Shown here: one piece after another, positions 1 through 64,000 of the stretch | Layout of the letters: each line of letters starts with the position of its first letter | How positions within the stretch are numbered: position 1 is the stretch's first letter | Assembly: GCA_016783665.1 (NCBI GenBank) | Contig: JADHWC010000004.1 | Coordinates: forward strand, 1,934 to 65,933 | From: Fidelibacterota bacterium | GTDB taxonomy: Bacteria; Fidelibacterota; UBA2242 | Direction of reading: 5' to 3' | Length of the DNA: 64,000 nt | Notes under the pieces: model-generated | Told to the model about the DNA's origin: nothing | Database searches by the model: none | The model's input: only the letters and a program-made list of their open reading frames with translations | Translations under genes and position numbers: made by a program

Positions 1-353
1 ATATAAGAAAAAGTATAGTCGTTGTTTCCATCAGAAATTATAACCACTGCATCTTTCACAAGATATTTTGATTCCCATAAATCACGCAACCAATAGTCAT
101 AGGGACCTTCACCATACCAGATTGTATCTTTTCTAACAAATACCTTTTCAGGTTCTTCTAACCCCAAGGTATTATGTACACGAACAAAACTTTGTATTGT
201 GGTATCAAGTGATATAAGCGCAAAAACATTAAGAACTGGCTCGTGATCGGAAGTGACATCCTCCCATCCCCATTTCCCGCATTTTGATAGAGATATTGCC
301 GCAGAAAACGTTATAATGACTAAGAATAAATAAAAAATCCTTTTAGTGACCAT
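1..353 (-). CDS. Partial (runs off window edge) probable DUF4249-like lipoprotein
   Basis: Manual translation from ATG at 353: MVTKRIFYLFLVIITFSAAISLSKCGKWGWEDVTSDHEPVLNVFALISLDTTIQSFVRV...VKDAVVIISDGNNDYTFSY, open to position 1. Hydrophobic N-terminus with Cys. Lies directly downstream of a TonB-dependent receptor, the usual context for this family. Not in the ORF track. Confidence 0.55.
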   Translation of the reverse strand, partial: MVTKRIFYLFLVIITFSAAISLSKCGKWGWEDVTSDHEPVLNVFALISLDTTIQSFVRVHNTLGLEEPEKVFVRKDTIWYGEGPYDYWLRDLWESKYLVKDAVVIISDGNNDYTFSY

Positions 354-428
354 AATTTGTCCCATTTGTAAAATTATTAATACTCCGGAATAACACATTT
401 TGTGATCACAATAAAATAATTCAGTCTG

Positions 429-496
429 CCCCGATTCGTCGGGGAATGTACCGGGGTGAAAATTCCCTGCCCGCCGTTTCTCTCTGGCAGGCGGGG
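429..496. repeat. Two short GC-rich REP-like palindromes
   Basis: ccccgat-tc-gtcgggg (429-444) and ccctgcccgcc...ggcaggcgggg (465-496) in the intergenic gap. Confidence 0.6.
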
Positions 497-522
497 TGTC
501 ATTCGTGGTCTAATCTCTCTTC

Positions 523-2994
523 TCAAAACTCAAACCTTATCCCAAGTGTTGGAATAAATGGAAACATTGGGACGCCAAAACGCCGCACCCCTTTGGACCG
601 ATCTGTTTTGTAATCATATTTTTCCTCATAAAAATACATCAAAGTATTCATGTGATTTGTTATATTAATTATTTGTAAATACCATTCTCTGTAACCGATC
701 CTTATGGGTTTCCGATGGATTAAGCTTGCATCCCACCGGAAATACGATGGATATCTTGCACTGTTCTTTTTGCCCACTAAATATCTCTTGTTTAACCACC
801 AGGAAGACATGTTGCTCCAATTATCTTCTTCCCATTTCTCATATCTCCCTAAAATCGGAGTATATGGATTACCGGTAGAATATGAAACAGCGGAACTTAA
901 ATGTATTCGCTTTGTCCATTGCCAATCGCCTACAATATTGAGAGTATGGGCACGGTCATATTTTGGGAAATACCAGGGCTGAACTTCTGTTTTTCTTTTG
1001 GTGACGGCGTAAGTGTAACCAATCCAGCCCTGAACTTTACCGGTTGTTTTTTTCGCAAGGAACTCCAATCCGTAAGCATAGGCGTCAGTATCCCAAAATT
1101 CATTGAAAGGATCGAAACGAATTTCACCCTCTTCTTCAGCGAACATGTCACCCTGCTTTAATGTAATTAAGTTACCAAAATCCTTATAATAAGTCTCTAC
1201 TCTGAAGAGAATATCCTGTGTTGAGAGATATTCAATCCCAAGAATTGTATGATGTGCCCTGCTTGCCGGTCTATCCTTCGGTATTGCCAGCCAGATATCA
1301 ATAAATCTGAAATTTTCGTCCTGCGGGTTTGCAGTTGTCAGGAACTGGTGATATTTTCCCCAGGAAAATTTGAGCGCAAGATTATCCTGCAGCAAGTATT
1401 TAAGCCCGATCCTTGGTTCAAGATATATTTTATTATGTAAACTATAACGGCTTACCCTTAATCCCAATTGTGTTGAGAAGAGTGGATTGATATGCCATTT
1501 ATCCTGGAAATAAAGGGATTGCTCAAAAGGTTTATCGAGCATCCAGAGGGCTGTGTCCTTATGAGTGACAAATTTTTCTTCCTCCAGCTCTCCCCACTTA
1601 AAAGTCATACCCAGGTTGAAATCCAACTGCTTATGCTGTAAACCGGTAGTAATGGTATGCTTGTTATTAGGAATCCACGTTATCTCCGATTCAACAGTCT
1701 TGTCTTTTACAACATCGAATACGTCGAAATTGTATTCATTTCTCCATTTAGAAGTATCGCCTTCAAAAATATACACTCCCTCGCTTTTATCGTCCATATT
1801 GATCCTAAAGCGGAAACGGCTTTCTGCAAGAAAGGTTTTAACAATCAATTTAGGAGAAACAATCCACCGCCATGTCAAACTATTTGTACGATTCCCCCAC
1901 CGCCAGTCGAGCGCTCCTTCATCCTTATTTTCATCATAGTAACTTTCCTGGGGATCATCATGAGAATATTCATCTTCAAAATCAAAATGAAGAACATCAT
2001 CTCCGTAAAAAGAACTCAAAGTCAAGCGGTGGTTATTACCGAGATCTATATTAATTTTACCTTCCAGGTCATAAAAGTAGTAGGGAAAGCCGACATAATC
2101 ATTTTCATCATAATAAGGATCGTTTTTCTCAGCATTTTTTTTAACAAAATACAGGATGCCATTTACTATTTTATCAAAGTAAGTCCTGCGACCTGCCAGC
2201 ATCCATGAACCTTTTAATTTTGTCCATTTCGGAATGGGACCTTCGATAAGCGCTTTGCTGGAAATGATAGAAATATTTGCCTTGCCTGTATATTCTTCTG
2301 TATTTCCCTCTCTATTGATAATATTGAGAATTGATCCCATACGACCACCGTGACGCGCAGAGAATCCACCGGCTGAGAATTCCGCTTCTTTAATTGCATC
2401 TGTGTTAAACGTGGAGAACACACCTCCTAAATGAAACGGGTTGTAGACCGTTATTCCATCCAGCATTATAAGGTTTTGGTCAGGTGTACTACCTCGAACG
2501 TATAAAGCGCTGGAAAAATCGTTCAGTGATTGAACGCCCGGCAGCAGCTGTATTGCACGAAAAACATCAGCTTCAATAAATCCGGGTGCTACTTTGATTT
2601 CACGCATTGTGAGATTGATGGTGCTCAATTCCATTTTCTCTTTAAACTTCATTCGTTCCGCTGTAACGGTTACTGTTTCGCCGGTGATAGGTGAAACCTT
2701 AAGACGAAAATCAACACGTAAATTTTTTCCTGCCGCCACTATAATTGATCGTGTTGCATCTTCATAGCCAATAATTGAGACCATCAACTCATACTTCCCT
2801 GGCGGGACGGACGGAATGACGTAATAGCCATCCTGTCTTGTTGCTGCGCCCCAATATGTCCCTTTTAGAAATACATTTACATAAGAGAGCGGCTCGCCCG
2901 TGGCATCTTCGCGGACAAATCCACTAACGGAAACATTTTGTGTAAAAGCAGTCACTGAAAGAAGTAATATAAGAATCGGTAAACATTTTTTCAT
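523..2994 (-). CDS. TonB-dependent outer-membrane receptor with N-terminal carboxypeptidase-regulatory-like domain
   Basis: 823 aa, signal peptide, VSGFVRED-TGEPLSYVNV N-domain, plug motifs LPGV, LYVRGSTPDQNLIMLDG and GGFSARHGGRMGSILNI, C-terminal GIRFEF (terminal Phe). Confidence 0.92.
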   Translation of the reverse strand: MKKCLPILILLLSVTAFTQNVSVSGFVREDATGEPLSYVNVFLKGTYWGAATRQDGYYVIPSVPPGKYELMVSIIGYEDATRSIIVAAGKNLRVDFRLKVSPITGETVTVTAERMKFKEKMELSTINLTMREIKVAPGFIEADVFRAIQLLPGVQSLNDFSSALYVRGSTPDQNLIMLDGITVYNPFHLGGVFSTFNTDAIKEAEFSAGGFSARHGGRMGSILNIINREGNTEEYTGKANISIISSKALIEGPIPKWTKLKGSWMLAGRRTYFDKIVNGILYFVKKNAEKNDPYYDENDYVGFPYYFYDLEGKINIDLGNNHRLTLSSFYGDDVLHFDFEDEYSHDDPQESYYDENKDEGALDWRWGNRTNSLTWRWIVSPKLIVKTFLAESRFRFRINMDDKSEGVYIFEGDTSKWRNEYNFDVFDVVKDKTVESEITWIPNNKHTITTGLQHKQLDFNLGMTFKWGELEEEKFVTHKDTALWMLDKPFEQSLYFQDKWHINPLFSTQLGLRVSRYSLHNKIYLEPRIGLKYLLQDNLALKFSWGKYHQFLTTANPQDENFRFIDIWLAIPKDRPASRAHHTILGIEYLSTQDILFRVETYYKDFGNLITLKQGDMFAEEEGEIRFDPFNEFWDTDAYAYGLEFLAKKTTGKVQGWIGYTYAVTKRKTEVQPWYFPKYDRAHTLNIVGDWQWTKRIHLSSAVSYSTGNPYTPILGRYEKWEEDNWSNMSSWWLNKRYLVGKKNSARYPSYFRWDASLIHRKPIRIGYREWYLQIINITNHMNTLMYFYEEKYDYKTDRSKGVRRFGVPMFPFIPTLGIRFEF

Positions 2995-3018
2995 ATTTTT
3001 TCTCGTTAATTTATAATT

Positions 3019-4212
3019 TTATCCGACGAAAATAATTGAAAACAGAGTCACACAAATAATCGCAACCAGTCCCGGCATCAACACTTTTTGGTAAAATTCT
3101 TTAAGATTGCTCCGGAAGTATTCAATAGTAACCGATATGCAGGGATGAACCGGGCTGACGATATAGCCGATAAAAACCGCAAAATACATTACCGCAAAAA
3201 CCATTGGCGTCACACCGTCTGCGCCGAAGCGCGCGTAAAATATCGGCAGGATTATAGATACGGGCACCTGAACACGACCGGTGACGAAACCGAGAAAGAC
3301 TCCAATTCCCACAATCAGAAATGTTTTGGAAAATGCAATTGCCGATATAGCCTCAGACGCATTCGAAGCCTTAAAGACATTCAGAAAAATGAACATTGCC
3401 ATGATCAGCAGGAAGAATCGCCAGGGTTTCGTTTTTACTGTTAAAGGCGCGATATCTTTCAGGGGTAATTTGCCGAAATAAAAACTCATACCGAGAGCTG
3501 CCAGAACACCGATCAGCAAAGGAATTTCTCCCATGACACTTTTAAATAGTGTAATGGAGGTTACATGAATAAGCGGCGCTGTTAAAATTATACATATTGG
3601 CGTCAGAATATTTTTCCAGTTATGTTGCCCCGCCAGGCTGGTTGTGTCCTCAATCGGTTTCAGCAGATAAAAATATCCGAGAAGCAACAGCAGCAGAAAG
3701 CCCGGCAGTAAATACAGCACTTCCGTATAAAGATTTAGTTGCGCCATCTTGGTGGTTGCCAGCAGACCGGCAAGAGGATAGACCATCACCAGAATATGCC
3801 GGAACCAGACATTGATAGCAACATAGTCTGCTTTGGACGCGCCCTTTCCGACGCCGGCGATGACCGGAGCAGACAGCAGCGCACCGCCGGGCATATTGAG
3901 CATACCCATAAATGCCGGTGCAAGAGCAAGGAAGGTTTTACTGCGCATGTTCAGGGATTGTATCAGATTTTTGATGAGTCCCGATCGACCTAAAACCCCG
4001 CCGATCAATGGTATGACCCCAACCGACAGCGCCAGAATAAGGATTGGCGGATTGGTGAAGGTGTTGAAAAAAATCTTTGCCACATCCTGAAATGACAGGT
4101 TTAAAATACCGAGAGTAAAAGCGGCGACGATCAATCCCAGCCAGATACTCTTTCTTCCGATGAGGATCAGCAGGAAAATCGAGGACAGGAAACTGAACCA
4201 TATAAACGCCAT
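3019..4212 (-). CDS. DUF401-family (TIGR00529-like) integral membrane protein
   Basis: 397 aa, multi-pass hydrophobic, motifs GMLNMPGGALLSAP, NVWFRH and SPVHPC. Confidence 0.75.
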   Translation of the reverse strand: MAFIWFSFLSSIFLLILIGRKSIWLGLIVAAFTLGILNLSFQDVAKIFFNTFTNPPILILALSVGVIPLIGGVLGRSGLIKNLIQSLNMRSKTFLALAPAFMGMLNMPGGALLSAPVIAGVGKGASKADYVAINVWFRHILVMVYPLAGLLATTKMAQLNLYTEVLYLLPGFLLLLLLGYFYLLKPIEDTTSLAGQHNWKNILTPICIILTAPLIHVTSITLFKSVMGEIPLLIGVLAALGMSFYFGKLPLKDIAPLTVKTKPWRFFLLIMAMFIFLNVFKASNASEAISAIAFSKTFLIVGIGVFLGFVTGRVQVPVSIILPIFYARFGADGVTPMVFAVMYFAVFIGYIVSPVHPCISVTIEYFRSNLKEFYQKVLMPGLVAIICVTLFSIIFVG

Positions 4213-4526
4213 GAAAACCCCTCTTTTAAATTAAAGCGTGCTAAAGATAGATATTCAGTAAATTGTTTCAAAGAAAATCAGATTTCTTGTTTATCCTGGT
4301 TAAGAGATAAGCTCCTCCAAAACCAATTTAGACCTTCAGTCAGGAATTGGTTTGGTATGATTTCTATCATTTATTGGATTGATTATTTTTTCTTGAAAAT
4401 GGCGTGATGTTTGTAGCATTACGTAAAAGTCGTTGGAATTGAAGGAAATTTATCTCATATTTTTAGGAATAATATGCAATTAATTCTCGACTTTGAAAAA
4501 CAACACAACTTTTTAGGGAATGCAAC

Positions 4527-5477
4527 ATGAAAAAGATTCTTGTGACCGGATCTTTGGGGCAGATCGGCTCGGAACTGGCGACCGCTTTATGTAATCGATA
4601 TGGCGCCAATAACGTGATAATTTCCGATATAAGGGAAAAGCGAAGTGATGATGAAACAGCAGAATGTAAATGCGCAGTTCTGGATGTAAGCAACGTGAAG
4701 CAGATCGCCAGGATTGTTCACGAAGAGAAAATCACTGTTATTTATCATCTGGCGGCTCTTCTGTCGGCAACGGCGGAAAATAATCCACAGCTGGCATGGG
4801 ACATTAATATTAACGGGCTTTACAATATTCTTGAGGTGGCAAGGGAATATAATTGCGCCGTGTTCACGCCGAGCAGTATTGGCGCTTTTGGACCGACGAC
4901 GCCTGCTGAAAATACACCGCAGGATACAATTCAGCGCCCGACGACAATTTACGGAGTCACAAAGGTTGCCGGAGAGCTGCTCTGTGATTATTACTACAAA
5001 CGCTTTGGCGTGGACACTCGCGGACTGCGCTATCCTGGGATCGTCTCTTATAAGACACTGCCGGGTGGTGGCACGACGGATTATGCGGTGGATATCTATT
5101 ATGAAGCCATCAAACAGAAAAAATACACCTGTTTCCTGAAAGCCGGCACATTTCTTGACATGATGTATATGCCGGACGCTATAAAAGCTGCTATCGATCT
5201 GATGGAAGTCGATCCGGACAGGCTGGCTCATCGCAATGCCTTTAATGTCACAGGGATGAGTGTCGATCCCGAGAAAATTGCTGCATCGATTCGCCAACAT
5301 ATTCCTGATTTTGTGATTGATTATGACATCGATCCTGTTCGCCAGGGAATTGCGGATTCCTGGCCCAATTCTCTTGATGATTCCGCCGCCAGAGAAGAAT
5401 GGAATTGGGAGCCTGAATATAATCTTGACAGAATGACTGAAGAGATGTTGAAGTGCCTGAAAGAAAAACTTTTATAA
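4527..5477 (+). CDS. tdh: L-threonine 3-dehydrogenase, SDR/epimerase type
   Basis: GSLGQIG Rossmann motif, HLAALLSATAE, PSSIGAFGP, catalytic YGVTK, LRYPG and PGGGTTDYAVDIY, typical of SDR-type TDH. Confidence 0.85.
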   Translation: MKKILVTGSLGQIGSELATALCNRYGANNVIISDIREKRSDDETAECKCAVLDVSNVKQIARIVHEEKITVIYHLAALLSATAENNPQLAWDININGLYNILEVAREYNCAVFTPSSIGAFGPTTPAENTPQDTIQRPTTIYGVTKVAGELLCDYYYKRFGVDTRGLRYPGIVSYKTLPGGGTTDYAVDIYYEAIKQKKYTCFLKAGTFLDMMYMPDAIKAAIDLMEVDPDRLAHRNAFNVTGMSVDPEKIAASIRQHIPDFVIDYDIDPVRQGIADSWPNSLDDSAAREEWNWEPEYNLDRMTEEMLKCLKEKLL

Positions 5478-5495
5478 ATAATCGTTAGTGATTTT

Positions 5496-5867
5496 ATGAT
5501 TTTCGGAATTGGAATAGATAATATCGAAGTGGATAGAGTTCGGAAGCAACTTGAGCAAAACAGATTTAAGGAAAAAATATTTTCACCAGCCGAGATCGAA
5601 TATTGCGATAACAGGAAGAATTTCGCCGAGTGCTATGCCGCCCGCTTTGCCGCGAAGGAGGCTTTCCTTAAGGCGATCGGAACGGGCTGGCGGGGCGATT
5701 TGGCTTTCAATGAAATTGAAGTATTGAATGATAAATTGGGAAAACCGGTATTGAAGCTTTATGGAAAATCAAAAGAGTTTGCCGAGGAAAACGAAATTGA
5801 CAACATTCATGTTTCGCTTACCCACCTGAAAAATTATGCAAGCGCAATAGTTATTATTGAAAAATAA
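5496..5867 (+). CDS. acpS: Holo-[acyl-carrier-protein] synthase (phosphopantetheinyl transferase)
   Basis: 123 aa, GIGIDNIE, YAARFAAKEAFLKA, GKPVL, IHVSLTH. Confidence 0.95.
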   Translation: MIFGIGIDNIEVDRVRKQLEQNRFKEKIFSPAEIEYCDNRKNFAECYAARFAAKEAFLKAIGTGWRGDLAFNEIEVLNDKLGKPVLKLYGKSKEFAEENEIDNIHVSLTHLKNYASAIVIIEK

Positions 5868-5880
5868 GGGAGAGTTATTT

Positions 5881-7587
5881 ATGTCGAACATTGGCTCATA
5901 CAAAGAAAGGTTGAAGAACTTTGACTGGTCGATAGCCGAGAAAGAACTCGGTTATAATGAAGGTGAAGTCATAAATATTGGCTGGTACTGTTCCGACCGC
6001 ATCTGTGAATTGGGGAAAGCCGGTAAAACGGCTCTCATCTGGGAAGGATTGGGTGGTGGCGCCAGGCAATATACTTTCGATGATGTTCGTGTAAGGAGCA
6101 ATAAATTTGGGGCTTTTCTACGAAGTTTGGGATTGAAGAACGAGGATAGGGTTTGCCTTTTTATGGATAAGATTCCCGAACTCTATATTGGTTTTCTGGG
6201 AGTACTGAAAATCGGAGTGATTGCCCAGCCGCTTTTCTCTGCCTTTGGAGACGAATCTCTGCATGTTCGCCTGGATAATGCGGAAACCACCGCAATAATT
6301 ACTCAGAGAAAACATGTCTCGAAAGTGCGCAGGATCATTGAGAAGAGCCCCTATCTGAAAAATGTAATCATCGTGGATTATGATGGGAAGAAACCACTGA
6401 AAGACAGAGAGATAACGTTCGACATGGAAGAATATGAAGAACCGAAAGACTTTGAATTCTTTCCCACAAAAGCTGAATCGCCATCGGTGCTGCATTATAC
6501 TTCGGGGACAACCGGTCAGCCCAAAGGCGTAAAACATGTTCACTATTCTCTAGTTTCGCAATATCTTACTACCAAATGGGTGCTTGATCTTCAGGAAGAC
6601 GATATTTACTGGTGTACAGCTGATCCGGGCTGGGTTACCGGTACGTCATACGGTATTATCGGACCCTGGAGCATGGGAATTACCCAATGCGTTATGGATG
6701 TGGGGTTTTCCGCTGAAAACTGGTACAAATTCATTGAGAAACATAAAGTAACCATGTGGTATTCCGCCCCCACGGCAATCCGTTCCTTAATGAAAGCCGG
6801 CGATGAGGTTGTGAAAAAACATAATTTGTCTTCGCTGCGTCACCTGGCAAGTGTGGGCGAGCCCCTGAACGCCGAAGCGGTAATCTGGTCGGAAAAAGTA
6901 TTTGGAAAACCATTTCTGGATACTTATTGGCAAACAGAAACTGGCTCCATAATGCTCACGAACTTTCCCGGTATGAAGATCAAGCCGGGCTCGATGGGAA
7001 AAGCTTTTCCGGGAATTACAGCAACCATTGTTGATACAAAAACATTTAAGCCCATTCAGGAAGTCGGGAAGATTGGTCTGATCGCCTTCAAACCCGGCTG
7101 GCCAGCCATGATGAGAACATACTGGAACAACGAAACAACCTATAAATCCAAGTTTACAAATGGATGGTACCTGCCCGGAGACAGGGCATATATTGACCAG
7201 GATGGATATTTCTGGTTCGTTGGTCGTGAAGACGATGTGATCAATACCGGTGGGCATCTGGTCAGTCCGTTTGAAGTGGAATCGGCGCTGCTGGAACACG
7301 AAGCTGTTGCCGAATCAGCCGTGGTTGCCAAGCCGGACGAAGTGAATATGGAAGTTGTGAAAGCTTTTGTGATGCTTAATGCCGGCTATGTGGCTGACAA
7401 TATGCTTGAACTTAATATTATGAACTTTATTCGTAAAAAACTTTCTCCGCTGGCGATGCCCCAGGAGATAGAATATGTAAAGACCCTGCCCAAAACCCGC
7501 AGTGGTAAGATCATGAGACGGCTTCTGCACGCCAAAGAATGGGGCGAGGAAATCGGCGATACTTCGACTCTTGGGGACGATGAATAA
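5881..7587 (+). CDS. acsA: Acetate--CoA ligase-like adenylating enzyme (short Bacillus AcsA type)
   Basis: LHYTSGTTGQPKGV (A3), WCTADPGWVTGTSYG, SVGEPLN, DTYWQTETG (Trp of the small acyl pocket retained), PKTRSGKIMRR. Start placed at ATG 5881 (MSNIG) after a GGGAG RBS; the ORF track starts at 5857. Confidence 0.88.
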   Translation: MSNIGSYKERLKNFDWSIAEKELGYNEGEVINIGWYCSDRICELGKAGKTALIWEGLGGGARQYTFDDVRVRSNKFGAFLRSLGLKNEDRVCLFMDKIPELYIGFLGVLKIGVIAQPLFSAFGDESLHVRLDNAETTAIITQRKHVSKVRRIIEKSPYLKNVIIVDYDGKKPLKDREITFDMEEYEEPKDFEFFPTKAESPSVLHYTSGTTGQPKGVKHVHYSLVSQYLTTKWVLDLQEDDIYWCTADPGWVTGTSYGIIGPWSMGITQCVMDVGFSAENWYKFIEKHKVTMWYSAPTAIRSLMKAGDEVVKKHNLSSLRHLASVGEPLNAEAVIWSEKVFGKPFLDTYWQTETGSIMLTNFPGMKIKPGSMGKAFPGITATIVDTKTFKPIQEVGKIGLIAFKPGWPAMMRTYWNNETTYKSKFTNGWYLPGDRAYIDQDGYFWFVGREDDVINTGGHLVSPFEVESALLEHEAVAESAVVAKPDEVNMEVVKAFVMLNAGYVADNMLELNIMNFIRKKLSPLAMPQEIEYVKTLPKTRSGKIMRRLLHAKEWGEEIGDTSTLGDDE

Positions 7588-7593
7588 AACTTT

Positions 7594-7663
7594 GCCACCA
7601 AGACACGAAGGCACAAAGAAAAAACTACTATTAATTAACTTAGTGTCTTGGTGACTTTGTGGC
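7594..7663. repeat. Imperfect inverted repeat (REP/MITE-like)
   Basis: gccaccaagacacgaaggcacaaag ... cttagtgtcttggtgactttgtggc between acsA and the carrier protein gene. Confidence 0.55.
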
Positions 7664-7699
7664 TGAATAATTTCAAAAAATCAACATAGGAGAAAAAAA

Positions 7700-7945
7700 A
7701 TGGAAGAGATCAGAGATGCTGTATTGGAATATGTTATTGAAGAATACCTGGAAGACGAAGACGAGGAAATTAGTTATGAAACGCCGCTCATTTCAGGTGG
7801 AATAGTAGATTCATTCTCAATGGTGTCGCTCAAGAGATTTCTGGAAGCAAGATACAATATATCCATACCTGATGAAAAGGCGTCGCCGGAAGCTTTTGAT
7901 ACGGTAAATAGTATTACAGCCCTGGTTAAAGAAATTACCAGTTAA
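7700..7945 (+). CDS. Acyl/aminoacyl carrier protein (stand-alone)
   Basis: 81 aa, very acidic, LISGGIVDSFSMVSL with phosphopantetheine Ser, IPDE...FDTVNSI tail, AGGAG RBS. Confidence 0.9.
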   Translation: MEEIRDAVLEYVIEEYLEDEDEEISYETPLISGGIVDSFSMVSLKRFLEARYNISIPDEKASPEAFDTVNSITALVKEITS

Positions 7946-8079
7946 AAACCAGAGTGATGTTTCATGGTGTTATAAATCGGTGATATATGTAAAAAACAGT
8001 CAACCATTAAGCGGAATTCACATGGTTGACAAAACCAAATATTTAGAAAATTCTTAAAATTGATAAAGAAGGGATTGTT

Positions 8080-9327
8080 ATGAGTTTTAATGAAAAAATC
8101 AGAGCCATGTATGTTGAGCAGCTAGAGGGCATTAAGGATGCCGGAATCTTCAAGCAGGAAAGATTCATCCATTCCGCTCAGGCTGCCGATATCGTAGTGG
8201 AATTCCCCGCCGGGTCTTCGCTGAAAAAGGTAATCAACATGTGCGCCAATAATTACCTGGGACTTTCCAGCCACCCGGAAGTAGTAAAAGCCGCCCACGA
8301 TGGGCTTAATACAAGAGGATACGGAATGTCTTCAGTACGATTTATCTGCGGCACGCAGGATATCCATAAAGAACTGGAAAGAAAGGTCACCGAATTTCTC
8401 GGAACAGAAGACACGATTCTTTTTCCATCTTGCATGGACGCCAACGCCGGCGTCTTCGAAGCTATCCTCACGGATGAGGATGTGATGATCTCCGACAGAT
8501 TAGTGCACGCCTCAATCATTGACGGTATCCGTCTTTGCAGTGCAATGCACGATACGTTCAAACATTCTAATATGAGCCACCTGGAAAAGAAACTGCAGCT
8601 TCATGCCGATAAGAGGCTGAAAGTTGTAATCACAGATGGTGTATTCAGTATGGATGGCGATACCGCCAAACTCGATGAAATGGTCGCACTTTGTGAAGAG
8701 TATGACGTAATGTTGTTTGTGGACGATTCTCATGCGACGGGATTCATTGGTAAGACCGGCAGGGGAACTCATGAAAAATGCGGCGTCTTTGGAAAAATTG
8801 ACATCATTACCACTACTTTCGGAAAAGCGCTTGGCGGCGCATCCGGCGGATGTGTTGCCGGGCGAAAAGAACTGGTCGAGATGTGCCGGCAGAAAGCACG
8901 TCCCTATCTGTTTTCCAATACAATCGCGCCGGTTGTGGTTTCCGGTGTGCTCAAAGTGCTGGATATTTTATCCGAGAGTACTGAAAGGCGGGACAAACTG
9001 GAAAAGAACACTGCATATTGGCGGAAAGGGCTAACAGAAGCCGGATTTGTATTAAAGGATGGTGATACGCCAATCGTCCCGGTGATGCTGTTCAATGCGA
9101 AATTATCCCAGAATATTTCCAAGGACCTGTACGATGAAGGCATTTATGCTATTGGCTTCTTCTTTCCGGTTGTTGCCAAGGGGCAGGCCCGTATCCGAAC
9201 CCAGATCTCTGCCGGTCACGAAATTCACCATCTTGATAAAGCCCTGGATGCATTTATCAAAGTCGGCAAGAAATATGATATTCTCGGTAAGTCCAAACAG
9301 GAAATCATCGAAATGTACAGACTATAA
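8080..9327 (+). CDS. kbl: Glycine C-acetyltransferase (2-amino-3-ketobutyrate CoA ligase), AOS-family PLP enzyme
   Basis: CANNYLGLS, SVRFICGTQ, FSMDG, DDSHATG, TFGKALGGASGG (PLP Lys), RPYLFSN, ARIRTQISAGH. Confidence 0.9.
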   Translation: MSFNEKIRAMYVEQLEGIKDAGIFKQERFIHSAQAADIVVEFPAGSSLKKVINMCANNYLGLSSHPEVVKAAHDGLNTRGYGMSSVRFICGTQDIHKELERKVTEFLGTEDTILFPSCMDANAGVFEAILTDEDVMISDRLVHASIIDGIRLCSAMHDTFKHSNMSHLEKKLQLHADKRLKVVITDGVFSMDGDTAKLDEMVALCEEYDVMLFVDDSHATGFIGKTGRGTHEKCGVFGKIDIITTTFGKALGGASGGCVAGRKELVEMCRQKARPYLFSNTIAPVVVSGVLKVLDILSESTERRDKLEKNTAYWRKGLTEAGFVLKDGDTPIVPVMLFNAKLSQNISKDLYDEGIYAIGFFFPVVAKGQARIRTQISAGHEIHHLDKALDAFIKVGKKYDILGKSKQEIIEMYRL

Positions 9328-9531
9328 TATTTAAGTTTTTATGAATTATTTCTAAAACAATATCTGGAACTTGGAATAGCCTTCAGAATTAATTAACCCT
9401 GTGACGTCTCTTGGGAGATATGATACGATATATAATATCAACCAGCAATTGTAAATACTACATTCGGTATATTAAATTTGTAAGTTGCGTAATAGGGTTA
9501 ATAGCGACAGCAAAAGGAATCCGAATTAAAA

Positions 9532-11295
9532 ATGGAGAGTAATCATAAAAAAGTTCTATTCTCCCGAATGATGGATAGGTTGAAATCGTTTAAACCTGTT
9601 AATTGGAATGATATTACCGATGCTCTGTCAGTAGTTAAGGAAAACGCTCCCCCGCTTAAGCAATTTGACGAAGCTGAATTCTTTGAAAAAGTCCGAAAGG
9701 GAATTGGTTTCTGGACATTTGATTTTGGAATTGACGGCGTTTCAATCGAAATATCGAAGTATGCTCAATGTCTTCAAGATATTCTTTCCAATGAAGAAAA
9801 GGCGTCGATCCATTTGATTTCCGGAGATTTTCATTCTCAGGCTGATAGCGTAATTAAACCGGAATGGCATAGATTCCATATCCCACGCGTCAATGGATGG
9901 TTAAAATGGGATAACGGTGTGTGGTTTGATAAACTTTTTTACAGGGACATGCCGGAAGGAAGCCCGGAATCTGATGAAGTAGCCGTTGCAATCTGGAATC
10001 AGGCGGTTGGTCTTGCAGAAAAGTTGGGTGCTTATATTGCTGAAAAAGATCTATCACTTCTGATTCCTGTAAATGTTAATTCAAACCCGGGGAATTTGGC
10101 TACAGGAATGTGCACCGTTCTGGTTTCTGAATTGATGGGCCTCTATGTTATCAACTCAAATCATGACTTCTACTGGGAAGGTGGTAAACCGGCTTCGCAA
10201 AAGAAAATTGACGAAGCATCTGGGCCCAGAGATAAGTTTTTCCGCAACATAGCTAACCGCCCCTTCTTTTCTATGTTCGAGAAAATTTATCCATGGAATG
10301 GTAAACGTTGGCTGCAGATTAATATTAATAAGCCTCAATCGAATAATCTTGTCGAAAAATTGGGGTTCCCAAAGGATCGTGTCTTTGAGATTTCAACCTC
10401 TGTAAGTGATGAATTTTTCAAAAAGTATACTAAGAATGAAATTAAATCTGTTCGTTTACGAATGGCTCACATTCTTTCGGACGGCAATCCAATGATATAT
10501 CCTATTGCTGCTAACCCGCATTTGGAAAAATTGAAAAATTGGATGAACAAGCAAAAACCATTGGTATGTGCTAATCGCGATGGGCTAATTCTGGATTTAA
10601 CTTCCGACCGTATTTTTTATTTCCTTCAGCCGACGCGCATAATAGACCGAAAACGCATCGAGAAAGATTTGCATCTGATTGCTGCATTGCTAAAACATCC
10701 AACATTCCGTTGTGAATTTGAGCGGAATACGGAACGGCAAATTATTCTTCATATTACAGGTCCCGCTCCCATTGAACATCAAGCCGATTTAGAGAATGTT
10801 CTGGAAGCCTATATCGATGTACTTTCGGAAGTTCCGGATTCAATGGCTGACCGGATATTTTTAGCATTCTCTGTAGGGACGGAAGAACATGTTTGTTTTT
10901 TGGAAAAAGGTTTCAAAAGCCTCTGCATTGAAGATATTTACAGGCTTGCTACGGCAATAGTTTTTCCCAGCAAAACAGAAGGTCGGGGTTTGCCGATTAT
11001 CGAGTCGTGCGCCGCTGGAGTTCCTATCATCTGCAGCCGCTACCAGCCGGAGCAAATTTTTGCGGACGTTGTGGGTGAAAGTCTGGCTGAAGAACAACAG
11101 ATTCAGTATATTCTATTCCCCGAAGAAGATTTTTCGGAATCACTTCTAAATGAGATTACCGATCTTTTAATATATCCCGAAAAGGGGAAAGAGCGAAAAG
11201 AACATAATATTAAAGCAACCCGGCAAAGATATGGACCGGAAATTATGAAAGAGACTTTAAAAAAATTCTTAATTGAACTAATTAATATAAAATGA
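9532..11295 (+). CDS. GT-B (GT4-like) glycosyltransferase, large
   Basis: 587 aa, N-terminal GIDGVSIEISKY motif, HDFYWE, PTRIIDRKRIE, and the C-terminal donor-binding segment FPSKTEGRGLPIIESCAAG. Confidence 0.75.
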   Translation: MESNHKKVLFSRMMDRLKSFKPVNWNDITDALSVVKENAPPLKQFDEAEFFEKVRKGIGFWTFDFGIDGVSIEISKYAQCLQDILSNEEKASIHLISGDFHSQADSVIKPEWHRFHIPRVNGWLKWDNGVWFDKLFYRDMPEGSPESDEVAVAIWNQAVGLAEKLGAYIAEKDLSLLIPVNVNSNPGNLATGMCTVLVSELMGLYVINSNHDFYWEGGKPASQKKIDEASGPRDKFFRNIANRPFFSMFEKIYPWNGKRWLQININKPQSNNLVEKLGFPKDRVFEISTSVSDEFFKKYTKNEIKSVRLRMAHILSDGNPMIYPIAANPHLEKLKNWMNKQKPLVCANRDGLILDLTSDRIFYFLQPTRIIDRKRIEKDLHLIAALLKHPTFRCEFERNTERQIILHITGPAPIEHQADLENVLEAYIDVLSEVPDSMADRIFLAFSVGTEEHVCFLEKGFKSLCIEDIYRLATAIVFPSKTEGRGLPIIESCAAGVPIICSRYQPEQIFADVVGESLAEEQQIQYILFPEEDFSESLLNEITDLLIYPEKGKERKEHNIKATRQRYGPEIMKETLKKFLIELINIK

Positions 11296-11305
11296 GAATG
11301 AAGCT

Positions 11306-11476
11306 ATGAATATTGGATTTATTGAAGACACATATCTGCGCGGTGGCACTCAAATTTGGGTAACAGAAGCAAATAGCTTCTTTTTAGAACAGGGTGAAGA
11401 AACAACTATTATAGCCCCAACAGGAAGCTATGTGGCGGAAGAATGCCGGAAAGCGGGGGCTCAAGCATTTACTTAT
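11306..11476 (+). pseudogene. 5' fragment (57 codons) of GT4 glycosyltransferase interrupted by IS1634
   Basis: MNIGFIEDTYLRGGTQIWV...AQAFTY. The frame continues as DYDKVVSK after removing the IS and one TTAT copy. Confidence 0.9.
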
Positions 11477-11601
11477 CCCAAGTTCGACAGTTTTCATTCC
11501 AAAAATCATAAAAACCAGTTTATCAGACATCATAACCTATTGTTTTTATTGATCTGATTATTTCGGAGTCAGAATGTAGGGACTGAATATAAATATTATA
11601 C

Positions 11602-11630
11602 TTGACATCCATATTTGAGTTATGTATATT
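11602..11630 (+). promoter_or_regulatory. Sigma70-type promoter of the transposase
   Basis: TTGACA (11602-11607), 17 bp, TATATT (11625-11630). Confidence 0.75.
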
Positions 11631-11635
11631 ATGTC

Positions 11636-13504
11636 GTGTATATTCGAGAAAAAGTAAAAAACAGGAATGGCAAACGATACGTTCAACATCAATTGCTGGA
11701 GTCAGTTCGCACACCTGACGGTCCCAGACAAAATGTAATCCTCAATCTTGGTATTCTGGATTTGGAAAAGGATAAATGGAAATTATTAGCTAATGTCATC
11801 AAAGAGACACTATGTAATCAGAACAGGATATTTCAGATTGACCCGGAAATAGAAAAAATGGCTGAACATTACGCTGCGTTGATTTTGGAGAAACGATTAC
11901 AGCAAGCCGCTGAAAATATAGAGAGTAGTGAAAAAAGTGATGAAAATGAAAACCGGGCGCAATATGAAAGTGTCGATATACACTCTGTTTCCACCTCAAA
12001 TGCAAGAACCCAGGGTGCTGAACATGTGGCTGTTAAACAGATGGATGAATATGGATTTGATAATATTCTAAGAGATCTTCAATTTGATGACAAACAGATT
12101 ATTTATACCAAGATGCTTATTGCAGGCAGAATGGTTCATCCAGCCAGTGAAAGGGAAACAGTTAGATGGATAAATGAGAATAGTGCCATAAAAGAGTTAT
12201 TGAGAACAGATGTGAAAGTATATGATAATGCTCTGCATCGAACGGCTATCAAGTTATGGCAATATCATGAGGCAATAGAAAAGCAGTTATCGAAATCAGC
12301 CGTAAAGATGTTTTCATTAGAAGAATCTGTTATTCTCTATGACTTGACAAACACCTACTTTGAGGGAAGCAAGCGGGGTAGTTGGATAGCCAAACCCGGA
12401 GGATGTTCAAAGGAGCGGCGGAATGATCGCCCTTTGATTACTTTAGCGCTCACTGTAGACGAAGAAGGATTTCCCAAACAGAGTTGGTTATTGGATGGCA
12501 ATGTATCAGAACCAGGGACTTTAGAAAGAATGCTGAATGATCTTTCAGAGTATACTGAAACAAATCTGTTTAATTCGAAAAAGACCATAGTCATGGATGC
12601 TGGAATAGCCACAGATGATAATCTTAAAATAATCAAATCGAAAAACTATAACTATGTGGCTGTATCCAGGAAACAGTCATACGGTAATAATTTCTGGGAT
12701 GATAGTAAAGAGAAACAGCTGGAATTGAAGGATGACAAAACAAAATTAAAGATAAAGATGGTTAGAACTGATGATGAAAGTTTTCTTCTGTGCCACAGCG
12801 AAATGAAGGAGGCTAAAGAGAGAGCGATTCTTGAGCGTAAACTGAAGAAGTTTGAAGAGGGGCTGAAAAATCTAAAGGATGGTTTAAAAAAGAAGGGAAC
12901 TCAAAAGAAATACTCTAAAATCATCGAGAGAATAGGTCGATTGAAAGAGAAATGTGGTGTTGGTACTCTGTATGATATTGATGTAAAAGAGAAGGATGGA
13001 GTTGCGGTAGAGATTGAATTCAGCAAGAATTCGAAAGGAGAGGCAAAGGAATGTAGAGCTGGGGAGTATGTAATAAGAACAAACAGGTTAGACCTTTCGG
13101 GTGAGAGAATATCTCAGATACATCGTTCTCTGACTAGAATTGAAAATTGTTTTTGCAGTATGAAATCGGAATTGGGAATGAGGCCTAACTACCACAAAGA
13201 AGATGATCCGGCAATTGCCCATATAGCTATAACCGTTATTGCCTATCATATACTTTCTGGGATATTGAAAAAATTGAGAATTGGTGGTGTTAATTATAGA
13301 TGGGAAACGCTTAGAAATATTTTATCCAGTCATGTTCGGATAACAACCAACTTTAACACTGAAAAAAATGAGACTATACATATTAGAACAAGTACTACCC
13401 CGAGCATTAAACAGCGCGAGATATACCGGAAACTCAAGATTAAAATGAAACCATTAAAAAGAGTTGTAACTAAATTTAAAAAAAGTGTAGTGCCTAAAAA
13501 ATAA
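11636..13504 (+). CDS. IS1634-family DDE transposase
   Basis: YIREK N-terminus, QLLESVRT-GPRQ, LYDLTNTYFEG, SKERRNDRP, TIVMDAGI, RIENCFCSMKSELGMRPNYH, AHIAITVIAY. GTG at 11636 preferred over the track start at 11615. Confidence 0.95.
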   Translation: MYIREKVKNRNGKRYVQHQLLESVRTPDGPRQNVILNLGILDLEKDKWKLLANVIKETLCNQNRIFQIDPEIEKMAEHYAALILEKRLQQAAENIESSEKSDENENRAQYESVDIHSVSTSNARTQGAEHVAVKQMDEYGFDNILRDLQFDDKQIIYTKMLIAGRMVHPASERETVRWINENSAIKELLRTDVKVYDNALHRTAIKLWQYHEAIEKQLSKSAVKMFSLEESVILYDLTNTYFEGSKRGSWIAKPGGCSKERRNDRPLITLALTVDEEGFPKQSWLLDGNVSEPGTLERMLNDLSEYTETNLFNSKKTIVMDAGIATDDNLKIIKSKNYNYVAVSRKQSYGNNFWDDSKEKQLELKDDKTKLKIKMVRTDDESFLLCHSEMKEAKERAILERKLKKFEEGLKNLKDGLKKKGTQKKYSKIIERIGRLKEKCGVGTLYDIDVKEKDGVAVEIEFSKNSKGEAKECRAGEYVIRTNRLDLSGERISQIHRSLTRIENCFCSMKSELGMRPNYHKEDDPAIAHIAITVIAYHILSGILKKLRIGGVNYRWETLRNILSSHVRITTNFNTEKNETIHIRTSTTPSIKQREIYRKLKIKMKPLKRVVTKFKKSVVPKK

Positions 13505-13571
13505 TGACTGTAATTTGCAACTACCTGTTATTTCTTTACTTGTGAAATATCAAGTGTCGAACTTGGGTTAT

Positions 13572-14390
13572 GATTATGATAAGGTGGTGTCAAAGGATAC
13601 TGAGAATAAAAAGGTCTGGACAGACGGCTTGCAGAATTGCGATGTGGCTGTTTGTACTGTTCATCCTCCCAGAGATTCATTTCATTGTTCGGTATTTGCC
13701 GGCGAATGTATGAAAGAGAGTAATGTAAATACAATTCTCATTCCTAAAACCGGAACTATCGTTCCTGAGTATAAACGCGAATTCTATCTTCCTGATGAAT
13801 CTATCCGGTCGGCTGTAATTGCAATTACAGGTTTTACGCGCACATACCTGATTGATTCTTACAAGCTTCCTGCTACCGGTGTTGAATTAATTTATCAAGG
13901 CACCGAGGTAAGGCGTTTCACTACAAATGCAGAGAGAAAAAAGGAATCTTTCAAGCGATATTCTCTGCCCGGTAATGCCTCGCCCGTTTTGGGAAATGTC
14001 GGGATGTTTGAAGAACGGAAAGGACAAACTGTTCTTTTGGAGGCTGTAAAAATATTGGTTAAAGGTTCTCATCCGAATTTGCATTTAATTCTCGTTGGAG
14101 AAGGACCGGATGAGCAAATGCTGAAAGACAAAGTTGAAGATATGGGAATCGAGGAACATGTGACATTTTTCCCATTCACCCGTGAGCCGATGTTCATTTT
14201 TGAAAGAATTGACGTTTTGGTTCTCTCAAGTTTGTATAAAGAAGGTTTGCCGAATGTATTGCTTGAGGCGATGTCTATGAAAGTACCCGTCGTTTCTTCA
14301 GAAATGGCTGGCGTACCGGAGGTTGTAAAAGATGGTGAAACGGGGTACATGGTTGAACCGGGGCTCCCCGCCTGCCTATCGGCAATCTAA
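13572..14390 (+). pseudogene. 3' fragment of the GT4 glycosyltransferase, C-terminally truncated
   Basis: GMFEERKGQ, LVGEGP, SSLYKEGLPNVLLEAMSMKVPVVSS and VKDGETGYMVEPG, then an abrupt LPACLSAI-stop encoded by a GC palindrome. Confidence 0.88.
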
Positions 14391-14399
14391 TCGGGCAGG
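14366..14399. repeat. REP-like palindrome at the 3' end of the GT pseudogene
   Basis: ccccgcctgcc...ggcagg. The 11-mer is the reverse complement of 486-496. Confidence 0.6.
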
Positions 14400-14426
14400 T
14401 TCTCCGGATCAGAAATCAACCTGGTT

Positions 14427-15305
14427 CTAATTTCTTGATTCGCTCTTTTTGGCAAAATACTTGCTAATCATCACGAGGGTCTGTTTTTCCTGTTCTGAGA
14501 GGCTTTCGTACCCCTCCCGGCTGATTTTGTCCAAAAGCCGGTCGATTTCTTCCTGCATGGTTTTATCGGTATCATAATCGGTGCGGGTCGGCGGTTTTGG
14601 GGATTTATCAACTTTGCGGATAATATTCTTGAACGAATTGGGAATTTTTATTTTTGGCTTTCTGAAGTTGATATCTGCAAAGATTCTTTTTCGACGTAAA
14701 TAGAGATATCCGATGACCAATCCACCCAGATGGGTTAGATGACTGATCTGACCTGCACTTTGTGAAAACGATGAGAAAAAGGTAACAACCCCCATTATCA
14801 GCACGAAATATTTTGCTTTGATGGGAATCAGGAAATAAAAATAAATCCGCCGTTCGGGAAATAACAGGGCAAAGGCTAGCAGGACGCCGTAAATAGCACC
14901 GCTGGCGCCCACTACCGGAATGGAGGAATTCAGGCTGAAGAGAAACGTGATAATACCTGATCCAACGCCGGTGAGAAAATAATATTTGTAGAATTCTTTT
15001 TTACCCCAATAAGATTCGATCTCGTTTCCAAACATCCAGAGTATAAACATATTCCAAAAAATGTGACCGAACCCGCCGTGAATGAACATATAGGTAAACA
15101 GTTGCCAGACAAATCCGCGACTCCAGACGAATTTTGGAACCAGTCCGAAATAATACAGGAAGAACCGCTCTGATTGAAACAGGAATATGAAAATAAACAC
15201 GACAATATTGGCAATGATAATATTTTTTATTGCGCCGCTGAATAAGTGTGGTCGAATAAATTGGTTGCCAGATCCCGAATGTTTCTGATAATTATAATGG
15301 CGCAT
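14427..15305 (-). CDS. Rhomboid-family intramembrane serine protease with C-terminal soluble tail
   Basis: WQLFTYMFIHGGFGHIFWNM, VVGASGAIYG (catalytic Ser), SHLTHLGG (His), tail EIDRLLDKISREGYESLSEQEKQTL. Confidence 0.92.
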   Translation of the reverse strand: MRHYNYQKHSGSGNQFIRPHLFSGAIKNIIIANIVVFIFIFLFQSERFFLYYFGLVPKFVWSRGFVWQLFTYMFIHGGFGHIFWNMFILWMFGNEIESYWGKKEFYKYYFLTGVGSGIITFLFSLNSSIPVVGASGAIYGVLLAFALLFPERRIYFYFLIPIKAKYFVLIMGVVTFFSSFSQSAGQISHLTHLGGLVIGYLYLRRKRIFADINFRKPKIKIPNSFKNIIRKVDKSPKPPTRTDYDTDKTMQEEIDRLLDKISREGYESLSEQEKQTLVMISKYFAKKSESRN

Positions 15306-15313
15306 CTGTGATC

Positions 15314-16069
15314 CTAACGACTTAATTCTGATAACAGGGAAAGACTTTTAAGATTCAATGGGTAATCAAGATGATAAGAAAGGTATTTGATCAGTAATTG
15401 AGTTATACGATTCGCAACTGACGGTTCTACCGATAGGTTTACCCCTGTATCAAGATTACACCTGGAAAGATCGTTTAACAATTGTATCTCACGTTCTGAC
15501 AATTTATGTGTCGAAGAATTATATCTGCCACAGTCCCGACAAACCAAACGCCCTGAACCGGGGTTATAGATTGCGGTTGTTAAGCGAGTCTTGCACTGAG
15601 AACAGACCGACGGATCGAGTTTATATCCGAGAATATCAGCCAGCGCTAATAAAAAATCCGCAAAAAGGATTCTACATTGATTGGCGTGCAAATCTATGTT
15701 CTTCAGAATCTGAACGGCTAAATTAAAAATCTTATTATCATATTGATGATCATAGACTACTTTGTCGATTACCTCAAGAACCGCGGTCCCGTAAATATTG
15801 CATTCGATATCGAGGGTGTTTAAAAAAAACGATTGCAGGAGGTCAACCTTGCTGAGTGTTTGAATATCCCTGGTGATTTTATAATAATATATTGCTTCGA
15901 TATGGTTCAGCGGCTCAAGGTAACCTCTTAAGGCGCTTTTCAGGCGCCGGGCGCCTTTGGCAATCACAGAAATTTTCCCCTGCTCTTTCGTAAACAGTTT
16001 AACAATACTGCTGGTTTCCTGAAAGTGAATGGTTTTTAGTACGAGCGCTTCTGTCTTGATGAGTGTCAT
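15314..16069 (-). CDS. recO: DNA repair protein RecO
   Basis: TEALVLKT-FQETSSIVKLFTKEQGKISVIAKGARR, and a CSQC...CRDC zinc finger. Confidence 0.92.
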   Translation of the reverse strand: MTLIKTEALVLKTIHFQETSSIVKLFTKEQGKISVIAKGARRLKSALRGYLEPLNHIEAIYYYKITRDIQTLSKVDLLQSFFLNTLDIECNIYGTAVLEVIDKVVYDHQYDNKIFNLAVQILKNIDLHANQCRILFADFLLALADILGYKLDPSVCSQCKTRLTTAIYNPGSGRLVCRDCGRYNSSTHKLSEREIQLLNDLSRCNLDTGVNLSVEPSVANRITQLLIKYLSYHLDYPLNLKSLSLLSELSR

Positions 16070-16166
16070 ATTGTCGCTATAGATTACATTTTTTCAGTGT
16101 TGCTTACAAACAAATAATCGGCGGTTTATAACCGGTTCGCATCTCTCTATGTTAGATCAATAAAGG

Positions 16167-17594
16167 CTAATATGATTTTGCGAATATGGCAATTGTTTTG
16201 GATGGTTTGCCGGTATAGAAACAGACGCCATCTTGATCTTGTTTAAAAGGAATACAGCGGATGGTGGCTTTGGTTTCTTCCTGAATGGTCGCCTCCATAG
16301 CGCCGTCGCCAGCCCAGAATGCTTTTATAAATCCGCCACTGGCAATGATTTTCTTAAAATCTTCATAATTTTCTACTTCGTGGGTGTGCTGATTGCGGAA
16401 TTCCAGTGCCCGTTGAAAGAGGTTATTTTGGATTTCTTGCAGGAGATTAGTGACAACAGAAGACAGCTTTTCAACGGGGATAAATTGTTTGGTCCCGGTG
16501 TCGCGGCGAACCAGAACCACCTGGTTTTTATCCAGATCTTTGGGTCCGATTTCGAGTCGCAGCGGTACGCCCCTCATTTCCCATTGATTAAATTTCCAGC
16601 CCGGAGAATTCTGCTCATTATCATCGACGATATAGCGGATATCCTCTTTTTTGAATTGAAGCGTGATTTTTGACACCTTCTCCATTAAACGGGCCTTCTG
16701 TTCGTCGTTTCTCCATATCGGAATAACAACAAGCTGATGCGGTGCAATTTTAGGCGGTACTACTAGCCCTTTATCGTCACCGTGGGTCATGATGACGCCG
16801 CCAACGAGCCGCGTGCTGACTCCCCAGCTGGTGGCGTACACGTACTCCAGTTTATTTTCTTTCGTAAGATATGTGACGTCGAAAGCTTTGGCGAAATTCT
16901 GACCGAGATTATGGGATGTGCCGGACTGCAGGGCTTTCATGTCGCCCATCATGGCTTCAATTGAATAGGTATAAACAGCGCCGGCAAATTTCTCTGCGTC
17001 GGTTTTTATACCGACAAACACCGGCATAGCCATATAATCTTCCGCCAGTTGTCGATAGAGCTCGATCATTTTGAGGGCTTCCTCTTCCGCTTCTTTATAT
17101 GTGGCGTGAGCAGTATGACCTTCCTGCCAGAGAAATTCAGTGGTTCTGAGAAACAGGCGGGTGCGCATTTCCCAGCGTACGACATTTACCCACTGGTTGA
17201 TTAATAAGGGCAGATCGCGATAGGATTTTATCCACTTTTTGTACATCGACCAGATGATTGTCTCGGAGGTTGGGCGGATATAAAGGGGTTCATCAAGTTT
17301 TTTACCGCCACCGTGTGTGACAACGGCACATTCGGGAGCGAAACCCGCTACATGTTCCGCCTCCTTTTTCATGTAACTTTCCGGGATGAACATTGGGAAG
17401 TAGGCGTTTACATGCCCGGTCTCTTTAAACATTCGGTCGGCGATATTTCGGATATTTTCCCATATAGCATAGCCGTATGGGCGAATGACCATAGTGCCCT
17501 TTACCGGTCCGTAATCGGCTAATTCTGCTTTCTGTACCACGTCGGTGTACCACCGCGCATAATCTTCACTTCGTTTTGTAACACTAATTGACAA
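16167..17594 (-). CDS. proS: Proline--tRNA ligase, archaeal/eukaryote-like type
   Basis: [50 protein letters not shown]-terminal FAKSY. Confidence 0.97.
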
Positions 17595-17603
17595 GATACC
17601 ACC

Positions 17604-18281
17604 CTATATTTGAAGATTCTTTTTCTCTGAAAAACCTATTCTGTGAAACGGGTTCACAATACTGGTGCAAATATTGAACAGATGAGCGCCAACCCGCTTT
17701 AAAAACCGGATGTATAGACCCAGAGTAACAGCATCAGATACACTAAAATCTCCTTCGCCCTTGATTAATGATATAGTGGTCAGCGTACAATCTTTTGAAA
17801 CATCACGGTAGCCCCGGACTACTTTTCGCGCCATTTCCACATCGGAAATCGGGAAGGCTTCAAGAGTGATCTTGAAAAAGTCGTCGATACGCTTTTCTAT
17901 ACTGATAAGTGTATCTTCATACTTACCAGCGCTCAGTTTTTTCGGGTGAAGTGCAGCCATGTCCGCAATATTTTTTGTATAATCGCCGATACGTTCAATA
18001 TCGATCACGATGCTTGTCAAGATCAAACCCGCCGGGATTTCAGATTTATCAAACATTAACAAGTGGGTCAGAACATTTTTGCGTATTTCGCGCTCGGATT
18101 TATTGATTATTTTATCGGTTTTGTAAATATCGATCTGCATGTCGGTATCATCACATTGCCGCAGGCATTTTACAGCTTCTTTATACATTTCGTAATCAGT
18201 TTCGAGTGTTTTAAGATATTTTTCAAGCATTTGAGTGGATAAATCCTGCTTTTTCCAGATTTTTATAAATTCTTTGAACAT
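17604..18281 (-). CDS. Stand-alone PhoU-domain protein
   Basis: DKIINKSEREIRK, IDIERIGDYTKNI, RFLKRVGAHLFNICTSIVNPFHRIGF. Confidence 0.8.
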   Translation of the reverse strand: MFKEFIKIWKKQDLSTQMLEKYLKTLETDYEMYKEAVKCLRQCDDTDMQIDIYKTDKIINKSEREIRKNVLTHLLMFDKSEIPAGLILTSIVIDIERIGDYTKNIADMAALHPKKLSAGKYEDTLISIEKRIDDFFKITLEAFPISDVEMARKVVRGYRDVSKDCTLTTISLIKGEGDFSVSDAVTLGLYIRFLKRVGAHLFNICTSIVNPFHRIGFSEKKNLQI

Positions 18282-18285
18282 ATTC

Positions 18286-19383
18286 TTACCTCATCAATAA
18301 AATTAATAGTAATGGCAATAAAAAGAAAAATATTAATATATAGGCAATCGGTATCCAGCGATGCCGGATAGACCATCTGGCAAATACGACCGCCATGTTA
18401 ATCGGCACTTGTTTCAGGGGCAGCCAGATTATTATACCCATAATATTGAACAGGAGATGGCTGAAGGCAATTGTTACCGCATCCGGATTATTCGTAGCGA
18501 GAGAAGCAAGAAAAGCGGTAATAGTAGTTCCGACATTTGCGCCCAGATCATAGGGAAATATTTTTTTCAGGCTTAAGACGCCCGCCGCCGCCAGTGGAAC
18601 AACCAGCGAAGTAGTTATTGAACTACTCTGGACCAGCGCCGTAAAGAACATTCCCAGCAATAATGCCCGAAATGCTGTTTTAAATATATATTGATCAAAA
18701 AACGTTTCAATTTTTTTCAGCACAAGGGATTTCATGACAAGCACAAGATACCGAAGAGCAAAGAACAGTATGAAAAATGCGATTATAACGCCGATCCAGG
18801 GATAGTTTGGGAAAATGCTCAAAATGGCTGTGGCAACCGGCTTCAGAATAGCGCCAAGCGGATTAACTAATTTTAGCCCGCCAATATTTACAAAAAGCCC
18901 GGACGCAGCTCTTGCCGTGACACCGATTACGTTGAACATCAACTGGAGCGGAAAAATTACAGCTACCGATAATACATTGAAGAAATCATGAACTATAGCT
19001 GCGCTTAAAGCCCTTTCAAATTCTTTACTTCTGCGTATGTGTCCTATCGAAACTAGGGTATTTGTAACACTGGTGCCAATATTTGCACCCATGATGATTG
19101 GAATGGCCAGATCAATCGACAGAACCTGTCCCGCGACCAGGCTTACAACCAGCGAGGTTGTAAGAGACGAGCTCTGCACAAGGCTTGTTGTGAAAATGCC
19201 AACAACCAATCCCAGAATTGGGTTGGAGACTGTCTGTATTACAGCTTCTGCCACCCCTTTTCCCATCATTTTAAAGGACGACCCTATCAATGTCACACTT
19301 AACAGAAACAGATATATAAGTCCCAAAAGGGCTAAGATTTTCAGAATGTTTGGAGAGTATTTCCGGAAATTATCTTGTATCAT
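18286..19383 (-). CDS. Na+/phosphate symporter (NptA/NaPi-II family)
   Basis: Two QSSS repeats (LVQSSSLTTS, LVQSSSITTS) and two GANIGT/GANVGT motifs. Probable start MIQDN at 19383; track start 19428. Confidence 0.9.
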   Translation of the reverse strand: MIQDNFRKYSPNILKILALLGLIYLFLLSVTLIGSSFKMMGKGVAEAVIQTVSNPILGLVVGIFTTSLVQSSSLTTSLVVSLVAGQVLSIDLAIPIIMGANIGTSVTNTLVSIGHIRRSKEFERALSAAIVHDFFNVLSVAVIFPLQLMFNVIGVTARAASGLFVNIGGLKLVNPLGAILKPVATAILSIFPNYPWIGVIIAFFILFFALRYLVLVMKSLVLKKIETFFDQYIFKTAFRALLLGMFFTALVQSSSITTSLVVPLAAAGVLSLKKIFPYDLGANVGTTITAFLASLATNNPDAVTIAFSHLLFNIMGIIIWLPLKQVPINMAVVFARWSIRHRWIPIAYILIFFFLLPLLLILLMR

Positions 19384-19469
19384 ATAGTTCTGATCAATAT
19401 TGACAACCTGCTCTTGTGCTCGGCGCAAAGTTAATTAAATTTCTGAATAGTGACTACAAATAAAACAGG

Positions 19470-20447
19470 TTAGCTTAGATCTACCAGGAAAAAACACCGC
19501 ACAGAATGACTGTTTGAAATGCAAATAGAGGAAGGTTCTTTTACCCGACAGATGTCTTGAGCTTTGGGACATCTTGGATGAAACCGGCAACCGGGCGGTG
19601 GATTTGTTAACGACGATATTTCACCGGGGATTGCAGCCGGGAGATTATTTTCTTTTAAGGCGCGGGCAATATCCAGCAAAGCTTTGGTATAGGGATGAGC
19701 CGGCGATTTTTGGATATCGCCGGTTCTGCCATATTCGGTCATACAACCGGCATACAACACCAGAATATTATCTGCAAAGGATAGCGCTTCATCGACGTCA
19801 TGTGTAACCAGAATTAGTGTGAGATTATTTTCTTGTTTCAACCGGTTCAGCAAATTCAGGTAATATTTCTTCGAGATGGAGTCAAGAGAGGAGGAAGGTT
19901 CATCTGCGATTAATAATTGAGGTTCACCGGCAAGCGCCAGCGCTAACGCCACCCGTTGAGTCATGCCGCCTGACAGCTGGTGAGGGTAAGCATGAAATAT
20001 GCGTTCCGGCTCTGATAATCCGACGGTTTCGAGTAATTTCAGGGCATGTTTTTTTCTTTTATTCTTTTCGATTTTTGATTTTACGGACAGCACATCGGTA
20101 ATTTGGTTTCCGCAACGGACGACCGGGTTAAGACTGGCGACAGCTTCTTGAAACACCATGCCAATTTCTCTGCCACGCATATTTAACAAATCAGATTCTT
20201 CAGCGGTTATGATAGATATTTTTGTATTGTCCGAAGATATATACCAGATATTGCCGGAGCGTGAAAAACCGGGAGGCAGAAGTCCAATAATAGATTTGCA
20301 CAGCATACTTTTTCCGCTTCCGGTTTCACCGATGACAGCCAGGGTTTCACCGGAATTTAAAGAAAAACTAATATTCCTTAATATGCTGATCGATCTACCG
20401 GAAGGACTATTTACAACAGATAGATTTTCAACAGTTAAAAGGCTCAT
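19470..20447 (-). CDS. oppD: Oligo/dipeptide ABC transporter ATPase, OppD/DppD type
   Basis: GETGSGKS, HQLSGGMTQR, LIADEP, C-terminal HPYTKALL and PPGCRFHPRC. Confidence 0.85.
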   Translation of the reverse strand: MSLLTVENLSVVNSPSGRSISILRNISFSLNSGETLAVIGETGSGKSMLCKSIIGLLPPGFSRSGNIWYISSDNTKISIITAEESDLLNMRGREIGMVFQEAVASLNPVVRCGNQITDVLSVKSKIEKNKRKKHALKLLETVGLSEPERIFHAYPHQLSGGMTQRVALALALAGEPQLLIADEPSSSLDSISKKYYLNLLNRLKQENNLTLILVTHDVDEALSFADNILVLYAGCMTEYGRTGDIQKSPAHPYTKALLDIARALKENNLPAAIPGEISSLTNPPPGCRFHPRCPKAQDICRVKEPSSICISNSHSVRCFFLVDLS

Positions 20448-21265
20448 ACTAGCCCTGTTTTAGAAAGATTTGTTAGATTAGAGGCATCAATTAATTCTTT
20501 TGTATGATTATCGGATGGGTGTTGCAATAATGTTTCCGCCGGACCCTGCTCTGTAAAAACGCCATTTTTCATTATCGCTATTCGATCTGAAAGCAACCGC
20601 ACAATTGACAGATTGTGAGAAATTAACAGATAACTTAATTGGTATGTTTGTTTCAACCTGTTAAGAAGTTCAATCAGTTGAACTCCGGCTGATAAATCCT
20701 GTGATGAAACGGGTTCGTCAAGAATTAGAAGTTTGGGATTCAGCGCCAGAGCCCGGGCAATATTGATCCGCTGTTTTTGACCGCCGCTGAGTTGATGGGG
20801 ATACCGCCATCGAATCTCGGAATCCAATCCTACCGTATCAAGGAGTTGCTTGACATTACCTGTACGTGTCTGGTCATTTGGCTGAGCCCGGAGCGCTTCA
20901 ATAATGATCTTATTAACGGTCATCCTCGGATTCAGGGAGTTGCCGTAATCCTGAAATACCGGCTGAATAAGCGGTCTTAATCTTCTGATATTTTTTCGGT
21001 TGAGTTGCCAAATATTTTTTCCCATAAAGCTGATGGCTCCGGCTGAAGGTTTCACAAATCCGAGAGCGGACATTGCGATGCTTGTTTTACCGCAGCCGGA
21101 CCTCCCGACAATTGCGAAGCTTTCGCCTTGCCGGATGCTGAAAGAGACGCCATTAACTGCGTGAACGGTTTGATCAGCAGTAAAAAATGTGCTCTTCTGC
21201 TGATAAACGATCCGGAGATTCTGGATTTGCAACAATGTCTTTGAGGCAGTTATCCCGGCTTGCAT
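20444..21265 (-). CDS. oppF: Oligo/dipeptide ABC transporter ATPase, OppF/DppF type (short)
   Basis: AVNGVSFSI, GRSGCGKT, YPHQLSGGQKQRINIARAL, LDEPVS. Confidence 0.8.
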   Translation of the reverse strand: MQAGITASKTLLQIQNLRIVYQQKSTFFTADQTVHAVNGVSFSIRQGESFAIVGRSGCGKTSIAMSALGFVKPSAGAISFMGKNIWQLNRKNIRRLRPLIQPVFQDYGNSLNPRMTVNKIIIEALRAQPNDQTRTGNVKQLLDTVGLDSEIRWRYPHQLSGGQKQRINIARALALNPKLLILDEPVSSQDLSAGVQLIELLNRLKQTYQLSYLLISHNLSIVRLLSDRIAIMKNGVFTEQGPAETLLQHPSDNHTKELIDASNLTNLSKTGLV

Positions 21266-22101
21266 TAAGAATTTCCGGTAAATTTCGGATCAAGAATGTT
21301 TCGTAAACCATCACCGATTAAATTAAAGCCAATAATAGCTGCAATAATAAAAATTCCTGAAAACACTGAAATCCACCATGTTCCAATTGGATCAAAACGA
21401 CCTTCGGTCAGTATCGTTCCCCAGCTGGCATTCGGTGGCTGAACACCCAGCCCCAGGAAGCTGATACTCGATTCGATTAAAATAAGCGTGGAGATTAATA
21501 GCACCGATGATACGATGATTGTTCCCATGACATTGGGCAAAATATGAATAAAAATAATTCTCCTGCGCCGCAATCCGATTGCTTCGGCTGATTTTATATA
21601 TAATTGTTCCTTTATGACAAGAACTTCAGAGCGTACAATGCGGGCAATTTCCATCCATGAGAAAATTGCGAGGAATAAAATAATCAGCCCGATTGATGAA
21701 TAACCCATACCGATAACAAGTAAGATGATAAACAGCTTTGGGAAACCAAGCATGATATCAACCAGCCGCATTAATATACGATCGAGCCAACCACCGACGA
21801 AGGCAGAAATAAGACCGATAATCATACCAATCAGAACAGCTATCGTTGTTGCAAGCAAAGCAATGCCAAGTGTTATTTGTCCGCCATGCATCATCCGGGC
21901 TAACACGTCTCTGCCGTAATAATCGGTTCCGAGGGGGTGTGAGACGGAAGGAGATTGAAGCGCTTCGGATAAATTTTGTGAACTATAGTTATACGGTGAT
22001 AAAGACGGACCAATTAAAGAAAATATAATAATTATTCCGATAAGGATAGAACCGACATACAGCGATTTATCCGAGCAGATAAAATCAACAATCCTTTTCA
22101 T
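21265..22101 (-). CDS. oppC: Oligo/dipeptide ABC permease, OppC type
   Basis: HPLGTDYYGRDVLARMMHG, EAA-type YIKSAEAIG, SFLGLGVQPP-ASWG, GDGLRNILDPK. Confidence 0.88.
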   Translation of the reverse strand: MKRIVDFICSDKSLYVGSILIGIIIIFSLIGPSLSPYNYSSQNLSEALQSPSVSHPLGTDYYGRDVLARMMHGGQITLGIALLATTIAVLIGMIIGLISAFVGGWLDRILMRLVDIMLGFPKLFIILLVIGMGYSSIGLIILFLAIFSWMEIARIVRSEVLVIKEQLYIKSAEAIGLRRRRIIFIHILPNVMGTIIVSSVLLISTLILIESSISFLGLGVQPPNASWGTILTEGRFDPIGTWWISVFSGIFIIAAIIGFNLIGDGLRNILDPKFTGNS

Positions 22102-23081
22102 GAATTTTTCCGTGTTTGGTAGCGGATTCTCGGATCAATAATGGAATAAGTAATATCTGCAATCAGATTTCCGGCGACTACCGCAAAAAATGCAAGTATG
22201 CTGGCTGCCAGGATGATGGGATAGTCCCGACCGAAAACAGCGCTGACCATAGTCCGCCCCATACCGGGAAGCGAGAAAATCACTTCCACTATGACAGCGC
22301 CGCTCAAAAGCGCCGGTATGATAACGCCGAGCAGACTGATAATAGGGAGGAGTGAATTTTTCAGACAATATCGAAAAAGAATCTTGTTATGACCGATACC
22401 ACGAGCCCGGGCTCCGAGGATGTAGTCGGATCGAAGAGCCTCAATCACGCCTGATCGAATATACCGGAAAAACGTTGCCGCGAGAGGCAGTCCAAGGGTT
22501 AATACCGGCAGGAACAGGTGTTTTATATAATCGGTAAAACGACCTATTGTATTCAACTGGTCGTGATACAGCGATGTCAAATGTGAGGAAGGAAGCCAGC
22601 CCAGCTGTATTGAGAAAACACCAAGGAACATAATCCCCAGCCAGAAAGCGGGAGTGGAGAAAAAAAGCATCATGATTATTGTTATGGTTCGATCAGTGAA
22701 GGTGTTCGAACGGATTGCCGCCAATATCCCAAGTAAAATTCCGGTGATTAACGCAAATACAAGAGCACAGCCCGCCAGCAGGATCGTTGGTAAAAGCGCC
22801 GACCGGAGCACTTCGGAGCTGGGCTTTCCGTTGTAGAAAGAGTTTCCGAAATCGAAATGAAACAGAACCCGTTTTACCCAATTCCAGTATTGAATATAAA
22901 GTGGTTCATTTAACCCAAAACGCTTCTGGATGACCTGCTGTATTTCGGGAGATTGAGAAGGATCCAGAAAGCGGATGCCGGGGTCGCCGGGAGCCAGATG
23001 CACAATTAGGAATGTTAGAGTTATACCAATGATGATTGTTGGGACAGAATCAAGTACTCGTTTAAGGATAATGGAGATCAC
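22098..23081 (-). CDS. oppB: Oligo/dipeptide ABC permease, OppB type
   Basis: HLAPGDP, GLNEPLYIQY, DYILGARARG, VEVIFSLPGMG, RDYP, IDPRIRY. Confidence 0.88.
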   Translation of the reverse strand: MISIILKRVLDSVPTIIIGITLTFLIVHLAPGDPGIRFLDPSQSPEIQQVIQKRFGLNEPLYIQYWNWVKRVLFHFDFGNSFYNGKPSSEVLRSALLPTILLAGCALVFALITGILLGILAAIRSNTFTDRTITIIMMLFFSTPAFWLGIMFLGVFSIQLGWLPSSHLTSLYHDQLNTIGRFTDYIKHLFLPVLTLGLPLAATFFRYIRSGVIEALRSDYILGARARGIGHNKILFRYCLKNSLLPIISLLGVIIPALLSGAVIVEVIFSLPGMGRTMVSAVFGRDYPIILAASILAFFAVVAGNLIADITYSIIDPRIRYQTRKNS

Positions 23082-23087
23082 GCAACC

Positions 23088-24830
23088 CTATCCTTCGAAC
23101 AATTTATCGATTCGATTGCGTTCATCCAGCGGTATCCACCAATCTTCGAGATTGATGTACATGCCCCGCTTATCAGATTTGACATTTTTAAAACGGCCAT
23201 GGATGGCTGAGCATTCCAGACGATAATATAGCCAAGTATAGGGTAACTCATATGACAACAGGCGGGCGATATTATTGTAATATTGTTGAGCAGCCTTCGG
23301 ATCAAGGGTGTTTTTTGAGGCGGAATCGAGGCTGTCGTAACGGAGCGAATGATAACCGGTGAAATGAAACGGGGTGAAGAAGCTGGAACTGTGAAATAAT
23401 GGCGCAAGGTCCATGGTAAGCCCGACCACCCAACCAATGACAACCGCATCAAAGTCTTTTGATGGAAGCATTTTTCCGTAGAGTAGCGCCGGCTCGACCA
23501 GGCGGGGCGTGACCCGAATACCGATTTTGCCCAATTGGTCCTGAATGATAGTGGCAACTTGTTCCCAACGAACATTTCCGTTTTCGGTGACCATCTCAAA
23601 TTCAAAAGCCACCCCGTCTTTATCCAGGATTCCGTCTTTATCGCTGTCGATCCAGCCTTCTTCAGAAAGCAATTTGAGGGCTTGCCGGGGATCATAATAC
23701 CAGTGAATATTTGCATCTTCATTATAAGCGGCTAAGATTGGAGGCACAGGACCATCCATCGTCAGCGCCATACCAAAATTGACGGCATTGGTCAATGCTT
23801 CGCGATCAATTGCCATTGTCAATGCACATCTAACTTTTTGGCTGCCGAATAATTTGTTGGGCTTTATGTATTCATTTATTTTAATCTCGGATATCTCGTT
23901 TTGTATTGCTTCCTGGTATGTATCGGGATCGATAAGATTCCAGCCGATAAAGTCGTATCGTCGTCCCACGTAGCTGACAGGTCTGACTGACGATTTGCCC
24001 TCGTCCCAATTTTTGATGATACCCTGAAAATCTTTTGGATATATTCCTTCAACCAAATCGACCTCTCCTGCTTTTAGCTGGGTCAGCAGATTTAAATTAT
24101 CTGGTACAATCTTGAAAATAATTCTGTCCAAGTGAGGTTTACCGGTTTCATAATAGGAACTGTTTTTTATTAGCGTAACGGTTTGCTGGTCTTTCCACCC
24201 GAGAAACCGAAACGGACCGGTTCCGACCGGATGCCTGTTAAAGGATGATTCGTGCATTTTCTCAGGGGGATCATGTTCCAGAATATGTTTGGGGACGATA
24301 TAACCTTCGACTGCATCCATTAACATTGACAGGCTTTTTTTGTGAAAAGTAAAGATGACAGTAGAATCATTGGGCGATTGGACTGATGCAATGTTATCTT
24401 TGTATGAGATGCCATCCCAGGCGACATCAGGATTAATCTGCATCTGATAATTATATATAACATCTGTGGCAGTAAATGGTATGTTATCATGCCATAGTAC
24501 ATCGGTTCTTAGGTGAAATATAAGGGACATGCTGTCGGAAGAGAACGACCATTTTTTTGCAAGTTGCGGGGTAAAAGTGGCTAAATCTTCATTTAGATCG
24601 GCTAATCTTCTGAAAATCAGGCTAATAATATTTCTTGAAGTTTGCGATAGCGCAGTCAATGGATTGAGTGATTCGGGTTCTGACCGGACTCCGACAACTA
24701 GCGTGCCGCCGTCAGCAATTTCTGTAGTATCGGTTTCGGAATATAATTGTTTTATATTTTTGATCTTCGAGTCACAAGAAAACAAAACGAATACCAGACA
24801 GACAATGATTATCAGGTGTGTTGTCTTCAT
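23088..24830 (-). CDS. oppA: Peptide ABC transporter substrate-binding lipoprotein (SBP family 5)
   Basis: Lipobox LFSC, PESLNP, PQLAKKW, HLRTDVLWHD-PFTATDV, PVGTGPF, VRCALTMAIDR. Confidence 0.88.
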   Translation of the reverse strand: MKTTHLIIIVCLVFVLFSCDSKIKNIKQLYSETDTTEIADGGTLVVGVRSEPESLNPLTALSQTSRNIISLIFRRLADLNEDLATFTPQLAKKWSFSSDSMSLIFHLRTDVLWHDNIPFTATDVIYNYQMQINPDVAWDGISYKDNIASVQSPNDSTVIFTFHKKSLSMLMDAVEGYIVPKHILEHDPPEKMHESSFNRHPVGTGPFRFLGWKDQQTVTLIKNSSYYETGKPHLDRIIFKIVPDNLNLLTQLKAGEVDLVEGIYPKDFQGIIKNWDEGKSSVRPVSYVGRRYDFIGWNLIDPDTYQEAIQNEISEIKINEYIKPNKLFGSQKVRCALTMAIDREALTNAVNFGMALTMDGPVPPILAAYNEDANIHWYYDPRQALKLLSEEGWIDSDKDGILDKDGVAFEFEMVTENGNVRWEQVATIIQDQLGKIGIRVTPRLVEPALLYGKMLPSKDFDAVVIGWVVGLTMDLAPLFHSSSFFTPFHFTGYHSLRYDSLDSASKNTLDPKAAQQYYNNIARLLSYELPYTWLYYRLECSAIHGRFKNVKSDKRGMYINLEDWWIPLDERNRIDKLFEG

Positions 24831-24849
24831 TATGTTTAAATCCTGCTGA

Positions 24850-26349
24850 TTATGAAGACGCTTTTCGATTAGAAGCAGCTAATTTTTTCCCAACTTCAGA
24901 AAGGGTGAAGGTAATTTTTTCGAACGAGAACGGCTTGTTAAGCACAAAATCAATCCTGTTCTCCAGATCACTTTCATTTAGATTTAATGCCCAGCCGGAA
25001 ATTAAAATCACCTGAATCCTGGGGTTTATGGATTTAATATTTTCGGCTAATTCAAGACCGTTGATCCCGGGCATGCCAAGGTCGGTAATGACAATATCAA
25101 AAGTATTCTTTTTAATATCCGCCAGGGCTTGCCTCGGGTCGGTGTTGGTATGAATGGTATGACCTAGATCCGATAAAAAATCCCGCAGCGTTTCAAGGAT
25201 ATATTCCTCATCATCAATAATATATATGGAAAAAGTGTTTGTTTGAGCTACGGCGGCAGCGGATATTTTTTCTACAGATTGTTTAGCGGATGGAAAACGG
25301 ATTTTTATGGTTGTTCCGTTTCCGGCTTCGCTCTGGATATAGGTTTTTCCGTTATGTCGTTTTATAATGCCATACACTTCACTCATACCGAGACCACTCC
25401 CCAGAACTCCTTTTGTTGTGAAGAATGGGTCAAATACACGTTCGATTGTTTCTTCTGTCATGCCAATACCGGTATCTTTAAAATTGACATGGATATAATT
25501 ATCCATCTGCTCGGTCTTGATTGATAGAATTCCACCGTTCGGCATGGCGTCGATAGCGTTAAAGATTATGTTGGTAAATGCGTTGCGCAAATCTGACGAG
25601 TCCCCAAGTATAAAAAGATCATCATTCAATTCGAGGATTGGTTCTATCAGGATACCTTTGATTGTGGAAGCCGCATCCCATTTTGGGCGTGTGATTTCGA
25701 CAACCTCTTCGATAATGTTTTTTAAATTTACCGATTCATTCAGAGTCTTTGAGCTGGGACGCGAGAACTCCTGGATTTTACGGACCTTGGAAGCGCCATC
25801 CAGCGCTGATTTTTCGATCATATCGAGACTTTTTAAAAAATATGGATCAGAGCTCAGCCTTTTCATGAGCTGAACCCTGCCCAACACCACGGTAAGAACG
25901 TTGTTGAAATCATGGGCGACACCGGAACTTATCTGACCAAGCGCAGTTAGCTTTTTCATCTGGGTGGATTTTTCTTCCAGTTCGCGTGATTTTGTGATGT
26001 TTTTGACGGTAATGATGAACGAATCCAATTCTTCGGTCTCAGATAGAATTGGGAAGCAGCGTTCCTCAAAATACTCATTAAACCGATTATCATACTTAAC
26101 AAGAGGGATGACGGTTCCGCTGTTTACTGTGTCCCGGAGCGGACAATCTACGCAGGGGCGATTATTCTGCCGTAGGACCTGGTGACATTTTTCGCCAATC
26201 AGGCTTTCGCCCTTTCCAAGTACAATATTAGCGGCTTCGTTGGATTCTATAATGGTAAAGCCGGCATCACAGACCATTATCAGATCGATAAAATGGTCGA
26301 AGATGAACCTGTATTTTGCATCAGCGCTAAGAAAATCCGGTCTGTTCAT
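24850..26349 (-). CDS. Hybrid sensor histidine kinase (PAS - HisKA - HATPase - REC), cytoplasmic
   Basis: SGVAHDFNNVL, NIIFNAIDAM, DTGIGM, FFTTKG, GSGLGMS, REC IIDDE...ITDLGMP...K. No transmembrane segment. Confidence 0.92.
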   Translation of the reverse strand: MNRPDFLSADAKYRFIFDHFIDLIMVCDAGFTIIESNEAANIVLGKGESLIGEKCHQVLRQNNRPCVDCPLRDTVNSGTVIPLVKYDNRFNEYFEERCFPILSETEELDSFIITVKNITKSRELEEKSTQMKKLTALGQISSGVAHDFNNVLTVVLGRVQLMKRLSSDPYFLKSLDMIEKSALDGASKVRKIQEFSRPSSKTLNESVNLKNIIEEVVEITRPKWDAASTIKGILIEPILELNDDLFILGDSSDLRNAFTNIIFNAIDAMPNGGILSIKTEQMDNYIHVNFKDTGIGMTEETIERVFDPFFTTKGVLGSGLGMSEVYGIIKRHNGKTYIQSEAGNGTTIKIRFPSAKQSVEKISAAAVAQTNTFSIYIIDDEEYILETLRDFLSDLGHTIHTNTDPRQALADIKKNTFDIVITDLGMPGINGLELAENIKSINPRIQVILISGWALNLNESDLENRIDFVLNKPFSFEKITFTLSEVGKKLAASNRKASS

Positions 26350-26457
26350 TTGAGCGATAATACACCCTTCCCACTAATCGGATGTAAAGATACAAAAGTA
26401 TATTTATAAAGGCTATAAATTCTGCCGAAAATATCAAATTGTTTTTTTATGCAGAGC

Positions 26458-27684
26458 TTATACGAGGTCGCCAAAATGTGATTTAATGTGCTCGACTTTA
26501 GAGTCCGCTCCGATTTTCTGAAAATTCCTGATCGCCAGATTCACTGTTTTCTTTGCCAGCGACTTTTCTCCCGTATCGGCATATAATTTTGCCATTTCAA
26601 CCAGCGTTTCTGCCAGGTTAATCGGGTTCGTTATCTTTTCATATATGCGCCGGCTGTTTTCAAAATAAGATAACGAAATATCGTAATTTTTACTTTGACG
26701 GTTGATCATTCCAAGGATCTTATACGCCTCGGCTGTGCTGAGGCGGTCCCCGGATTCACTGAAAATGGCAAACGCTGACGTGACCAGCGCAGTGCTGGCG
26801 GAAAGTTCACCCTGCAGACAGGCAATCTCGGCTTTTGCCAGATAGACAAGTCCTTTTTGATATCGGTTATTGGTTTTACGAATGAGCTCAAGGGCTTTGT
26901 CAAGGTATTCAGTAGATGTGTCGTAAGACTGAGTGAATTTATACGTGATCGCAAAGTTCATATAGATATTTGATAAAAGCTCAGGGTCCTGACCCAAATT
27001 TGCATCGAGGGCTTTTTGGTAACATTTAATGGCGTCCTTGTAAAGCCCTCTCATATTATAAATAATGCCAAGATTCATATTGGCTTTAGCGATCATTTCC
27101 GGAACCTTCACCTCTTCCGCCATTTTCCTGGCTTGAATGAAATGAATTTCACCCTCGTAAAAATTGCCCTCTTCTACAAGCGCTGCGCCAATAACATTTT
27201 TGATCGATACGATTCCAACCTTGTTATCGATTTGAGTAAATAATTTCAGACTTCTGTTAAAATATTTTTGAGCGGCTCGAAAGTCATTTGTGTAAAATTC
27301 GATATTGCCTAATTTCCGTAAAATATTTGCCACGATCTCTTTGTTCTTTTGACCGGTATTTTTCAGCGCTATATGAAGAATCTCTTTACCCCGTTTAAAT
27401 TCTCCATAATTGATCGCCGATCCACCGATATCATACAGCAACCCGGTATAATCGGTTTTACCCAGATATTTGGCTGCATGATAAACGATGGTATCAAAAT
27501 CTATATCACGTAAAATGATATCTTTCCGGTAGATTGGCAGTTCTTCCGGCAGCGGTTCTTTCTTCCACACATTATTGAGAATGCGCTCTCTCTCTTTGCG
27601 GAGCCTGAGCAGCTTATGGGAGAATTCAACGCCACAACGTTTTTCTGCCAACTCAAGAACTTCGAATAAATATTGTTTATTCAT
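26458..27684 (-). CDS. Tetratricopeptide-repeat protein with helical N-terminal extension
   Basis: 408 aa, multiple TPR-like units (LGNIEFYTNDFRAAQKYF, LGIIYNMRGLYKDAIKCYQKAL, LGMINRQSKNYDISLSYF). No HTH or catalytic domain recognised. Confidence 0.85.
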   Translation of the reverse strand: MNKQYLFEVLELAEKRCGVEFSHKLLRLRKERERILNNVWKKEPLPEELPIYRKDIILRDIDFDTIVYHAAKYLGKTDYTGLLYDIGGSAINYGEFKRGKEILHIALKNTGQKNKEIVANILRKLGNIEFYTNDFRAAQKYFNRSLKLFTQIDNKVGIVSIKNVIGAALVEEGNFYEGEIHFIQARKMAEEVKVPEMIAKANMNLGIIYNMRGLYKDAIKCYQKALDANLGQDPELLSNIYMNFAITYKFTQSYDTSTEYLDKALELIRKTNNRYQKGLVYLAKAEIACLQGELSASTALVTSAFAIFSESGDRLSTAEAYKILGMINRQSKNYDISLSYFENSRRIYEKITNPINLAETLVEMAKLYADTGEKSLAKKTVNLAIRNFQKIGADSKVEHIKSHFGDLV

Positions 27685-27746
27685 TTTTATATCCTATTGG
27701 TTAACAATTTTGGTTTCTCTTCTTAAAACAGTCATTATCATAAGTT

Positions 27747-28319
27747 TTATATACCCCATCCATACCGAGTGAAATGGTTGGTTTTGTATGTGACAGTTTT
27801 ATTTTCATAATTAATTACTGGTTCTGAATCCAGATTAAACCAATATTCTCCATCATCCTGACTAAAATATATATTTAGATCAGCGATTAAGAGCTCGTCA
27901 ATATCAAGATGTTCCCAGGATAAAGTTGCTTCGACAAATTCGTTAAAAGATCCGCTTGGTAAAAACTCTACCCATACGATGCCGTTTTTATTGTATTCGA
28001 CCTCTACGGTAACATATGTGTCTTCATTGAATGCGCCAGGAGGAAAAACAACCGAATTATTGTATGTATTCTCTCCGCCAACCGTGCCCCCCTCAGCAAC
28101 AGAAATCAGTTTCCCGTCGATAACGGATTTCTTCAGGGCTTTTAACTGAGAAACAAATTCCGGCTTTGCCGAAACCCATTGAATGTCGTCCATGTGAATT
28201 CCGATTGATTCCACCGGTTCGCTGGGATTTGAGACAGAATTTTCACTGCACCCATTGATGAAAATGAGCACCGAGAAAATCAAAACGAGACTGAATAACA
28301 GATGTGTTTTCCATTTCAT
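27747..28319 (-). CDS. Putative lipoprotein of unknown function (beta-rich, ZU5-like segment)
   Basis: MKWKTHLLFSLVLIFSVLIFINGC lipobox, EGGTVGG...VVFPPGAF...TNHFTRYGWGI. GAGG RBS before ATG 28319. Confidence 0.7.
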   Translation of the reverse strand: MKWKTHLLFSLVLIFSVLIFINGCSENSVSNPSEPVESIGIHMDDIQWVSAKPEFVSQLKALKKSVIDGKLISVAEGGTVGGENTYNNSVVFPPGAFNEDTYVTVEVEYNKNGIVWVEFLPSGSFNEFVEATLSWEHLDIDELLIADLNIYFSQDDGEYWFNLDSEPVINYENKTVTYKTNHFTRYGWGI

Positions 28320-28579
28320 GCCATACCTCACTTTGTTTTTTAACTTGAAAATATATCACTATTCATTATACAAACGATATACCAATATAGTATTTGAGTT
28401 TAAAAAAACCACAACATAAATCACAACGCACACGCAACTTATTGATAATACATATATAATGACACCGCTGGAATTGATATGGTTGATATAAGACAGGAAA
28501 TTGTTGAATAAAAGATTTAGAAACAGTTGGTTCATATTAACCACACTGGGTTATTTTAACCACCAATTAATATATCAGG

Positions 28580-29941
28580 TCAGTGGTGAATATTGAATTT
28601 TTTCATTCGGTATTTGAGAGTTTCTCTGGATATGTTCAGTAGTTTGGCGGCTCTGGTTTGATTACGGTTTGTTTTAATCAGAGCTTGTTCAATTAATGAT
28701 TTTTCAATATCGACTAACGATAGACCATCATTGGGAATCTTTATCATGTTACGATTATTCGATGGCGTTGCCAAGCTATCCAGTAATGATATATTATCAC
28801 AGGTTAGAAGATCGCTATCCTCAAATAATACAGCTCTCTCAATTGCGTTTTTAAGTTCGCGCACATTTCCAGGCCAGGAATGCTCAATCAGGCGTTGTTT
28901 GAGATTATTGGTAATCCCTTTAATATTCTTCTTAAACTCGGCATTGTAGATTTTTAAGAAGTGTTCAGCCAGAAGAATAACATCTTCTTTCCGGTCTCGG
29001 AGTGGCGGGATTGTGATTGAGGCGACGTTCAGGCGGTAGTAAAGATCTTCGCGGAACGTGCCTTCCGAAATACATGTTTCAATATTTCTTGATGATGCGC
29101 TGATGATACGGGTATCTATATGAATTTCCTTTGTGCCCCCGACTCTTCTGAAGGTTTGCTTCTCAAGAACTTTTAAAATTTTTGCCTGTAAACCGGGCGC
29201 CATATCACCGATTTCATCGAAGAAAAAAGAACCGTGATGAGCAAGTTCCAGCAGACCCTTTTTTCGATGGGTGGCGTTTGTAAATGCTCCCGCTTCATAA
29301 CCGAAAAGTTCAGCTTCTAAGAGCGTTTCCTGGAATGCGGAGCAATTGATTTCAATAAATGGTTTATTGCCTCTTTCGCTTTTATAATGAATGGCGCGGG
29401 CAACCAATTCTTTTCCTGTACCGGTTTCTCCTCGAATTAACACCGTTGTTTTTGGTGAATTGGCAACCTGCTGGATGAAACGGAAAACTTCTTTGATTGG
29501 TTCGCTTTTTCCGATAATATCGCCGAAACCGAAGATGACATCTTTCTGCTTTTGAAAATAGGCAAGTTGATCTTCTATTTGTTGTTCTTCAACGATTTTA
29601 TCGACGATTAATGAGATTTCATCGAGATTAAAGGGTTTGCGAATGTAATCTTTGGCGCCCAGCTTCATTGCCTGAACGGAAGTATCAACATTTGCATAAC
29701 CGGTTATGACGACGACAGGAATATTGTATTTCAGATTCTGCAGATGTTCTAAAAAGACAATGCCGTCCATGCCGGGTAATTTTATATCCAGAAAAATCAA
29801 ATCCGGATCTTCATTCTTTAGGTATTTCAGAGCCTCTTCAGCAGAAATGAGAGTTGTTACATCGTGTCCGGCTGGAGATAATAAATCCCGGAAAGTGTTG
29901 CGAATATATTTGTCGTCGTCGATAACTAAAATTGATGCCAT
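28580..29941 (-). CDS. Sigma54-dependent response regulator (NtrC/AtoC family)
   Basis: REC (VIDDD, FLDIKLPG), AAA+ GETGTGKE, ELFGYEAGAFTNA (GAFTGA variant), FREDLYYRL, WPGNVREL, Fis HTH NQTRAAKLLNISRETLKYRM. Confidence 0.95.
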   Translation of the reverse strand: MASILVIDDDKYIRNTFRDLLSPAGHDVTTLISAEEALKYLKNEDPDLIFLDIKLPGMDGIVFLEHLQNLKYNIPVVVITGYANVDTSVQAMKLGAKDYIRKPFNLDEISLIVDKIVEEQQIEDQLAYFQKQKDVIFGFGDIIGKSEPIKEVFRFIQQVANSPKTTVLIRGETGTGKELVARAIHYKSERGNKPFIEINCSAFQETLLEAELFGYEAGAFTNATHRKKGLLELAHHGSFFFDEIGDMAPGLQAKILKVLEKQTFRRVGGTKEIHIDTRIISASSRNIETCISEGTFREDLYYRLNVASITIPPLRDRKEDVILLAEHFLKIYNAEFKKNIKGITNNLKQRLIEHSWPGNVRELKNAIERAVLFEDSDLLTCDNISLLDSLATPSNNRNMIKIPNDGLSLVDIEKSLIEQALIKTNRNQTRAAKLLNISRETLKYRMKKFNIHH

Positions 29942-30021
29942 AAAAATCTTTGCATTTGTGAGGGAAATTTACACTCTAATTTTTGAATATACAACTCCTC
30001 GGATTAAAAGTAATTATATCG

Positions 30022-32217
30022 TCAGTTAGATAATCGTTTTTTAAGCAAATTGTGACAATCGGACACAAGTTCGTTGATTTGATCCACCTGGAAAGGTTTC
30101 GCTACTACCCGGTCAATACCGCAGGACGCTATACGTTCCGGGTCGAGCTGGGTACCCCATCCGGTTATCATTACAACAATAGATTTTGGATCTCTGGCTT
30201 TAATCTCTTTTGACAGGTCCCAGCCGGACATCCCGGGCATTCCGAGGTCGGTAAAAATAATATGAATATCCTTTTCATTATCCAAGATGTTCAGCGCGTT
30301 TCGACCGGAATCCGCGGTCAGCACCGTATGTCCGCCAATTTCTAAAATATCATTAAGCAGTTCTCTGGGTTCGACTTCATCGTCGACGACAAGTATTTTC
30401 GCGGTTTCCATTTCTTTCGCTTCAGGCGCCTTCTCTACTTGTGGCGCCGGAGTTGCCATTTGCACAGGAGACAAAGGAAGATTGATGGTTACAGTTGTTC
30501 CTACGCCCGGTTCACTCTGAATACTTATTTCGCCGTTATGTCTATAGATAATTCCATAGGTGACGCTCAATCCAAGCCCCGTGCCATTCACACCGCGGGT
30601 TGTGAAGAATGGATCAAAAACCCTTTTTAAAATTTCCTCATCCATTCCAGTGCCTTCATCCTGAATTGTAATTTTTACATGGTCAGAAATGATATCGCTT
30701 ATGATTGTAATATTGCCGCTCTCAGGCATGGCTTCAACGGCATTTAGAATCAGGTTGGTAAACACTTCCCGCATTTCTGAGGCGTTTGCTTTTACCTGTG
30801 GATCCTGGTTGAATTTTGTTGTGATGTTTATTTTCAAACCTTTTTCGTTGGCTTCATCTTGCCAGCGTGTACGGGTAAATTTAATAGAATCTCGTATCGT
30901 CTCATTGATATCTATCGTATCGAATTTTTGGTCTGTTCTGACCCGGGTAAATTCCTGGATCCGTTTAATGGTAGCGGCGCCATCCAGAGCGGCTTTTTCG
31001 ATAACCTCAAGACCGTGTAAAATATCGGGTGCCGTTATATCGCGCTTTAACAATTGGGCTCTTCCAAGGATAGCGCTCAGCACGTTATTAAAATTATGAG
31101 CCACACCGCCAGACATCTCACCAAGGGCGCGAATTTTTTCCGCCTGCTGAAATTTTTGCTCAATTTCCCGCCGTTCATTTTCAATCTTTTTCATCTGGAG
31201 GATCTGGGAAATATGATTGGCAAATAATTCAAGAGGCTTGACCGTTTCATCACTTGGCTTCAATCCGCTTTTTGAGTCGTCGATAGAGATCATACCAATA
31301 AGATCGCCAGAATTATCTTTCAGCGCAATAAACAGGTTGTCTTCCCGTTGCCAGCGCCCTTTTCCCGGAGAATATTCTTTTTTACCGTAATCAACGGCGC
31401 TCTGATCAAGAATATGTTTCATGGTATGAGGAATATAACAAGACTGGTTTCCAAGCTTGACCCCTTGAGAAAATAATTTAACAATATGATCTTTTGTGAT
31501 ATAGGTCTGTTTTAAGCGCTTTAAAGTATTGTCATCAACGCCTTTATGACCTATGATATCTCGATATGGCGGATCATCTTTAAACGTGTAAAGGAGTAAT
31601 CGGTTATAGTCGGATATTTCAACCACAGCGTCACTAATTTTCTGGAACTGTTCTTCGTTATTTTTGATAGTAATAATATCCGCGGATATTTGGCTGAATT
31701 GTTCCAGCTGAACCGTTAAAGACTTTATTTGTTCTTCTGACCGTTTTTGCTCGGTAATGTCTCTCTGTGTCCCCCAGGCTTGAACAAGCCTGTTATTTTC
31801 AATAATGCCGGTGAAATTATTCAGGTATATTTTAGAATTGCCGTGAGTGTCCGGTTTATGGGACTCGCCATCAACAAGACGAAAACCACTGCGGATAAAG
31901 CTTTTTAGATATTCTATGTTTCGTTCATCGGAAGAAACCAGAATATCTTCCAGGCGAGCGCCGATCAAATCCTCTTTTTTATCAAAACCGTACATTTTTG
32001 CCATTGCATCATTGCATTCCACTAAAAAGCCGGTAGCATAGATACGACGGACTATCTCATCTTCCGGAAGATTGACGGGAATTGGCTCGGCGGCTTCAAA
32101 ACACCAAATTCCCTCAGAAGTATTATCCATAAATGCCAGGTAACGACGTTCAAGTTGAAAAAACTTATCTTTCAGAGCGTTTAATTGTTTCATTGTTGTA
32201 TTTGTTTTATTGCTCAT
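30022..32217 (-). CDS. Hybrid sensor histidine kinase (PAS - GAF-like - HisKA - HATPase - REC)
   Basis: GGVAHNFNNVL, NLILNAVEAM, DEGTGM, FFTT, GTGLGLS, REC IFTDLGMP. Start MSNKT after a GAGGTGGAG RBS; track start 32283. Confidence 0.92.
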   Translation of the reverse strand: MSNKTNTTMKQLNALKDKFFQLERRYLAFMDNTSEGIWCFEAAEPIPVNLPEDEIVRRIYATGFLVECNDAMAKMYGFDKKEDLIGARLEDILVSSDERNIEYLKSFIRSGFRLVDGESHKPDTHGNSKIYLNNFTGIIENNRLVQAWGTQRDITEQKRSEEQIKSLTVQLEQFSQISADIITIKNNEEQFQKISDAVVEISDYNRLLLYTFKDDPPYRDIIGHKGVDDNTLKRLKQTYITKDHIVKLFSQGVKLGNQSCYIPHTMKHILDQSAVDYGKKEYSPGKGRWQREDNLFIALKDNSGDLIGMISIDDSKSGLKPSDETVKPLELFANHISQILQMKKIENERREIEQKFQQAEKIRALGEMSGGVAHNFNNVLSAILGRAQLLKRDITAPDILHGLEVIEKAALDGAATIKRIQEFTRVRTDQKFDTIDINETIRDSIKFTRTRWQDEANEKGLKINITTKFNQDPQVKANASEMREVFTNLILNAVEAMPESGNITIISDIISDHVKITIQDEGTGMDEEILKRVFDPFFTTRGVNGTGLGLSVTYGIIYRHNGEISIQSEPGVGTTVTINLPLSPVQMATPAPQVEKAPEAKEMETAKILVVDDEVEPRELLNDILEIGGHTVLTADSGRNALNILDNEKDIHIIFTDLGMPGMSGWDLSKEIKARDPKSIVVMITGWGTQLDPERIASCGIDRVVAKPFQVDQINELVSDCHNLLKKRLSN

Positions 32218-32230
32218 CTCCACCTCTGTT

Positions 32231-33289
32231 TCAATGAGGGATTCTAATCTGAAAGAATTTCCCTTTTTCGGTGTTTTTAACAATATCTATTGTGGCTCTG
32301 TACTTATGTAATATCCGACTGGCATAATATAGATCGACAGGCTGCTTTCCCATGCGTTTCGATTGTTTTTCCAGTGGCGGTTCTGAAAATATCGTTGCTA
32401 ATTGCTGTTTATCAATAGGAGCGCCGGTGTCGGATATATCAATATAAATAAATTGTGGATCGGCATACAAGGAAATGGAAAATGTTTTGATGTTGGTATT
32501 TAGCATTGTGTCCAGAGAGAAATTCACAACGCTCATTAAGCCTGTTGAGAAGTCGCTATATGTACCCGTAATCATCGGTATACTTGCGTTCAGATCCAAT
32601 TTTTTTTCTACGCTGTGTTTGTAAAACGGATCGGCTTGCAGGAAATCGAGTTCATAATGCAACAGGTCACTCAGATTGATGGGAACCTCGTTCTGTATGA
32701 GATCGTGACTACTTTTGAATGATAATGTTGTGATAATGGATTTGATACGCTGAGCTTGCGATTGAATAATGTCCAGACCTGTGAGCCTGGGATTTTTGGC
32801 TTTTAAGAGCTGAGCTCTGCCAATGATAACCGCAAGGGGATTATTAATGTTGTGAACAATTCCCGGGGCAAGGCGACCGAAAACTGAAAAATTCTTTTCA
32901 TTGTGCAAATCGTTTTCCAATTGTGTGATATCAATGCCTTTTCCGCTTACCGAAGTAACAGGGTGTGTAAAAAATATTATTGCCGGATCACCATTATCGG
33001 TGATGATCTTTGCAGGCGTTACTAATACCGAAACAGAAACGCCCCTGTGAGCCTGAAAATCCAGTCGTCCTTCCGTTATCTCGACAGTTAGAAGTTGAGA
33101 TAATATTTTATGATTGTTTTCATTATTTTCTATATAATTGGAAATTGAGACGCCAACTATATCTGTTTCAGGGAGAATTGCCAGGGATTTAAATGCCGGA
33201 TTGGCGTCAATTATTAATCCTTGAACATTTAAAATTAGAGTTGGCAAAGGAGATTGTAAATAGATGTTTTCGTAGATCATTTCAGCCAT
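32231..33289 (-). CDS. PAS plus histidine-kinase-like protein with degenerate ATP-binding domain
   Basis: H-box GIVHNINNPL retained. N-box reads VVNFSLDTM, G1 reads DTGAPI, and no GxGLG G2 box is present. Confidence 0.7.
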   Translation of the reverse strand: MAEMIYENIYLQSPLPTLILNVQGLIIDANPAFKSLAILPETDIVGVSISNYIENNENNHKILSQLLTVEITEGRLDFQAHRGVSVSVLVTPAKIITDNGDPAIIFFTHPVTSVSGKGIDITQLENDLHNEKNFSVFGRLAPGIVHNINNPLAVIIGRAQLLKAKNPRLTGLDIIQSQAQRIKSIITTLSFKSSHDLIQNEVPINLSDLLHYELDFLQADPFYKHSVEKKLDLNASIPMITGTYSDFSTGLMSVVNFSLDTMLNTNIKTFSISLYADPQFIYIDISDTGAPIDKQQLATIFSEPPLEKQSKRMGKQPVDLYYASRILHKYRATIDIVKNTEKGKFFQIRIPH

Positions 33290-33545
33290 TCAGCTTTTTC
33301 AAGACGACAGTGATTTCATTTATATTTTGCAGCAGTCTGAATATAGGGACACTAAAACTGCCAGAAACTTTCTTACCATTAATTCTCATTACTACTGCTT
33401 GTAATATAAAGCAATCGAAACGTATCTGAAAAGATTTATTTTTTTAGAACTGTCTAAAATTTTTAATGTTAATATTCGGTTATTTTTCGTGGAATTTTAT
33501 TTATAAATAGGTTAAACTCCTAAGTTATTTCTTCAAGAAAAACTG

Positions 33546-34895
33546 ATGAGCAAAATGAAAAATATTTACGATGTTATTTTAATTGGAGCCGGATCCGCTG
33601 GTTTGTTTGCAGCGAATCGTCTGGCAGGGAGCGGATTAAAGGTGCTGGTCATTGACAGGGGCGACGAGCCGGAGAAGCGTAAAGATATGAATTTTGGGAT
33701 CGGGGGCGCCGGCACATTTTCCGACGGCAAGCTGAATTTAAGTCACCGAATCGGTGGCGATCCGTCAAGTTTTGGAAGGAGTGCATCGGAAGTAGAAGAA
33801 TATATTGAATTGGTTGATGATATTTTTACCGAAATAGGGGTCGTGGGCGGATATACCGGGACAAATGATAAATCTTTCCAGGAATTGATGCGGAAAGCTC
33901 ATGCGGTAGGTGTTGACTTTATTTATGCCAAACAGCGCCACATCGGCACAGACCGCCTGCATGTTGTCACTAATCGCTTCTATCAACGGCTGGTTAAAAA
34001 AGGAATTTCGTTTCGTGTTAATACACGCATTCGGTCAATTGATTATAGAGACAACCTCTTCGTTTTATCTAACGAAGATGAACAGTTCCTGACACAGTCG
34101 ATTATTGCTGCTCCGGGCCGAGCCGGGGCATACTGGTTACGCGAGCAGGCTAAAAAGCTGAGTATAAAAAATATGTACGGACCAATCGATGTCGGAGTGC
34201 GCGTTGAGTTTCCGGCTGATATATACAGCGAAATTGCAAAAATCATGTATGACGCTAAATTTCGGTTATATACAAAGTCCTACGACGACCTTGTGCGAAC
34301 ATTCTGTACCAATCCCAATGGATATATTGTTAAGGAAGAGTTTGATGATTTCGTTCTCGTAAACGGACACGCCAAATGGAATTCTAAAACGAACAACACG
34401 AATTTTGCGCTGCTATCCAGAGTCACTCTGACTGACCCGGTGGAAGACACAACGAAATATGGACGGGATATTGCCCGCCTGGCAACGACTATCGGCGGAG
34501 GAAAACCGATTCTTCAGCGCTTGACGGATTTTGTTTCCGGACGCCGTTCAACCTGGGATCGAATTGCCAAATCGGCTGTTACTCCGACATTGACCGATGT
34601 TACGCCCGGTGATATTGCCATGGCATTTCCTCAGCGTATTGTCACCAATCTGATGGAAGGATTGAGCGTATTAAACCAGATCATCTCAGGGCTTCAATCG
34701 AACAGTACGTTGCTATATGCCCCCGAGATAAAATTTTATGACACAAAATATACTGTGACGCCCAACCTCGAGACGAATGTTAAAAATTTCTTTGTGGCGG
34801 GTGATGCAAGCGGACACAGCCGTGGTATTATTTATTCGGCGGTGACCGGTATTTTTGCGGCAGAAGGGGTTTTAAAGAATCTTGGTAAATGTTAA
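33546..34895 (+). CDS. FAD-dependent oxidoreductase (uncharacterised family)
   Basis: IGAGSAG, GIGGAGTFSDGKL, RHIGTD, VRTFCTNPNG, LYAPEIKFY, FVAGDASGHSRGI. Confidence 0.85.
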   Translation: MSKMKNIYDVILIGAGSAGLFAANRLAGSGLKVLVIDRGDEPEKRKDMNFGIGGAGTFSDGKLNLSHRIGGDPSSFGRSASEVEEYIELVDDIFTEIGVVGGYTGTNDKSFQELMRKAHAVGVDFIYAKQRHIGTDRLHVVTNRFYQRLVKKGISFRVNTRIRSIDYRDNLFVLSNEDEQFLTQSIIAAPGRAGAYWLREQAKKLSIKNMYGPIDVGVRVEFPADIYSEIAKIMYDAKFRLYTKSYDDLVRTFCTNPNGYIVKEEFDDFVLVNGHAKWNSKTNNTNFALLSRVTLTDPVEDTTKYGRDIARLATTIGGGKPILQRLTDFVSGRRSTWDRIAKSAVTPTLTDVTPGDIAMAFPQRIVTNLMEGLSVLNQIISGLQSNSTLLYAPEIKFYDTKYTVTPNLETNVKNFFVAGDASGHSRGIIYSAVTGIFAAEGVLKNLGKC

Positions 34896-36043
34896 CTGAG
34901 GAAAAGATGGCTGAGTTATTGACAGAGCAAAAATCGAAGCGGTTGGTTTCACTGGATGTGTTTCGCGGGGCAACCATTGCTTTTATGATTACAGTAAACA
35001 ATCCCGGCAGCTGGAGTCATATTTACGCTCCGCTCGGTCATGCAAAATGGTTTGGATGTACTCCCACGGATCTGGTTTTCCCATTCTTCCTTTTTATTGT
35101 CGGTGTTGCCATGTGGTTTGCCTTTGCCAAGTTTGATCACAAACTCACCCCGGAAGCGGGCAAAAAGATTCTGAAGCGTACGCTTCTGATTTTTCTTATC
35201 GGTCTTGTTTTGAATATGCTCCGACCTGCGGATAGTTTTGTGGAAATTTTTACAAAGTGGAGAATTCTTGGTGTTCTTCAGCGGATTGCATTATGCTACG
35301 GAATCGCCTCAGTGCTTGTTCTTACACTGGAAAAAAAGAAAGTCGCCTGGATTTCCGGTATTATGTTGGTTTTTTACTGGCTTCTACTGGCGGCAAGCGG
35401 CGGTTTTGAAATTGAAAACACCCTGGCTCGTCGTTTTGATCTGTGGATAATGGGAGCAAATCACGTGTACCACGGGTACGGCATGCCTTTTGACCCGGAA
35501 GGGCTTCTCAGTACGATTCCGGCAATCGTTACTGTTATTCTCGGCTATTTTACAGGCAGTATGATCAGATCCGAACCGGACCAGAAAAAAGTTGTAAAGA
35601 AACTGATTGGAAGAGGTATCGTGTTTGCATTGGGCGGTTTGTTATGGGGTCTGTTCTTTCCCATTGGCAAGCCCATCTGGACAAGTTCTTACGTTCTGTA
35701 TTCCGGTGGTCTGGCAATGCTCTGTCTGGGTATCGCTATTCTGTTTATTGACGTATTTGGCTACAAAAAATGGGCGAAACCATTTGTTGTATTTGGCGCC
35801 AACCCCCTGTTCATTTTCGTGCTTTCCGGGCTGGTTGCAAAAACAATGGTGTACCTGGCGCGCTGGCATGATGCAACCGGCAAGCTGATTACTCTAAAAG
35901 CCTGGCTATACACGAGTATTTTTGTTCCTCTCACCGGAGGCAGTCAGATTAACGGCTCGCTGCTATTTGCGCTTACATTGATCGCCATGTACTGGTTGAT
36001 TGCAGATATTTTATATAAGAAGAGAATTTTTATTAAAATATAA
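34889..36043 (+). CDS. Heparan-alpha-glucosaminide N-acetyltransferase-like membrane protein
   Basis: RLVSLDVFRG, VNNPGSW, HAKWFGCTPTDLVFPFFLF, GVLQRIALCY, DPEGLLSTIP, PIGKPIWTSSYVL. Confidence 0.85.
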   Translation: MLTEEKMAELLTEQKSKRLVSLDVFRGATIAFMITVNNPGSWSHIYAPLGHAKWFGCTPTDLVFPFFLFIVGVAMWFAFAKFDHKLTPEAGKKILKRTLLIFLIGLVLNMLRPADSFVEIFTKWRILGVLQRIALCYGIASVLVLTLEKKKVAWISGIMLVFYWLLLAASGGFEIENTLARRFDLWIMGANHVYHGYGMPFDPEGLLSTIPAIVTVILGYFTGSMIRSEPDQKKVVKKLIGRGIVFALGGLLWGLFFPIGKPIWTSSYVLYSGGLAMLCLGIAILFIDVFGYKKWAKPFVVFGANPLFIFVLSGLVAKTMVYLARWHDATGKLITLKAWLYTSIFVPLTGGSQINGSLLFALTLIAMYWLIADILYKKRIFIKI

Positions 36044-36527
36044 TTTAAAGAATAGAGGAAAAGATATTAGAAGTAAAAAATGTTCTCCGGGCACTGAATC
36101 TATTCAGAAAATTATCCTGTCATCACAAACACGCGATGAAAAGCTGTTGAATATTTGTCAATTATTAAAGGATGCGGTGCTCTACTACGACTGGGTAGGG
36201 TTTTACATGGCTGAACAAAGTAAACAGGAATTGGTTCTCGGTCCTTATGTTGGAGCGCCAACCGAGCATACCCGTATTCCGTATGGAAAAGGGATTTGCG
36301 GTCAGGCAGCTGATAAACGGGACACTATTATCGTTCAGGATATATCCGGTCAAACGAACTATTTGTCATGCAGCATTGACGTGCGCTCGGAAATTGTGGT
36401 TCCGGTATTTAAAGATGGTCGATTTGTCGCTGAATTGGATATAGATTCGCATGAACTCAATCAATTTAGCGAGAAGGATAAAAAATATCTGGAGCTGGTT
36501 TGCCAGCGTGTTTCCGTGCTTTTTTGA
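36000..36527 (+). CDS. GAF-domain protein, free methionine-R-sulfoxide reductase (MsrC/YebR) like; start uncertain
   Basis: YYDWVGFY, LVLGPYVG, RIPYGKGICGQAA, YLSCS, SEIVVP, ELDIDS. The natural-looking ATG at 36080 is out of frame. Confidence 0.75.
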   Translation: MQIFYIRREFLLKYNLKNRGKDIRSKKCSPGTESIQKIILSSQTRDEKLLNICQLLKDAVLYYDWVGFYMAEQSKQELVLGPYVGAPTEHTRIPYGKGICGQAADKRDTIIVQDISGQTNYLSCSIDVRSEIVVPVFKDGRFVAELDIDSHELNQFSEKDKKYLELVCQRVSVLF

Positions 36528-36660
36528 AATCCATTAATTCTTGAAACAATTTGATTTAATAGGTGTTATACTGATAGAATTTTTGCAAATTTAGATACGT
36601 TTTAAATGTTAAGCCGATATACTCAATGAAGATTCGAAAAATGAGCAAAGGAATGTAACC

Positions 36661-38268
36661 GTGAAGATGAGATTTCGTTGGATAACTGTTCCGGGAACGG
36701 TAATACTTCTGATAATAGTATTGTTAACTATTTCACCGTTTGGAAGAAAGATATCTGCGTCTGGCAGTGATCTGTTTCTGAAAATAAAGGTGTTGAATGA
36801 TATTATCAGCATTATCAATGATTATTATGTTGAAGTCCCGGATTGGGATGAAGTTATGGAGGGAGCTTACAGCGGTCTTCTGGAAAATCTCGATCCGCAC
36901 TCATTTTACATTGAGAAAAAACAGCTGTCAAATATCAATGAGGAATTTACCGGAAAATTTGAAGGTATCGGAATTGAGTTTGACGTATTGGATGGATACA
37001 TCACAGTCATTTCACCAGTGGCAGGAGCGCCGGCGGAAAAAGCCGGTTTGATGGTTGGCGACAAGATTGTAAAGATTGAAGGTGAATCATCCTATAAAAT
37101 TAAACGTGAAAATGTCTCTAAAAAATTACGTGGTCCGAAAGGATCATCTGTCACGGTTACAATTCGCCGGCAGGGCGCCGAAGATTTTGATGTGACAATT
37201 ATCAGGGACGAGATTCCATTGTACAGCGTCTCAGCTGCGTTTCTAATGGATGATAGCGCGGGATATATTTTTGTAAACCGATTCAGTGGAACAACGGCAG
37301 AAGAAATACGCGATGCAATGAAACGGCTCAGCGATGAAGGGATGAAACAACTTGTTCTTGATCTGCGGGGTAATAGTGGTGGTCTGATGGACCAGGCGGT
37401 TGAGATTGCCGATATGTTTATTGACGGAAGACAGATGATTGTTTATACAAAAGGCAGAATCCGGGGCGCCAATGAGGAGTTTTATTCCGGTCGATTCAAT
37501 GGTTTTGGTAAACTTCCCCTTGTAATTTTGATCAACCGAGGCTCTGCCAGCGCCAGCGAAATTGTTGCCGGTGCGGTTCAGGATCATGATCGCGGACTGG
37601 TTGTTGGTGAAACAAGCTTTGGCAAGGGTTTGGTTCAACGGCAATATCCTTTGAGAGACGGTTCCGCTATTCGTATGACAGTTGCCCGCTATTATACTCC
37701 CAGTGGCAGGTTGATTCAGAGACCATACGATGGTACAATGGCAGATTACTTCGAAGGATTTGTAGAAGAAAACAGGGATTCATTACTAGCAGCAGAAGAC
37801 TCCGCTAAGGTTCGTCCTCAATATCAGACTAAAAAAGGACGAGTTGTTTACGGCGGCGGCGGAATATCACCGGATTATTATGTCAAATTCGAGAGAGATC
37901 TATCCAGGGATACATACAAGCTGTTGCGCCATCCGTCACTAGTGCTGTTTGATTATACAAGTCGTACATCTGAAAAATATGAACGGTACAGAAACAGGAA
38001 AGAGAAATTTTTCGAAAAGGTGGAAATTAGCGACGGTGACTTTGAATCTTTCCTTGAAGCAATTCAGGATAAAGAAATTGACGTAAGCATCGAAAAGTTG
38101 AAAAAAGATTCGGATTATCTTAAGCTGTTAATGAAAGCAGAACTTGCCCGGGAATTCTGGGGATATGACGAATACTACAAAGTTATACGTCAATATGACA
38201 ACCAGGTGCAGGCGGCCATGCAATACCTTCGTGAGGCAAGCACAATGATTGGAGTTGCAAATAAATAA
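36661..38268 (+). CDS. S41 family C-terminal processing peptidase with PDZ domain
   Basis: LDPHSFY, FEGIGIEF, GAPAEKAGL, LDLRGNSGG, SASASEIVAGAVQD, TSFGKGLVQ, YYTPSGR. Confidence 0.93.
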   Translation: MKMRFRWITVPGTVILLIIVLLTISPFGRKISASGSDLFLKIKVLNDIISIINDYYVEVPDWDEVMEGAYSGLLENLDPHSFYIEKKQLSNINEEFTGKFEGIGIEFDVLDGYITVISPVAGAPAEKAGLMVGDKIVKIEGESSYKIKRENVSKKLRGPKGSSVTVTIRRQGAEDFDVTIIRDEIPLYSVSAAFLMDDSAGYIFVNRFSGTTAEEIRDAMKRLSDEGMKQLVLDLRGNSGGLMDQAVEIADMFIDGRQMIVYTKGRIRGANEEFYSGRFNGFGKLPLVILINRGSASASEIVAGAVQDHDRGLVVGETSFGKGLVQRQYPLRDGSAIRMTVARYYTPSGRLIQRPYDGTMADYFEGFVEENRDSLLAAEDSAKVRPQYQTKKGRVVYGGGGISPDYYVKFERDLSRDTYKLLRHPSLVLFDYTSRTSEKYERYRNRKEKFFEKVEISDGDFESFLEAIQDKEIDVSIEKLKKDSDYLKLLMKAELAREFWGYDEYYKVIRQYDNQVQAAMQYLREASTMIGVANK

Positions 38269-38293
38269 AACATCTCTCCCGTCGATAATAATG

Positions 38294-38322
38294 TTGACTT
38301 TTTTAAAATATTGGCTTAAAAT
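38294..38322 (+). promoter_or_regulatory. Sigma70-type promoter of the exbB-exbD-exbD-tonB operon
   Basis: TTGACT (38294-38299), 17 bp, TAAAAT (38317-38322). Confidence 0.65.
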
Positions 38323-38372
38323 TATCAGCAATTTAACAAATTTGAGAATAACAGAATGGAGGATAATATCTA

Positions 38373-38993
38373 ATGTTAATTGAGCTTTTCAACCAAGGTG
38401 GACCTTTTATGTGGCCGATTCTGATCCTGTTTGTTTTTGGACTAATGATTTGTTTGGAAAGGGTATACACATTAGCAAAAGCATCTCTGGCTACGAGTCG
38501 CTTTATCCCGAAATTAAACAAAGCGTTGAAAGAAGATGGCGTGGATGCCGCAATGAATGTATGTAAAGAAACACCCGGCCCGATTCCGGAAATTTTTCAT
38601 GCAGGATTATCTCGTGTTGAGCAGGGTATTGAAGTAGTGGAAAAATCGATCGAAAATGCCGGTTCCGTCGAAATGGCATTCCTTGAAAAAGGTATGATCT
38701 GGCTGGCAACCGTTATCACCGTAGCGCCGATGCTTGGATTTGCCGGTACTGTTTCCGGTATGGTTAAAGCGTTTCAGGATATCGCCGCAGCCAACAATAT
38801 TTCTCCGGCTGTCGTCGCATCCGGTATTTCCGAAGCGCTCCTGACCACCTTGTTTGGTCTGATTGTCGGTATTACTATTCAGATTCTCTACAACCTTTTT
38901 ACTGCCCGCGTTGACGGTATTATTGTAGATATGGAAGAGAGTTCCATCAACTTAATAGACACGATCGCAAGTGAAGAATATAAGAAAAAATAA
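38373..38993 (+). CDS. exbB: MotA/TolQ/ExbB proton-channel protein
   Basis: GGPFMWPI, APMLGFAGTVSGMVKAF, GISEALLTTLFGL. Confidence 0.9.
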   Translation: MLIELFNQGGPFMWPILILFVFGLMICLERVYTLAKASLATSRFIPKLNKALKEDGVDAAMNVCKETPGPIPEIFHAGLSRVEQGIEVVEKSIENAGSVEMAFLEKGMIWLATVITVAPMLGFAGTVSGMVKAFQDIAAANNISPAVVASGISEALLTTLFGLIVGITIQILYNLFTARVDGIIVDMEESSINLIDTIASEEYKKK

Positions 38994-39002
38994 GAGCTAC
39001 AG

Positions 39003-39398
39003 ATGAGCTTACTAAAGAAAAAAGGCATACGTGATGCTGAAATGCCGTCGGGTTCGATGGCGGATATAGCCTTTTTGATCCTTATCTTCTTTATGGTTGC
39101 TACAACCATCGACTTGGATAAAGGTATCGGTATCGTTCTTCCCGCCGAAGGCGGAGAGATCGAAATGTCCAGTAAAAATATTACCAATATCCTGATCGAC
39201 GCACGGGGAACGGTCTTGATGGACGATAAAGAAGTGGACATCAAAGAGATTAAAGGTATGGTTGAAACCATTCAGCTCCAAAACCCCAAAATGGTTTTTT
39301 CAGTTAAATCACATCCTCGCACAAAATATAAAGTCTATATTGAGGTTCTGGATCAGTTAAAACAGGCGAACACCCGTGTGATATCTATTGCAGAATAA
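39003..39398 (+). CDS. exbD: ExbD/TolR family protein
   Basis: SMADIAFLILIFFMV transmembrane segment with the conserved Asp. Confidence 0.9.
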   Translation: MSLLKKKGIRDAEMPSGSMADIAFLILIFFMVATTIDLDKGIGIVLPAEGGEIEMSSKNITNILIDARGTVLMDDKEVDIKEIKGMVETIQLQNPKMVFSVKSHPRTKYKVYIEVLDQLKQANTRVISIAE

Positions 39399-39408
39399 GG
39401 AGTAAAGG

Positions 39409-39813
39409 ATGGAATTCAAGAAAAAAACCAAAATGAAAATTTCGATTCCTACGACTGCGATGCCAGATATCATTTTCATGCTGATCTTTTTCTTCATGGT
39501 TTCTTCAGTACTTAGAACGCATGAAGGTTTGAATATTATCATGCCCAAGGCAAAACAGATCGAGAAGCTGGAATCGAGAGTTCACGTGACCTATATATGG
39601 GTTTCCAAAGAGGGGTTGGTCTCAATTGACGACAAACTATATCAGGTGCAAAGTATCCGGAATATCATGTATGAAAAAAGAACCGCCGATCCTCAGCTAA
39701 TTGTATCGATCCGGTCCGATGAACTGGTGCATATGGATTTGATAAGTAAAATCCATAAGGAACTGCGACTGGCGGACGCATTGGCTGTGAATTATTCTAC
39801 AAGAGCAATTTAA
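39409..39813 (+). CDS. exbD: Second ExbD/TolR family protein
   Basis: AMPDIIFMLIFFFMVSS. Confidence 0.9.
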   Translation: MEFKKKTKMKISIPTTAMPDIIFMLIFFFMVSSVLRTHEGLNIIMPKAKQIEKLESRVHVTYIWVSKEGLVSIDDKLYQVQSIRNIMYEKRTADPQLIVSIRSDELVHMDLISKIHKELRLADALAVNYSTRAI

Positions 39814-39822
39814 GGAATAAAA

Positions 39823-40485
39823 ATGATTCTAAGACAAAACCCTGAAGTAAGTCTTAAATTAAAATATCCGCTGGTACTAAGAGTAAGTCTGGTTTTTACG
39901 TTGATAGCGATGATTGTTATGTTTTCTTCCGTACCCAGATCGGGAGGCGGGGATCGAACTCAAACGGAGATCCGAATAGAAATTGAAACAATTGATATTC
40001 CGGTAATTGAACAAAAGATCGAAGCGGCAAAACCACCGTCAAGACCGTCTATTCCCATTGAAGTGGAGGACGATGATCTGCTGGATGATGTTACGATTGA
40101 AATGAGTACCGATATATCCAGCTACGAAGCATGGGACGCGCCGCCGCCACCGCCGGAGGGAGATGATGGACCGCGTGTGAGGTTTATTCCTTATGATGAA
40201 GCCCCGAAGCCCATAGGCGGATTCGCCGCTATTCAGAGAAATGTTGTCTATCCTGAGATTGCCCAGGAAGCTGGAATCGAAGGCACTGTAGTCATACAGG
40301 CATTCGTAAATGAATTTGGTATAGTGACAGATTGTTTGATTCTAAAAGGCGTTCCGAATACCGGTCTGGACGAAGCCGCTGTTGATGCAATTAAAAAGAC
40401 CAGGTTCAAACCGGCAAAGCAGCGCGACAGAAACGTCGGCGTATATATTTCTATCCCTGTTATTTTCAAGCTGCAATCGAATTAA
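39823..40485 (+). CDS. tonB: Energy transducer TonB
   Basis: Single N-terminal TM, Pro-rich PPPPPE, VVYPEIAQEAGIEGTV, FKPAKQR...PVIFKL. Confidence 0.9.
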   Translation: MILRQNPEVSLKLKYPLVLRVSLVFTLIAMIVMFSSVPRSGGGDRTQTEIRIEIETIDIPVIEQKIEAAKPPSRPSIPIEVEDDDLLDDVTIEMSTDISSYEAWDAPPPPPEGDDGPRVRFIPYDEAPKPIGGFAAIQRNVVYPEIAQEAGIEGTVVIQAFVNEFGIVTDCLILKGVPNTGLDEAAVDAIKKTRFKPAKQRDRNVGVYISIPVIFKLQSN

Positions 40486-40564
40486 TTATTTGTTACGAGT
40501 GTAAATACGGAGGACCGGTGCATTAACGGGTAAATAAACCGTAAAAGCCATTTAAGGAATTCAC

Positions 40565-40652
40565 TTGATTCCTAAAAAAACCCTCGAAGTAAATCTGAAA
40601 TTAAAATATCCTCTGGTACTAAAAGCCGGTCTGGTTTTTACCTTATTAGACG
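40565..40652 (+). pseudogene. Truncated 5' fragment of a second tonB paralogue
   Basis: MIPKKTLEVNLKLKYPLVLKAGLVFTLL versus MILRQNPEVSLKLKYPLVLRVSLVFTLI of tonB. Both are preceded by ttaaggaat. Similarity stops near 40652. Confidence 0.75.
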
Positions 40653-40799
40653 AAAAATGCGAATTAAAGAAAAAAAGTTATCCAGATTCTTTATATCTCC
40701 CTTTTGGGTATGTTATACAGTTAGGCTATCATGTATTTAGTACTTTTTCTTTGCAATTAAATGAATAGATTGTAATCTTTGGTATGATATGAAGAAACT

Positions 40800-40818
40800 A
40801 TATAATTACTTGTTGGAC
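40800..40818 (+). other. attI-like or first recombination core site of a cassette pair
   Basis: ATATAAT-TACTT-GTTGGAC has the L-box / 5 bp / GTT layout of attI. TGgTATGAT extended -10 at 40780-40788 upstream. Confidence 0.45.
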
Positions 40819-41608
40819 ACAAAGGGGGAAAACAAATGAAGCTATCATCAGAATTTGCAGTAGTCATAGTAGTGAGTGCCCTCGTGTCGGGTTGCGGGGA
40901 TTCTCCCGCACCGCAGCCGACAAGATTGGGCAGGCCAAAAGCTCCATCCACAGCGGAAGCGCAATCTGACACTGTTTCTCTGCAGACCAAGTCTGACGTT
41001 CTGCCTGGCATCCAAGCATTCTTGGCAAAACATAAGGAGTTTGGATTGCCAAGCAGAACGCAATCTGTGCCCAACTGGGCACAGGGGAAGAGACAACGTG
41101 TTCAGTTTAAGACTGGTCGCAACCTTCTGTTCTATTTGAAGAATGGAAAGGTTGTAACCGTGTATGAAGATACAAAAACTGGAAGTCGCAAGAAAGTTTG
41201 GGGATCACAAGGTGGCAGTGCAGAATATGCCAAAGACATATCAAGACCTGCTACAGGTGCAATACCAAACTACACTATAATCAGTGCCATCAACCTGCTT
41301 GCCGGTGGCAAGCATGCTGATGTTTTGATCCCCAGCCTTTCCAGCACTACTCCGCGTGAAATGCGAAGTAAGGTTGCTTTTGCAATACTGAAAAAAGAAG
41401 GATTGAAGTCCCTTGGAATGTATTCTACACAAGAGGCCTACAAGGCAGACTATTCCTCCTCGTATGCAAAGCAACATCCCAGCGCGAGCAAAGGACGGCT
41501 TGGGTCAATTTCAATGGAAGGACAGTTTAACGACTGAAAGAGTGTCCAACAACCGCTTCACAGTTTTCTCATTCCGCGCGCGGAATGAGAAAACTGTGAA
41601 GCGAAGCG
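40813..41608 (+). mobile_element. Integron-type gene cassette 1
   Basis: 5' core GTTGGACAC (40812-40820) is the exact reverse complement of GTGTCCAAC (41542-41550), which opens the attC just after the stop codon. Confidence 0.85.
40836..41537 (+). CDS. Hypothetical lipoprotein (cassette 1)
   Basis: 233 aa, lipobox LVSG-C, no recognised domain. Confidence 0.75.
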   Translation: MKLSSEFAVVIVVSALVSGCGDSPAPQPTRLGRPKAPSTAEAQSDTVSLQTKSDVLPGIQAFLAKHKEFGLPSRTQSVPNWAQGKRQRVQFKTGRNLLFYLKNGKVVTVYEDTKTGSRKKVWGSQGGSAEYAKDISRPATGAIPNYTIISAINLLAGGKHADVLIPSLSSTTPREMRSKVAFAILKKEGLKSLGMYSTQEAYKADYSSSYAKQHPSASKGRLGSISMEGQFND

Positions 41609-41614
41609 TTATAC
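41544..41614 (+). other. attC site 1 (71 bp)
   Basis: R'' GTCCAAC ... R' GTTATAC enclosing a perfect 50-bp palindrome (41554-41603). Confidence 0.85.
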
Positions 41615-42403
41615 GCTCAACAATAAAAGGGACATAAAATGAGAAAGTTATTTAAGAAAGCAAGACCATTTAAGTCTGTGCTATCATTGAAAGTTGATTT
41701 TTCTTCTGATATGCAAAAGAACTATGGAGAACTTGAATCTGGTCAATCATATCATTTGGGAAGGCGTGAACAAATGATTACATATGACGAGATTAAAGAT
41801 TTTCAATAGAAATGGTCGAAATAGATTTAAAGAAAAATTTAGAAAAAATAACTGACTATCAAATTCCAAGTATAAATGTTGTTAATGAGTATTCTGGAAG
41901 TATTGAACTTGTTCTTACGATTGTATTCGGAACATTCAGCGTTTTAAGTGGCGTTAAAGGATTATATGACAGTATAACGCTCATTAAAAATCAAAGCAGA
42001 AAATTTATTGCCCGGAAATTAAGGAGCAAATATGGAGTAGATTTTAATGTTGATACAAATGTTGAGTATCCAACTATTGAGAGATTTTATCCAGAAGATT
42101 TATTTTTTCATTTTGGTAAACGAGGCATCCTACCATTTCCAATAGCCACAAGTGAAAATCATCGGTCAAGAAGAGATGGCTTTTTTTATTATCTACTCAT
42201 ATCAAATATTGTTTTGTTAATAATACTTGGTTTTATGGTTTATAAAGCAGTCATTCAACAATTTGGATGGTAAATTATTATTTAATAGCGTATAACAAAG
42301 CCAATCAAGCCGACCGCTTCGCTGGATTTGGCTAATGCGCAGTTTTGGCGGTTACATTGTTCGTTAAATCCGCCAAAAATACGGCGGGCTGATGCATTAG
42401 CTG
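41609..42403 (+). mobile_element. Integron-type gene cassette 2
   Basis: 5' core GTTATACGC (41608-41616) is the exact reverse complement of GCGTATAAC (42288-42296), which opens attC 2. Confidence 0.8.
41639..42273 (+). pseudogene. Hypothetical protein with C-terminal TM helix, probably frameshifted (or two small ORFs 41639-41809 and 41812-42273)
   Basis: 56-aa ORF MRKLFKK...IKDFQ-stop followed by a 153-aa ORF MVEIDL. Adding one A at ttttcaatagaaatg fuses them (FQIEMVEID). Confidence 0.55.
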
Positions 42404-42409
42404 GTAAAC
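42290..42409 (+). other. attC site 2 (about 120 bp), distal core degenerate
   Basis: GTATAAC-aaagc-caatcaagccgaccg ... ttttggcgg...ccgccaaaa ... cggcgggctgatg-cattagct-GGTAAAC. Confidence 0.7.
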
Positions 42410-42449
42410 AAACTTCAAAAGTAATTATGTTCTGCAATTAGAATTATTT

Positions 42450-42475
42450 AAAAGGGGCGGTAAGCGCTCCTTTTT
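42450..42475. terminator. Bidirectional intrinsic terminator between the convergent blocks
   Basis: aaaaggggcg-gtaag-cgctcctttttt hairpin flanked by A and T runs. Confidence 0.7.
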
Positions 42476-42505
42476 GATATATAAGAAATACGGCGATGTA
42501 TTTTA

Positions 42506-43405
42506 CTATCCCGGATAATAAGATAAGGTAATAAGATGGGGATGGTTAAAACCTTCCGGCATGAATATAAACGCATAGTCGACACCGAGCCGGTTAATAC
42601 GGATACCAAAACCAAGCGCTCCCCGGTTTACTGATCCGATATGTTCGAAGCCGCCCCGCAATGTAAGCAAATCACGGTAACATATTTCGGCGCCAATCTG
42701 GGCTTTTGCATCACCGGTGATTAAATTGGAACCAAAATTCAATCCGATTGAGCTGTTGAAGGAATCGCCTACAAAAAGTTCCGGTCGTACAATGCCGATA
42801 GTAAGTGTCACAGGCAGACGATTGTTATCGTTAGCTACATCCAGAAACCCCATATTTTGTAGAGAGAATGTCACATCCAACATACTTGGTGCATTCCAGC
42901 GCCCTGCCAGATCAAAAGCGACGCCCTTACCGGTATGTGTATAAAGATGTTCATACAAATATTTTACCGTGCCGCCGATGTCAATTATTTTTATAGGTGA
43001 CCAACAATATCCCGCTGCTATAGCCATGTATTGAGGCTCTATATTTGCCGCTGGTTCATCGGTGGGATAGTCGCGAACCTCGACTCCCGGAATGCGCACA
43101 TAATTCAAGCCGAATCCCAGTGAAGAGTTTTTGAGTGGAATTGATAAAGCCATTGCATCAATGCTGACGTCAGCAACCCAGAAGTGGTGAGACAGGGCAA
43201 GAGCGGTTTGTTCCGAACGAATACCAACCGGGTTTTCAAATATTGCCAACGGAGATTGACCGGCTTGAGAAAATACTGTCATAGTTGCTGCCGATTGGGC
43301 GGAGGATGGTATTTTTAAAAATGCCATACCGGTATTCTGAATTTCGGCGTTTGCCGTGCTGAGTATAAGCAGAATTCCTGAGATGGCGACGTTTATTTTA
43401 TTCAT
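42506..43405 (-). CDS. porV: PorV/PorQ-family outer-membrane beta-barrel
   Basis: Signal peptide, GMAFLKIPSSAQSAA, AIFENPVG, alternating beta-strand pattern, GFNHPHLITLSY. Confidence 0.75.
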   Translation of the reverse strand: MNKINVAISGILLILSTANAEIQNTGMAFLKIPSSAQSAATMTVFSQAGQSPLAIFENPVGIRSEQTALALSHHFWVADVSIDAMALSIPLKNSSLGFGLNYVRIPGVEVRDYPTDEPAANIEPQYMAIAAGYCWSPIKIIDIGGTVKYLYEHLYTHTGKGVAFDLAGRWNAPSMLDVTFSLQNMGFLDVANDNNRLPVTLTIGIVRPELFVGDSFNSSIGLNFGSNLITGDAKAQIGAEICYRDLLTLRGGFEHIGSVNRGALGFGIRINRLGVDYAFIFMPEGFNHPHLITLSYYPG

Positions 43406-43414
43406 TTTATTTAC

Positions 43415-44341
43415 CTAAAATTTGAATTCCCAGGAAAATACATGGGTGCTGCCTTCACCGGCTAAACCGATAAGGGCGCTGTAGTCAATGTGAGTGTTAA
43501 TGTTTTTTATGAAACCATACGCCAGTCCGGCCCCGAATGTCGGGTGAATATTATCCATTCCCATACGAATGTAAAGGATGTCGCTGACCAGGTATTCTCC
43601 GCCAAAGTGTACGCGGTTATCATTTTTGTCGGAAATTTCCACATCCCCGCTAAAAGTAAACGCATTGTTTTGTTTGTATGCTAGACCGATTTTCAAGATT
43701 TGAGGAAACACGTCGGTGTAATTTCCACCTTTTTCGCTAAATAATTCTTGAGTATTCCAGTTATAACTGGCGCCGATATCTTTTAGTTGAACGCCAACAA
43801 TAACCCGATCAAATGGTTTTATCATAACACCGATGTCAAACCCCAGCCCACTGCCGGTTATTCCCAACATGTTGTGACTGAGTATTTTAAAGTTCAGTCC
43901 CACCGAAAAACGACGGTGAAAGGCATTGGAAAATGAAAGTATAATCGCGTTTTCCCCGGTTTCGTAAACTTCGTCGGGCTCACCGGAAAAATTGCGGCCC
44001 TGGATGTCGCTGACGCCGGCATGCATCCATGCTATTGAAATTCCGGCGCTGGGTTTTAGCGGCAGGGCGATCCCGACATAATGCAGCTGACGATCAAGGC
44101 TTAGAAAATAATAGGTAAGTGATAAATGACGCTCGGACAGGTATGATAATCCGGCGGGATTGTAATATGCCGCAAATCCGTTTTCGCTGTCGGCAACACC
44201 GGAGTTGCCCATTCCCAGCGCTCGCGCGCCAAGCCCCATACGTAAATACGAGCCCCCATATCCGGCATTGTCACCGGTAGAGGCTAATGCCAATGAAAGG
44301 AATGTAATCAGAATCAATATTATAAATTTTAATGTTTTCAT
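43415..44341 (-). CDS. porV: PorV/PorQ-family outer-membrane beta-barrel
   Basis: GSYLRMGLGARALGMGNSGVA, AAYYNPAGL, GLGFDIG, C-terminal HVFSWEFKF. Confidence 0.82.
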   Translation of the reverse strand: MKTLKFIILILITFLSLALASTGDNAGYGGSYLRMGLGARALGMGNSGVADSENGFAAYYNPAGLSYLSERHLSLTYYFLSLDRQLHYVGIALPLKPSAGISIAWMHAGVSDIQGRNFSGEPDEVYETGENAIILSFSNAFHRRFSVGLNFKILSHNMLGITGSGLGFDIGVMIKPFDRVIVGVQLKDIGASYNWNTQELFSEKGGNYTDVFPQILKIGLAYKQNNAFTFSGDVEISDKNDNRVHFGGEYLVSDILYIRMGMDNIHPTFGAGLAYGFIKNINTHIDYSALIGLAGEGSTHVFSWEFKF

Positions 44342-44347
44342 AGATTA

Positions 44348-45946
44348 TTATTTGACAATAATCAGTTTTGTCCAGTAAGATTTCTCTTTATCATCGTCTT
44401 TTTTGGTCAATTTACAAAAGTAGGTGCCGTTTGCCACCAGGTCTCCGGCTCTGTTCCGTCCATTCCACGTGATGCTGTTGTCGCCGATATGGATGATATG
44501 ATAATGTTCGCTCTCATACACAAGATCCATAGCAAAATCATATATTTCAAGAGACACGGTTGCCGAATTTTCCAGGTAATATTGTACTCTGACATGACCA
44601 TCGCCATTAAGAACATTATGAATGGATGGAGCAAATGGATTTGGATAAGCGTAAATTGCCGGTTGACTTGGTAAAGATGTGGACAGAAACTTACGATAAA
44701 TTTTCCATTGGATTGTATCGACTGCTGTTTTTGCGATACCGTCGGATGTTCCAAGCCACAAATATGTTGTATCTTCATCTTCAAGAGAATCAACGCCGGC
44801 AGCGTAAACATCGTGTGAAAATATGTAGCTGTTGCTTTTCTCGTCAACCATCGGCTTGTATAGCGCCCAGTTGTCCCCGTCAATAGATTTGAAAAGCCCC
44901 TGTTCTGTACAGGCGTAAACGATTGAATCTTTAAATGCAAAATTATAGATACGTTCGCCAACCAATGTGCGGGACCAGGTTAAACCGCCATCAGTGGTTT
45001 TACAGGCTGCCCGTGTTTCTCCGGCGCCTTCGGCGGTCAGGGCGGCTACCCAGATGGTTTCATCACCCCGCCAGAGTTGTCTGCCCAGCGCAATTATGAA
45101 ATTTCCGGCAAGATTTGAATTCTGAGCATTATAATGTCGCCAGCGGATACAGTCATCAGATTCGACTAATCCCAGGTTTACACCGTTAGCGGTGCCGGCC
45201 CAGACAGTGTCGCCATAGGCAAGCACACCGAAACCTTTATGGTTATGATTTCCCTCCGGCGGATCACGGGGGTTGATCTCGTAGTCTATTTCTTCGCCGC
45301 AAATGAACATGTCATTATCATCACCGGGAAGGGGAAGGCGTTCCCAGGTGGCGCCATAATTCCGGCTGCGGCGTAATCCGCCGGCCCAGCTGGTGATATA
45401 TATAAAAATGGAATCGTCGTCAATTCTACAGAGAGAAATATCCCATGTCGTGTTGTTTACCGGAGTAACGACCGGAAGAAATTCAATAGTATCGCCGCCC
45501 CAGACTTCGTAATCATCATCTGATTCGTCGATTGGCTGCGGAACAAATGTCCATGTTTCTCCGTAATCTTTGGAATATGCCAACCCGCCGCCGGTTTGTT
45601 GTGAACCTAAAACTGTGGTGGAATCAAAAACGCCGGCTACCCATATTATCGAATCAAGTGTGGCAAGCGCGGAAATTCCACCCCGGGGCATATTAGAGTC
45701 GCCAACATAGTAACTGGAGAACGATTTACCGAAATCAGTTGTTTTGCTGAGACCGCCACCTGTCGCGAACCATGTAATGGTTGTATCTTCCTGCATGGCG
45801 ATCTGGGTCACACCGTTGCTGGCAAGTCCCTCATAGACATTTTCCGGGTCATCAATCGTAGGTTTGGATAACCGAAAAGCTTGTCCATAGCTAACCGAAA
45901 CAAGCAGCATAATAATAGATATAAGTATTATCCGTCGTTTGTTCAT
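44348..45946 (-). CDS. Secreted Asp-box (BNR) beta-propeller protein with FlgD-like/T9SS-type C-terminal domain
   Basis: Repeats SKDYGETW, SRNYGATW, TTDGGLTW, SIDGDNW. CTD IYAYPNPF...SLEIYD...ITWNGRNRAGDLVANGTYFCKL...KLIIVK. Confidence 0.8.
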   Translation of the reverse strand: MNKRRIILISIIMLLVSVSYGQAFRLSKPTIDDPENVYEGLASNGVTQIAMQEDTTITWFATGGGLSKTTDFGKSFSSYYVGDSNMPRGGISALATLDSIIWVAGVFDSTTVLGSQQTGGGLAYSKDYGETWTFVPQPIDESDDDYEVWGGDTIEFLPVVTPVNNTTWDISLCRIDDDSIFIYITSWAGGLRRSRNYGATWERLPLPGDDNDMFICGEEIDYEINPRDPPEGNHNHKGFGVLAYGDTVWAGTANGVNLGLVESDDCIRWRHYNAQNSNLAGNFIIALGRQLWRGDETIWVAALTAEGAGETRAACKTTDGGLTWSRTLVGERIYNFAFKDSIVYACTEQGLFKSIDGDNWALYKPMVDEKSNSYIFSHDVYAAGVDSLEDEDTTYLWLGTSDGIAKTAVDTIQWKIYRKFLSTSLPSQPAIYAYPNPFAPSIHNVLNGDGHVRVQYYLENSATVSLEIYDFAMDLVYESEHYHIIHIGDNSITWNGRNRAGDLVANGTYFCKLTKKDDDKEKSYWTKLIIVK

Positions 45947-47016
45947 GGTATTATCGTAAATTCATTATCGCTGACATCAAAGCGGTTAGGATTATCGGGG
46001 TCGGATATTCTTACTTTACAGTGACTGGAAGAAGCATAGGGTACCGACCAGTCGTAATAACCGGTGGAGGCGGTAACAGTTGCAATATTTTGATAACTGG
46101 GTGTTGTTGCATTGTTGTTAGTCGTATATTCCAGTTTAACATTACTAATATAGGCGCTTTTCCATTCGATCCGGTAAGTGTGAGTTGTATATAATGTATC
46201 GGAATAATTAGGTGAAAGCAGAGTAATACCGGGGTTTGTTATATTTGCTTTTAATGTATCGCTGGTAGCGCCGTGAATGTCTTTTGCAACGAAGTAAAAG
46301 ATGTATAATCCCTGTAATTTACTATTGGGATTTGATGGTTGATAAACAGTATACACTCCGTCGTTTGCGTATTGATCGCCGTAATCACCGGCTGGCCCTG
46401 TATCGCTCAGATAGAAAGAAGGGTCTGATATAAATTCACCGTCCGGTCGTAAAACGGAATATGTTGCTGAAGCGATGTCTTGAGAACCTTGCTGGTCTGT
46501 AATCCTCAATTTAAAAATCAGTGTATCTCCTTTTTCAAAGCTGTCGGACACAGACAATGGAAATATTTCCGGCGGGCTGTTCGGAGCGACCCGCTCCGAT
46601 TCGGTTTCGATATCGCTGGAATTTCCGTCACAGTCAAAAGCTTGAACGGTGATCCGGTAATAGCCATCATTATCCGCAAGTGTTGTGGAATCGACGAGAT
46701 ATGAGAACACGTCATCCCGGTTGATAATATCCAGAGGCGGACCAACGTCTACCAATTGTCCGGTAAGAAACAGGGGCTCCTCCACCGAATTAACTGAATC
46801 TTTGCGATATAGATAAAACACCACCGAATCAATTGTTTCCCATCCTTGGGGATCGGTGACTTCGGATGAAATAAACAATGATTTGTTCAATTGGGAATAA
46901 TGTAATGTTACATTTTCGATGACCGGATTGGAAGACGGCGCCGTCTTCTGCCCATTGTTGATACAGGACACCATTATCATAAACAGGATCGATAATATAT
47001 ACAAAAATTTTTTCAT
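45943..47016 (-). CDS. Lipoprotein with acidic Ig-like (choice-of-anchor X like) domains and Ser/Thr-rich C-terminal domain
   Basis: Lipobox MVSC, LSDTGPAGDYGDQYANDGVYTV, ITLLSPN...YRIEW...CKVRISD. Confidence 0.65.
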   Translation of the reverse strand: MKKFLYILSILFMIMVSCINNGQKTAPSSNPVIENVTLHYSQLNKSLFISSEVTDPQGWETIDSVVFYLYRKDSVNSVEEPLFLTGQLVDVGPPLDIINRDDVFSYLVDSTTLADNDGYYRITVQAFDCDGNSSDIETESERVAPNSPPEIFPLSVSDSFEKGDTLIFKLRITDQQGSQDIASATYSVLRPDGEFISDPSFYLSDTGPAGDYGDQYANDGVYTVYQPSNPNSKLQGLYIFYFVAKDIHGATSDTLKANITNPGITLLSPNYSDTLYTTHTYRIEWKSAYISNVKLEYTTNNNATTPSYQNIATVTASTGYYDWSVPYASSSHCKVRISDPDNPNRFDVSDNEFTIIP

Positions 47017-47017
47017 G

Positions 47018-47857
47018 TTATCTTACTGCCAGTGCTGCCCATTCGTCTTGAAACATCTCATCGTCTAAAATCAAGCCGTAATTTAGTACATTCATCTTAA
47101 ATATGTCATATTCATCTTTTAAAATGCCGCTAAAAATACAGGGAGGTATTTTGCCGCGGCTATGTATATTAGCAAGAAGAGCTAAATTAGGATTCCTTTC
47201 AATATTGCTAAGTATTAGGTCGATGTTAAAATCACTATGTCGTGTGATATCGCCAATCGTTAGGCTATAACGGTCATGAATATGATTTAGTTCCATGTGC
47301 TCTCGGAAATTGTCCTCGACAAACGGATCAATGTCCCATGCCTGTACGAATTGGGCGCCGATCTTCAACGCGGCAATTGTAAGAATACCGGTTCCGCAGC
47401 CGGCGTCCAGAACTGTCATGCCGGGTTTAAGGTGTTTTTCCATCAGGAGCAGCGCCATTTGTGTTGTTGGATGGGTTCCGGTGCCAAATGCCATTCCCGG
47501 TTTAATAGCAATTCGGACCGCTTCGGAGCCTCCATATGTTTTCCAGTAAGGATATATCGCAATATTCGGACTGAGTTGAATAGGTTGGAAATATTCCTGC
47601 CAGTTTAGATGCCAGTCCTGGTTGGTGATGATTTCCGTTTCGTGAGGCGATGGAGATCCGGGGAATAATTCTGTTATTTCCCGCATTTTTTTTGCGATTA
47701 TCTCAGATTCGGAAAGATTGAAAAATGCGTCAAAGCTTTTTTCCTGTTCGATCATACCAAGGCAGGACAAACCACTGATCAAAGCCATCAGGGATTCGTG
47801 GTCATAATCGCCTTTTTGGAAATGATATTTCAGCCATTTATCGGGCGTACGGTTCAT
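47018..47857 (-). CDS. prmA: Ribosomal protein L11 methyltransferase
   Basis: DWHLNWQEYFQP, IKPGMAFGTGTHPTT, LDAGCGTGIL. Confidence 0.92.
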   Translation of the reverse strand: MNRTPDKWLKYHFQKGDYDHESLMALISGLSCLGMIEQEKSFDAFFNLSESEIIAKKMREITELFPGSPSPHETEIITNQDWHLNWQEYFQPIQLSPNIAIYPYWKTYGGSEAVRIAIKPGMAFGTGTHPTTQMALLLMEKHLKPGMTVLDAGCGTGILTIAALKIGAQFVQAWDIDPFVEDNFREHMELNHIHDRYSLTIGDITRHSDFNIDLILSNIERNPNLALLANIHSRGKIPPCIFSGILKDEYDIFKMNVLNYGLILDDEMFQDEWAALAVR

Positions 47858-48780
47858 TGTGTACCTATGCTTGAAGTATAGATATAATCATACAATACCT
47901 GTCCGACTACGAGCAGACTACGGGGACTGCATTTGTCGGGCGTATCCATTGTCGTATGCCAGAAATTCTGATAGCGGTTCGGATATTCGAAATCGATGAG
48001 ATCGACCGAGGGAATACCGGCATGCCGGATTAACATAACGTGGTCATCATGAATATAGCCACCGAACCGATGCTGAAATTCCGTAAAGTTTCGTTTTTTT
48101 GCAATGTTCCACAATTGTTTTATCAGCCCGGGATGGCTTTGGTAGGATGTTCGCTCGATGGGAATGGTCAGCTCCTTATCGCCGATCATATCGATAATGA
48201 TTGCTTCGGTTGGTTTGGGAATTGGTAAATGTTTTGCAAAATACTCGGATCCCATACAGTAGTATTCTAGTGATCCGGAGTAACCATAATCTTCACCGTC
48301 AAACAACACCAGATAGACTGTTCTGCTCGGACGTTGCCGGGATAAATGTTCCGCCAGATGCATCAGCACGGCAATCCCGCTGGCGCCGTCGTTGGCTCCT
48401 AGAATCGGTTGTTTGCGTTTCTGAATGTCCGGATCGAGATCGGCGCGTGGGCGCGTATCCCAGTGAGCGCCGATCAATAATGGATTTCCGGCGTCGAGAT
48501 GAAATCCTGCAATAATATTGGTCAATGTGAACGTGACATTATCTTGCGGAATATCCTGTTCAAAAGTTTGTTGGATAATTGTGTCCGATAAAGGCGAGAA
48601 AAAGGCTGTGTAATAGACAATTGCTTTGGAATGTCCCGGCGATCCCGGATGACGGTAGCCAATATCGCACTGTTCTATTAGATATTGATAAGCTGTGTCT
48701 CCATCAAAGGAGTAATATTGACCTCCACAATTGAAGACCAGTAGCAACGGTATAAGAATTATTGAAAAATATTTATACAA
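47854..48780 (-). CDS. M28-family Zn metallo-enzyme lipoprotein (glutaminyl cyclase / aminopeptidase like)
   Basis: GAHWDTRP, GANDGASG, FDGEDYG, IDMIGD, DDH. TTG start at 48780 with GAGGA RBS gives MYKYFSIILIPLLLVFNC (lipobox). The track's longer start overlaps sprA. Confidence 0.85.
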   Translation of the reverse strand: MYKYFSIILIPLLLVFNCGGQYYSFDGDTAYQYLIEQCDIGYRHPGSPGHSKAIVYYTAFFSPLSDTIIQQTFEQDIPQDNVTFTLTNIIAGFHLDAGNPLLIGAHWDTRPRADLDPDIQKRKQPILGANDGASGIAVLMHLAEHLSRQRPSRTVYLVLFDGEDYGYSGSLEYYCMGSEYFAKHLPIPKPTEAIIIDMIGDKELTIPIERTSYQSHPGLIKQLWNIAKKRNFTEFQHRFGGYIHDDHVMLIRHAGIPSVDLIDFEYPNRYQNFWHTTMDTPDKCSPRSLLVVGQVLYDYIYTSSIGTQ

Positions 48781-48781
48781 T

Positions 48782-51700
48782 TTATCCTCGAATGGCAATA
48801 TTAATATCAAATCCGCCATTCCGGTTGATCCGTTTGCCGGTTCGACGGTTAAAACTTTCACCGTAGGAATAAAATAATCCCCCGGTGACTTTCTTTGTAA
48901 AAGAGTAACTGATGCGAGGCTCGATTTTCCAATTCCGGTTTTCTTGCTGTACGGTGAATTTTGCATCCGCTGTATTTCTGCCGCGGGTCTTTGAAGAACT
49001 GTAATCAAAATTCATTGTAAAATTCATGCTGTTTTCCAGCCGTTTATCTTTCAGGAAGGGCAGCGGAATCGTAAAACCACCTTTTTTCTGGTAGTTCAGA
49101 GATGCGTTGATATTCTGTTCGTTAGTGATACTTGTGCCGCCGTTCGCCTGGTTATTGATTGTTTTTCCCTGGGTCATGCGGATATTGGAATTGATATTGT
49201 TTTTAAACTGCATGGATAAGCCGACAAGAGGTGAAAAATAAAGTTTGTATGAGGAATTTTGTTTTTCACCATTTCGGTAAACTACCGCTTCCTTGCCAGA
49301 GAAGCCGTGGTCGAGAGACAGTTTCTTAAAGAATTTCGATATGAAACCTATTTTTTCAATCTGGGTCCAGTTGAGTGTCCAGCCCGGGAAAGGTATACCG
49401 CCTTTGCCGTTTTTATCGAATGTAATATAATCCCGGGTGAGATTATGGCTCTTTTGTCCCTGGGATTCAGCCCAGGACATATTCTGTCCGAAAGACAAAG
49501 AAGTGCTGATATTTTTTGTCACTTTAATGCCCGAACGCATGGAGACATCGGAGTTCAAGGCAAGGTTATTGACGTTTAAGCCAACTTCATCTGTCAGAAT
49601 TTCCAGTCCGGGATCCGAAGACAACCCGGTCCGGTATAATAAACCGGGTGTTCCTACACGACCCAGGTTTCGGTTGTTACGGCTGGTGGAATAGCTGAAT
49701 TGGATAGGCTGAATTCTATCTAGGGCTTTGTAGAGATACTCCAAAAGCTTGATCTCTTTTTTATTCTCCTCTGTGCTCTTTTCCGGTGTTTCCGGCGTTT
49801 CCGTTTGGGATTGTGATGAACGGCTGCGACCTGAACGTCCGGATGATGGACGGCTCGATGATTTTGCGGATTTTGGAGTATAAAAAGATTTCAGGATCAA
49901 TTTGGGGTCCAGGCTGAATGAACTGGATATCCGCGACTGGTTATTTAATTGATCGACACTTTTAGTGTTGCTGTTTACCGGTTCGCTCCAATTATAACCG
50001 GCGTTGTAATTTATACTCGGTGAAAACCAGCTGAATAGTTTGAGTGAAAATGAAGCCGAATAACTTTCGGTAATATTAATTGGAATACCGGGGTTGAGTT
50101 CTTTGACGGCTCGCAGTTTATCGTTTCGAAAATCGATCATGCTGTTTTTCATCTTTCGGGAATAATTAACATTCAGGTTGTCGAATATTTTATAAGCGCC
50201 TGTGATGGATCGATTCAACCCAAGGGCGTATGTCTCGGTTGCCTGGCTTTTCGAAAGACGCGGGACTTTGATGGATTTACTTTCGGCGGCGTCCATGGAA
50301 AAATCCAGGCTGCTGGGTGTATAGTACCATCGGAGATCACCAAGTTTGTCGCCCAGAACCGGAACGTTTTGCATCCATTTAAAGGGCTGAATGTAATTAT
50401 CGCGGCCAAAGGGGATTTTATATGATACATTACCCTTATAGGTCTGGGATTCTCTGTTTTTGTCCTGAACAGACGAGCTTTTCGACCATTGAGCGTTTAA
50501 CTGAACGTTGATTTGGTCAATAGTATATTTTGTCAACCAGAAATCGGAGCCCCGTTTACTGAAAGATGTATTCATGCCGTATGATTCCGAGAGATTTAAA
50601 ATACTGTCCGGGGCGCTGTCTCCTGTAAGAATGTCGGTACCGGGGACATACTTGGGAGCGCTGACTTTGTTGGAGAACGATCCTGAAACCGGCAGTCTTA
50701 ATCCCCACCCGGCAGGCGTTAATTTATCAAGTGATACGCTACCGCGGGCGGTAATATTGCGACTGGTGTTTAATCCGGAAGGCTGCAGGCTGGGACGCTG
50801 TTCAACTGTATGGAAATCGGCATCTTTGCGGTCAACGCCAAGGTCAAATTTCATCAAATCGGCGATAGTAAGCGACATTTTAATCCGGTAAGCCACGCCC
50901 GGATCGCGGCGGACTTCGGACAGGCGCAATTCATCAAGCCAGACCTCACCGAAGACAGTGTTGTCATATCGTGGTAATGGCGTGATTTCATCAAAATCAT
51001 CCAGCGCATATCTCTGGTTAATGACGCCGATCTCTAATTGTTGAACACGGGAAAGCGCCGGAGCGCCGTAAATGATTATTTCCTTGCCGGTGTATTCACC
51101 GTTTTTCACTTCCTTATATCGCCGCTGGGCGATCTCTCCTTTATCATCTCGTATAATGCGAAGTTGTTTGGGAGCGTCTTCATTTCCCGGGAATTCGTCT
51201 TCGCTGTTGTAACTTTTTAGACTGGTGATAAAATCAAGATCGATTTCCATATAATTCTTTTTGTCCCATTCGGGATAGATGGGTTGCCGGTATTCATAAA
51301 ACTGGGGATTTTGACCCCCGCGACCAAATCGCACGAAAAATTGAAGCGGGGTTTTTTCGCCCTCGCGGAAATATTTTGTGCGGGTGTGTATGTTATGTCC
51401 GTTGATATACAGTTTCATCTTCTTATACGTAATAAAACTTGCCTCTTCACGCAATACTTTTTTAGCCGCCGCTATTTCTCCCGGTTTGATACCCTGGCTT
51501 CCATCGAACCACAGCACCAGCGACTGTTCTTTCATACGGATTTCATTGATCCGGTCATACTCACCTTGAACGCCTTTGGGGGCTTTATAAGTATCGGGAT
51601 TGTCTTCAGAATTGATTACGCTTACCGCAAATGCGCCCTCTTTTTTGATATAATCGCCGCCCTCTTCCGGCGCGACGCCCATTTCTTCCCATTCGTTGCC

Positions 51701-54700
51701 CACCATTTCGATCTTGGCAATCATAACCGTATCTTGCCGGGCGATGCCGTCCATCCAGAGCCGGCAAGCTTCAATTGTTTGCCAACTAACATCGCCATCG
51801 CTGTGGATTTTCTTAAATTCAGAAAGAGGGATGCGGTATAATTTCCATTCGGTCCCGGTCCGTCCGGCGATATATTTATTATCAATTGTTTCGTCCAGTG
51901 AAAAATCGATCGTATAGTAATCATCTAAAAGGTCTACTTCATAATTCCGGTTCAAATCTTCCGTATCCGGCATGTATCCGCTGGCATCCTTCTTACTGTT
52001 TTCAGTTCCATTAATTTGACGATAGTCTGAAGAACCTTCGCTCCATTTCCAGTTGTCGGAATGGGGATCAGCCGGATCGCGCTTATATTTGATAAGCGTC
52101 GAGTCGTCCCAATTCAATTGACCATATTTAGTAATGATAAATTCACTTGTATCGGGAATACCGTCTATACCGGTGTCCTCGCCATCATCCAAAAGGTCGT
52201 TTCCAAATTTAAAACCGGCTTCCGCTTTGTCTTCGGTATCCAGCGTTTTATTGGGGATATAGTCTTCGCTGATTTGTCCCAGGTCAACATGAAGTTGTCC
52301 GGAGTTTCCCCGAACCCAGATTTCAAGGAATTTAGTCTTGGATTGGTCGTAATAACTGGTAGGGAAATAATAGGTGATCCCGCCCCATGCTTCTTCCTGG
52401 GGAATGACGCCGTCTGTCACGGCAATTGACCAATCGGGATCGAGCGCCATAACCATGATTTCGGTGATATTGTTTTGAGCCCGGGTGCTGACCTCTTTAT
52501 TCGGCCAGATGTTTTTGGTCGCGACGCCGCCAAAGGGATTGTACCAGAACATAAAACCCCGCTGGTTTTCGGATTTGCCGAGCGGTGTTGCTGAGTGCGC
52601 CCAGTACCGCTGCATGATCGGAGGCGATGTAATACGCTTGGAGCCCTCAAAATCATCAATGAATCCAACCCCGTTTGGATCGCCGGTATCGTCGTTGCTG
52701 ATAGTGTTGGAATTGGGGTTCACCCTGGCGATTTCACCCTCGAATGTTATAGTGGAAAGCTTGTCCGTTTCAATTAGCGGCAGCCAGTTTGCCGCCCGGG
52801 TCAGAAAGCGCAAATCTTTATTGAAACGCCCGTTCAAGTCCCAGACAAAATTTCGCATCGGTTCATAACCGACATCGACTTTTTCGTCAACAACCGACTT
52901 GCTGAAATAGAGAGCCGTACCGCCGATAAATGAATTTTCACCGAAATCGTATTGAGCGCGTGCTCCTAAAATGGTCTTTTTATCCAGCTGGAAAAACTGG
53001 TTGCGTTCGTATTTAATATCAAGATTTGCATCCGGGTTCAGGGCGTCCTGGCGAAGAAGCGTGAGGGTTCCGGTGAAATAATCGATGGTGTAATCGACGC
53101 CTCGAGTGAGAGTTTCGCTGCCCAGGTTAACAGACTCACTGCCTTCGATAACCATGGGACCGAGATTGATCATTGAACTGCGGTTTTCGTATTTATAAAC
53201 GATCTTGAATTTTGAATCTGACGTGATATCACTTAAACGGGTTCGGTTACTGTCGTACATTGCGGAACAGTTATACAGATCGCTTAGCTTAGAATTGTAC
53301 ATACCGGATTCATCGTTTTCTTCGTATTGGAAGGGGCGCAGGAATGGAAGCCAGAGCTCGCCCATTTGCAGATTAATGATTGATGGATTATCGAGATCAA
53401 TAATATCATCCGGGGTCGGATTGCCGTTCTTGTCCTTCAAATCCAGCCCAAATTTTTGCAGGAAGTTGACGCCGTCCTGCGGATCGCGCTCTTCGTCACC
53501 GGTTTGACCATGAATGTAAACTACGCTGAGATCAAATCCTTCCGGGTCGATGCCGGAGGCGCCGAGAGAATATATGTTTTTAAATTCCAGATCCCAGCAA
53601 GGGTGGCTGGGAATCATTTGCTCCGGCTTGATTAACTTTAAGATAATGTCGGTCGTGTCCGTTAGTGGTCGGTCCCAATCACCGTATTCCTTATTAGAAA
53701 CAGTGGTCCCGCCAGCGTCAACAACCCTGTAAGTGACGGCGAGTATTTCACTTTCCTGCACCTGGGTTGACAGGCGAATAAATCCAAGATTCAGGTTGGC
53801 TATGTATTCCTGATCTAACTCAAGTCTTTTGAATACGCGTTGTTCCATATAAACACTGTCGGCATTTTCAGTATCTCCCGGATCTACATAAGCATATCCA
53901 TATACACTGCCGGCGGGATTTGTACTAGGAGAAATGGATTTGTACACTTCCAGATCAGCAATAATACGATCGGGGTTATAGGTAAAGCGTCCGTCGTTTT
54001 CAAAAAATCCTTCATAGAACGTGCTGCGAAAGTCATAATCGAGGAAGTAATAGAGATTCCGGCGGTAATCATAATCTTTGATAGAGTTGCTGGTTTGTTG
54101 AGCGCCGCCGTCAACACTCAATTTTTCTTTCTTGCCCTTTTCCACGCTGGCGATGGCTGTGACGTCAAGCCCGCCCAATTTCATGAGGGCTTTCAATCCG
54201 AATAAGCCACTGTTTTTACCGGAGAAGGTTACAAATTGTGTTCCCGGCAAGGACAGGGCGACGTTACCGGCTTCGACTTTTTGAACGATGTCGTCTTCTT
54301 CGCCGGTATAGATGATCTTTAATGCGTTTTCGAAATCGAAGTCCCGTTCACTGTCCTGGTCAACCAGAATACTGATTTTGTCACCGATTTTGCCTTCAAT
54401 GTTGAGCTGCTGTTTCTGATCAACAATAAACGTGGTGGATTGCCCCTCGCGATAACCGCTGGCTACCTGTGACCGTTTCTGGTTCTGCAGGCGACCGTTG
54501 ATGTTGACATTTCCCGAGACCCTCAATGATACTCGTTGTCCGGCAATATCCGCTCCGATCAGTTCGATCTTTTCAGAGCGCACGGCAGATTTTTCTTTTG
54601 AAAAATTTTTCCGGCATATGTCGCTTAACTGAGTTTGAAGGTGGTTGCGTGTTTTTAACCTGTAAAATGTTTCCAGTGAGACACCCCGGGGTGACACAAT

Positions 54701-55012
54701 GTACGCTCCTTCAAATTGATCGCTGAAGATAAGATTTTTCCCTGTATAATCGAGGTCCTTCTCGGATTTAACGCCCCTGAAAGTAACATTGAGAAAATTT
54801 GCATTTAGCTGTTGATAATTTGGAGACATGAACGACAACCCCCGCGGGCGGTCAAGGCTGATGGAACTTAATCGGTGAGATATCCAATCTACCTGAATAG
54901 GAAACACCACTCCCCGCGCTTCAGCAACCTCTTCCTGAGCGTGTAATGAATATAATGATGCCGATAAAATCAGCAGATATATAAATTTCCTGATACGATG
55001 CAGTGTCGTCAC
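48782..55012 (-). CDS. sprA: SprA-like T9SS translocon (cell surface protein SprA)
   Basis: 2076 aa, signal peptide, QKQQLNIEGKIGDKI, DFDFENALKI, VEAGNVALSLPG, GVDYTIDYFTG, VWLDELRLSE, C-terminal GFDINIAIRG. Confidence 0.88.
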   Translation of the reverse strand: MTTLHRIRKFIYLLILSASLYSLHAQEEVAEARGVVFPIQVDWISHRLSSISLDRPRGLSFMSPNYQQLNANFLNVTFRGVKSEKDLDYTGKNLIFSDQFEGAYIVSPRGVSLETFYRLKTRNHLQTQLSDICRKNFSKEKSAVRSEKIELIGADIAGQRVSLRVSGNVNINGRLQNQKRSQVASGYREGQSTTFIVDQKQQLNIEGKIGDKISILVDQDSERDFDFENALKIIYTGEEDDIVQKVEAGNVALSLPGTQFVTFSGKNSGLFGLKALMKLGGLDVTAIASVEKGKKEKLSVDGGAQQTSNSIKDYDYRRNLYYFLDYDFRSTFYEGFFENDGRFTYNPDRIIADLEVYKSISPSTNPAGSVYGYAYVDPGDTENADSVYMEQRVFKRLELDQEYIANLNLGFIRLSTQVQESEILAVTYRVVDAGGTTVSNKEYGDWDRPLTDTTDIILKLIKPEQMIPSHPCWDLEFKNIYSLGASGIDPEGFDLSVVYIHGQTGDEERDPQDGVNFLQKFGLDLKDKNGNPTPDDIIDLDNPSIINLQMGELWLPFLRPFQYEENDESGMYNSKLSDLYNCSAMYDSNRTRLSDITSDSKFKIVYKYENRSSMINLGPMVIEGSESVNLGSETLTRGVDYTIDYFTGTLTLLRQDALNPDANLDIKYERNQFFQLDKKTILGARAQYDFGENSFIGGTALYFSKSVVDEKVDVGYEPMRNFVWDLNGRFNKDLRFLTRAANWLPLIETDKLSTITFEGEIARVNPNSNTISNDDTGDPNGVGFIDDFEGSKRITSPPIMQRYWAHSATPLGKSENQRGFMFWYNPFGGVATKNIWPNKEVSTRAQNNITEIMVMALDPDWSIAVTDGVIPQEEAWGGITYYFPTSYYDQSKTKFLEIWVRGNSGQLHVDLGQISEDYIPNKTLDTEDKAEAGFKFGNDLLDDGEDTGIDGIPDTSEFIITKYGQLNWDDSTLIKYKRDPADPHSDNWKWSEGSSDYRQINGTENSKKDASGYMPDTEDLNRNYEVDLLDDYYTIDFSLDETIDNKYIAGRTGTEWKLYRIPLSEFKKIHSDGDVSWQTIEACRLWMDGIARQDTVMIAKIEMVGNEWEEMGVAPEEGGDYIKKEGAFAVSVINSEDNPDTYKAPKGVQGEYDRINEIRMKEQSLVLWFDGSQGIKPGEIAAAKKVLREEASFITYKKMKLYINGHNIHTRTKYFREGEKTPLQFFVRFGRGGQNPQFYEYRQPIYPEWDKKNYMEIDLDFITSLKSYNSEDEFPGNEDAPKQLRIIRDDKGEIAQRRYKEVKNGEYTGKEIIIYGAPALSRVQQLEIGVINQRYALDDFDEITPLPRYDNTVFGEVWLDELRLSEVRRDPGVAYRIKMSLTIADLMKFDLGVDRKDADFHTVEQRPSLQPSGLNTSRNITARGSVSLDKLTPAGWGLRLPVSGSFSNKVSAPKYVPGTDILTGDSAPDSILNLSESYGMNTSFSKRGSDFWLTKYTIDQINVQLNAQWSKSSSVQDKNRESQTYKGNVSYKIPFGRDNYIQPFKWMQNVPVLGDKLGDLRWYYTPSSLDFSMDAAESKSIKVPRLSKSQATETYALGLNRSITGAYKIFDNLNVNYSRKMKNSMIDFRNDKLRAVKELNPGIPINITESYSASFSLKLFSWFSPSINYNAGYNWSEPVNSNTKSVDQLNNQSRISSSFSLDPKLILKSFYTPKSAKSSSRPSSGRSGRSRSSQSQTETPETPEKSTEENKKEIKLLEYLYKALDRIQPIQFSYSTSRNNRNLGRVGTPGLLYRTGLSSDPGLEILTDEVGLNVNNLALNSDVSMRSGIKVTKNISTSLSFGQNMSWAESQGQKSHNLTRDYITFDKNGKGGIPFPGWTLNWTQIEKIGFISKFFKKLSLDHGFSGKEAVVYRNGEKQNSSYKLYFSPLVGLSMQFKNNINSNIRMTQGKTINNQANGGTSITNEQNINASLNYQKKGGFTIPLPFLKDKRLENSMNFTMNFDYSSSKTRGRNTADAKFTVQQENRNWKIEPRISYSFTKKVTGGLFYSYGESFNRRTGKRINRNGGFDINIAIRG

Positions 55013-55081
55013 CCTGTATATTTCGGTTAATATGGTTTATTGTTATTTAAAACAGACGTAACAAATTGTTCGGGTGACACC

Positions 55082-55690
55082 TCAAATGTTTGGGATTATT
55101 GATGAAAGCTGGCGTTGCAGCGATGTGTACAGACGATTGAATGCCTGACCTCTATGGCTGATGACATTCTTTTCGTCGTGGTCAAATTCGGCTAAGGTCT
55201 GACCTTTTTCCGGGATGTAAAAGACGGGGTCATACCCGAAACCACCGGAGCCCCGGCGTTCAGTAAGGATCATTCCCTCAATGGCACCTTCTTCGGCAAT
55301 TACCATGTCGGGTTGATAAAATACAGCGACCGTCCGAAATCGCGCTGTCCGTTTTTCTTCCGGGAAGGGCAGAATTTCCCGGATGAGTTTTTCAACATTG
55401 TCGTCATAACTGGCGTTTTCTCCCGCAAATCGTGAAGAATAAACTCCCGGTTTACCGCCTAAGGCGTCAACCTCGAGACCGGTGTCATCGGAAATAGTGG
55501 GCAATCCTGTGAATTCTGCTAACATTGACGCTTTTTTTAATGCGTTGTCGTAAAGGGTGTTCCCATCTTCAATCACTTCAGGGGCATTGGGGAATTTGTC
55601 GAGTGTAATAAGTTCTATACCCGGTAACTTAAAGATGTTACGGATTTCTTTAATCTTATCTTGATTGTTTGACGAAATAAGTATTTTCAC
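55082..55690 (-). CDS. rdgB: Non-canonical purine NTP pyrophosphatase (RdgB/HAM1)
   Basis: SSNNQDKIKE, NALKKA, SDDTGLEVDALGGKPGVYSSR, GFGYDPVF, SHRG. GTG start at 55690. Confidence 0.95.
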   Translation of the reverse strand: MKILISSNNQDKIKEIRNIFKLPGIELITLDKFPNAPEVIEDGNTLYDNALKKASMLAEFTGLPTISDDTGLEVDALGGKPGVYSSRFAGENASYDDNVEKLIREILPFPEEKRTARFRTVAVFYQPDMVIAEEGAIEGMILTERRGSGGFGYDPVFYIPEKGQTLAEFDHDEKNVISHRGQAFNRLYTSLQRQLSSIIPNI

Positions 55691-55740
55691 GGCTTTAATG
55701 GAAAGTTGAAATAATCGTTCGATCAAAAATGCCAAAAATG

Positions 55741-55769
55741 TTAGAGAAAAATCCCGTCAATGTCAAGCG
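55741..55769 (-). promoter_or_regulatory. Sigma70-type promoter of the rdgB-sprA operon
   Basis: Minus strand TTGACA-ttgacgggatttttctc (17 bp)-TAACAT. Confidence 0.65.
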
Positions 55770-55860
55770 AATTGACGTGATCTTCTGACGGAAATCACAG
55801 ATATTTAAATTTATCCCGCATTTTGAACGCAATATCTGTAAAGGCATTGATAAAATGCAC

Positions 55861-56000
55861 ATCTGGACTGCCTGCCCCAGCGGGGATTCCGTAAGGTAGG
55901 GATGTCGTTCCCAGGGGACGGTAGATCAGCCAGAATTCCCCCCAGGGAGGGGTGGAGATAGGAACCATCCCGATGGATCGGGATAAAGGCGGGGGGCTTC
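55861..56000. other. GC-rich structured intergenic element of unknown class
   Basis: Two nested stem domains and an internal perfect palindrome atcccgat-gg-atcgggat in an AT-rich intergenic gap. Extended -10 TGaTAAAAT just upstream on the plus strand. Confidence 0.45.
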
Positions 56001-56023
56001 ATTTCTACACTGTGATCAGTAAA

Positions 56024-56725
56024 TTAACGGTGTCGTATTGATACCGCTCCGGCAGTTTCTATGTCTTGTTTGGTAACTTCACCATAATAAACGATGGAAG
56101 ACGCCCCGGAAGCAGTTCCGGATAATTTTCCTCCGTTCATGGTGAGTTCGACCCGGCTGGCTCCGGATAAATGCAGGGTTGCATTGACAATCTTTGAGTG
56201 CCGGAGATTGACGTGAGAAGCGCCGTCACAAACCATATCCAGATCATTAATGGAAGAATTTCGGCCTTTTATTTCAGCGGCTCCGGTGGTTTTTATATTG
56301 ATATGATCGCAGCTAAAGTCTTCGAATGAGATGGAAGCTCCTTCAATGATTTCAATTGATTCCAGTTGAGGCATTATTATCTCGGCGCGAAATATACGGC
56401 GGCGGGAATGCCATTTTGTATTGCTGTCGATGATTAATTCTTTAGAACAGTAGTCAACCGATATCCGGTCAGAAAGCTCTTCGGGATAATATAAGATTAC
56501 CGAATAATCGTCTCCCTGTTTAATATCAATACTCCAGAGTCCATAGACTTTTAGGGAATTAAAGTCCTCGTAGGAAAATTTTTGTTGTACAAATTCATCA
56601 TCGGAAAATGCGGACGCTTTATAGGAGGCATTATAGAGTATTATTCTGGTTGTAATAATCATTCCGGTGAGGAATACCACAATAATGATCAGGGTAATGA
56701 GTAAAATTTTGTTGCTGGTTTTCAT
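56024..56725 (-). CDS. DUF2807 / GIN-domain (adhesin-head-like) protein
   Basis: N-terminal TM, repeated GxSxI/V units (EGASIS, GAAEIK, GASHV, GASRV, GASSIVYYG). Confidence 0.8.
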   Translation of the reverse strand: MKTSNKILLITLIIIVVFLTGMIITTRIILYNASYKASAFSDDEFVQQKFSYEDFNSLKVYGLWSIDIKQGDDYSVILYYPEELSDRISVDYCSKELIIDSNTKWHSRRRIFRAEIIMPQLESIEIIEGASISFEDFSCDHINIKTTGAAEIKGRNSSINDLDMVCDGASHVNLRHSKIVNATLHLSGASRVELTMNGGKLSGTASGASSIVYYGEVTKQDIETAGAVSIRHR

Positions 56726-56741
56726 ATGTGTCTCCAGTCTG

Positions 56742-57095
56742 TTATTGATTGTTGTAAAACGTTTTTAATTCATTAAAATCGATATTTAATAAATCCATCA
56801 TTTTAAACACCTGGGGCAGTTGGGTATTAATGAATTCTTTCCGTTTTAGTGTTCTGGTGATTTCTTTGGCGTCGTCAGAAATAAAATAGCCGATACCCCT
56901 GCGGTTATATATAATGCCTTTTTCCTGAAGATACGCATAGGTCCGCATAACGGTATTGGGATTTACTTCTATAGTTACCGCCATTTCGCGAACCGATGGG
57001 ATTTTCTCTTCTTTTGTCCAATCCCCGGACAGTATGTTTTCGCAAATGAGATCCGCGATTTGGAGATAGATAGCCTGGTCTTTCTGAAATTCCAT
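56742..57095 (-). CDS. GntR-family regulator, YtrA subfamily
   Basis: MEFQKDQAIYLQI, KIPSVREMA, VNPNTVMRTY, RRGIGYF. GGAGG RBS before ATG 57095. Confidence 0.92.
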   Translation of the reverse strand: MEFQKDQAIYLQIADLICENILSGDWTKEEKIPSVREMAVTIEVNPNTVMRTYAYLQEKGIIYNRRGIGYFISDDAKEITRTLKRKEFINTQLPQVFKMMDLLNIDFNELKTFYNNQ

Positions 57096-57096
57096 A

Positions 57097-57873
57097 TTAA
57101 ACCTCCGTTTCGCCAAGCCGCATGTAACTCAAAATCCAGAAATATGGAGCCAAGCAAATCCAGAATAAATACTTGAATATTCTAGCAAGATTGTTACCGA
57201 GGTGTTCAAAAGAGACCATATCGTTAAACATAAATTCATCGATAAATCTCATGCCGTGGAAACAATCCCGGTAAATAAAACGCACTACCAGGAAAGCAAA
57301 TATAGTCAATACAAAGGTAATTGCGAACTGGGAAAAGAGTGTTTTCATAAATGGATGTTTCTTGAAATACAACCCACCGAAGAGGAACATTGACTGTGTC
57401 ACGAGATATATGGCGACACTGAGTAGAATCTCTCTGTTGAAAGGGTTGAACGCCGGAAAACTCCAGTCGGTGAATATCGCAGCAATACCGGAAGATGTGA
57501 CTGTCAGGAGATAATAGAGTAAAATGCTTGCAGGCACATAGCCGATTGTTGTCAGAAGTAGTTTGCTGACCATTTTTTCAAAAATAGAGGCGGGTAACAT
57601 AAAAAATGAAGTGTTCTTCTGGGAATGATGAATTTCAGAAAATGCCGAGCTGCTTAGTATAAAACCGCCAATAAACAGAAGCGCCGGATAGAAACCAAGA
57701 TGAAAATCATGGCTTGCATTGCCCGGGGAAAAGAATATTGACGGCAATGTAATGACGAAGTAAAGAGCCGCGACAGCGCCGGCGCTAACCAGCATCGTAC
57801 GATAATTTCTCAATAGATCATTTCTAAGAAGCAGGAAAAATCGTTTGGAATTAAAAAAGTGAGTTGTTTTCAT
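57097..57873 (-). CDS. ABC-2 type permease-like membrane protein
   Basis: Six hydrophobic segments, FFMLPASIFEK, C-terminal RLGETEV. Confidence 0.8.
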   Translation of the reverse strand: MKTTHFFNSKRFFLLLRNDLLRNYRTMLVSAGAVAALYFVITLPSIFFSPGNASHDFHLGFYPALLFIGGFILSSSAFSEIHHSQKNTSFFMLPASIFEKMVSKLLLTTIGYVPASILLYYLLTVTSSGIAAIFTDWSFPAFNPFNREILLSVAIYLVTQSMFLFGGLYFKKHPFMKTLFSQFAITFVLTIFAFLVVRFIYRDCFHGMRFIDEFMFNDMVSFEHLGNNLARIFKYLFWICLAPYFWILSYMRLGETEV

Positions 57874-58716
57874 TTATGCCTCCCGGGTGAATAGTTCACC
57901 CATGCGTTGCTGGTTGTTAATGACGGCGTTGAAAAGTAATTCGATATCCAGATTGCTTTCGGATTCTCCTCGATTTTCATCGATGACAACATATCCGCCA
58001 AGGGTTTTCTCGGAGTATAAGGCATCATCTTTGCCCGGTTCGGTCTTTTGCAATCTTACCGCAAGTTTTCGGGAGATATCGTCGATCGATTGATTGAAAA
58101 TAACGTTTCCGTCATCCAGTATGATAATAGGGTCGATTAAATTTCCAATATCGCGCACCTGGTGGGTGGAAATGATAATGATTCTGTCTTCGCTCAGTGA
58201 TGCGGCAAGCAGTTTTCGAAACTGGCTTTTGCTGGGAATGTCCAAACCGTTGGTTGGCTCATCCAGAATCAACAGCCTGCAATTTGTAGCCAGTCCGAAC
58301 GCCACAAGGAATTTTTTCTTCTGCCCATAGGATAGGGATGTCAGCCGGTCATTCCGGGGCAGATCAAAAGTTTTGATATATTGACCGAATGACTGATGAT
58401 CGAAGTGTGGATAAAAAGGCGCATGTAGTTTTAGATATTCACTGATTTTCAGTGGAGGCGTGTAAATTTCCTCAGGGATAAAGTATATTTCCTGCAACAT
58501 TTCGGGGATTCGCCCGGATGGTGCAAAAGCAAGCACCGAGCATGTGCCTTTTTGGGGAAACAACAGTCCGCAGATGATTTTTAACAGCGTTGTTTTTCCC
58601 GCGCCGTTTTTCCCTAACAGACCGTAAATATTTCCATCGGATATTTTCAGGTTTAGTCCGCTGAAAAGGGGTGGCTTGTTTTTGTAAGCAAAGGTCAAAT
58701 CTGTCATTTTAATCAT
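57874..58716 (-). CDS. ABC transporter ATP-binding protein (YtrB-like)
   Basis: GKNGAGKT, LSYGQKKK, LDEPTNGLD, STH. Confidence 0.92.
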   Translation of the reverse strand: MIKMTDLTFAYKNKPPLFSGLNLKISDGNIYGLLGKNGAGKTTLLKIICGLLFPQKGTCSVLAFAPSGRIPEMLQEIYFIPEEIYTPPLKISEYLKLHAPFYPHFDHQSFGQYIKTFDLPRNDRLTSLSYGQKKKFLVAFGLATNCRLLILDEPTNGLDIPSKSQFRKLLAASLSEDRIIIISTHQVRDIGNLIDPIIILDDGNVIFNQSIDDISRKLAVRLQKTEPGKDDALYSEKTLGGYVVIDENRGESESNLDIELLFNAVINNQQRMGELFTREA

Positions 58717-58729
58717 TTTTCGCTCCGTT

Positions 58730-58757
58730 TTAGTGTATTAATTGCCTAATACACTAA
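58730..58757. promoter_or_regulatory. YtrA-type operator palindrome
   Basis: TTAGTGTATTA-attgcc-TAATACACTAA (perfect 11-bp arms) just downstream of the -10. Confidence 0.8.
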
Positions 58758-58758
58758 T

Positions 58759-58787
58759 AATGTATTGAGGTTTGGATTAAATGTCAA
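58759..58787 (-). promoter_or_regulatory. Sigma70 promoter of the ABC-GntR operon
   Basis: Minus strand TTGACA, 17 bp, TACATT. Confidence 0.75.
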
Positions 58788-58896
58788 GTGTTTTTTTGAA
58801 ATCGGGCGGGATTTGTTTCTATTGTGAAAATATCTGGTACAAGATTACTCGTACCAAAACTAGCACCGATCAATTATCCTGAATATTGTGCTTGGA

Positions 58897-58916
58897 TAAT
58901 TAGGCGCGCCTAATTA
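58897..58916. promoter_or_regulatory. DtxR-family operator candidate
   Basis: Perfect 20-bp palindrome TAATTAGGCGCGCCTAATTA (TTAGG-N4-CCTAA) upstream of the DtxR-like gene. Confidence 0.8.
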
Positions 58917-58945
58917 AATTAGGGGTGTTTAGTGGTGAGGATGAT

Positions 58946-59704
58946 ATGGTAAAGCAATTACTCTCTGAAAGTCAACAGGATTATCTGAAAATTGTACTCG
59001 ATCTGATCAATGAAAAAAAGGTGGCGAGAACTAAAGAGATTGCGCATCGTAAAGGCGTAAGCATGCCCTCAGTAACAGAGGCAATGCAAAAATTGTCGCA
59101 GGAAAATTATGTTCAATATTCTGCCAGGGAATTTATTGAACTGACCCCAAAAGGCGAAGAAGCGGCTCTCAGGCTGACCAGCAAATATGCCTTTTTGAAG
59201 CATTTTCTTGTAGATGTGCTCGGCATTCAGGATGAAATCGCCGACAAAGATGCCTGCAAACTCGAACACCATCTCAATAAATCTACACTCGACCGTTTTA
59301 TTCTGCTCTACCAGTTTCTAACTGAATGTCCGAAAAGCGATAAACGCACGATTAATTTGTTCAAGGAATGCATCAAAGCGGCAGAGGGGGATTTTTTATG
59401 TGATTCTGACTGCAAGTCCTGTTTTATTTCAAGCAATTTTCCCCATCGTTTTGGTGAAAAAACAATACATACCTTGTTGTCGAAGCTAAATCGTGGACAA
59501 AAAGGACGAGTAATCATGCTGGGTCCGGATTCGGAAATACGGCTTTCACTGATCGATAAAGGTCTTTTGCCGGGTAGTGAGTTCCATGTCGAAGAAATCG
59601 GTGATGCAAACAGACCTTTCGTCGTTCAGACCGATGGTTGTCTGATCGAATTGGATGAGGAGGCGGCAAAAATGATCGAAGTGGCTATTGAACAACCGGA
59701 ATAA
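58946..59704 (+). CDS. DtxR/MntR-family metal-dependent repressor with C-terminal FeoA domain
   Basis: QDYLKIV, KEIAHRKGVSMPSVTEAMQKL, ELTPKG, DACKLEHHL, RLSLIDKGLLPGSEF. Confidence 0.9.
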   Translation: MVKQLLSESQQDYLKIVLDLINEKKVARTKEIAHRKGVSMPSVTEAMQKLSQENYVQYSAREFIELTPKGEEAALRLTSKYAFLKHFLVDVLGIQDEIADKDACKLEHHLNKSTLDRFILLYQFLTECPKSDKRTINLFKECIKAAEGDFLCDSDCKSCFISSNFPHRFGEKTIHTLLSKLNRGQKGRVIMLGPDSEIRLSLIDKGLLPGSEFHVEEIGDANRPFVVQTDGCLIELDEEAAKMIEVAIEQPE

Positions 59705-59720
59705 TGGATTGGATTTTAAT

Positions 59721-59978
59721 TTGAAAACAAAACAGTCAGATGACCGCGTAAAACTTTTGTCCGAGCTGGAAACCGGGGGCCGTTTCAAAATAATTAAGAT
59801 AAATGCCGGGGGCGAAATCCGCCGAAGATTGCTGGATATTGGATTTATTAAAAACCAGGAGGGCAAAATCATTCGGGAGGCATTGCTCCGAGATCCTATA
59901 GAACTTGAGATCAAGGGAACAATGGTTTCCCTGCGCCGGTCCGAAGCCAGACTCATTAATGTTGTGGAGCAGGATTGA
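59721..59978 (+). CDS. feoA: Ferrous iron transport protein A; start uncertain
   Basis: RRRLLDIGF, ALLRDPIELEIKGTMVSLRRSEA. Confidence 0.88.
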   Translation: MKTKQSDDRVKLLSELETGGRFKIIKINAGGEIRRRLLDIGFIKNQEGKIIREALLRDPIELEIKGTMVSLRRSEARLINVVEQD

Positions 59979-62128
59979 ATATTCCGGGCGATCAGATGCA
60001 ACGGCGTATGAGGCGGCGTTTTGGACGCCGGAAACCTGCTCCAGGCCAAAATATCATTCGCATTGCGCTGGCTGGTAATCCTAATTCCGGGAAAACCAGT
60101 ATTTTTAATGCCCTGACCGGTCAACGGCAGCATATCGGCAACTATCCCGGTGTTACAGTTGAGAAAAAGTCCGCTATTATTAGTGTCGATGAAAAACATG
60201 TAGAATTCATCGATCTGCCGGGCACTTATAGTCTCAGCGCTTATTCTCTCGAGGAGGTTGTTTCCCGGGATTTTGTACTGCATGAAAAACCCGATGTCAT
60301 TATTGATATTCTGGATTCGACAAATTTAGAACGGCATTTATATCTTCTTCTGCAATTCCAGGAGCTTGGAGTGCCGATCGTTGGCGCCCTGAACATGACC
60401 GACGAAGCCAACGCTAAAGGCATTAAAATCGATAGCGATGTGCTGGGATCAATTCTGGGAATTCCATTTGTGAAAACTGTCGGCAGCACCGGTTTTGGGA
60501 TTGACCGGCTGTTAGATATAGCTATCAAGGTAGCCGAAAAACAGATCGAATCAAACAGGCGCCACCTGAATTATGGTAAACGAGTTGAATTAGCGCATAA
60601 TGCCCTGATAGAGACATTGATAATGGACGACTCTTTTGAATCCCGGTATTCAATGCACTGGATCGCAATTAAGTTGTTAGAAAAAGACCGTGATGCAATC
60701 GAAAAAATAAAAAAGGAACATCATCTTTCCGATCTGGTATTGCAGGTTGCCGGAGAATTGCAGAAGCGGCTGGAAAAACAGTTTGCGGAAGATTGCGAAG
60801 TCATTATTGGCGAGCAGCGATACGCGTATATTCATGGAGCCATAAAAGAGACCGTATCCCTGCCCGGGCACAGCACCGGAATAGACTTTACGGAAAAGAT
60901 TGATCGCATTGTCTTAAACCGGTTTTTGGGGGTTCCCATATTTTTGGGCATAATGTTTGTCATTTATCAACTGACATTCAGCTTTGGCAATCCATTGGCC
61001 GACGGCATATCGATATTCTTTACAAGGATGTCGCTCTTTTTGACCAGGGTTTTACCGGACGGACCATTACAAGAACTATTGACCAATGGGATCATCAATG
61101 GCGTTGGCGGCGTGCTGACCTTTTTACCCATTATCTTGCTGTTATTCCTGGGACTATCATTTCTTGAGGACACCGGCTATATGGCGCGGGCGGCGTTCGT
61201 TATGGATAAATTTTTTCACGTGTTCGGGATGCACGGTCGCAGTTTTATTCCCTTTATGATTTCCACCGGTTGCGCCGTGCCGGGCATCATGAGCGCCAGA
61301 GTGCTTGCCAACCGAAAAGATCGAATTGTGACGATTATGGTGTCGCCGCTGATGATGTGTGGCGCTAAAGCTCCGGTTATCGCCATGCTTGTAGCGGCTT
61401 TTTTCCCCGACAATGCCACCCTGATTTTCTGGAACATCTGGCTGTTTGGATGGGTTACGGCATTTTTAATTGCTTTGATTTTCAGGAAAACTCTTTTTAA
61501 AGGAGAACAAACGCCCTTTGTCATGGAGCTGCCGCCCTATCGCCGACCTCTGTTAAAAAGCGTTATTCTCCACATGTGGGAAAAATCCTCGGAATATATA
61601 AAGAAAGCCGGAACCGTGATTTTAGCGGCATCAATAATTATCTGGTTTTTGTTATCGTATCCGAAACCACCGTTGGCAAACAATGGTTTTTATAACAATA
61701 ATATTCCATCTGTAGAATATAGTTTTGCCGGGCGTATGGGGAAAGGATTGGAGCCAGTAATTAATTGGGCTGGATTTGACTGGAAAATCGGCGTCAGCCT
61801 GATTGCCGGTGTTGCCGCAAAAGAGGTTATCATCTCCACTATGGGAATATTGTACGGGATTGACGAAGACATTTCAGCGCAGCAATCTCATGTGGATTTT
61901 ATGGTTAAAGATAAGTTAAAGAACGATCCCGCTTATTCACCGTTAATGGCGCTTGCCCTGATGATATTTATAATGGTTTATATTCCCTGCCTAGCAACGT
62001 TAGCCATGGTTAAAAAGGAATTGGGCTCCTGGAAATGGCCGTTTTTACAAGCCGGTTATACACTGCTGGTGGCATTTATTATGGCTGTCGGAATTTTTCA
62101 GCTGGGCAGTTTGCTGGGATTCGGATGA
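59975..62128 (+). CDS. feoB: Ferrous iron transport protein B
   Basis: GNPNSGKT, NYPGVTVEK, DLPGTYSL, LERHLYL, FVMELPPYR, FIMVYIPCLAT. Confidence 0.97.
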   Translation: MNIPGDQMQRRMRRRFGRRKPAPGQNIIRIALAGNPNSGKTSIFNALTGQRQHIGNYPGVTVEKKSAIISVDEKHVEFIDLPGTYSLSAYSLEEVVSRDFVLHEKPDVIIDILDSTNLERHLYLLLQFQELGVPIVGALNMTDEANAKGIKIDSDVLGSILGIPFVKTVGSTGFGIDRLLDIAIKVAEKQIESNRRHLNYGKRVELAHNALIETLIMDDSFESRYSMHWIAIKLLEKDRDAIEKIKKEHHLSDLVLQVAGELQKRLEKQFAEDCEVIIGEQRYAYIHGAIKETVSLPGHSTGIDFTEKIDRIVLNRFLGVPIFLGIMFVIYQLTFSFGNPLADGISIFFTRMSLFLTRVLPDGPLQELLTNGIINGVGGVLTFLPIILLLFLGLSFLEDTGYMARAAFVMDKFFHVFGMHGRSFIPFMISTGCAVPGIMSARVLANRKDRIVTIMVSPLMMCGAKAPVIAMLVAAFFPDNATLIFWNIWLFGWVTAFLIALIFRKTLFKGEQTPFVMELPPYRRPLLKSVILHMWEKSSEYIKKAGTVILAASIIIWFLLSYPKPPLANNGFYNNNIPSVEYSFAGRMGKGLEPVINWAGFDWKIGVSLIAGVAAKEVIISTMGILYGIDEDISAQQSHVDFMVKDKLKNDPAYSPLMALALMIFIMVYIPCLATLAMVKKELGSWKWPFLQAGYTLLVAFIMAVGIFQLGSLLGFG

Positions 62129-62132
62129 TAGC

Positions 62133-62318
62133 ATGCTTTTACAGTGGATCATAGTGGGAATAATTATTGTTGCTGCGGCAACTGTTCTGTTAATCAGATT
62201 TTTAAAAACGATCAAAAAACCACAATCGGTTTGCGATAGCTGCATGATGAAGGATCGGTGTTTGACGGACTTTGATTTTGCCGATAATGAATCAGATGAC
62301 TTTCCCTGTCGGGAGTAA
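62133..62318 (+). CDS. FeoB-associated Cys-rich small membrane protein
   Basis: 61 aa, N-terminal TM, CDSCMMKDRC. Confidence 0.75.
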   Translation: MLLQWIIVGIIIVAAATVLLIRFLKTIKKPQSVCDSCMMKDRCLTDFDFADNESDDFPCRE

Positions 62319-62330
62319 GCCTTTTATTCT

Positions 62331-62459
62331 GGTTGCAGGGCTCCTGCTCTGCAACCGATACGGATAGTCTGTCCCAGAGCACCTGCCCGACCTGTCAGGC
62401 GGGAAGCCCCGGAACGAGAACGAAAATGACCTTCCGAAGGTTTTAAACCTTCGGAAGGT
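62331..62459. repeat. Cluster of REP/MITE-like palindromes
   Basis: ggttgcag...ctgcaacc (62331-62356), cctgcccg...caggcggg (62382-62403), and perfect accttccgaaggttt-t-aaaccttcggaaggt (62429-62459). Confidence 0.7.
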
Positions 62460-62590
62460 TTGGATAGTGCTTGTTGATTTTATAATTGTGAAATAATTCC
62501 TGCCTTAACAGCAATTTTTGCTGTATTTCTCTATATCCTGCAATATATATGATAATTTGCCCTGTTTTTACTTTTATTCCAGTAAATATC

Positions 62591-62671
62591 CTTGAACATC
62601 GCCGGTTTATGCTTGACCGGCAAGATTATCGAATTCATTTGATCAGTGTCCGGTTATGCCAGCCGTTAGAT
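62591..62671 (-). other. Degenerate attC-like site of cassette 3
   Basis: Minus strand ATCTAAC-ggctg-gcataaccggac ... gccggtcaagc ... GTTCAAG. Right arm is imperfect. Confidence 0.5.
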
Positions 62672-63595
62672 TTCAAAATTCTATCTAGCTTTTAGACGTC
62701 CTTCTTCGAGATTTCTTAGGAGGCATTTTCTTTTCTATTGTTGTTTTCGGTACTGGTGTTCTTCCAGAAGCTTTAGGTTTTTTAACTGAGACTTTTTTAG
62801 CAGTAGCTTTCTTTTTTGCTGTCCTCTCTGTGACTGGAGATTTGCTTTTAGTTATTTCTTTAGTGACGGGACTCTCAATAGAATTCACTTTCTGCTCTGT
62901 ACCATTCTGTTCAGCTTTCTTGCGCGCTTCCTCAAACGATTTAAGTGCTTGCAATGCTTGTTGGTACGGTGCGACATCACGAATAACACAGACGCCTGGT
63001 AGGGATTCACCAGTGGCTCTATTCGGTATATAGGCGGAAACGACTCCACATATTTCCGTGATATCTCCGACAATAGTGAACGCTGGCCCACCGCTGACAC
63101 CATTTATTGCAACACCATCTACGAGATAAGAGCTTTTCCCTTCGAGCCAGGAGCTAATTCTTCCTGTAAAAAAGCATAAATCATCTGGTGCAATGGCTGG
63201 AAAACCACACCAACCTATCTCTACACCCTGTTTCTTTCGTTTATCCTTGTCTATCACTTGCAAAGAGTTTTTCTCAATAGGACACTTCTCGGGATGAAAT
63301 AGGATTATAGCAAGGTCTACGGATGGGTATGTAAAAATCACCCTATTTGCCATTTTTAACATCTTTGTCTCTTTCGAAGCGTAATGAAATAGCTTGATAG
63401 GATCCTCCCAATCATATGCATGTTCGATAACATGAAGTGCCGTTGCCACTCCGCAGAATCCCGTTGATTCTCTATAGAATAACTGAAAGCCTGTCCCAGA
63501 ACCTCGTGGAGTAGACACCTTAAATACATATGGCTTAATCAACTCCAGTGCTTTTGTCCAGGTGATGCTAGTCATAATGTTCTCCTGAAATCTAA
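62597..63595 (-). mobile_element. Probable solitary integron-type gene cassette 3
   Basis: 12-bp perfect inverted pair cgttagatttca (62664-62675) and tgaaatctaacg (63586-63597) brackets a single ORF. GTTAGAT core lies directly before an AGGAG RBS. Confidence 0.65.
62685..63575 (-). CDS. Trypsin-like serine protease with Lys/Arg-rich low-complexity C-terminal tail
   Basis: GSGTGF, TALHVI (His), DLAII (Asp), NGVSGGP (Ser). No signal peptide. Tail KKKATAKKVSVKKPKASG...KKSRRRTSKS. Confidence 0.8.
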   Translation of the reverse strand: MTSITWTKALELIKPYVFKVSTPRGSGTGFQLFYRESTGFCGVATALHVIEHAYDWEDPIKLFHYASKETKMLKMANRVIFTYPSVDLAIILFHPEKCPIEKNSLQVIDKDKRKKQGVEIGWCGFPAIAPDDLCFFTGRISSWLEGKSSYLVDGVAINGVSGGPAFTIVGDITEICGVVSAYIPNRATGESLPGVCVIRDVAPYQQALQALKSFEEARKKAEQNGTEQKVNSIESPVTKEITKSKSPVTERTAKKKATAKKVSVKKPKASGRTPVPKTTIEKKMPPKKSRRRTSKS

Positions 63596-63681
63596 CGATG
63601 TCTATGTTACGTCACCGCTCATTAACACTTTCAAAATTGCAAGCAAATCCTTTCATTGAAATAAAACGAAAGGAGCATTAA

Positions 63682-64000
63682 ATGAATCAAAATCAACTCG
63701 ACCAAAAACGTGAATGGATCAAAGGCAAGTTTATTGTCGGGATTGACCCAGCCAGAGACAAACATCAGGCTTTCATGATCGACGGCAGTGGTTATGCAGT
63801 TGGTAAGACGTTCAGTTTTACTCATAATGCAAAAGGATTTCATGAACAGTTATGGTTTAAACTCAGCAAGTATTTGGAACCTGAATTTATCCACCCTGAC
63901 CATCTCATCTTTGCAGTAGAAGCCGCAATCGATTTCTGGCAACAATTAGTAGATTATCTTTATCGGCAGGGGTATTCAGTTGTCATTGTCAGTCCTTTGA
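63682..64000 (+). mobile_element. IS110-family transposase/recombinase, 5' part (truncated by window edge)
   Basis: Manual translation after an AAGGAG RBS: MNQNQLDQKREWIKGKFIVGIDPARDKHQAFMID...FTHNAKGF...FAVEAAIDFWQQLVDYLYRQGYSVVIVSPL, containing the GID and VEA residues of the DEDD RuvC domain. Not in the ORF track. Confidence 0.85.

Follow-up and report, generated by a model that had tools for sequence, protein, structure and literature searches.

Gene content of the locus

The window, a 64,000-nucleotide stretch of a contig from an uncultured, marine member of Fidelibacterota, contains a copy of a four-gene cassette that is widespread and strongly conserved (acpS, ligase, carrier, and Kbl), with tdh in the lead (Table 1). 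All five genes lie on the + strand between 4527 and 9327, with gaps of 13 to 134 nt, and no terminator-like sites were found in the gaps from tdh to kbl. The first-pass annotation had described this co-oriented run, and its gene identities hold up against profile and PDB matches. Transcript contigs of a relative with 90 to 95% identity (one metatranscriptome) cover tdh, the ligase gene, and kbl. The cassette is apparently undescribed so far; no description of it was found in the searchable literature.

Table 1. Features of the cassette and of the segment downstream of it
Feature	Coordinates	Strand	Basis
tdh, SDR (GalE-like) NAD-dependent L-threonine 3-dehydrogenase, 316 aa	4527..5477	+	phmmer vs PDB, motifs
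acpS, AcpS-type 4'-phosphopantetheinyl transferase (PPTase), 123 aa	5496..5867	+	PF01648, TIGR00516
AcsA-type adenylating ligase ("GHL type"), 568 aa; proposed acetate:carrier-protein ligase	5881..7587	+	NF003313
Stand-alone carrier protein, 81 aa, Ser38 in GGIVDSF at start of helix 2	7700..7945	+	PF00550, 21.4 bits
kbl, clade-A Kbl (glycine C-acetyltransferase paralogue), 415 aa	8080..9327	+	TIGR01822
GT-B-like glycosyltransferase (GT), 587 aa, first gene of two-gene GT module	9532..11295	+	Weak PF13692/PF00534 matches
GT4 gene, 5' fragment, 57 codons	11306..11476	+	Flank joining restores frame
IS1634-family element, 2,091 bp	11477..13567	+	Transposase 11615-13504, NF033559, 249 bits (cutoff 100)
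GT4 gene, 3' fragment	13568..14390	+	PF00534, 118 bits

Tdh matches PDB 7ol1 over residues 1 to 314 (phmmer, E=2e-125) and 18 solved TDHs at E<1e-74, and its translation carries both marks of the SDR-type enzyme, a GxxGxxG NAD site (GSLGQIG) and a catalytic YxxxK (YGVTK). AcpS scores 110 bits against TIGR00516 (cutoff, 59.8). The ligase reading frame opens with TTG at 5857 and ends at 7587, the likely start being the ATG at 5881; its product is 47% identical to Bacillus subtilis AcsA (PDB 9g79; E=4e-164) and, at 743 bits against NF003313 (cutoff, 729), passes the NCBI equivalog cutoff for an ordinary acetate-CoA ligase. Kbl likewise exceeds the cutoffs of TIGR01822 (573 versus 493 bits) and NF005394 (569 versus 460 bits), matches PDB 7bxp at E=4e-139, and falls below those of the Spt models (317, 271, and 220 bits; cutoffs of 640, 500, and 670), so that it is not of the Spt type.

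Conservation and residue signatures

With the carrier as query, 80 loci were found, and the adjacency counts below use subsets of them (70, 74, and 66 loci). The hosts belong to Marinimicrobia, Cloacimonadota, Bacteroidota, Aminicenantes/Acidobacteriota, Zixibacteria, Delongbacteria, Elusimicrobia, Ignavibacteria, Bacillota, Caldisericota, KSB1, and Fibrobacteres. The ligase gene lies directly upstream of the carrier gene in 65/70 loci and clade-A kbl directly downstream in 72/74 (the two loci in which no Kbl follows are L004 and L057), and acpS immediately precedes the ligase gene in 42 of 66. Many phyla thus share the core of the cassette. The carrier itself is 64 to 96% identical across at least 373 species genomes. 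Third-codon-position identity is 0.34 to 0.47 and dS is not computable (saturated), while dN is ∼0.10 for kbl, 0.10 to 0.26 for the ligase, and 0.11 to 0.23 for the carrier. Saturated synonymous sites together with low dN indicate purifying selection and long-term joint constraint rather than recent transfer, and the adjacency counts, well above what chance would give, support the view that ligase, carrier, and Kbl work as one unit. The acpS gene evolves far faster than the other three (dN of 0.28 to 0.78 versus other phyla); as a fast-evolving, AcpS-type gene missing from a third of the loci, it may simply encode the housekeeping PPTase.

A tdh gene adjoins the cassette in a minority of loci (SDR type in 8/80 and Zn type in 4/80), and the reductase of the first-pass scheme is therefore not an obligatory cassette part. 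A canonical Kbl paralogue stands beside the cassette in 30/80 loci, which, taken with these tdh genes, ties the cassette to threonine/glycine metabolism.

The ligase contains the motif DTYWQTETG, and its pocket, judged against V310, T311, V386, and W414 of Salmonella enterica Acs, is that of an acetate-activating enzyme: V252, T253, and V325 never vary among the 57 cassette ligases, 55 of which have W350, in agreement with the small-pocket Trp noted earlier. The A10 lysine (Lys543) is invariant (n=57). The position of S. enterica Arg526, which is Arg in both B. subtilis AcsA and S. enterica Acs, is Leu (Leu460) in 57/57 cassette ligases and in a relative linked to a membrane-bound acyltransferase of the MBOAT type. 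This arginine (Arg528 in M. thermautotrophicus) is conserved in CoA-using Acs, and its change cripples the CoA-dependent second half-reaction (PMC10455477). Arg518, the equivalent of Arg584, which contacts the CoA 3'-phosphate, is invariant in the cassette ligases; around Arg191, long and short Acs types align poorly with each other. No ligase-carrier or carrier-Kbl fusions were found among the best 150 of 1.84 billion representatives. The retained Arg518 and the lack of fusions in this set count against a carrier-based reading.

The AF2 model of the carrier (pLDDT, 89) has as its best structural matches PigG, PltL, DltC, and the carrier of glycine:carrier-protein ligase, all of them carriers charged by stand-alone adenylating enzymes. 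The likeness to DltC is at the level of the fold and not of membership (29.5 bits against NF003464; cutoff, 68), and neither dltA nor dltB was found within the window.

The MBOAT-linked relative belongs to a sister system. It shares 61% identity with the cassette ligase, along with its pocket and its NTGGHLVSPFE motif, and it precedes a carrier ∼42 to 47% identical; next to the pair, inside a polysaccharide cluster, comes an AlgI/DltB-type MBOAT whose sequence ends in FIYFQF. In DltA-DltC-DltB logic the acyl group comes from the carrier (PMC12148441), and because the sister pair sits with an MBOAT in a layout of this kind, the ligase-carrier pair appears to be a reusable loading module.

Clade-A Kbl is monophyletic (support of 100/99). 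The catalytic residues of Kbl (K249, H143, D215, H218, S190, and R371/R373), among them the PLP lysine, the stacking His, an Asp/His pair, and the carboxylate Arg, are invariant in 63 clade-A sequences, as is V86, the Val beside the glycine C-alpha that marks glycine selectivity in Kbl enzymes (PMC11906848). Seven further invariant residues are specific to the clade (F115, P116, M119, R140, V142, D194, and T374). Among these changes, N142V turns LNHAS into LVHAS beside the PLP-stacking His, the acyl-side SCMDAN segment is changed as well, and Arg140 is new; the clade also carries a C-terminal tail, 13 aa long in the protein of the window.

Proposed reactions and competing readings

The identities of the genes, their synteny, the selection on them, the residue signatures, and the sister system are the basis on which we infer each biochemical step that follows, including carrier loading. 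On balance, acetate is probably loaded on the private carrier and exchanged with glycine/2-amino-3-ketobutyrate, with Tdh as the link to threonine, a reading that we favor cautiously. AcpS would transfer phosphopantetheine onto the 81-aa carrier, and the Acs-derived ligase would adenylate acetate and pass the acetyl group to the carrier thiol instead of CoA. Clade-A Kbl would use the carrier as its thiol partner in a reversible reaction (acetyl-S-carrier + glycine <-> 2-amino-3-ketobutyrate + HS-carrier), and Tdh would interconvert 2-amino-3-ketobutyrate and L-threonine with NAD(H). As to direction, we lean tentatively to an ATP-driven route from acetate and glycine through 2-amino-3-ketobutyrate to threonine, because a condensation beyond the reach of the acetyl-CoA/CoA ratio in the cell could be driven by a separate pool of carrier kept fully charged with acetyl groups.

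The opposite direction, a catabolic and energy-conserving one, seems unlikely but is a live rival, which the first-pass annotation had offered as its alternative (threonine catabolism through acetyl-ACP). Tdh would oxidize threonine, clade-A Kbl would cleave 2-amino-3-ketobutyrate onto the private carrier, and the ligase would run in reverse (acetyl-carrier + AMP + PPi -> acetate + ATP), so that ATP would be formed by substrate-level phosphorylation with no use of the CoA pool. The operon in the window begins with tdh. The Kbl reaction is reversible, with an equilibrium toward cleavage, which also speaks for this direction, and in Syntrophus aciditrophicus an AMP-forming Acs has reportedly been proposed to run in reverse. 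The hosts (Marinimicrobia, Cloacimonadota, Aminicenantes, and others) are anaerobes generally held to be amino acid fermenters and are thought to excrete acetate, a lifestyle that favors the catabolic direction over the ATP-driven one. Against it, a second catabolic Kbl would be redundant where a canonical one already adjoins the cassette, the sister ligase-carrier-MBOAT system must use its ligase forwards, catabolism gains no obvious benefit from a private carrier, and nothing in the loci points to a supply of pyrophosphate.

It is improbable that the genes are merely ordinary neighbors, a normal acetyl-CoA synthetase and a CoA-dependent glycine C-acetyltransferase, with carrier and AcpS serving some other process. 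The scores of ligase and Kbl above curated equivalog cutoffs, their intact catalytic residues, and the retained Arg518 are as this explanation would have them, but it does not account for a carrier held between the two genes across many phyla at saturated dS, for the Leu at the Arg526 position in every cassette ligase, for a separate Kbl clade that often coexists with canonical Kbl, or for the recurrence of the same ligase and carrier types with an MBOAT.

The main proposal of the first-pass annotation extended the pathway into the segment downstream of kbl: a carrier-bound C2/C3 unit would be condensed with glycine and reduced, and the resulting amino-alcohol would be glycosylated by two GTs to an osmolyte or lipid head group. 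The GT genes are indeed co-oriented and directly downstream of kbl in the window and in its close relatives L001 and L014, but the region from 9532 to 14390 is more than the two contiguous GT-B genes that had been read there; the transposase gene had been overlooked. The first GT gene is intact, and its C-terminal part is a weak match to GT1/GT4 domains. The second is a pseudogene, split by the IS and cut short at its 3' end: its joined flanks form a frame that shares 79% identity with the GT4 of L081 (374 aa) up to residue 321, where homology ends (near 14370), leaving it ∼53 C-terminal codons short of its homologues. The IS1634-family element has perfect 13-bp terminal inverted repeats (11477 to 11489 and 13555 to 13567) and a TTAT target duplication, and the empty-site join is in frame. 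Public reads show the insertion to be polymorphic: four DNA runs contain the empty-site joint (11472>13568), and the element is absent from run X6.

The 587-aa GT has 756 homologues (53 to 91% identity) in several phyla and is always followed by a GT4 of 373 to 374 aa, in unrelated contexts; the pair occurs without the cassette in Actinomycetota and other contigs. The pair is missing from all of the other 77 cassette loci, and the 90%-identical relative L003 lacks 9329 to 14412, its homology resuming at 14413. Judged from these comparisons, the GT pair with its IS is an unrelated, strain-variable, decaying insert outside the cassette. With an autonomous GT pair, a broken GT4, and a near relative that lacks the segment, the glycosylation step loses its support and the amino-alcohol proposal becomes very improbable.

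Relation to known systems and wider meaning

The textbook Tdh-Kbl pathway of threonine cleavage needs only CoA. The window shares with it (E. coli kbl-tdh; PDB 1FC4, 7BXP, and 7OL1) the two enzyme families, the catalytic residues, and the glycine-selectivity Val and differs in having PPTase, Acs-like ligase, and carrier genes between tdh and kbl and a Kbl from a distinct clade (N142V, F119M, R140, and the C-terminal tail), often beside a canonical Kbl. In the AasR/AcpR/Spt system of Caulobacter and other Rhodobacteria, a specialized ligase charges a private carrier, which the alpha-oxoamine synthase prefers as thioester donor, and an SDR-type reductase acts on the product (PMC9386255). The analogy drawn earlier to such ACP-dependent alpha-oxoamine systems is apt, as the cassette also joins a ligase, a private carrier, and an alpha-oxoamine synthase, a likeness confined to gene order. 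Unlike AasR, the cassette ligase is of the Acs type with an acetate pocket and not of the long-chain FadD type (long-chain ligase models score below their cutoffs), and unlike Spt, the synthase is of the Kbl type (glycine, no decarboxylation, reversible), with a C4 amino acid rather than a lipid base as predicted product.

With the Dlt pathway the cassette has in common a stand-alone adenylating enzyme and a small DltC-like carrier, and relatives of its ligase-carrier pair directly precede a DltB/AlgI-type MBOAT. In contrast to Dlt, the ligase is derived from Acs and not DltA, the predicted acyl group is acetate and not D-alanine, and the acceptor enzyme in the window is a soluble PLP enzyme and not an MBOAT. 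The ligase resembles B. subtilis AcsA and S. enterica Acs in its acetate pocket (V, T, V, and W), A10 lysine, and PKTRSGK acetylation-site motif and departs from them in the invariant Leu and in the position of its gene ahead of a carrier gene.

A broader and more speculative possibility is that the working thioester is acetyl-carrier-protein rather than acetyl-CoA in a widespread, unrecognized "acetate-loading" module (GHL-type ligase plus DltC-like carrier) that is plugged into different acceptors. If this is true, the module with clade-A Kbl would provide hundreds of uncultured anaerobic species with a CoA-independent, ATP-pushed conversion of acetate and glycine to 2-amino-3-ketobutyrate and threonine or, in reverse, would constitute a new substrate-level phosphorylation, and with AlgI/DltB-type MBOATs it would serve a Dlt-like O-acetylation of surface polymers.

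The cassette in the window and across phyla

ORF listing and profile searches confirmed the five co-oriented genes of the first-pass annotation, tdh, acpS, ligase, carrier and kbl, at 4527-9327. The intergenic gaps from tdh to kbl are 13 to 134 nt and contain no terminator-like sites, and riboswitch or leader control is not indicated by any Rfam match with an E value of ≤1 across 3900-9700. By homology, the product of tdh is assigned as a genuine L-threonine 3-dehydrogenase. The closest relatives of the window genes (94 to 97% identity) carry the label Candidatus Marinimicrobia/Neomarinimicrobiota. In one metatranscriptome, short transcript contigs that are 90 to 95% identical to tdh, ligase and kbl show only that these genes are transcribed in a relative. 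A DUF401/TIGR00529 membrane protein of 397 aa, encoded divergently from tdh, may be an operon-linked transporter.

A carrier scan with one genome per species returned at least 373 relatives, and synteny was counted in the best 80 loci. The ligase gene is directly upstream of the carrier gene in 65 of the 70 loci with room for it, a Kbl of ≥68% identity is encoded directly downstream in 72 of 74, and acpS directly precedes the ligase gene in 42 of 66. Conservation of gene order, proposed at first reading as a check on the cluster, therefore holds for the ligase-carrier and carrier-Kbl pairs. A second, canonical Kbl is encoded nearby in 30 of the 80 loci, an SDR-type tdh in 8 and a Zn-type tdh in 4; beyond these, no gene family shows a consistent link to the cassette across the loci.

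Between phyla, protein identities are 70 to 87% (Kbl), 64 to 86% (ligase) and 64 to 88% (carrier), third codon positions are just 34 to 47% identical, dS is saturated and dN of kbl is ∼0.10. The ligase, carrier and Kbl have been under long joint purifying selection; acpS has evolved several times faster than the other cassette genes. With synonymous sites saturated, recent horizontal transfer is rejected as the source of identities of 80 to 90% at the deep splits. A small number of near-identical pairs from different phyla in the Kbl tree do suggest some transfer or mis-binning.

Large genes inserted between ligase and carrier at two loci (for a 1740-aa protein and for T9SS-sorted beta-propeller proteins, respectively) indicate that the cassette is sometimes split with all its parts kept. 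Two loci without Kbl after the carrier (L004 and L057) have phosphoesterase, GNAT, sigma factor and protease genes as neighbors and are uninformative. Among the 150 best of 1.84 billion representatives, there were no Rosetta-stone fusions of cassette proteins, the sole fusions being of distant carriers with alpha/beta-hydrolases. At five loci, a Pat-like protein of ∼890 aa (ADP-forming Acs domains plus a GNAT acetyltransferase) is encoded not far downstream of the cassette and may regulate the ligase via the conserved A10 lysine.

Features of the window and of compared loci (L, contigs compared with the window)
Feature	Position	Strand	Remarks
DUF401/TIGR00529 protein	3019-4212	-	
tdh	4527-5477	+	SDR-type L-threonine 3-dehydrogenase, E=2e-125 to PDB 7ol1
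acpS	5496-5867	+	ORF listing, profile search
AcsA-type ligase	5857/5881-7587	+	743 bits; NCBI equivalog cutoff, 729
Carrier protein, 81 aa	7700-7945	+	ORF listing, profile search
kbl	8080-9327	+	573 bits; NCBI equivalog cutoff, 493
Intact 587-aa GT	within 9532-14390	+	First GT of pair
IS1634-family element, 2091 bp	11477-13567		Splits GT4 after codon 57; 13-bp perfect inverted repeats, TTAT duplication
GT4 3' part	ends 14390	+	∼53 codons shorter than homologues at its end
GT pair elsewhere	L081:4312-7210; L083:6001-8894; L084:6001-8882		Unrelated neighborhoods
Ligase-carrier inserts	L002:2049-7954; L009:2954-7826		
Second Kbl copy	L002:9613-10866		Also L007, L013, L021-L023, L029, L038
Third alpha-oxoamine synthase	L032:10029-11264; L034:6054-7379; L060:9747-11000		
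Pat-like protein	L018:4661-6763; L025:6362-9073; L067:5108-7786		Among five loci
Ligase-carrier-MBOAT row	L169:562-4086		Also L168, L086, L087

Ligase, Kbl and carrier compared with CoA-dependent and Dlt-type proteins

The window ligase is 47% identical to Bacillus subtilis AcsA (PDB 9g79). All 57 cassette ligases examined keep the acetate pocket, the adenylation lysine and the PKTRSGK motif, and all have Leu ("GGHL," hence GHL type) at the equivalent of Salmonella enterica Arg526, which is Arg in both reference enzymes. Arg526 stabilizes the thioester-forming conformation of Acs, and its replacement lowers kcat 130- to 326-fold or renders the enzyme unsaturable for CoA (PMC10455477). As the Arg584 equivalent is still present, the Arg-to-Leu signature is suggestive of a loss of CoA use, not proof.

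The cassette Kbl proteins (clade A) are monophyletic (support, 100/99), and canonical Kbl enzymes, that of C. necator among them, stand apart; the sister group of clade A is small and consists of second copies from Delongbacteria that have a C-terminal tail. The catalytic residues and Val86, a residue type that marks glycine-selective Kbl enzymes (PMC11906848), are invariant, and glycine as substrate and Kbl chemistry are therefore expected. Changes invariant in and exclusive to this clade are F115, P116 and M119 in the SCMDAN segment, R140 and V142 beside the PLP-stacking His (LNHAS to LVHAS), D194 and T374; these, with a 13-residue C-terminal tail, might mediate docking of the carrier or set the specificity for the thiol partner. 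In Delongbacteria (and one MAG labelled Bacteroidia), a second Kbl copy, ∼61% identical, directly follows the cassette Kbl; this copy combines the C-terminal tail of clade A with the LNHAS and F119 of canonical Kbl and so stands between the two. Tdh-bearing Zixibacteria and Ignavibacteria loci encode a third, distant alpha-oxoamine synthase, ∼31% identical to Kbl, after the cassette.

Modelled with AlphaFold (pLDDT, 89), the carrier has as its best structural matches PigG, PltL, DltC (also as part of the DltB-DltC complex) and the carrier of glycine:carrier-protein ligase, so that the predicted fold appears closest to those of carriers charged by stand-alone adenylating enzymes.

Distant carrier relatives (∼42 to 47% identity) are encoded between an Acs-type ligase and an MBOAT. 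The ligase of this sister system is 61% identical to that of the window and shares its pocket and NTGGHLVSPFE motif; the MBOAT, downstream of the carrier, is of the AlgI/DltB type with a C-terminal FIYFQF acyl-shuttle motif, and the set is embedded in a polysaccharide cluster that also contains ATP-grasp, GT2, PGA_cap and GT1 genes. DltC of the Dlt pathway is charged by an adenylating enzyme and donates the acyl group to the MBOAT DltB (PMC12148441); the sister system has the same layout, but its ligase is Acs derived and of the GHL type. The sister system, for which no description was found in the literature, looks like a Dlt-like route by which carrier-bound acetate would reach a surface polymer. 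By analogy, GHL-type ligases would load carrier proteins, and ligase plus carrier would be a module that is combined with more than one kind of acceptor. Metagenome contigs scanned with the MBOAT-linked carrier yielded solely distant carriers beside generic ligases.

Proposed reaction and the adjoining glycosyltransferases

We consider it, on balance, probable that the cassette carries out the Kbl reaction in a carrier-dependent form, with acetate loaded on a private carrier. The acetyl group would then be exchanged with glycine/2-amino-3-ketobutyrate, and Tdh would provide the link to threonine in genomes with tdh inside the operon, including that of the window. Threonine has been made in vitro by reversed Kbl/Tdh of Escherichia coli. 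An ATP-driven condensation of acetyl-carrier with glycine is a tentative choice of direction: the ligase must run forwards in the sister MBOAT system, catabolism is often provided for by a canonical Kbl, and a private pool can stay fully acetylated, pushing the unfavorable condensation. Threonine breakdown with ATP recovery, to which the fermentative lifestyle of the hosts and the position of tdh as the first gene of the operon point, is the unlikelier direction. That ligase and Kbl are ordinary CoA enzymes, with the retained Arg584 equivalent on the side of this reading and the Leu signature against it, is improbable.

In 9532-14390, the two GT-B genes described at first reading are in fact an intact GT gene and a GT4 gene split by an IS1634-family element and short at its 3' end. 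When rejoined, the GT4 flanks form an open frame 79% identical to the 374-aa GT4 of an unrelated contig. The insertion is a recent population polymorphism, as the empty-site joint 11472>13568 is present in four public DNA runs; its depth in one of these is 85, versus 29 for the IS, and the element is missing from another. Contigs of X6, a public DNA run, break and branch at 14334-14386, where the truncated GT4 3' end lies beside the rhomboid gene; the right edge of the GT module may thus be structurally polymorphic as well.

In L003, a 90%-identical relative, window positions 9329-14412 are absent and kbl is followed directly by the rhomboid gene. Homologues of the 587-aa GT (53 to 91% identity) occur in several phyla, including Actinomycetota, Bacteroidota and Verrucomicrobiota, and in the loci compared the 585- to 587-aa GT-B-like protein is always followed by a 373- to 374-aa GT4, with no cassette genes around the pair. 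The two GT genes form a module of their own, which varies between strains and is separate from the cassette. Glycosylation of the cassette product by the adjoining GTs, as first suggested, finds no support, given L003 and the autonomy of the pair elsewhere, and is most improbable.

Relation to described systems and significance

Membership in a sphingolipid or sulfonolipid cluster was rejected, Spt models being below cutoffs and the ligase pocket acetate sized; the analogy is retained, and AasR/AcpR/Spt (PMC9386255) is the nearest described system. The OlsH/OlsI ornithine-lipid system was also ruled out: the top NCBIfam match of the carrier, "ACP for OlsHI," reaches 65 bits against a cutoff of 130, and that system needs a GH3-like enzyme and is found in planctomycetes. 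A full-text literature search found no published description of the cassette. To our knowledge, the design of a private carrier with an alpha-oxoamine synthase is so far confined to sphingolipid and natural-product pathways.

If the carrier truly replaces CoA, this would be the first case of that design in small-molecule, central metabolism, and the ligase would represent a new class of acetate:carrier-protein ligase that one Arg-to-Leu change would suffice to recognize. Every pipeline would then be mis-assigning these genes as "acetyl-CoA synthetase" and "glycine C-acetyltransferase" in at least several hundred species of anaerobes that are abundant in sediments, groundwater and the sea, and the acetate, glycine and threonine fluxes in metabolic models of these anaerobes would be wrong.

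Follow-up and report, generated by a model that had tools for sequence, protein, structure and literature searches.

We propose that this DNA probably carries two unrelated units, set tail to tail by a recent rearrangement: the outer-membrane module of a type 9 secretion system (T9SS) that has no motor, and a housekeeping Ton system. They lie in a window of 64,000 nucleotides (the whole stretch of DNA that was analysed) from an uncultured marine Marinimicrobia (SAR406) bacterium of the Fidelibacterota, whose genome (G000) is a 2.4-Mb MAG, 92% complete. An earlier sequence-only reading had described the region 38373-55012, and its boundaries are correct, being the start of exbB on the plus strand (38373) and the start of sprA on the minus strand (55012). 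The gene surveys covered this genome and 60 relatives from 11 families, i.e. 61 genomes of the phylum.

Genes of the secretion operon and the wider type 9 system

The first unit consists of the following genes, in the order in which they are read.

55082-55735, minus strand: ham1/rdgB, non-canonical NTP pyrophosphatase (Pfam Ham1p_like, 201 bits)
48782-55012, minus strand: sprA, type 9 outer-membrane translocon, 2076 aa (TIGR04189, 823 bits, cut-off 200)
47854-48819, minus strand: M28-fold lipoprotein, homologue of the Bacteroidota-type glutaminyl cyclase (Pfam Peptidase_M28, 107 bits)
47018-47857, minus strand: prmA, ribosomal protein L11 methyltransferase (Pfam PrmA, 176 bits)
45943-47016, minus strand: 357-aa lipoprotein with three tandem Ig/macroglobulin-like beta-sandwich domains (AF2 pLDDT 87.4)
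44348-45946, minus strand: PorZ-like protein with a signal peptide, one BNR/Sortilin-type beta-propeller and a C-terminal T9SS domain (CTD)
43415-44341, minus strand: first PorV/PorQ-family outer-membrane barrel, 308 aa (NF033709, 101 bits, cut-off 90)
42506-43405, minus strand: second PorV/PorQ-family outer-membrane barrel, 299 aa (NF033709, 97.9 bits, cut-off 90)

The seven genes from sprA to the second barrel are separated by 10 nt or less, or overlap, so it is reasonable to call them one operon. The sequence-only reading had done so and had named sprA and the two porV-family barrels correctly, while leaving prmA out of the gene list. Upstream of sprA, the housekeeping gene ham1/rdgB is its immediate neighbour and travels with it, in 20/20 upstream loci at the phylum level and also in many loci of a wider contig survey. 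Scans for promoters and terminators, at the junction of the two units and upstream of sprA, returned sites no commoner than in shuffled sequence.

Besides the TIGR04189 score, SprA matches Pfam SprA_N and the Flavobacterium johnsoniae SprA structure (PDB 6H3I, E 7e-59), and it was found in 60 of the 61 genomes. Both lipoproteins of the earlier description are present, and one of them can be named more closely. It aligns with glutamine cyclotransferases of the PDB (6QQL, the Porphyromonas gingivalis enzyme, E 1.5e-42; 7CJE, 1.7e-42; 6QRO, 1.2e-39) over residues 37-315 of 321, i.e. in full length, and it carries the lipobox LVFNC. Two starts are possible, ATG at 48819 or TTG at 48781, the latter 1 nt past the sprA stop. 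With a full-length match and a lipoprotein signal, the protein is a predicted cyclase of the P. gingivalis PG2157 type. The gene lies immediately 3' of sprA in loci of Marinimicrobia, KSB1 and Calditrichota. The next gene, prmA, is a cytoplasmic housekeeping gene inside a secretion operon, and most relatives keep it in this position. The second lipoprotein matches no Pfam or NCBIfam family, and its predicted fold gives just generic Ig/MG-domain matches, none of them informative. Its Cys18 is invariant (alignment A3), and in the family and the order the gene keeps its place behind prmA.

The protein at 44348-45946 had been described as a CTD-bearing cargo. The CTD is there, but as the best PDB fold match of the predicted structure is PorZ (5M11, E 9e-14, TM-score 0.38, for an AF2 model with pLDDT 90.5), the protein appears more likely to be a part of the machine than a cargo. 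Its Pfam matches (FlgD_ig, CHU_C and BNR) are all sub-threshold, the first two falling on the CTD, and the PorZ model of NCBIfam aligns with nothing but the C-terminal (CTD) end, with 33 bits against a cut-off of 260. The gene is kept ahead of the two barrels in 35/40 relatives and in Calditrichota.

Both barrels exceed the cut-off of NF033709 and stay below those of the PorV and PorQ equivalog models. For the first barrel, the further scores are 81 bits for PorV2, 52 bits for PorQ and 39 bits for PorV, and F. johnsoniae PorV (6H3I_F) is matched with an E-value of 2e-4. Of 40 relatives spread over the phylum, 35 keep the block that begins with sprA and has the second barrel as its final gene, and Calditrichota keep it too; the gene that follows the block varies by genus. 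In distant families, we considered the genes after the last barrel (orthologues of G000:C26) as parts of the system and rejected them; by sequence they look deacetylase-like, pdxJ and asparaginase-like.

Other parts of a type 9 system are encoded elsewhere in the genome. PorU is present at G000:C63 (NF033707, 740 bits, cut-off 420), and exceeds the cut-off in 35 of 41 genomes. A jackhmmer search with two CTD seeds found about 82 ORFs of the genome ending in this domain, and there are 16 PorV-family barrels. Triads of a receptor, a CTD protein and a PorV paralogue recur, and many receptors are encoded beside CTD proteins and PorV paralogues. Inspection of the list of large lipoproteins in the genome gave no evident SprE-like TPR protein. 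Given the number of CTD proteins and PorV barrels, together with the spread of SprA and PorU, it looks as if the whole phylum truly has a type 9 system, one lacking the motor and ring known so far. Its function is read here from conservation and the number of cargo proteins, and by that number it would be in heavy use.

Motor and ring genes

The sequence-only reading had noted that porK, porL, porM and porN are missing from the window, and had suggested a SprA-PorV translocon without the PorKLMN ring. The absence extends to the rest of the genome by profiles and by phmmer, and the suggestion is supported. For GldM, neither TIGR03517 nor Pfam PF12081 (GldM_1st) exceeded its cut-off in any of the 61 genomes. 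The same is true for GldL with TIGR03513 (0/61), and GldN gave no match with TIGR03523 (0/61 at E<=0.01, in a survey that itself had no ringing control). GldK was searched for in the source genome alone and brought up generic FGE-sulfatase proteins; the best of them, 301 aa long, reached 78 bits where the cut-off is 350. We rejected this gene, at G000:C110, as porK; its neighbours encode a spermidine-synthase-like membrane protein and glycosidases, and no L/M/N-like genes are among them. With a real GldK/L/M/N set as phmmer queries, L, M and N gave no match at E<=10.

As a positive control, the same models detect a canonical gldK-L-M-N operon of the Flavobacteriales type in a control bin (GldM 252 bits, GldL 157 bits, GldN 143 bits). 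The 40 high-quality relatives, one of them (G055) a single contig, agree with the MAG on the absence of motor and ring, and GldM is also missing, according to one model, from CP070638, a Fidelibacterota genome entered as a chromosome.

Among 44 SprA-bearing genomes surveyed for GldM there was one positive, the bin G094 (0.9 Mb, labelled Flavobacteriales). Its gldKLMN genes score as canonical Bacteroidota genes, whereas its sprA contig is Marinimicrobia-like, with a SprA no closer to that of F. johnsoniae than the one in the window. The bin is therefore probably mixed; the GC content (31% and 33%) does not decide. 

The absence of GldKLMN is judged by sequence profiles, which a very divergent GldL/GldM pair could escape. 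The system would then be an ordinary T9SS with fast-evolving motor genes, perhaps including K and N, a reading that we consider improbable. It is true that the motor proteins are short, membrane-embedded and fast-evolving, and that two relatives have weak GldL matches (E 4.5e-5). However, these matches sit in ORFs of 555-641 aa and cover the low-complexity half of the model alone, and we discarded the weak GldL and GldM matches in relatives as short low-complexity stretches of long ORFs or as stop-containing frames. In 61 genomes no cut-off is passed by the two independent models of GldM or by the single models of GldL and GldN, while SprA (823 bits) and PorU (740 bits) are readily recognised in the same genomes, and the search with the real operon is empty for L, M and N. 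A crude topology screen of the source genome for gene pairs encoding first a two-helix and then a single-helix protein yielded just one match, a lipoprotein ahead of a PorV paralogue, which we rejected as a GldL-like/GldM-like pair. Nor does the single FGE-sulfatase gene lie beside GldL/M/N-like genes.

The Ton unit and its place beside the operon

The second unit and the DNA that separates it from the first are as follows.

38373-38993, plus strand: exbB (Pfam MotA_ExbB, PF01618, 104 bits)
39003-39398 and 39409-39813, plus strand: two exbD genes (Pfam ExbD, PF02472, 75.6 and 57.6 bits)
39823-40485, plus strand: tonB, 220 aa (Pfam TonB_C, PF03544, 66 bits; TIGR01352, 67 bits)
40535-42376, no strand: lineage-specific insertion of 1.84 kb, lying between tonB and the second barrel gene (blastn against G001)

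All four genes of exbB-exbD-exbD-tonB (38373-40485) exceed their Pfam cut-offs, as expected from the earlier annotation of this motor. We found no second ExbB-type gene and no further ExbD elsewhere in the genome, and jackhmmer with the TonB C-domain returned only the protein itself. About 27 ORFs of the genome resemble TonB-dependent receptors (jackhmmer, E<1e-50). The unit is the sole Ton set found in the genome and evidently an ordinary housekeeping system for nutrient uptake.

The two units are parted by the insertion alone, as had been stated. It is missing from G001, of the same genus, where the flanks are 93% identical. The inserted DNA contains two orphan ORFs (40836-41537 and 41812-42273), neither with a Pfam or NCBIfam match, and the 5' part of another tonB gene (40565-40768); over its first 28 aa this fragment is 64% identical to the TonB N-terminus.

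We surveyed the adjacency of exbBD-tonB and the secretion operon in other genomes. It is present in 4 of 31 informative downstream loci of relatives and, by coordinates, in G002 and G017. Overall it occurs in seven genomes, in the genera g1, g3, g6 and g10, all of one family. The other 27 relatives with enough sequence do not have it, nor do any of 80 SprA loci from other lineages (other Marinimicrobia, KSB1, Calditrichota, Ignavibacteria and others) or any of 20 regions upstream of sprA. The units are convergent, tail to tail, and not operonic. It appears from this distribution that a recent local rearrangement placed the Ton unit beside the secretion operon, and that the neighbour is coincidental. 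Because the adjacency is narrow, the genes are convergent and a single Ton set has about 27 receptors to serve, the neighbourhood is no evidence for a role of TonB in secretion.

The sequence-only reading had raised such a role, in which the ExbB-ExbD-ExbD-TonB motor energises the SprA-PorV translocon. TonB would pull SprA or a PorV-family carrier and so free the carrier-substrate complex. In its favour, GldLM and GldKN are missing, yet carrier release needs energy in Bacteroidota (PMC10994853). Alone of the MotA/ExbB family, the ExbB-type gene is present in 41/41 genomes tested, and it is the sole gene of that family in G045, a 95%-complete genome that keeps SprA and PorU, so that a role of Ton is conceivable; the adjacency in four genera also counts on this side. 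On the other side, the adjacency is missing from the 27 relatives and from 80/80 loci of other lineages, and linkage between TonB and SprA, the lack of which in relatives the sequence-only reading had itself counted against the idea, is confined to one family. Convergent genes are not co-transcribed, and the presence of the Ton set needs no explanation beyond its receptors. Furthermore, the first ~50 residues of SprA, the expected site of a TonB box, are not conserved (phylum alignment A1). The proposal thus finds no support in the comparisons made, and we regard it as unlikely. No proton-driven transducer other than Ton is retained in all tested genomes, so in the fullest form of the idea TonB would serve both the receptors and the secretion pore, giving the Marinimicrobia a high-traffic T9SS of outer-membrane parts only (SprA, many PorV-type carriers, PorU and a PorZ-like protein), with one Ton system behind uptake and export, and from the GldM survey KSB1, Calditrichota, Ignavibacteria and Kryptoniota might be alike in this; such a reading too we hold to be improbable.

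Energy for secretion and comparison with known systems

We therefore keep the reading of two unrelated units. The first (42506-55735, minus strand), from rdgB to the second barrel, would be the conserved outer-membrane module of a Marinimicrobia type 9 system. By analogy with F. johnsoniae and P. gingivalis, the approximately 82 CTD-bearing proteins would pass the inner membrane by Sec. Each cargo would then bind a PorV-family carrier docked in the lateral opening of SprA and exit together with it, and the PorU sortase would process or attach the cargo, aided by the PorZ-like/PorQ-like pair. Release of the carrier would proceed without a GldLM/PorLM motor or a GldKN/PorKN ring. The second unit (38373-40485, plus strand) would be the single housekeeping Ton system powering the ~27 TonB-dependent receptors. 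We infer that the two units function independently. Secretion and Ton-dependent uptake probably cooperate in feeding, since many receptors are encoded beside CTD proteins and PorV paralogues, and not in energising the pore.

In Bacteroidota, energy is needed to free the carrier-substrate complex from SprA (PMC10994853), so a wholly motor-less system would need another mechanism of release. The known energy chain is missing from the genome and the phylum. Another proton-driven stator might supply the energy, either a flagellum-independent cluster of MotA, MotB, FliF-like and FliG genes (G000:C75) or an orphan flagellar-type MotA (G000:C43) that adjoins two outer-membrane barrels of unassigned kind. 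Both clusters are present in this genome, from a genus without FlhA, and several families retain both in the same arrangement; G044 has a MotA-MotB-MotB set adjoining PorU. The latter is a single case, however, and we found no conserved linkage of the clusters with sprA, porV or porU. The 95%-complete G045 has SprA and PorU but, ExbB aside, no MotA-type gene. The C43 cluster lies among genes of cell division and the wall (ftsB, amidase, murI), which suggests a role in the envelope or in division. We give little credit to a stator of this kind as the energy source.

We compared the reading of a motor-less module next to a housekeeping Ton system with the Bacteroidota T9SS, i.e. F. johnsoniae SprA-PorV (6H3I, 8GL6) and the P. 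gingivalis PorU/PorV/PorQ/PorZ complex. By sequence, SprA, PorU and the barrels of the PorV family are clearly homologous to their counterparts. Shared as well are dozens of cargo proteins ending in the same Ig-like domain, a propeller-plus-CTD protein for which PorZ is the best fold match, and a glutaminyl cyclase of the Bacteroidota type. There are differences as well. GldL/PorL, GldM/PorM and GldN/PorN are missing from 61 genomes and a true GldK/PorK from the source genome, and the motor of GldLM/PorLM and the ring of GldKN/PorKN (6YS8; PMC10994853, PMC12421860) have no detectable counterpart by four profile models and direct search. SprA has 2076 aa against 2403 aa and is thus ~330 residues shorter than the Bacteroidota protein, and the PorZ-like protein has one propeller where PorZ has two. 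Unlike in the Bacteroidota T9SS, there are 16 PorV-family paralogues here, many of which come together with a cargo gene and a gene for a TonB-dependent receptor, and the genes for translocon, cyclase and attachment are in one operon, an arrangement that differs from that of Bacteroidota. The Ton unit has the exbB-exbD-exbD-tonB order of the FCB-group Ton operon and unremarkable genes, and is odd only in its tail-to-tail position (four genera) and in the tonB 5' fragment within the inserted DNA.

Our verdict is that this is a real, undescribed variant of the known type 9 system. We found no description of a motor-less T9SS or of a Marinimicrobia T9SS in the literature, just remarks that other FCB phyla may also carry T9SS genes. 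In present models, the GldLM/PorLM motor and the GldKN/PorKN ring belong to the core, and the step that takes energy is the one at which SprA lets go of the carrier-substrate complex (PMC10994853). In this phylum SprA, the PorV-type carriers and PorU are all retained, with some 80 cargo proteins to a genome of 2.4 Mb, and neither motor nor ring was detected. Either the pore can dispense with the known energy chain or some other machine powers it, and both bear on mechanism and evolution. Possibly the outer-membrane module came first, as the ancestral core, and Bacteroidota added the motor in connection with gliding. Fidelibacter multiformis is a cultured member of the phylum, and the Calditrichota, which bear the same operon, include Caldithrix abyssi, so the energy question is open to experimental test. 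Tools that require the full gene set have reported no T9SS outside Bacteroidetes (PMC4793230), and annotation of this kind thus misses the probable main secretion route of abundant ocean bacteria.

The secretion operon and its conservation

The genes were identified by an ORF listing and family scans of the window, which is located on contig C51 of an assembly of 2.38 Mb (121 contigs, 92% complete). From sprA to the last barrel, any gap between adjoining genes is 10 nt at most, and some of the genes overlap.

Genes of the secretion operon in the window
48782-55012, minus: sprA, 2076 aa (TIGR04189, 823 bits)
47854 to about 48819, minus: M28-fold lipoprotein (family scan), overlapping sprA or beginning 1 nt past its stop
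47018-47857, minus: prmA, ribosomal protein L11 methyltransferase gene (family scan)
45943-47016, minus: 357-aa lipoprotein (ORF listing and family scans)
44348-45946, minus: 532-aa protein, BNR/Sortilin-type repeats, sorting domain at the C-terminus (CTD)
43415-44341, minus: PorV/PorQ-family barrel 1 (NF033709, 101 bits, cut-off 90)
42506-43405, minus: PorV/PorQ-family barrel 2 (NF033709, 98 bits, cut-off 90)

A sequence-only reading had listed sprA, two barrels, a CTD-bearing cargo and two lipoproteins. The list is right overall, however prmA was missed, one of the lipoproteins is homologous to glutaminyl cyclases and the cargo is probably a component. The M28-fold lipoprotein has full-length matches to solved P. 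gingivalis-type glutaminyl cyclases (6QQL, E 1.5e-42). For the 532-aa protein, the best PDB match of the AlphaFold model (pLDDT 90.5, 33-sequence alignment) is PorZ (5M11, E 9e-14), a likeness at the level of the fold only, and because of this match we regard the protein as probably part of the system and not a passenger. PorZ has two propellers, whereas the PorZ-like protein is predicted to have one. The model of the 357-aa lipoprotein contains three tandem Ig/macroglobulin-like domains, with generic structure matches only.

Synteny was compared over 16-18 kb of sequence past sprA in 40 relatives and over the 8 kb upstream of it in 20. In 35 of the 40, sprA is followed in this order by the cyclase, prmA, the lipoprotein, the PorZ-like protein and the two barrels, and rdgB (the housekeeping gene directly upstream), sprA and cyclase stay together in essentially all phylum-level loci. 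The conserved block stops at the second barrel, and the gene after it varies by genus. In a set of 80 public-genome SprA loci, the full block is also found in other Marinimicrobia and in Calditrichota, KSB1 loci carry sprA-cyclase(-prmA), and sprA stands alone in Ignavibacteria, Kryptoniota and Bacteroidota-labelled loci. The sprA-cyclase pair is conserved throughout Marinimicrobia and in the KSB1 and Calditrichota loci (extracted loci L105-L150, L084-L103), and is absent from the Ignavibacteria and Bacteroidota-labelled ones.

Motor, ring and export route

The idea of a translocon without PorKLMN (GldKLMN) is supported at phylum scale. The GldM (TIGR03517) and GldL (TIGR03513) models have zero matches in the window's own genome and none above cut-off in 61 genomes from 11 families of the phylum; the few weak matches are short and fall on low-complexity parts of the models in long ORFs, or on stop-containing frames. 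A Pfam model of GldM's first domain, independent of TIGR03517, and a search for GldN both gave 0/61. The GldK profile, run on the own genome, found just two FGE-sulfatase-domain proteins (top 78 bits, cut-off 350), which were rejected as GldK since they are below the cut-off and have no L/M/N-like neighbours. A crude topology screen of the same genome, looking for successive genes for a two-helix and then a single-helix protein, returned a sole match, a lipoprotein, also rejected.

SprA is present in 60 of the 61 genomes, and a full-length PorU exceeds its cut-off in 35 of 41, with 740 bits in the own genome. Because both are so readily recognised, GldKLMN would very probably be truly absent, for GldK as judged in the own genome.

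As a control, the GldM model was run on 44 further SprA-bearing genomes (other Marinimicrobia, KSB1, Calditrichota, Zixibacteria, Ignavibacteria, Kryptoniota and Bacteroidota-labelled bins). It gives one canonical match (252 bits), in whose operon GldK (373 bits), GldL (157 bits) and GldN (143 bits) were recognised. All four control proteins were also searched directly against every ORF of the own genome, and GldL, GldM and GldN had no match at E<=10. By this one model the other 43 genomes are without GldM, and the T9SS-without-GldM pattern probably extends beyond the Marinimicrobia phylum.

The GldM-positive bin (0.9 Mb, labelled Flavobacteriales NAT99; loci NZUB01000052.1, L143, and G094:C28, L184) has a canonical gldK-L-M-N operon and also a contig of the Marinimicrobia type, rdgB-sprA-cyclase-prmA-propeller-barrel. 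Its SprA is no nearer to F. johnsoniae SprA than is the SprA of the window. The bin is probably mixed; the GC contents (31% and 33%) are not decisive.

About 82 ORFs with a terminal sorting domain and 16 PorV-family barrels are found in the own genome (G000). Besides porU there is another, longer PorU-like gene (1636 aa, 255 bits, G000:C80:12789-18706), with a PorV-family barrel immediately after it and then a small lipoprotein, and this PorU-like/PorV-family pair is conserved in many relatives. Together, the secretion-related genes take up ~4% of the coding capacity of the 2.4-Mb genome, which argues strongly, from gene content, for a working export route.

The neighbouring Ton unit

Genes of the convergent Ton unit, all above Pfam cut-offs
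38373-38993, plus: exbB
39003-39398, plus: exbD
39409-39813, plus: exbD
39823-40485, plus: tonB

Two orphan ORFs separate tonB from the last barrel gene. The adjacency was evaluated in 31 relatives with at least 2.5 kb of sequence past the last barrel, and a convergent exbB-exbD-exbD-tonB follows in four of them (G001, G012, G005, G020); by coordinates it is also present in G002 and G017. This amounts to seven genomes, including the own, from four genera (g1, g3, g6, g10) of one family. No such adjacency exists in another g3 genome, in six other genera of the family or in any other family examined, and it is likewise missing from all 80 SprA loci of other lineages and from all 20 upstream regions.

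In G001, of the same genus, the two units are ~140 bp apart, and compared with it the window has a 1,842-bp insertion (40535-42376). At its start lies a 67-aa ORF (40565-40768, plus) that shares 64% identity with the N-terminus of the neighbouring TonB over its first 28 residues. This marks the ORF as a 5' fragment from a second copy of tonB, and suggests that the inserted DNA derives from, or recombined at, another tonB locus.

According to phmmer and jackhmmer, the single ExbB, two ExbD and single TonB of the genome are all at this locus, and the genome as a whole has about 27 TonB-dependent receptors. The simplest reading is a housekeeping system placed beside the secretion operon by local rearrangement. 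The earlier proposal that Ton powers export therefore gains no support from synteny, confined as the linkage is to one family, and by the proposal's own terms such a lack in relatives counts against it; a housekeeping role with that many receptors suffices; no conserved motif was seen in the first ~50 SprA residues, the expected TonB-box site. We consider Ton-powered export unlikely.

Receptor genes do, however, repeatedly adjoin CTD-protein and PorV-family genes in the own genome.

Triads of TonB-dependent receptor, CTD-protein and PorV-family barrel genes
C20:52114-59486
C38:3-6684
C69:9089-23095
C89:11093-18074
C91:4155-8026
C95:8853-16702

Because of these triads, Ton and type 9 secretion are probably physiological partners, which is distinct from Ton powering secretion. 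Proteins secreted to the surface probably supply Ton-dependent uptake in a way that recalls polysaccharide utilisation loci, whose layout is similar; the triads instead have T9SS-exported surface proteins with their own carrier barrels.

Energy for export and significance

A MotA-type motor other than ExbB is just as improbable a source. Two flagellar-type MotA genes exist in the own genome, in the clusters C75 and C43.

MotA clusters in the own genome and in extracted loci of relatives
G000:C75:626-4516: MotA, MotB (plug and OmpA domain), 485-aa FliF-C-domain membrane protein, complete FliG
L185:5117-11664, C75 type
L186:10802-17300, C75 type
L187:7295-13500, C75 type
L188:5531-12000, C75 type
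L193:5964-11600, C75 type
G000:C43:20806-24457: orphan MotA of the flagellar type (283 aa; MotP match, 208 bits), then two proteins resembling outer-membrane barrels (264 and 615 aa, zero family matches)
L189:9038-12500, C43 type
L190:9492-13000, C43 type
L191:5649-9800, C43 type

The C75 cluster is flanked by TPR proteins, with no other flagellar gene nearby, and its gene order is conserved in several families. From its content it looks like a flagellum-independent rotor/stator module, present although the own genus has no FlhA. The flagellar export gene flhA occurs in just 26 of 61 genomes of the phylum and is patchy even inside one family, so flagella seem to have been lost repeatedly in Marinimicrobia; where flhA is found, a further class of MotA (119 bits), missing from the own genome, lies close by. 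The C43 cluster lies between ftsB and an amidase, among cell-division genes, without an adjoining MotB in the own family; in G032, of another family, a MotB gene is present within it.

In one relative of another family, a MotA-type and two MotB-type genes adjoin the sortase gene porU (G044:C101, L194:8657-15630); no other genome that was checked shows this. Otherwise neither cluster is linked to sprA, porV or porU, and G045 (95% complete) has SprA and PorU but only an ExbB-type gene. With no consistent linkage, and given G045, no candidate is well supported. A divergent GldLM that escaped detection is no likelier than either, and most of the probability thus falls to a mechanism that has no dedicated trans-envelope motor, or to one of unknown kind.

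The energy requirement of the T9SS and the GldLM energy chain have been described (PMC10994853). Detection requiring the full gene set reported the T9SS in Bacteroidetes only (PMC4793230), while two papers note, from BLAST, that further FCB phyla may carry its genes (PMC5837995, PMC11285876). In full-text literature searches, neither a Marinimicrobia T9SS nor a T9SS lacking its motor was found described. The operon and its Ton neighbour are a real observation, with the corrections made here, and its interesting part is the support for a T9SS without PorKLMN at the scale of a phylum.

Follow-up and report, generated by a model that had tools for sequence, protein, structure and literature searches.

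A probable integrase-less cluster of integron cassettes behind an attI-like site in a Marinimicrobia genome

The window, a 64,000-nucleotide stretch of DNA, lies on a 66.6-kb contig (C51) of a 2.38-Mb MAG of Candidatus Neomarinimicrobiota (Marinimicrobia). In it, a region of two gene-sized units and an AT-rich element, which we call X, separates tonB, the last gene of an exbB-exbD-exbD-tonB operon, from a convergently oriented porV-like gene in a type IX secretion cluster. Unit 1 has a GC content of about 50% and unit 2 of about 30%, compared with about 41% for the genome. The features of the region are as follows.

39823-40485: tonB, left neighbour of the cassette region
40503-40552, plus strand: D2A, left copy of a 50-bp direct repeat, 17 nt past the tonB stop codon
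40543-40641, plus strand: tonB', a pseudogene fragment; a copy of about 100 nt holding the exbD 3' end and about the first 27 tonB codons
40673-40812, plus strand: X, an attI-like landing site (class B, 5'-truncated), with its crossover at G40812/T40813
40779-40806, plus strand: promoter-like site in X
40813-41608, plus strand: cassette 1
40836-41537, plus strand: ORF1, 233 aa, predicted lipoprotein (MKLS...ALVSGC)
41544-41614, plus strand: attC1, 71 nt
41609-42403, plus strand: cassette 2, running to the end of its own degenerate attC
41639-42273, plus strand: gene of a 211-aa family, frameshifted
42288-42409, plus strand: attC2, degenerate in its 3' arm
42377-42426, plus strand: D2B, right copy of the repeat, in resident DNA
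42506-43405, minus strand: porV-like gene, right neighbour

Comparison with relatives delimited the foreign DNA. In two sister species of the same genus (G001 and G002, flanks 92-94% identical), the sequence corresponding to 38000-40532 is joined straight to that corresponding to 42431-45992. The assembly of a third genome of the genus (G003) is broken at the locus and contributes nothing to this empty-site comparison. Outside the genus, the gap between tonB and porV consists of a bidirectional terminator and nothing else. Because G001 and G002 align across the region without these bases and the other genera have the terminator alone, we treat the approximately 1.87 kb as an insert. It is flanked by the two repeat copies, which are 76% identical to each other. 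The empty site of both G001 and G002 has a single, B-like copy, and D2B is 93% identical to that of G002. D2A of the window bears five private, clustered substitutions that are missing from related sequences in two metagenome runs (X8 and X12). The left end of the insert is tonB', which is 81% identical to the tonB region of G002; its 65 coding nucleotides share 88% identity with tonB1 of the window itself, and similarity to TonB is lost after about codon 27. D2B resembles the L' arm of a long attC family (GGGCTG..GC.TTAGC, against TGGGCTGCGCCTTAGCC in metagenome contig L106), and for this reason the 50-bp repeat may, from its sequence, be an old attC scar.

Both units begin as integron cassettes do, with the bases after the G|TT crossover forming the reverse complement of the unit's own R''. 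The first-pass annotation had pointed to this match of 9 bp in each cassette, and we found both at the strings it gave: GTTGGACAC (40812-40820) pairs with GTGTCCAAC (41542-41550) and GTTATACGC (41608-41616) with GCGTATAAC (42288-42296), 9/9 nt exact in each case. Cassette 1 thus starts (G)TTGGACAC, the reverse complement of its R'' GTGTCCAAC. A chance origin of the two matches (4^-9 each) is negligible, since independent landmarks fix their positions. The same relation between first bases and R'' holds for cassettes behind other copies of X and in a related metagenome contig (L218).

ORF1 of cassette 1 matched no family in Pfam, NCBIfam or PADLOC. Its homologs form 36 other clusters with identities of up to 71%, mainly on short metagenome contigs. 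The context of one homolog (P0022) was considered as a comparable locus and rejected, as it turned out to be different and without attC. No RNA runs containing cassette 1 were found. The gene of cassette 2 encodes a soluble N-terminal part followed by a C-terminal membrane helix. It had initially been read as two ORFs; it is one 211-aa gene, split into ORFs of 56 and 153 aa by a 1-nt deletion after 41804. The alignment to L106 contains a single gap, at 41804, and two intact homologs, P0010 from the same cluster at 90% identity and P0002 at 88%, are 211 aa each. Cassette 2 was found in at least 11 metagenome contigs with differing neighbours. Homology to the window in these copies runs from 41607 (C G|TTATACGC) to 42298, two bases beyond the R'' core of attC2, or to 42282. 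The settings of cassette 2 elsewhere comprise at least three upstream contexts with different attCs and four downstream contexts with different cassettes.

The site between the two cassettes, attC1, consists of R'' GTCCAAC, a spacer AACCG, 25-bp arms, a spacer CGAAGC and R' GTTATAC. Its outer boxes agree with the inverse R'' (RYYYAAC) and R' (GTTRRRY) expected 50-150 nt apart, and the 3' portion of R' falls in the next cassette, as expected. The 25-nt arms are perfectly complementary and form the palindrome of an attC (fold of -32 kcal/mol; z = -9.5 against shuffles), and the spacers of 5 and 6 nt are the same as in the attCs of relatives. In a structural scan of the 2.38-Mb genome, attC1 was the strongest hairpin bounded by AAC...GTT, and no dinucleotide-shuffled genome equalled its energy. 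At a cut-off of -12 kcal/mol the scan lacks specificity, with 37 loci in the genome and 18-23 in its shuffled versions; it is clean only at <= -25 kcal/mol. By this structure-based approach, at least seven further contigs of the host genome carry good attC sites.

Searching with the right arm of attC1 identified members of its family between unrelated cassettes in five JGI contigs (L221-L225). The homology of these contigs to the window is confined to 41545-41610, and the 5' bases of R'' and the sequence after GTT vary among them. Their left arm reads CTT[G]CACA[A]GT[A]TTTCTC; its three bulged bases sit on the side of the hairpin that should carry extrahelical bases. None of the three is left in the window copy, a perfect palindrome devoid of extrahelical bases. 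Extrahelical bases of an attC are thought to be needed for strand choice. Logan contigs are interrupted within this palindrome.

The second site, attC2, is degenerate in part. Its R''-L'' part is genuine (GCGTATAAC AAAGCCAATCAAGCCGACCGC): GCGTATAAC with AAAGCCAATCAAGCCGAC is homologous to the attC of the same cassette in L105 (GCGTATAAC with CAGCCAATCAAGCG) and L106 (GCGTATAAC with AAGTGGCTCAAGGCGAC). The 3' arm is degenerate, lacks a GTTRRRY R' box and ends in ...GCTGGTAAAC. Pairing between the left arm and 42377-42412 yields -10.3 kcal/mol, which 35/500 shuffles equalled, compared with -19.6 kcal/mol for a true relative. Positions 42377-42409, the final third of attC2 as proposed, belong to the 50-bp direct repeat and are resident DNA. 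The first-pass annotation had noted that this site ends in GGT and had related the ending to the GNT rule for secondary sites. The GGT is there (42403-42405); the secondary-site reading fails, as this end is resident DNA of cassette-less relatives. Because the GGT lies in the resident repeat and the insert opens with an exbD/tonB copy, the right end is not a simple attC x GNT junction.

MAFFT misaligned attCs of mixed length, leaving their arms out of register, and so no general attC model was built. Two home-made covariance models were derived from native attCs, one from seven long attCs (R1) and one from the arms of three sites (R2). R1 works for the long subfamily: at E <= 0.02 it recovered 10 attCs from outside its training set. 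For attC1 and attC2 it gave <=9 bits, not above noise, and it missed most short attCs as well, among them the boundary-validated ones of L061 and L024 except L061 5911-5968. R2 was too sequence-specific; it missed attC1 and gave noise alone in the window. A search of the region with Rfam returned spurious miRNA-hairpin matches to the attC1 palindrome and nothing else.

The element at the head of the cluster belongs to a family. X has 23 homologs in eight Marinimicrobia genomes, giving 24 copies with that of the window. Two of the homologs are in the host genome (C99:40332-40470 and C99:43119-43261) and 21 in seven related genomes from four genera; identity across genera is 83-97%. Conservation in all 24 copies extends to ...AAACTATA(G/T)AAT(A/T)AC(T/C)T and the crossover; directly after the GTTRRR-like core they diverge, each preceding a different cassette. 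The crossover triplet is G|TT in 20/24 copies and ATT, GTG or GCT in the remaining four. Conservation to the crossover followed by divergence is the behaviour of an attI-like landing site. X contains no AAC...GTT palindrome and no conserved fold, and Rfam gave no match on two X-bearing loci, which means that X is no attC. In G003:C246, one copy is situated about 340 nt upstream of a complete, divergent intI, the canonical position of attI, and another abuts a truncated intI (G016:C77); these are the cases of intI adjacency among the 24 copies. X units that follow an attC R' (GTTAGCC, GTTAGGC or GTTCAAG) share one 5' start in several Marinimicrobia genera. Tandem arrangements (X, cassette, attC, X, cassette) also occur, with up to nine copies per genome.

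Of the sigma-70-like sites in the region, the best one (TTGGTA-16-TATAAT, 10/12 matches) also lies within X. The geometry of this predicted promoter is kept across the family (TTGAAT-16-TAGAAT), and transcripts from it would begin near the crossover. An extended -10 had been proposed here; the site has no TG. The attI-like ATATAAT-N5-GTT motif described upstream of the cassettes is present at 40800-40814.

Strain comparison, which the first-pass annotation had recommended as a check for variable cassette content, showed such variation: the site is empty in G001 and G002 and holds other cassettes in L218 and L219. These two metagenome contigs (97% identical) share with the window a left anchor (40629-40814) and a right anchor (41607-43500 in L218, 41607-42692 in L219). 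Two different cassettes fill the space between the anchors, the first with a 139-aa gene and a ThsB-type TIR gene and the second with a 288-aa gene; the first starts with GTTATGTGT and has its own attC with ACACATAAC. Homology breaks exactly at the predicted G|TT crossovers, namely that of X (40812|40813) and the one at which cassette 2 begins (41607-41609). Another contig, L122, is 100% identical to the window over 41607-42579, yet has another cassette and attC upstream. In three ground- and freshwater metagenome runs (X8, X10 and X12), sequences that are about 95% identical lose their match at 41607-41609 and have other DNA ahead of that point, and X10 holds the empty form as well. The arrangement of the window itself recurs in the independent assemblies L116, L117 and L121, the last of which is 99.4% identical; because they reproduce it, it is not a chimera.

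We detected no tyrosine recombinase on C51 (TIGR02249, E <= 0.001) and no intI remnant along the contig, which bears out the earlier statement that the window has none. An intI adjoining attI and array, as in a complete integron, is thus not found at the locus. The recommended search for intI elsewhere in the genome was productive. The sole gene above the TIGR02249 cut-off (265 bits) is G000:C86:19743-20681, which scores 484 bits and is intact. Among related genomes, 21/41 have an intI above this cut-off. Upstream of the C86 intI are dnaJ and grpE; as they occupy that side, its array must be 3' of intI on the same strand. The contig stops 4 nt past the attI crossover (...GAATAAACGTAG|TTA). In UBA9312 (G014), a 91%-identical intI is accompanied by a textbook cassette array that begins at the equivalent crossover.

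Taken together, we interpret the locus, with a probability of roughly 85%, as a CALIN with an orphan attI-like site, an integrase-less satellite of an integron system made up of X as a double-strand landing site, cassette 1 with attC1 and cassette 2 with a degenerate attC. Two attCs lie 0.7 kb apart with no intI on the contig, the second of them degenerate. The first-pass annotation had likewise proposed an integrase-less cassette cluster that has a promoter of its own and an attI-like site; cassette replacement and the empty site in relatives uphold this, with the promoter as a prediction. Under this interpretation, an integron integrase encoded elsewhere would integrate cassette circles into X at its G|TT and swap cassettes at attC junctions, and the predicted promoter of X would read into whichever cassette stands first. 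The candidate enzyme would be the intact C86 intI or one since lost. Several observations count against the interpretation: neither attC1 nor attC2 scores above noise in the home-made covariance models, although R1 overlooks boundary-validated short attCs as well; attC1 is devoid of extrahelical bases; attC2 has no R' and its arms pair weakly; the intI of G003:C246, the sole complete intI beside a copy of X, is 44% identical to that of the host; and X resembles the attI region of the C86 intI no more than shuffles do. Given the last two, the C86 intI can be named only as a possible enzyme for X. The idea that X and the C86 attI region are paralogs was dropped, as no similarity exceeded shuffles. 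We infer that an integrase probably acts at the locus in trans and that the X promoter is probably active. The window copy looks partly decayed, with a pseudogene, an attC1 devoid of extrahelical bases and an attC2 devoid of R'; the present copy may still be able to recombine.

This decay also fits a different history, in which the platform was active in an ancestor of the species group and the window copy is decaying cargo beyond recombination. The frameshift in cassette 2, the perfect palindrome of attC1 from which the three bulged bases of L221-L225 are gone, the missing R' of attC2 and the identical content of L121 (99.4% identical), L116 and L117 all speak for such a frozen relic. Against it, X and its G|TT are intact, and L122, from the same study, differs upstream despite being 100% identical over cassette 2 and the right flank, so that some turnover must be very recent. 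We consider the relic possible, though unlikely. Insertion by an integrase into a genomic site other than att (a secondary site or attG, GWT/GNT) is documented and has been proposed as a source of small CALINs and SALINs (10.1101/2022.09.11.507474; PMC4889954), and the array does end in GGT. However, the surroundings of this GGT (42377-42426) are already present in cassette-less relatives, and on their left the cassettes adjoin the conserved crossover of X, not chromosomal DNA. The insert further includes X and a tonB fragment, both missing from the empty site (G001, G002, X10), and is bounded by 50-bp direct repeats. A secondary-site insertion is thus improbable.

Two remaining explanations question whether there is a cassette locus here at all. 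A piece of a main integron array might have been misjoined into a core contig: arrays assemble poorly, and the Logan contigs do break within the attC1 palindrome. Yet L116, L117 and L121, which come from other samples and assemblers, are continuous over tonB, X and both cassettes, with two of them reaching porV, and L218 is continuous from X to porV in a relative; we regard a misjoin as very improbable. The structures might also be ordinary terminators after two horizontally acquired genes with chance matches to the core sites, as the silence of the home-made covariance models and the spurious miRNA hairpins of Rfam would allow. This is hardly credible given that more than 20 independent sequences have their homology breakpoints exactly at G|TT, that both 9-nt core swaps are exact and that the outer cores of the attC1 family vary as cassette exchange predicts. 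The integrase-less satellite therefore remains our preferred interpretation.

Several known systems resemble this satellite in part. Mobile integrons whose intI is deleted or truncated, such as the class 1 delta-intI1 derivatives, keep attI and Pc and depend on an integrase in trans. The locus shares with them an attI (here attI-like), a promoter (here predicted) and cassettes with no working integrase adjoining. Unlike them, it has no intI remnant on its contig, its attI-like site is one of three copies in the genome, and it is chromosomal, in a core-gene context of an uncultured marine phylum, with no resistance genes. In 'inverted' chromosomal integrons, for example of Treponema, intI has the same orientation as the array. 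The host's C86 integron and its ortholog in UBA9312 are of this type, their arrays lying 3' of intI and on its strand; C86 is, however, the parent system and not the locus studied here, and its attI region is unrelated to X.

To our knowledge, variation in content among close relatives has rarely been documented for CALINs. The content of our locus does vary between close relatives. CALINs were defined by Cury et al. 2016; about half of them occur in IntI-encoding genomes, and their mobilisation in trans has been proposed (PMC4889954). Our locus matches that description in having two attC-bounded cassettes, no intI on the 66.6-kb contig and an IntI elsewhere in the genome, and in being small with cassettes of unknown function, but it departs from it in keeping an attI-like site and a predicted promoter at its head, in its degenerate last attC and in the variation just described. 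An attG insertion places a cassette directly in a genomic GWT (Loot et al., 10.1101/2022.09.11.507474). SALINs and attG insertions (10.1101/2022.09.11.507474) likewise have cassettes outside a complete integron in a genome with an integrase, whereas here a conserved attI-like element precedes the cassettes and no GWT junction is seen in the empty site. Gene-less cassettes with promoter activity are known as well, and they end in a normal attC (PMC6557892; 10.1101/2023.11.21.568050). The X units of related arrays are similarly short, have no ORF, bear a promoter-like site and lie between cassettes; in contrast, X has no R''...R' palindrome and ends in the attI-like core GAATAAC-TT-GTT.

A literature search returned no paper that treats integrons of Marinimicrobia, the two words merely co-occurring in some. 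Our analysis extends integrons to this abundant uncultured phylum of the ocean. It provides a natural case in which an integrase-less cluster goes beyond debris, the same spot being empty or holding two or three cassettes in close populations. The alternative cassettes with a ThsB-like TIR domain fit the view of chromosomal arrays as stores of defence genes. The locus itself is real but a fairly ordinary integron satellite, and the multi-copy X module might be the feature that is new. Tentatively, and as somewhat less than an even bet, X may be more than a leftover attI, namely a small mobile, gene-less promoter module that ends in an attI-type core (GAATAAC-TT-G|TT). If so, its circle could integrate at any attC through a reaction of the attI x attC type, planting a promoter and a fresh landing site in arrays, and could seed integrase-less satellite platforms. 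A multi-copy, attI-like promoter module of this kind could change ideas on how cassette arrays are expressed and seeded.

Besides the two cassettes studied, the window contains a further attC-bounded cassette, which lies on the minus strand and comprises the following features.

62591-63596, minus strand: attC-bounded cassette with a trypsin-like ORF as cargo
63588-63596 (plus-strand coordinates): cassette start, G|TTAGATTT
62665-62673 (plus-strand coordinates): attC R'', AAATCTAAC
62591-62597 (plus-strand coordinates): attC R', GTTCAAG

Its 9-nt core swap is the same as in cassettes 1 and 2. When attC1, the hairpin of cassette 1, was compared at 41554-41603 with members of the same attC family on JGI contigs L221-L225, it appeared to have lost three bulged bases at once, which would have "perfected" it into an exact palindrome. 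This simultaneous loss would fit arm-to-arm templated hairpin repair.

We also identified a second integrase-less array in the same genome (contig C99, 40100-45173, equivalent to L061 4100-9174), with the following elements in order.

Element 1: AGAAAC-repeat region, resembling the region 3' of intI in relatives
Element 2: X, the attI-like landing site with its promoter-like site, class A
Element 3: IS630-family transposase as cassette cargo
Element 4: 221-aa cassette
Element 5: IHF/HU-like gene, then a class B copy of X
Remainder: at least three further cassettes, the contig ending within the array

Tandem X units were found within arrays of the relatives G003, G006 and G015 (contigs L082, L090, L095, L097 and L104). 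Where X follows 3' of an attC R', the unit always starts at the same G|TT-type junction. The 5' parts occur in three versions (classes A, B and C), joined to one conserved core of ~95 nt. Up to nine copies were present in one genome, and copies from different genera were 83-97% identical.

Part of the intI N-terminus is duplicated immediately upstream of this gene on contig C86: a 119-aa ORF on the minus strand (19283-19501) aligns, in inverted orientation, with the integron-integrase model over residues 28-99. In a relative represented by sequencing run X12, the functional tonB gene has a 5' end identical (64/64 nt) to the tonB fragment of the insert (window 40586-40649); the fragment is only 88% identical to the tonB of its own genome.

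A metagenome contig with the ORF1 homolog P0022, L132, carries more than 20 copies of CAACTTGGACA within ~750 bp (3244-4001). These repeats lie upstream of a series of small ORFs, on the same strand and without attC sites, and the content of L132 differs from that of L133. In other arrays, the neighbors of cassette 2 include ThsB-type TIR and 8xMP genes (L105 1019-1902; L218 208-1058), which look like defense cargo.

Follow-up and report, generated by a model that had tools for sequence, protein, structure and literature searches.

What stands at the end of an integron cassette when the recombination site there appears to have lost one of its halves, and the gene of a mobile element begins where that half should have been? 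This is the question raised by the locus studied here, in which a gene for a trypsin-like protease, read on the minus strand, is preceded by the core of an attC site and, a short distance further on and in the opposite direction, by the start of an IS110-family transposase gene. Bacteria capture genes mainly by means of integrons, and elements that settle in integron recombination sites can block or reshape the exchange of cassettes. To our knowledge, the attC-specific insertion sequences have until now formed one proteobacterial clade, which inserts at the 5′ end of attC.

The reading that we favor, and to which we would give a probability of about 0.85, is that positions 63597-64000 of the window (by which we mean the whole stretch of 64,000 nucleotides analysed) represent the left quarter of an intact and recently active IS110-family insertion sequence (IS) with an IS1111-like architecture, sitting at the R′ end of an attC site.

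The locus and the sequences compared

The window corresponds to bases 1934-65933 of contig C51 of a metagenome-assembled genome (G000) of 2.38 Mb, with 121 contigs and 92% completeness, and this contig stops 646 nt past the window end, within the transposase gene. The continuation was read in a second assembly of the same locus (L049), which shows 6 mismatches against C51 in 6965 nt and reaches 536 nt beyond the transposase stop codon; its positions are converted into window coordinates by adding 57681. The element was compared, by alignment, with full-length homologues in three related genomes (74-84% identity over the 321 residues known from C51) and with 26 metagenome loci, all the sequences compared being metagenome assemblies. 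The hosts of these relatives are Marinimicrobia and Ignavibacteriota genomes, and their transposases are 48-100% identical; a further protein with 71% identity (P0014), labelled at its source as KSB1, represents a relationship at the protein level only, its junctions lying outside the reading. The features of the locus are collected in Table 1.

Table 1. Features of the protease cassette and of the left part of the insertion sequence, in window coordinates unless an L049 position is given.
Feature	Position	Strand	Description
Protease cassette ORF	62685-63575	-	296-aa trypsin-like protein with Lys/Pro-rich tail; weak match to Pfam Trypsin_2, E 0.0014, under the curated cut-off
Own R″ box of the protease cassette, with flanks	62664-62675	-	TGAAATCTAACG; R″ ATCTAAC = 62671-62665
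Cassette 5′ end	63586-63596	-	R′ core GTTAGAT (63596-63590), then TTCA, RBS, ATG
Shared G of target and element	63597	+	Crossover position, with 1-nt ambiguity, from comparison of empty and occupied sites
IS left end, 85 nt	63597-63681	+	Begins GATGTCTATGTTAC; homology among all copies starts here, flanks differ
Left subterminal inverted repeat	63642-63658	+	AGCAAATCCTTTCATTG; partner at L049 7678-7694; conserved in copies
Local hairpin	63648-63674	+	Pairs the transposase RBS (AAAGGAG); consensus match only
IS110-family transposase, first 106 codons	63682-64000	+	Runs off the window end; the full protein (449 aa, P0001) is encoded at L049 6001-7350

The protease cassette and its boundaries

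The motif GTTAGAT lies upstream of the protease gene, at 14 nt from the start codon, and its distance to the ATG of the transposase is 85 nt. By itself the GTTRRRY consensus is uninformative, as it occurs 95 times in the window. The longer sequence TGAAATCTAACG, which occurs once per strand, forms a perfect inverted pair of 12 nt (63586-63597 on the plus strand and 62675-62664 on the minus strand), and this pair brackets the protease ORF as expected of the 5′ end of a cassette and its own R″ box (12/12 nt). The segment that should hold the downstream attC of the protease gene (~62580-62664) showed no fit to the attC family model and no clear palindrome; no intI was found on the window's own contig, and the protease ORF was absent from every relative searched.

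Between feoB and the protease cassette, at 62318-62627, there are short repeats, including a perfect 15-nt palindrome at 62429-62459, which recur at many sites of this genome, as well as in most of the genera searched within the family, and which look like REP-type or terminator repeats.

The insertion sequence

The transposase is recognizable from the part that falls within the window, given that the Pfam domain DEDD_Tnp_IS110 matches its 106 residues with E 5.6e-9, and the 321 residues to the contig end with E 1.3e-24. The complete protein of 449 aa (P0001), obtained by protein search, agrees with the 321 known residues at 100% identity and has precomputed assignments to PF01548 and PF02371; an 82%-identical full-length homologue has the same two domains and reaches 158.6 bits (cut-off 140) with the NCBIfam model NF033542, whose name is "IS110 family RNA-guided transposase". 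Two residues of the DEDD motif, D22 and E80, lie in the window, and both are invariant. The protein thus has the N-terminal DEDD_Tnp_IS110 and C-terminal Transposase_20 domains of the IS110 family, and the element resembles that family in the absence of long terminal inverted repeats and of any multi-base target duplication, and in its site-specific insertion.

In the second assembly the whole element can be followed: an 85-nt left end, the gene for the 449-aa transposase, and a structured non-coding right end of 391 nt, which together give ~1826 bp in this genome, the range among copies being 1811-1842 bp. The non-coding lengths, 85 nt before the ATG versus 383-413 nt after the stop codon (11 copies), correspond to the IS1111-type placement, in which the longer region lies downstream. 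The homology starts in every copy at the position equivalent to 63592-63597 of the window and ends at ...CAAGTAG (L049 7741), the flanks diverging directly outside, and the longest inverted repeat of the element has a 17-nt core, whose two halves stand 45 nt inside the left end and 47 nt inside the right end. All the junctions read are placed directly after a box of xTAAC type, with few variants (CTAGC/CTGAC), and in one orientation.

These results agree with what had been proposed from the window alone (the original prediction), namely that an IS110-family ORF begins about 85 bp from the R′ end of the upstream att site, the ORF matching PF01548, and that no R″ precedes it, none being found between 63597 and the transposase ORF. 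The 17 nt that the same prediction had read as part of the attC (gacgtaacatagacatc, 63613-63597) must instead be assigned to the left end of the IS, where they are conserved in every copy whatever the cassette.

No sigma-70-like promoter was detected above chance. The hairpin at 63648-63674 is terminator-like on the minus strand, where it would face transcripts arriving from upstream cassettes toward the protease gene.

The target and the exact point of insertion

The nature of the target is revealed by the right flanks of the copies. In most of them a 6-nt spacer (GGCAAG or similar) is followed by a 16-nt arm, a loop of ~70 nt and a complementary arm, the latter containing two extra bases, and then by a 5-nt spacer and a GTTRRRY-type box. 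When ten flanks are aligned, 91.9% of the cells in the arms are paired and 9 of the 16 pairs are compensatory; 0 out of 500 shuffles were as good, and slid controls gave 30-47% pairing. The resulting stem has 16 pairs, with two fixed extrahelical bases on the distal (R″-L″) arm. The single-stranded DNA fold energy of one empty attC site was no better than that of shuffles.

A profile built from these flanks recovers uninterrupted attC sites of the same family in this genome, three times on contig C26 and also on C1, C88, C29, C106 and C98, as well as in the other loci analysed. The ORFs around the empty sites are co-oriented, with a stop beside the box on the side of the extra bases and the start of the next ORF beside the other end. 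Integron cassettes are arranged in this way, and the polarity of the site follows: R″-L″ is the arm with the extra bases, and R′ is the end that adjoins the next ORF. As regards the integron itself, this genome encodes an integron integrase (TIGR02249, 483.6 bits) at the end of contig C86, and in the related genome G006 the contig with the IS also encodes one (G006:C33:24923-25708, 400 bits), 4 kb away from the element and read in the same direction as the cassettes. The sites have, therefore, what defines an attC, that is, an inverse core RYYYAAC and a core GTTRRRY at the two ends, an R″ complementary to the 5′ end of its own cassette, and a position after co-oriented ORFs in arrays (on C26 and elsewhere) that are linked to an integron integrase.

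Concerning the integrases, in G006 the family cut-off is exceeded by at least six integron-integrase genes or pseudogenes, on several contigs and some with internal stops, and in this genome a second integrase fragment (G000:C86:19247-19564) lies head-to-head with intI. The intI gene has the same direction as the cassettes (the "inverted" arrangement) in G006:C33 and, apparently, also in C86.

The point of insertion follows from the comparison of empty and occupied sites. On the strand of the transposase gene the former read YTAAC-G-GGCAAG-arm, and the latter YTAAC-G-ATGTC...CAAGTA-G-GGCAAG-arm; as one G is common to both junctions, the element is inserted with the R′ box on one side and the spacer on the other. 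In other words, the element sits at the 3′ (R′) end of attC, with the transposase gene antisense to the cassettes, and the remainder of the attC has been displaced by 1.8 kb and now follows the element's right end. The relatives occupy the same position, which shows that the clade specializes on the R′ junction, and the pattern of the junction is the same even in an Ignavibacteriota locus (L044) whose transposase is only 48% identical. In one locus (L056, Ga0268279_1005573), three copies of the element occupy three successive attC sites of a single array; the copy in G004 has a right flank that is not recognisably attC.

Two other ways of placing the element were considered and rejected. These are: (i) the opposite reading of the attC, which would place R″ at 63590 and the IS, like ISKpn4, at the 5′ end, and against which stand the orientation of the ORFs around at least ten empty sites and also the side of the extrahelical bases; and (ii) a 2-nt core (CT or TA), as the right junction is without such a core and the empty site on C98 fits only the model with a single G.

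In this genome the occupied site is not complete. The right flank in the second assembly (L049 7742-7886) consists of the spacer AACAAG, the arm GCTGAGGTACGGCGGG and a loop up to ...CATCGATCAGC, after which the sequence is unrelated; the fit to the attC model extends over positions 3-95 only (23.7 bits), the distal arm and R″ having been replaced. An IS-free site with the same junction exists on C98, reading CTATAAC-G-GACAAG on the R′ side, and supports the reconstruction of the empty site of the window as TGAAATCTAAC-G-AACAAGG.

The attC remnants of L049 (7837-7886) and of G000:C98:14950-15066 (L078) end at the same point, AACAGCT/ATCAGCT, followed by GGTAAAATAGAAAGGGCGGGTGTCCCGCTCGG...GTCATTAAATTGTGATATG. 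This shared junction takes the place of the R″-L″ arm, and on C98 it runs into the start of a plus-strand gene.

The insertion into an attC, which the window could only suggest, is thus supported, both by the right end in L049, beyond which come the spacer, the L′ arm and the loop of the attC family, and by the sites of the other copies, nearly all of which are at the same attC position, including the one situated 4 kb from an integron integrase. The missing half of the attC was expected beyond the right end and is indeed there, but in truncated form, the distal arm and R″ being absent.

The putative right-end RNA and its candidate guides

The supposition that a non-coding RNA would lie downstream of the transposase and outside the window is supported, as the long non-coding region is found there and its 391 nt are predicted to be structured. 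Ten copies of this region align well, and their consensus fold (columns 35-337) comprises an outer and a second stem, together with the hairpin P3 and with P4, a long stem interrupted by internal loops. In this consensus 94.8% of the cells are paired and there are 8 compensatory pairs, values that refer to a structure predicted from the same alignment and in which the covariation is modest. The right-end region of this genome's copy folds with a z-score of -4.2, and the region matched no Rfam family.

Within this structure, certain short sequences coincide with those around the crossover. Directly 3′ of P3 there is GCCTAAC-AGATTGG, and the best targets have the same GCCTAAC as the 7 nt to the left of their crossover; on the 3′ side of the P4 loop there is GCAAGTA-AGAGTGG, of which GCAAGTA recurs as the 7 nt that precede the crossover at the element's right end. 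Both 7-mers stop at the shared G, and each continues with AGAKTGG. The 5′ side of the P4 loop carries ACATT, which is antisense to the G-ATGT of the left end. Moreover, candidate guide and end have changed together in distant copies, in such a way that L044 has AAGCA together with a right end CAAGCA-G, and L085 and L086 have AAAAT together with a left end G-ATTTC. From these sequence coincidences we infer that the two 7-mers are the target and donor guides.

On the target side the picture is less sharp. YTAAC is constant in all attC sites, and the match of the target-side guide is indistinguishable from this general conservation; exact matching and analogy with the donor module gave no convincing guide for the right half of the target. 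The attC-targeting guide anticipated in the original prediction is upheld only in part: the conserved CCUAAC matches the R′ box, but the candidate in this genome is GCCTAAT (a C to U change) with an insertion, and against 63590-63596 it offers only 4 Watson-Crick positions and one wobble out of 7.

One could then suppose that attC is found in another way, either by the transposase itself or through the folded hairpin of the single-stranded attC, and that the right end serves other roles, such as providing transposase binding sites or regulation. This would accord with the missing right-half guide, with a target match confined to the invariant YTAAC and with the odd placement of the inverted repeats; we nevertheless think it unlikely, firstly, because the 7-mers for target and donor both stop exactly at the crossover and pass into a shared motif, secondly, because the donor side covaries in distant copies, and finally, because RNA guidance has been shown experimentally in both branches of the family (PMC11208160, PMC11187229). 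To this may be added that the site of this genome is without its distal arm, so that a full hairpin would be unneeded if the truncation came first.

If targeting is by a guide RNA, the process could be imagined, by analogy with IS621 and ISKpn4, as a series of steps: (i) the element would excise as a circle, with its joined ends reading ...GCAAGTA-G-ATGTC...; (ii) an RNA from the right-end region would bind the transposase and pair with both partners; (iii) in this RNA, GCCUAAC (GCCUAAU in this copy) would read the target, in which the same 7 nt, the complement of the R′ box, stand left of the crossover; (iv) GCAAGUA, the same as the 7 nt left of the donor crossover, would read the donor, and ACAUU, antisense to the first bases of the left end, would be the donor right guide; (v) strand exchange would take place at the shared G, 1-2 nt from the cleavage point of the integrase; and (vi) the attC would be expected to be disabled as a consequence.

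Copies, signs of activity and footprints

The last 138 nt of the element are found again, with 100% identity, at C88:1-138, where they are followed by a different flank, and contig C104 begins with an internal fragment of the right end. There are, then, at least two insertions in the genome, which explains the break of the assembly inside the transposase gene. No second full copy was found in this genome, only the right-end fragments on C88 and C104, and the left-end 19-mer is unique in it.

The beginning of C104 (G000:C104:1-139, L079) joins nt 23-161 of the right-end non-coding region to an unrelated ORF, without a transposase gene, and may be a piece of the RNA region that stands alone or, alternatively, the result of a chimeric join at the end of the contig. 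A contig of 3118 bp (G015:C2; L030 and L042) has an exact terminal overlap of 141 bp, from which results a circle of 2977 bp with one IS and one cassette (330-aa ORF), whose R″ and R′ match (ACACCTAAC and GTTAGGTGT, respectively); this could be either an assembly loop arising from tandem IS-cassette units or a real circular molecule.

Decayed left ends of the IS, of 54-70 nt and in some cases with pieces of the transposase leader, were observed at the start of cassettes in L033, L034, L037, L038 and L039, the footprints of L033 and L034 being orthologous in two genera. Short "solo" matches to 63591-63645 were considered as possible intact targets and rejected, since they are decayed left ends that retain pieces of the transposase leader.

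The frequency of such footprints in the relatives, together with the truncation of the attC around the window copy, could lead one to see in the latter an inactive relic. We find this improbable, inasmuch as its ORF of 449 aa is intact, a second copy with a 100% identical right end is present at another site of the same genome, and the assembly is broken inside the gene, as expected for a multi-copy repeat. An intact and recently active element is, consequently, the reading that we maintain.

The bases beside the left end

The five bases that precede GATGTC are variable, and CTAAC, ATAAC, CCAAC, TAAAC, CTAGC and CTGAC were all found. Joined to the next four bases of the flank they form a 9-mer, and in 14 of the 22 left junctions, taken from relatives and metagenomes, a copy of this 9-mer, identical or with one mismatch, lies 500-1050 nt away and there forms the R″ box of the neighbouring cassette, in most cases directly after an attC arm. 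The agreement of the junction bases with the R″ box of their own cassette assigns them to the target, outside the IS; thus 63590-63596 is target, and the element starts at 63597.

It could be objected that CTAAC is found before GATGTC in most copies and would be the terminus of the element itself, and that, with GTTRRRY as frequent in the window as it is, the position at the start of a gene would reflect chance or a general intergenic preference and not attC targeting. Such an explanation has very little probability, given that the five bases vary and co-vary with the cassette's own R″ box, that YTAAC-G is already present in the empty sites of the same attC family, and that the right flanks form a covarying attC hairpin. 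An attC target, with its R′ box outside the element, accounts for the junctions.

Implications

As far as the sequences reveal it, this is a new lineage of attC-specific IS110-family elements, placed at the R′ end and unrelated at the protein level to the one known so far. The opposite end of attC, the unrelated protein and the hosts, which are uncultured phyla of marine and sediment environments, all point to a convergent evolution of this lifestyle. Whether RNA-guided targeting of attC has arisen at least twice in the IS110 superfamily, with this clade reading the near-universal R′ core by means of a 7-nt guide and crossing over 1-2 nt from the cleavage point of the integrase, is a proposal to which we would give even odds. 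If it were true, the clade could colonize any cassette boundary of the attC family, fill the arrays and freeze the exchange of cassettes. In any case, the element supplies a natural guide/target pair, with the R′ core as target, for testing how DNA is read by IS1111-type RNAs, and it explains why the cassette arrays break in the assembly of these metagenome-assembled genomes.

Comparison with known systems

The IS1111-attC group, with ISPa21, ISPst6 and ISKpn4, is said to have been described by Tetu and Holmes in 2008, and reportedly also by Post and Hall in 2009. Its seekRNA was shown by Siddiquee et al. (2024; PMC11187229). A stretch of 70 residues in the supplement of PMC11187229 served to locate ISKpn4 in a class 1 integron (CP074549), where it lies antisense to the cassettes, just downstream of qacL, after R″-AATTC and before L″, with its right end by R″. 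Its inverted repeats are of 11 bp and were read as ~9 and 6 nt from the ends, a placement that agrees with PMC3001079 and PMC11187229; for typical IS1111 elements, PMC11187229 gives 7 and 3 nt from the ends.

Our element shares with ISKpn4 and the IS1111-attC group the DEDD transposase, the long non-coding region downstream of it and the insertion in attC antisense to the cassettes, and in both cases several copies can fill one array and degenerate footprints remain. They differ, however, in the end of the site that is occupied, as ISKpn4 inserts at the 5′ end of attC, whereas this element is at the 3′ end, beside the R′ core, with its own left end adjoining. They also differ in the subterminal repeats, which in the IS1111 subgroup are of 7-17 bp and a few bases from the ends, while here the 17-nt core lies at 45 and 47 nt, and in their hosts, which are Proteobacteria for IS1111-attC and Marinimicrobia and Ignavibacteriota (plus the protein relative labelled KSB1) for this clade. 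As regards the RNA, the non-coding region of ISKpn4, taken as a control, contains UAACAAU and UUGAACG, which match the two sides of its target, and the order of right guide, hairpin and left guide read there (UAACAAU, hairpin, UUGAACG) is the same as the one predicted here.

That the element might simply be a member of this known clade (ISPa21, ISPst6, ISKpn4), spread from the integrons of Pseudomonas, as the attC target, the antisense orientation and the long downstream non-coding region would allow (PMC3001079; PMC11187229), is hardly credible when P0001 shows no BLASTP similarity to the ISKpn4 transposase (E 57), so that on BLASTP it does not group with IS1111-attC, when the best plasmid-borne IS110-family proteins are at most 30% identical to it, when four exact P0001 motifs of 7-8 residues are absent from the available portion of the PMC11187229 supplementary sequences, ISfinder transposases included, and when ISKpn4 follows the R″-side spacer at the 5′ end of attC and this element adjoins the R′ box.

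The group IIC-attC introns are likewise specialized on attC and inserted antisense to the transcription of the cassettes, but they are retroelements, with a different mechanism, and insert near the attC 5′ end (PMC3001079).

Finally, the arrangement proposed for the right-end RNA resembles that of the bridge RNA of IS621 and the IS110 group (Durrant et al., 2024, PMC11208160; Hiraizumi et al., 2024, PMC11208158), in which there are two modules, with a same-sense left guide and an antisense right guide flanking a hairpin, one module reading the target and the other the joined ends, and in which the exchange takes place at a short shared core. In IS621, however, the RNA is located in the left end and the dinucleotide CT serves as core, whereas here the RNA region is in the right end, the candidate guides follow the order right guide, hairpin, left guide, and the shared core that can be demonstrated is a single G.
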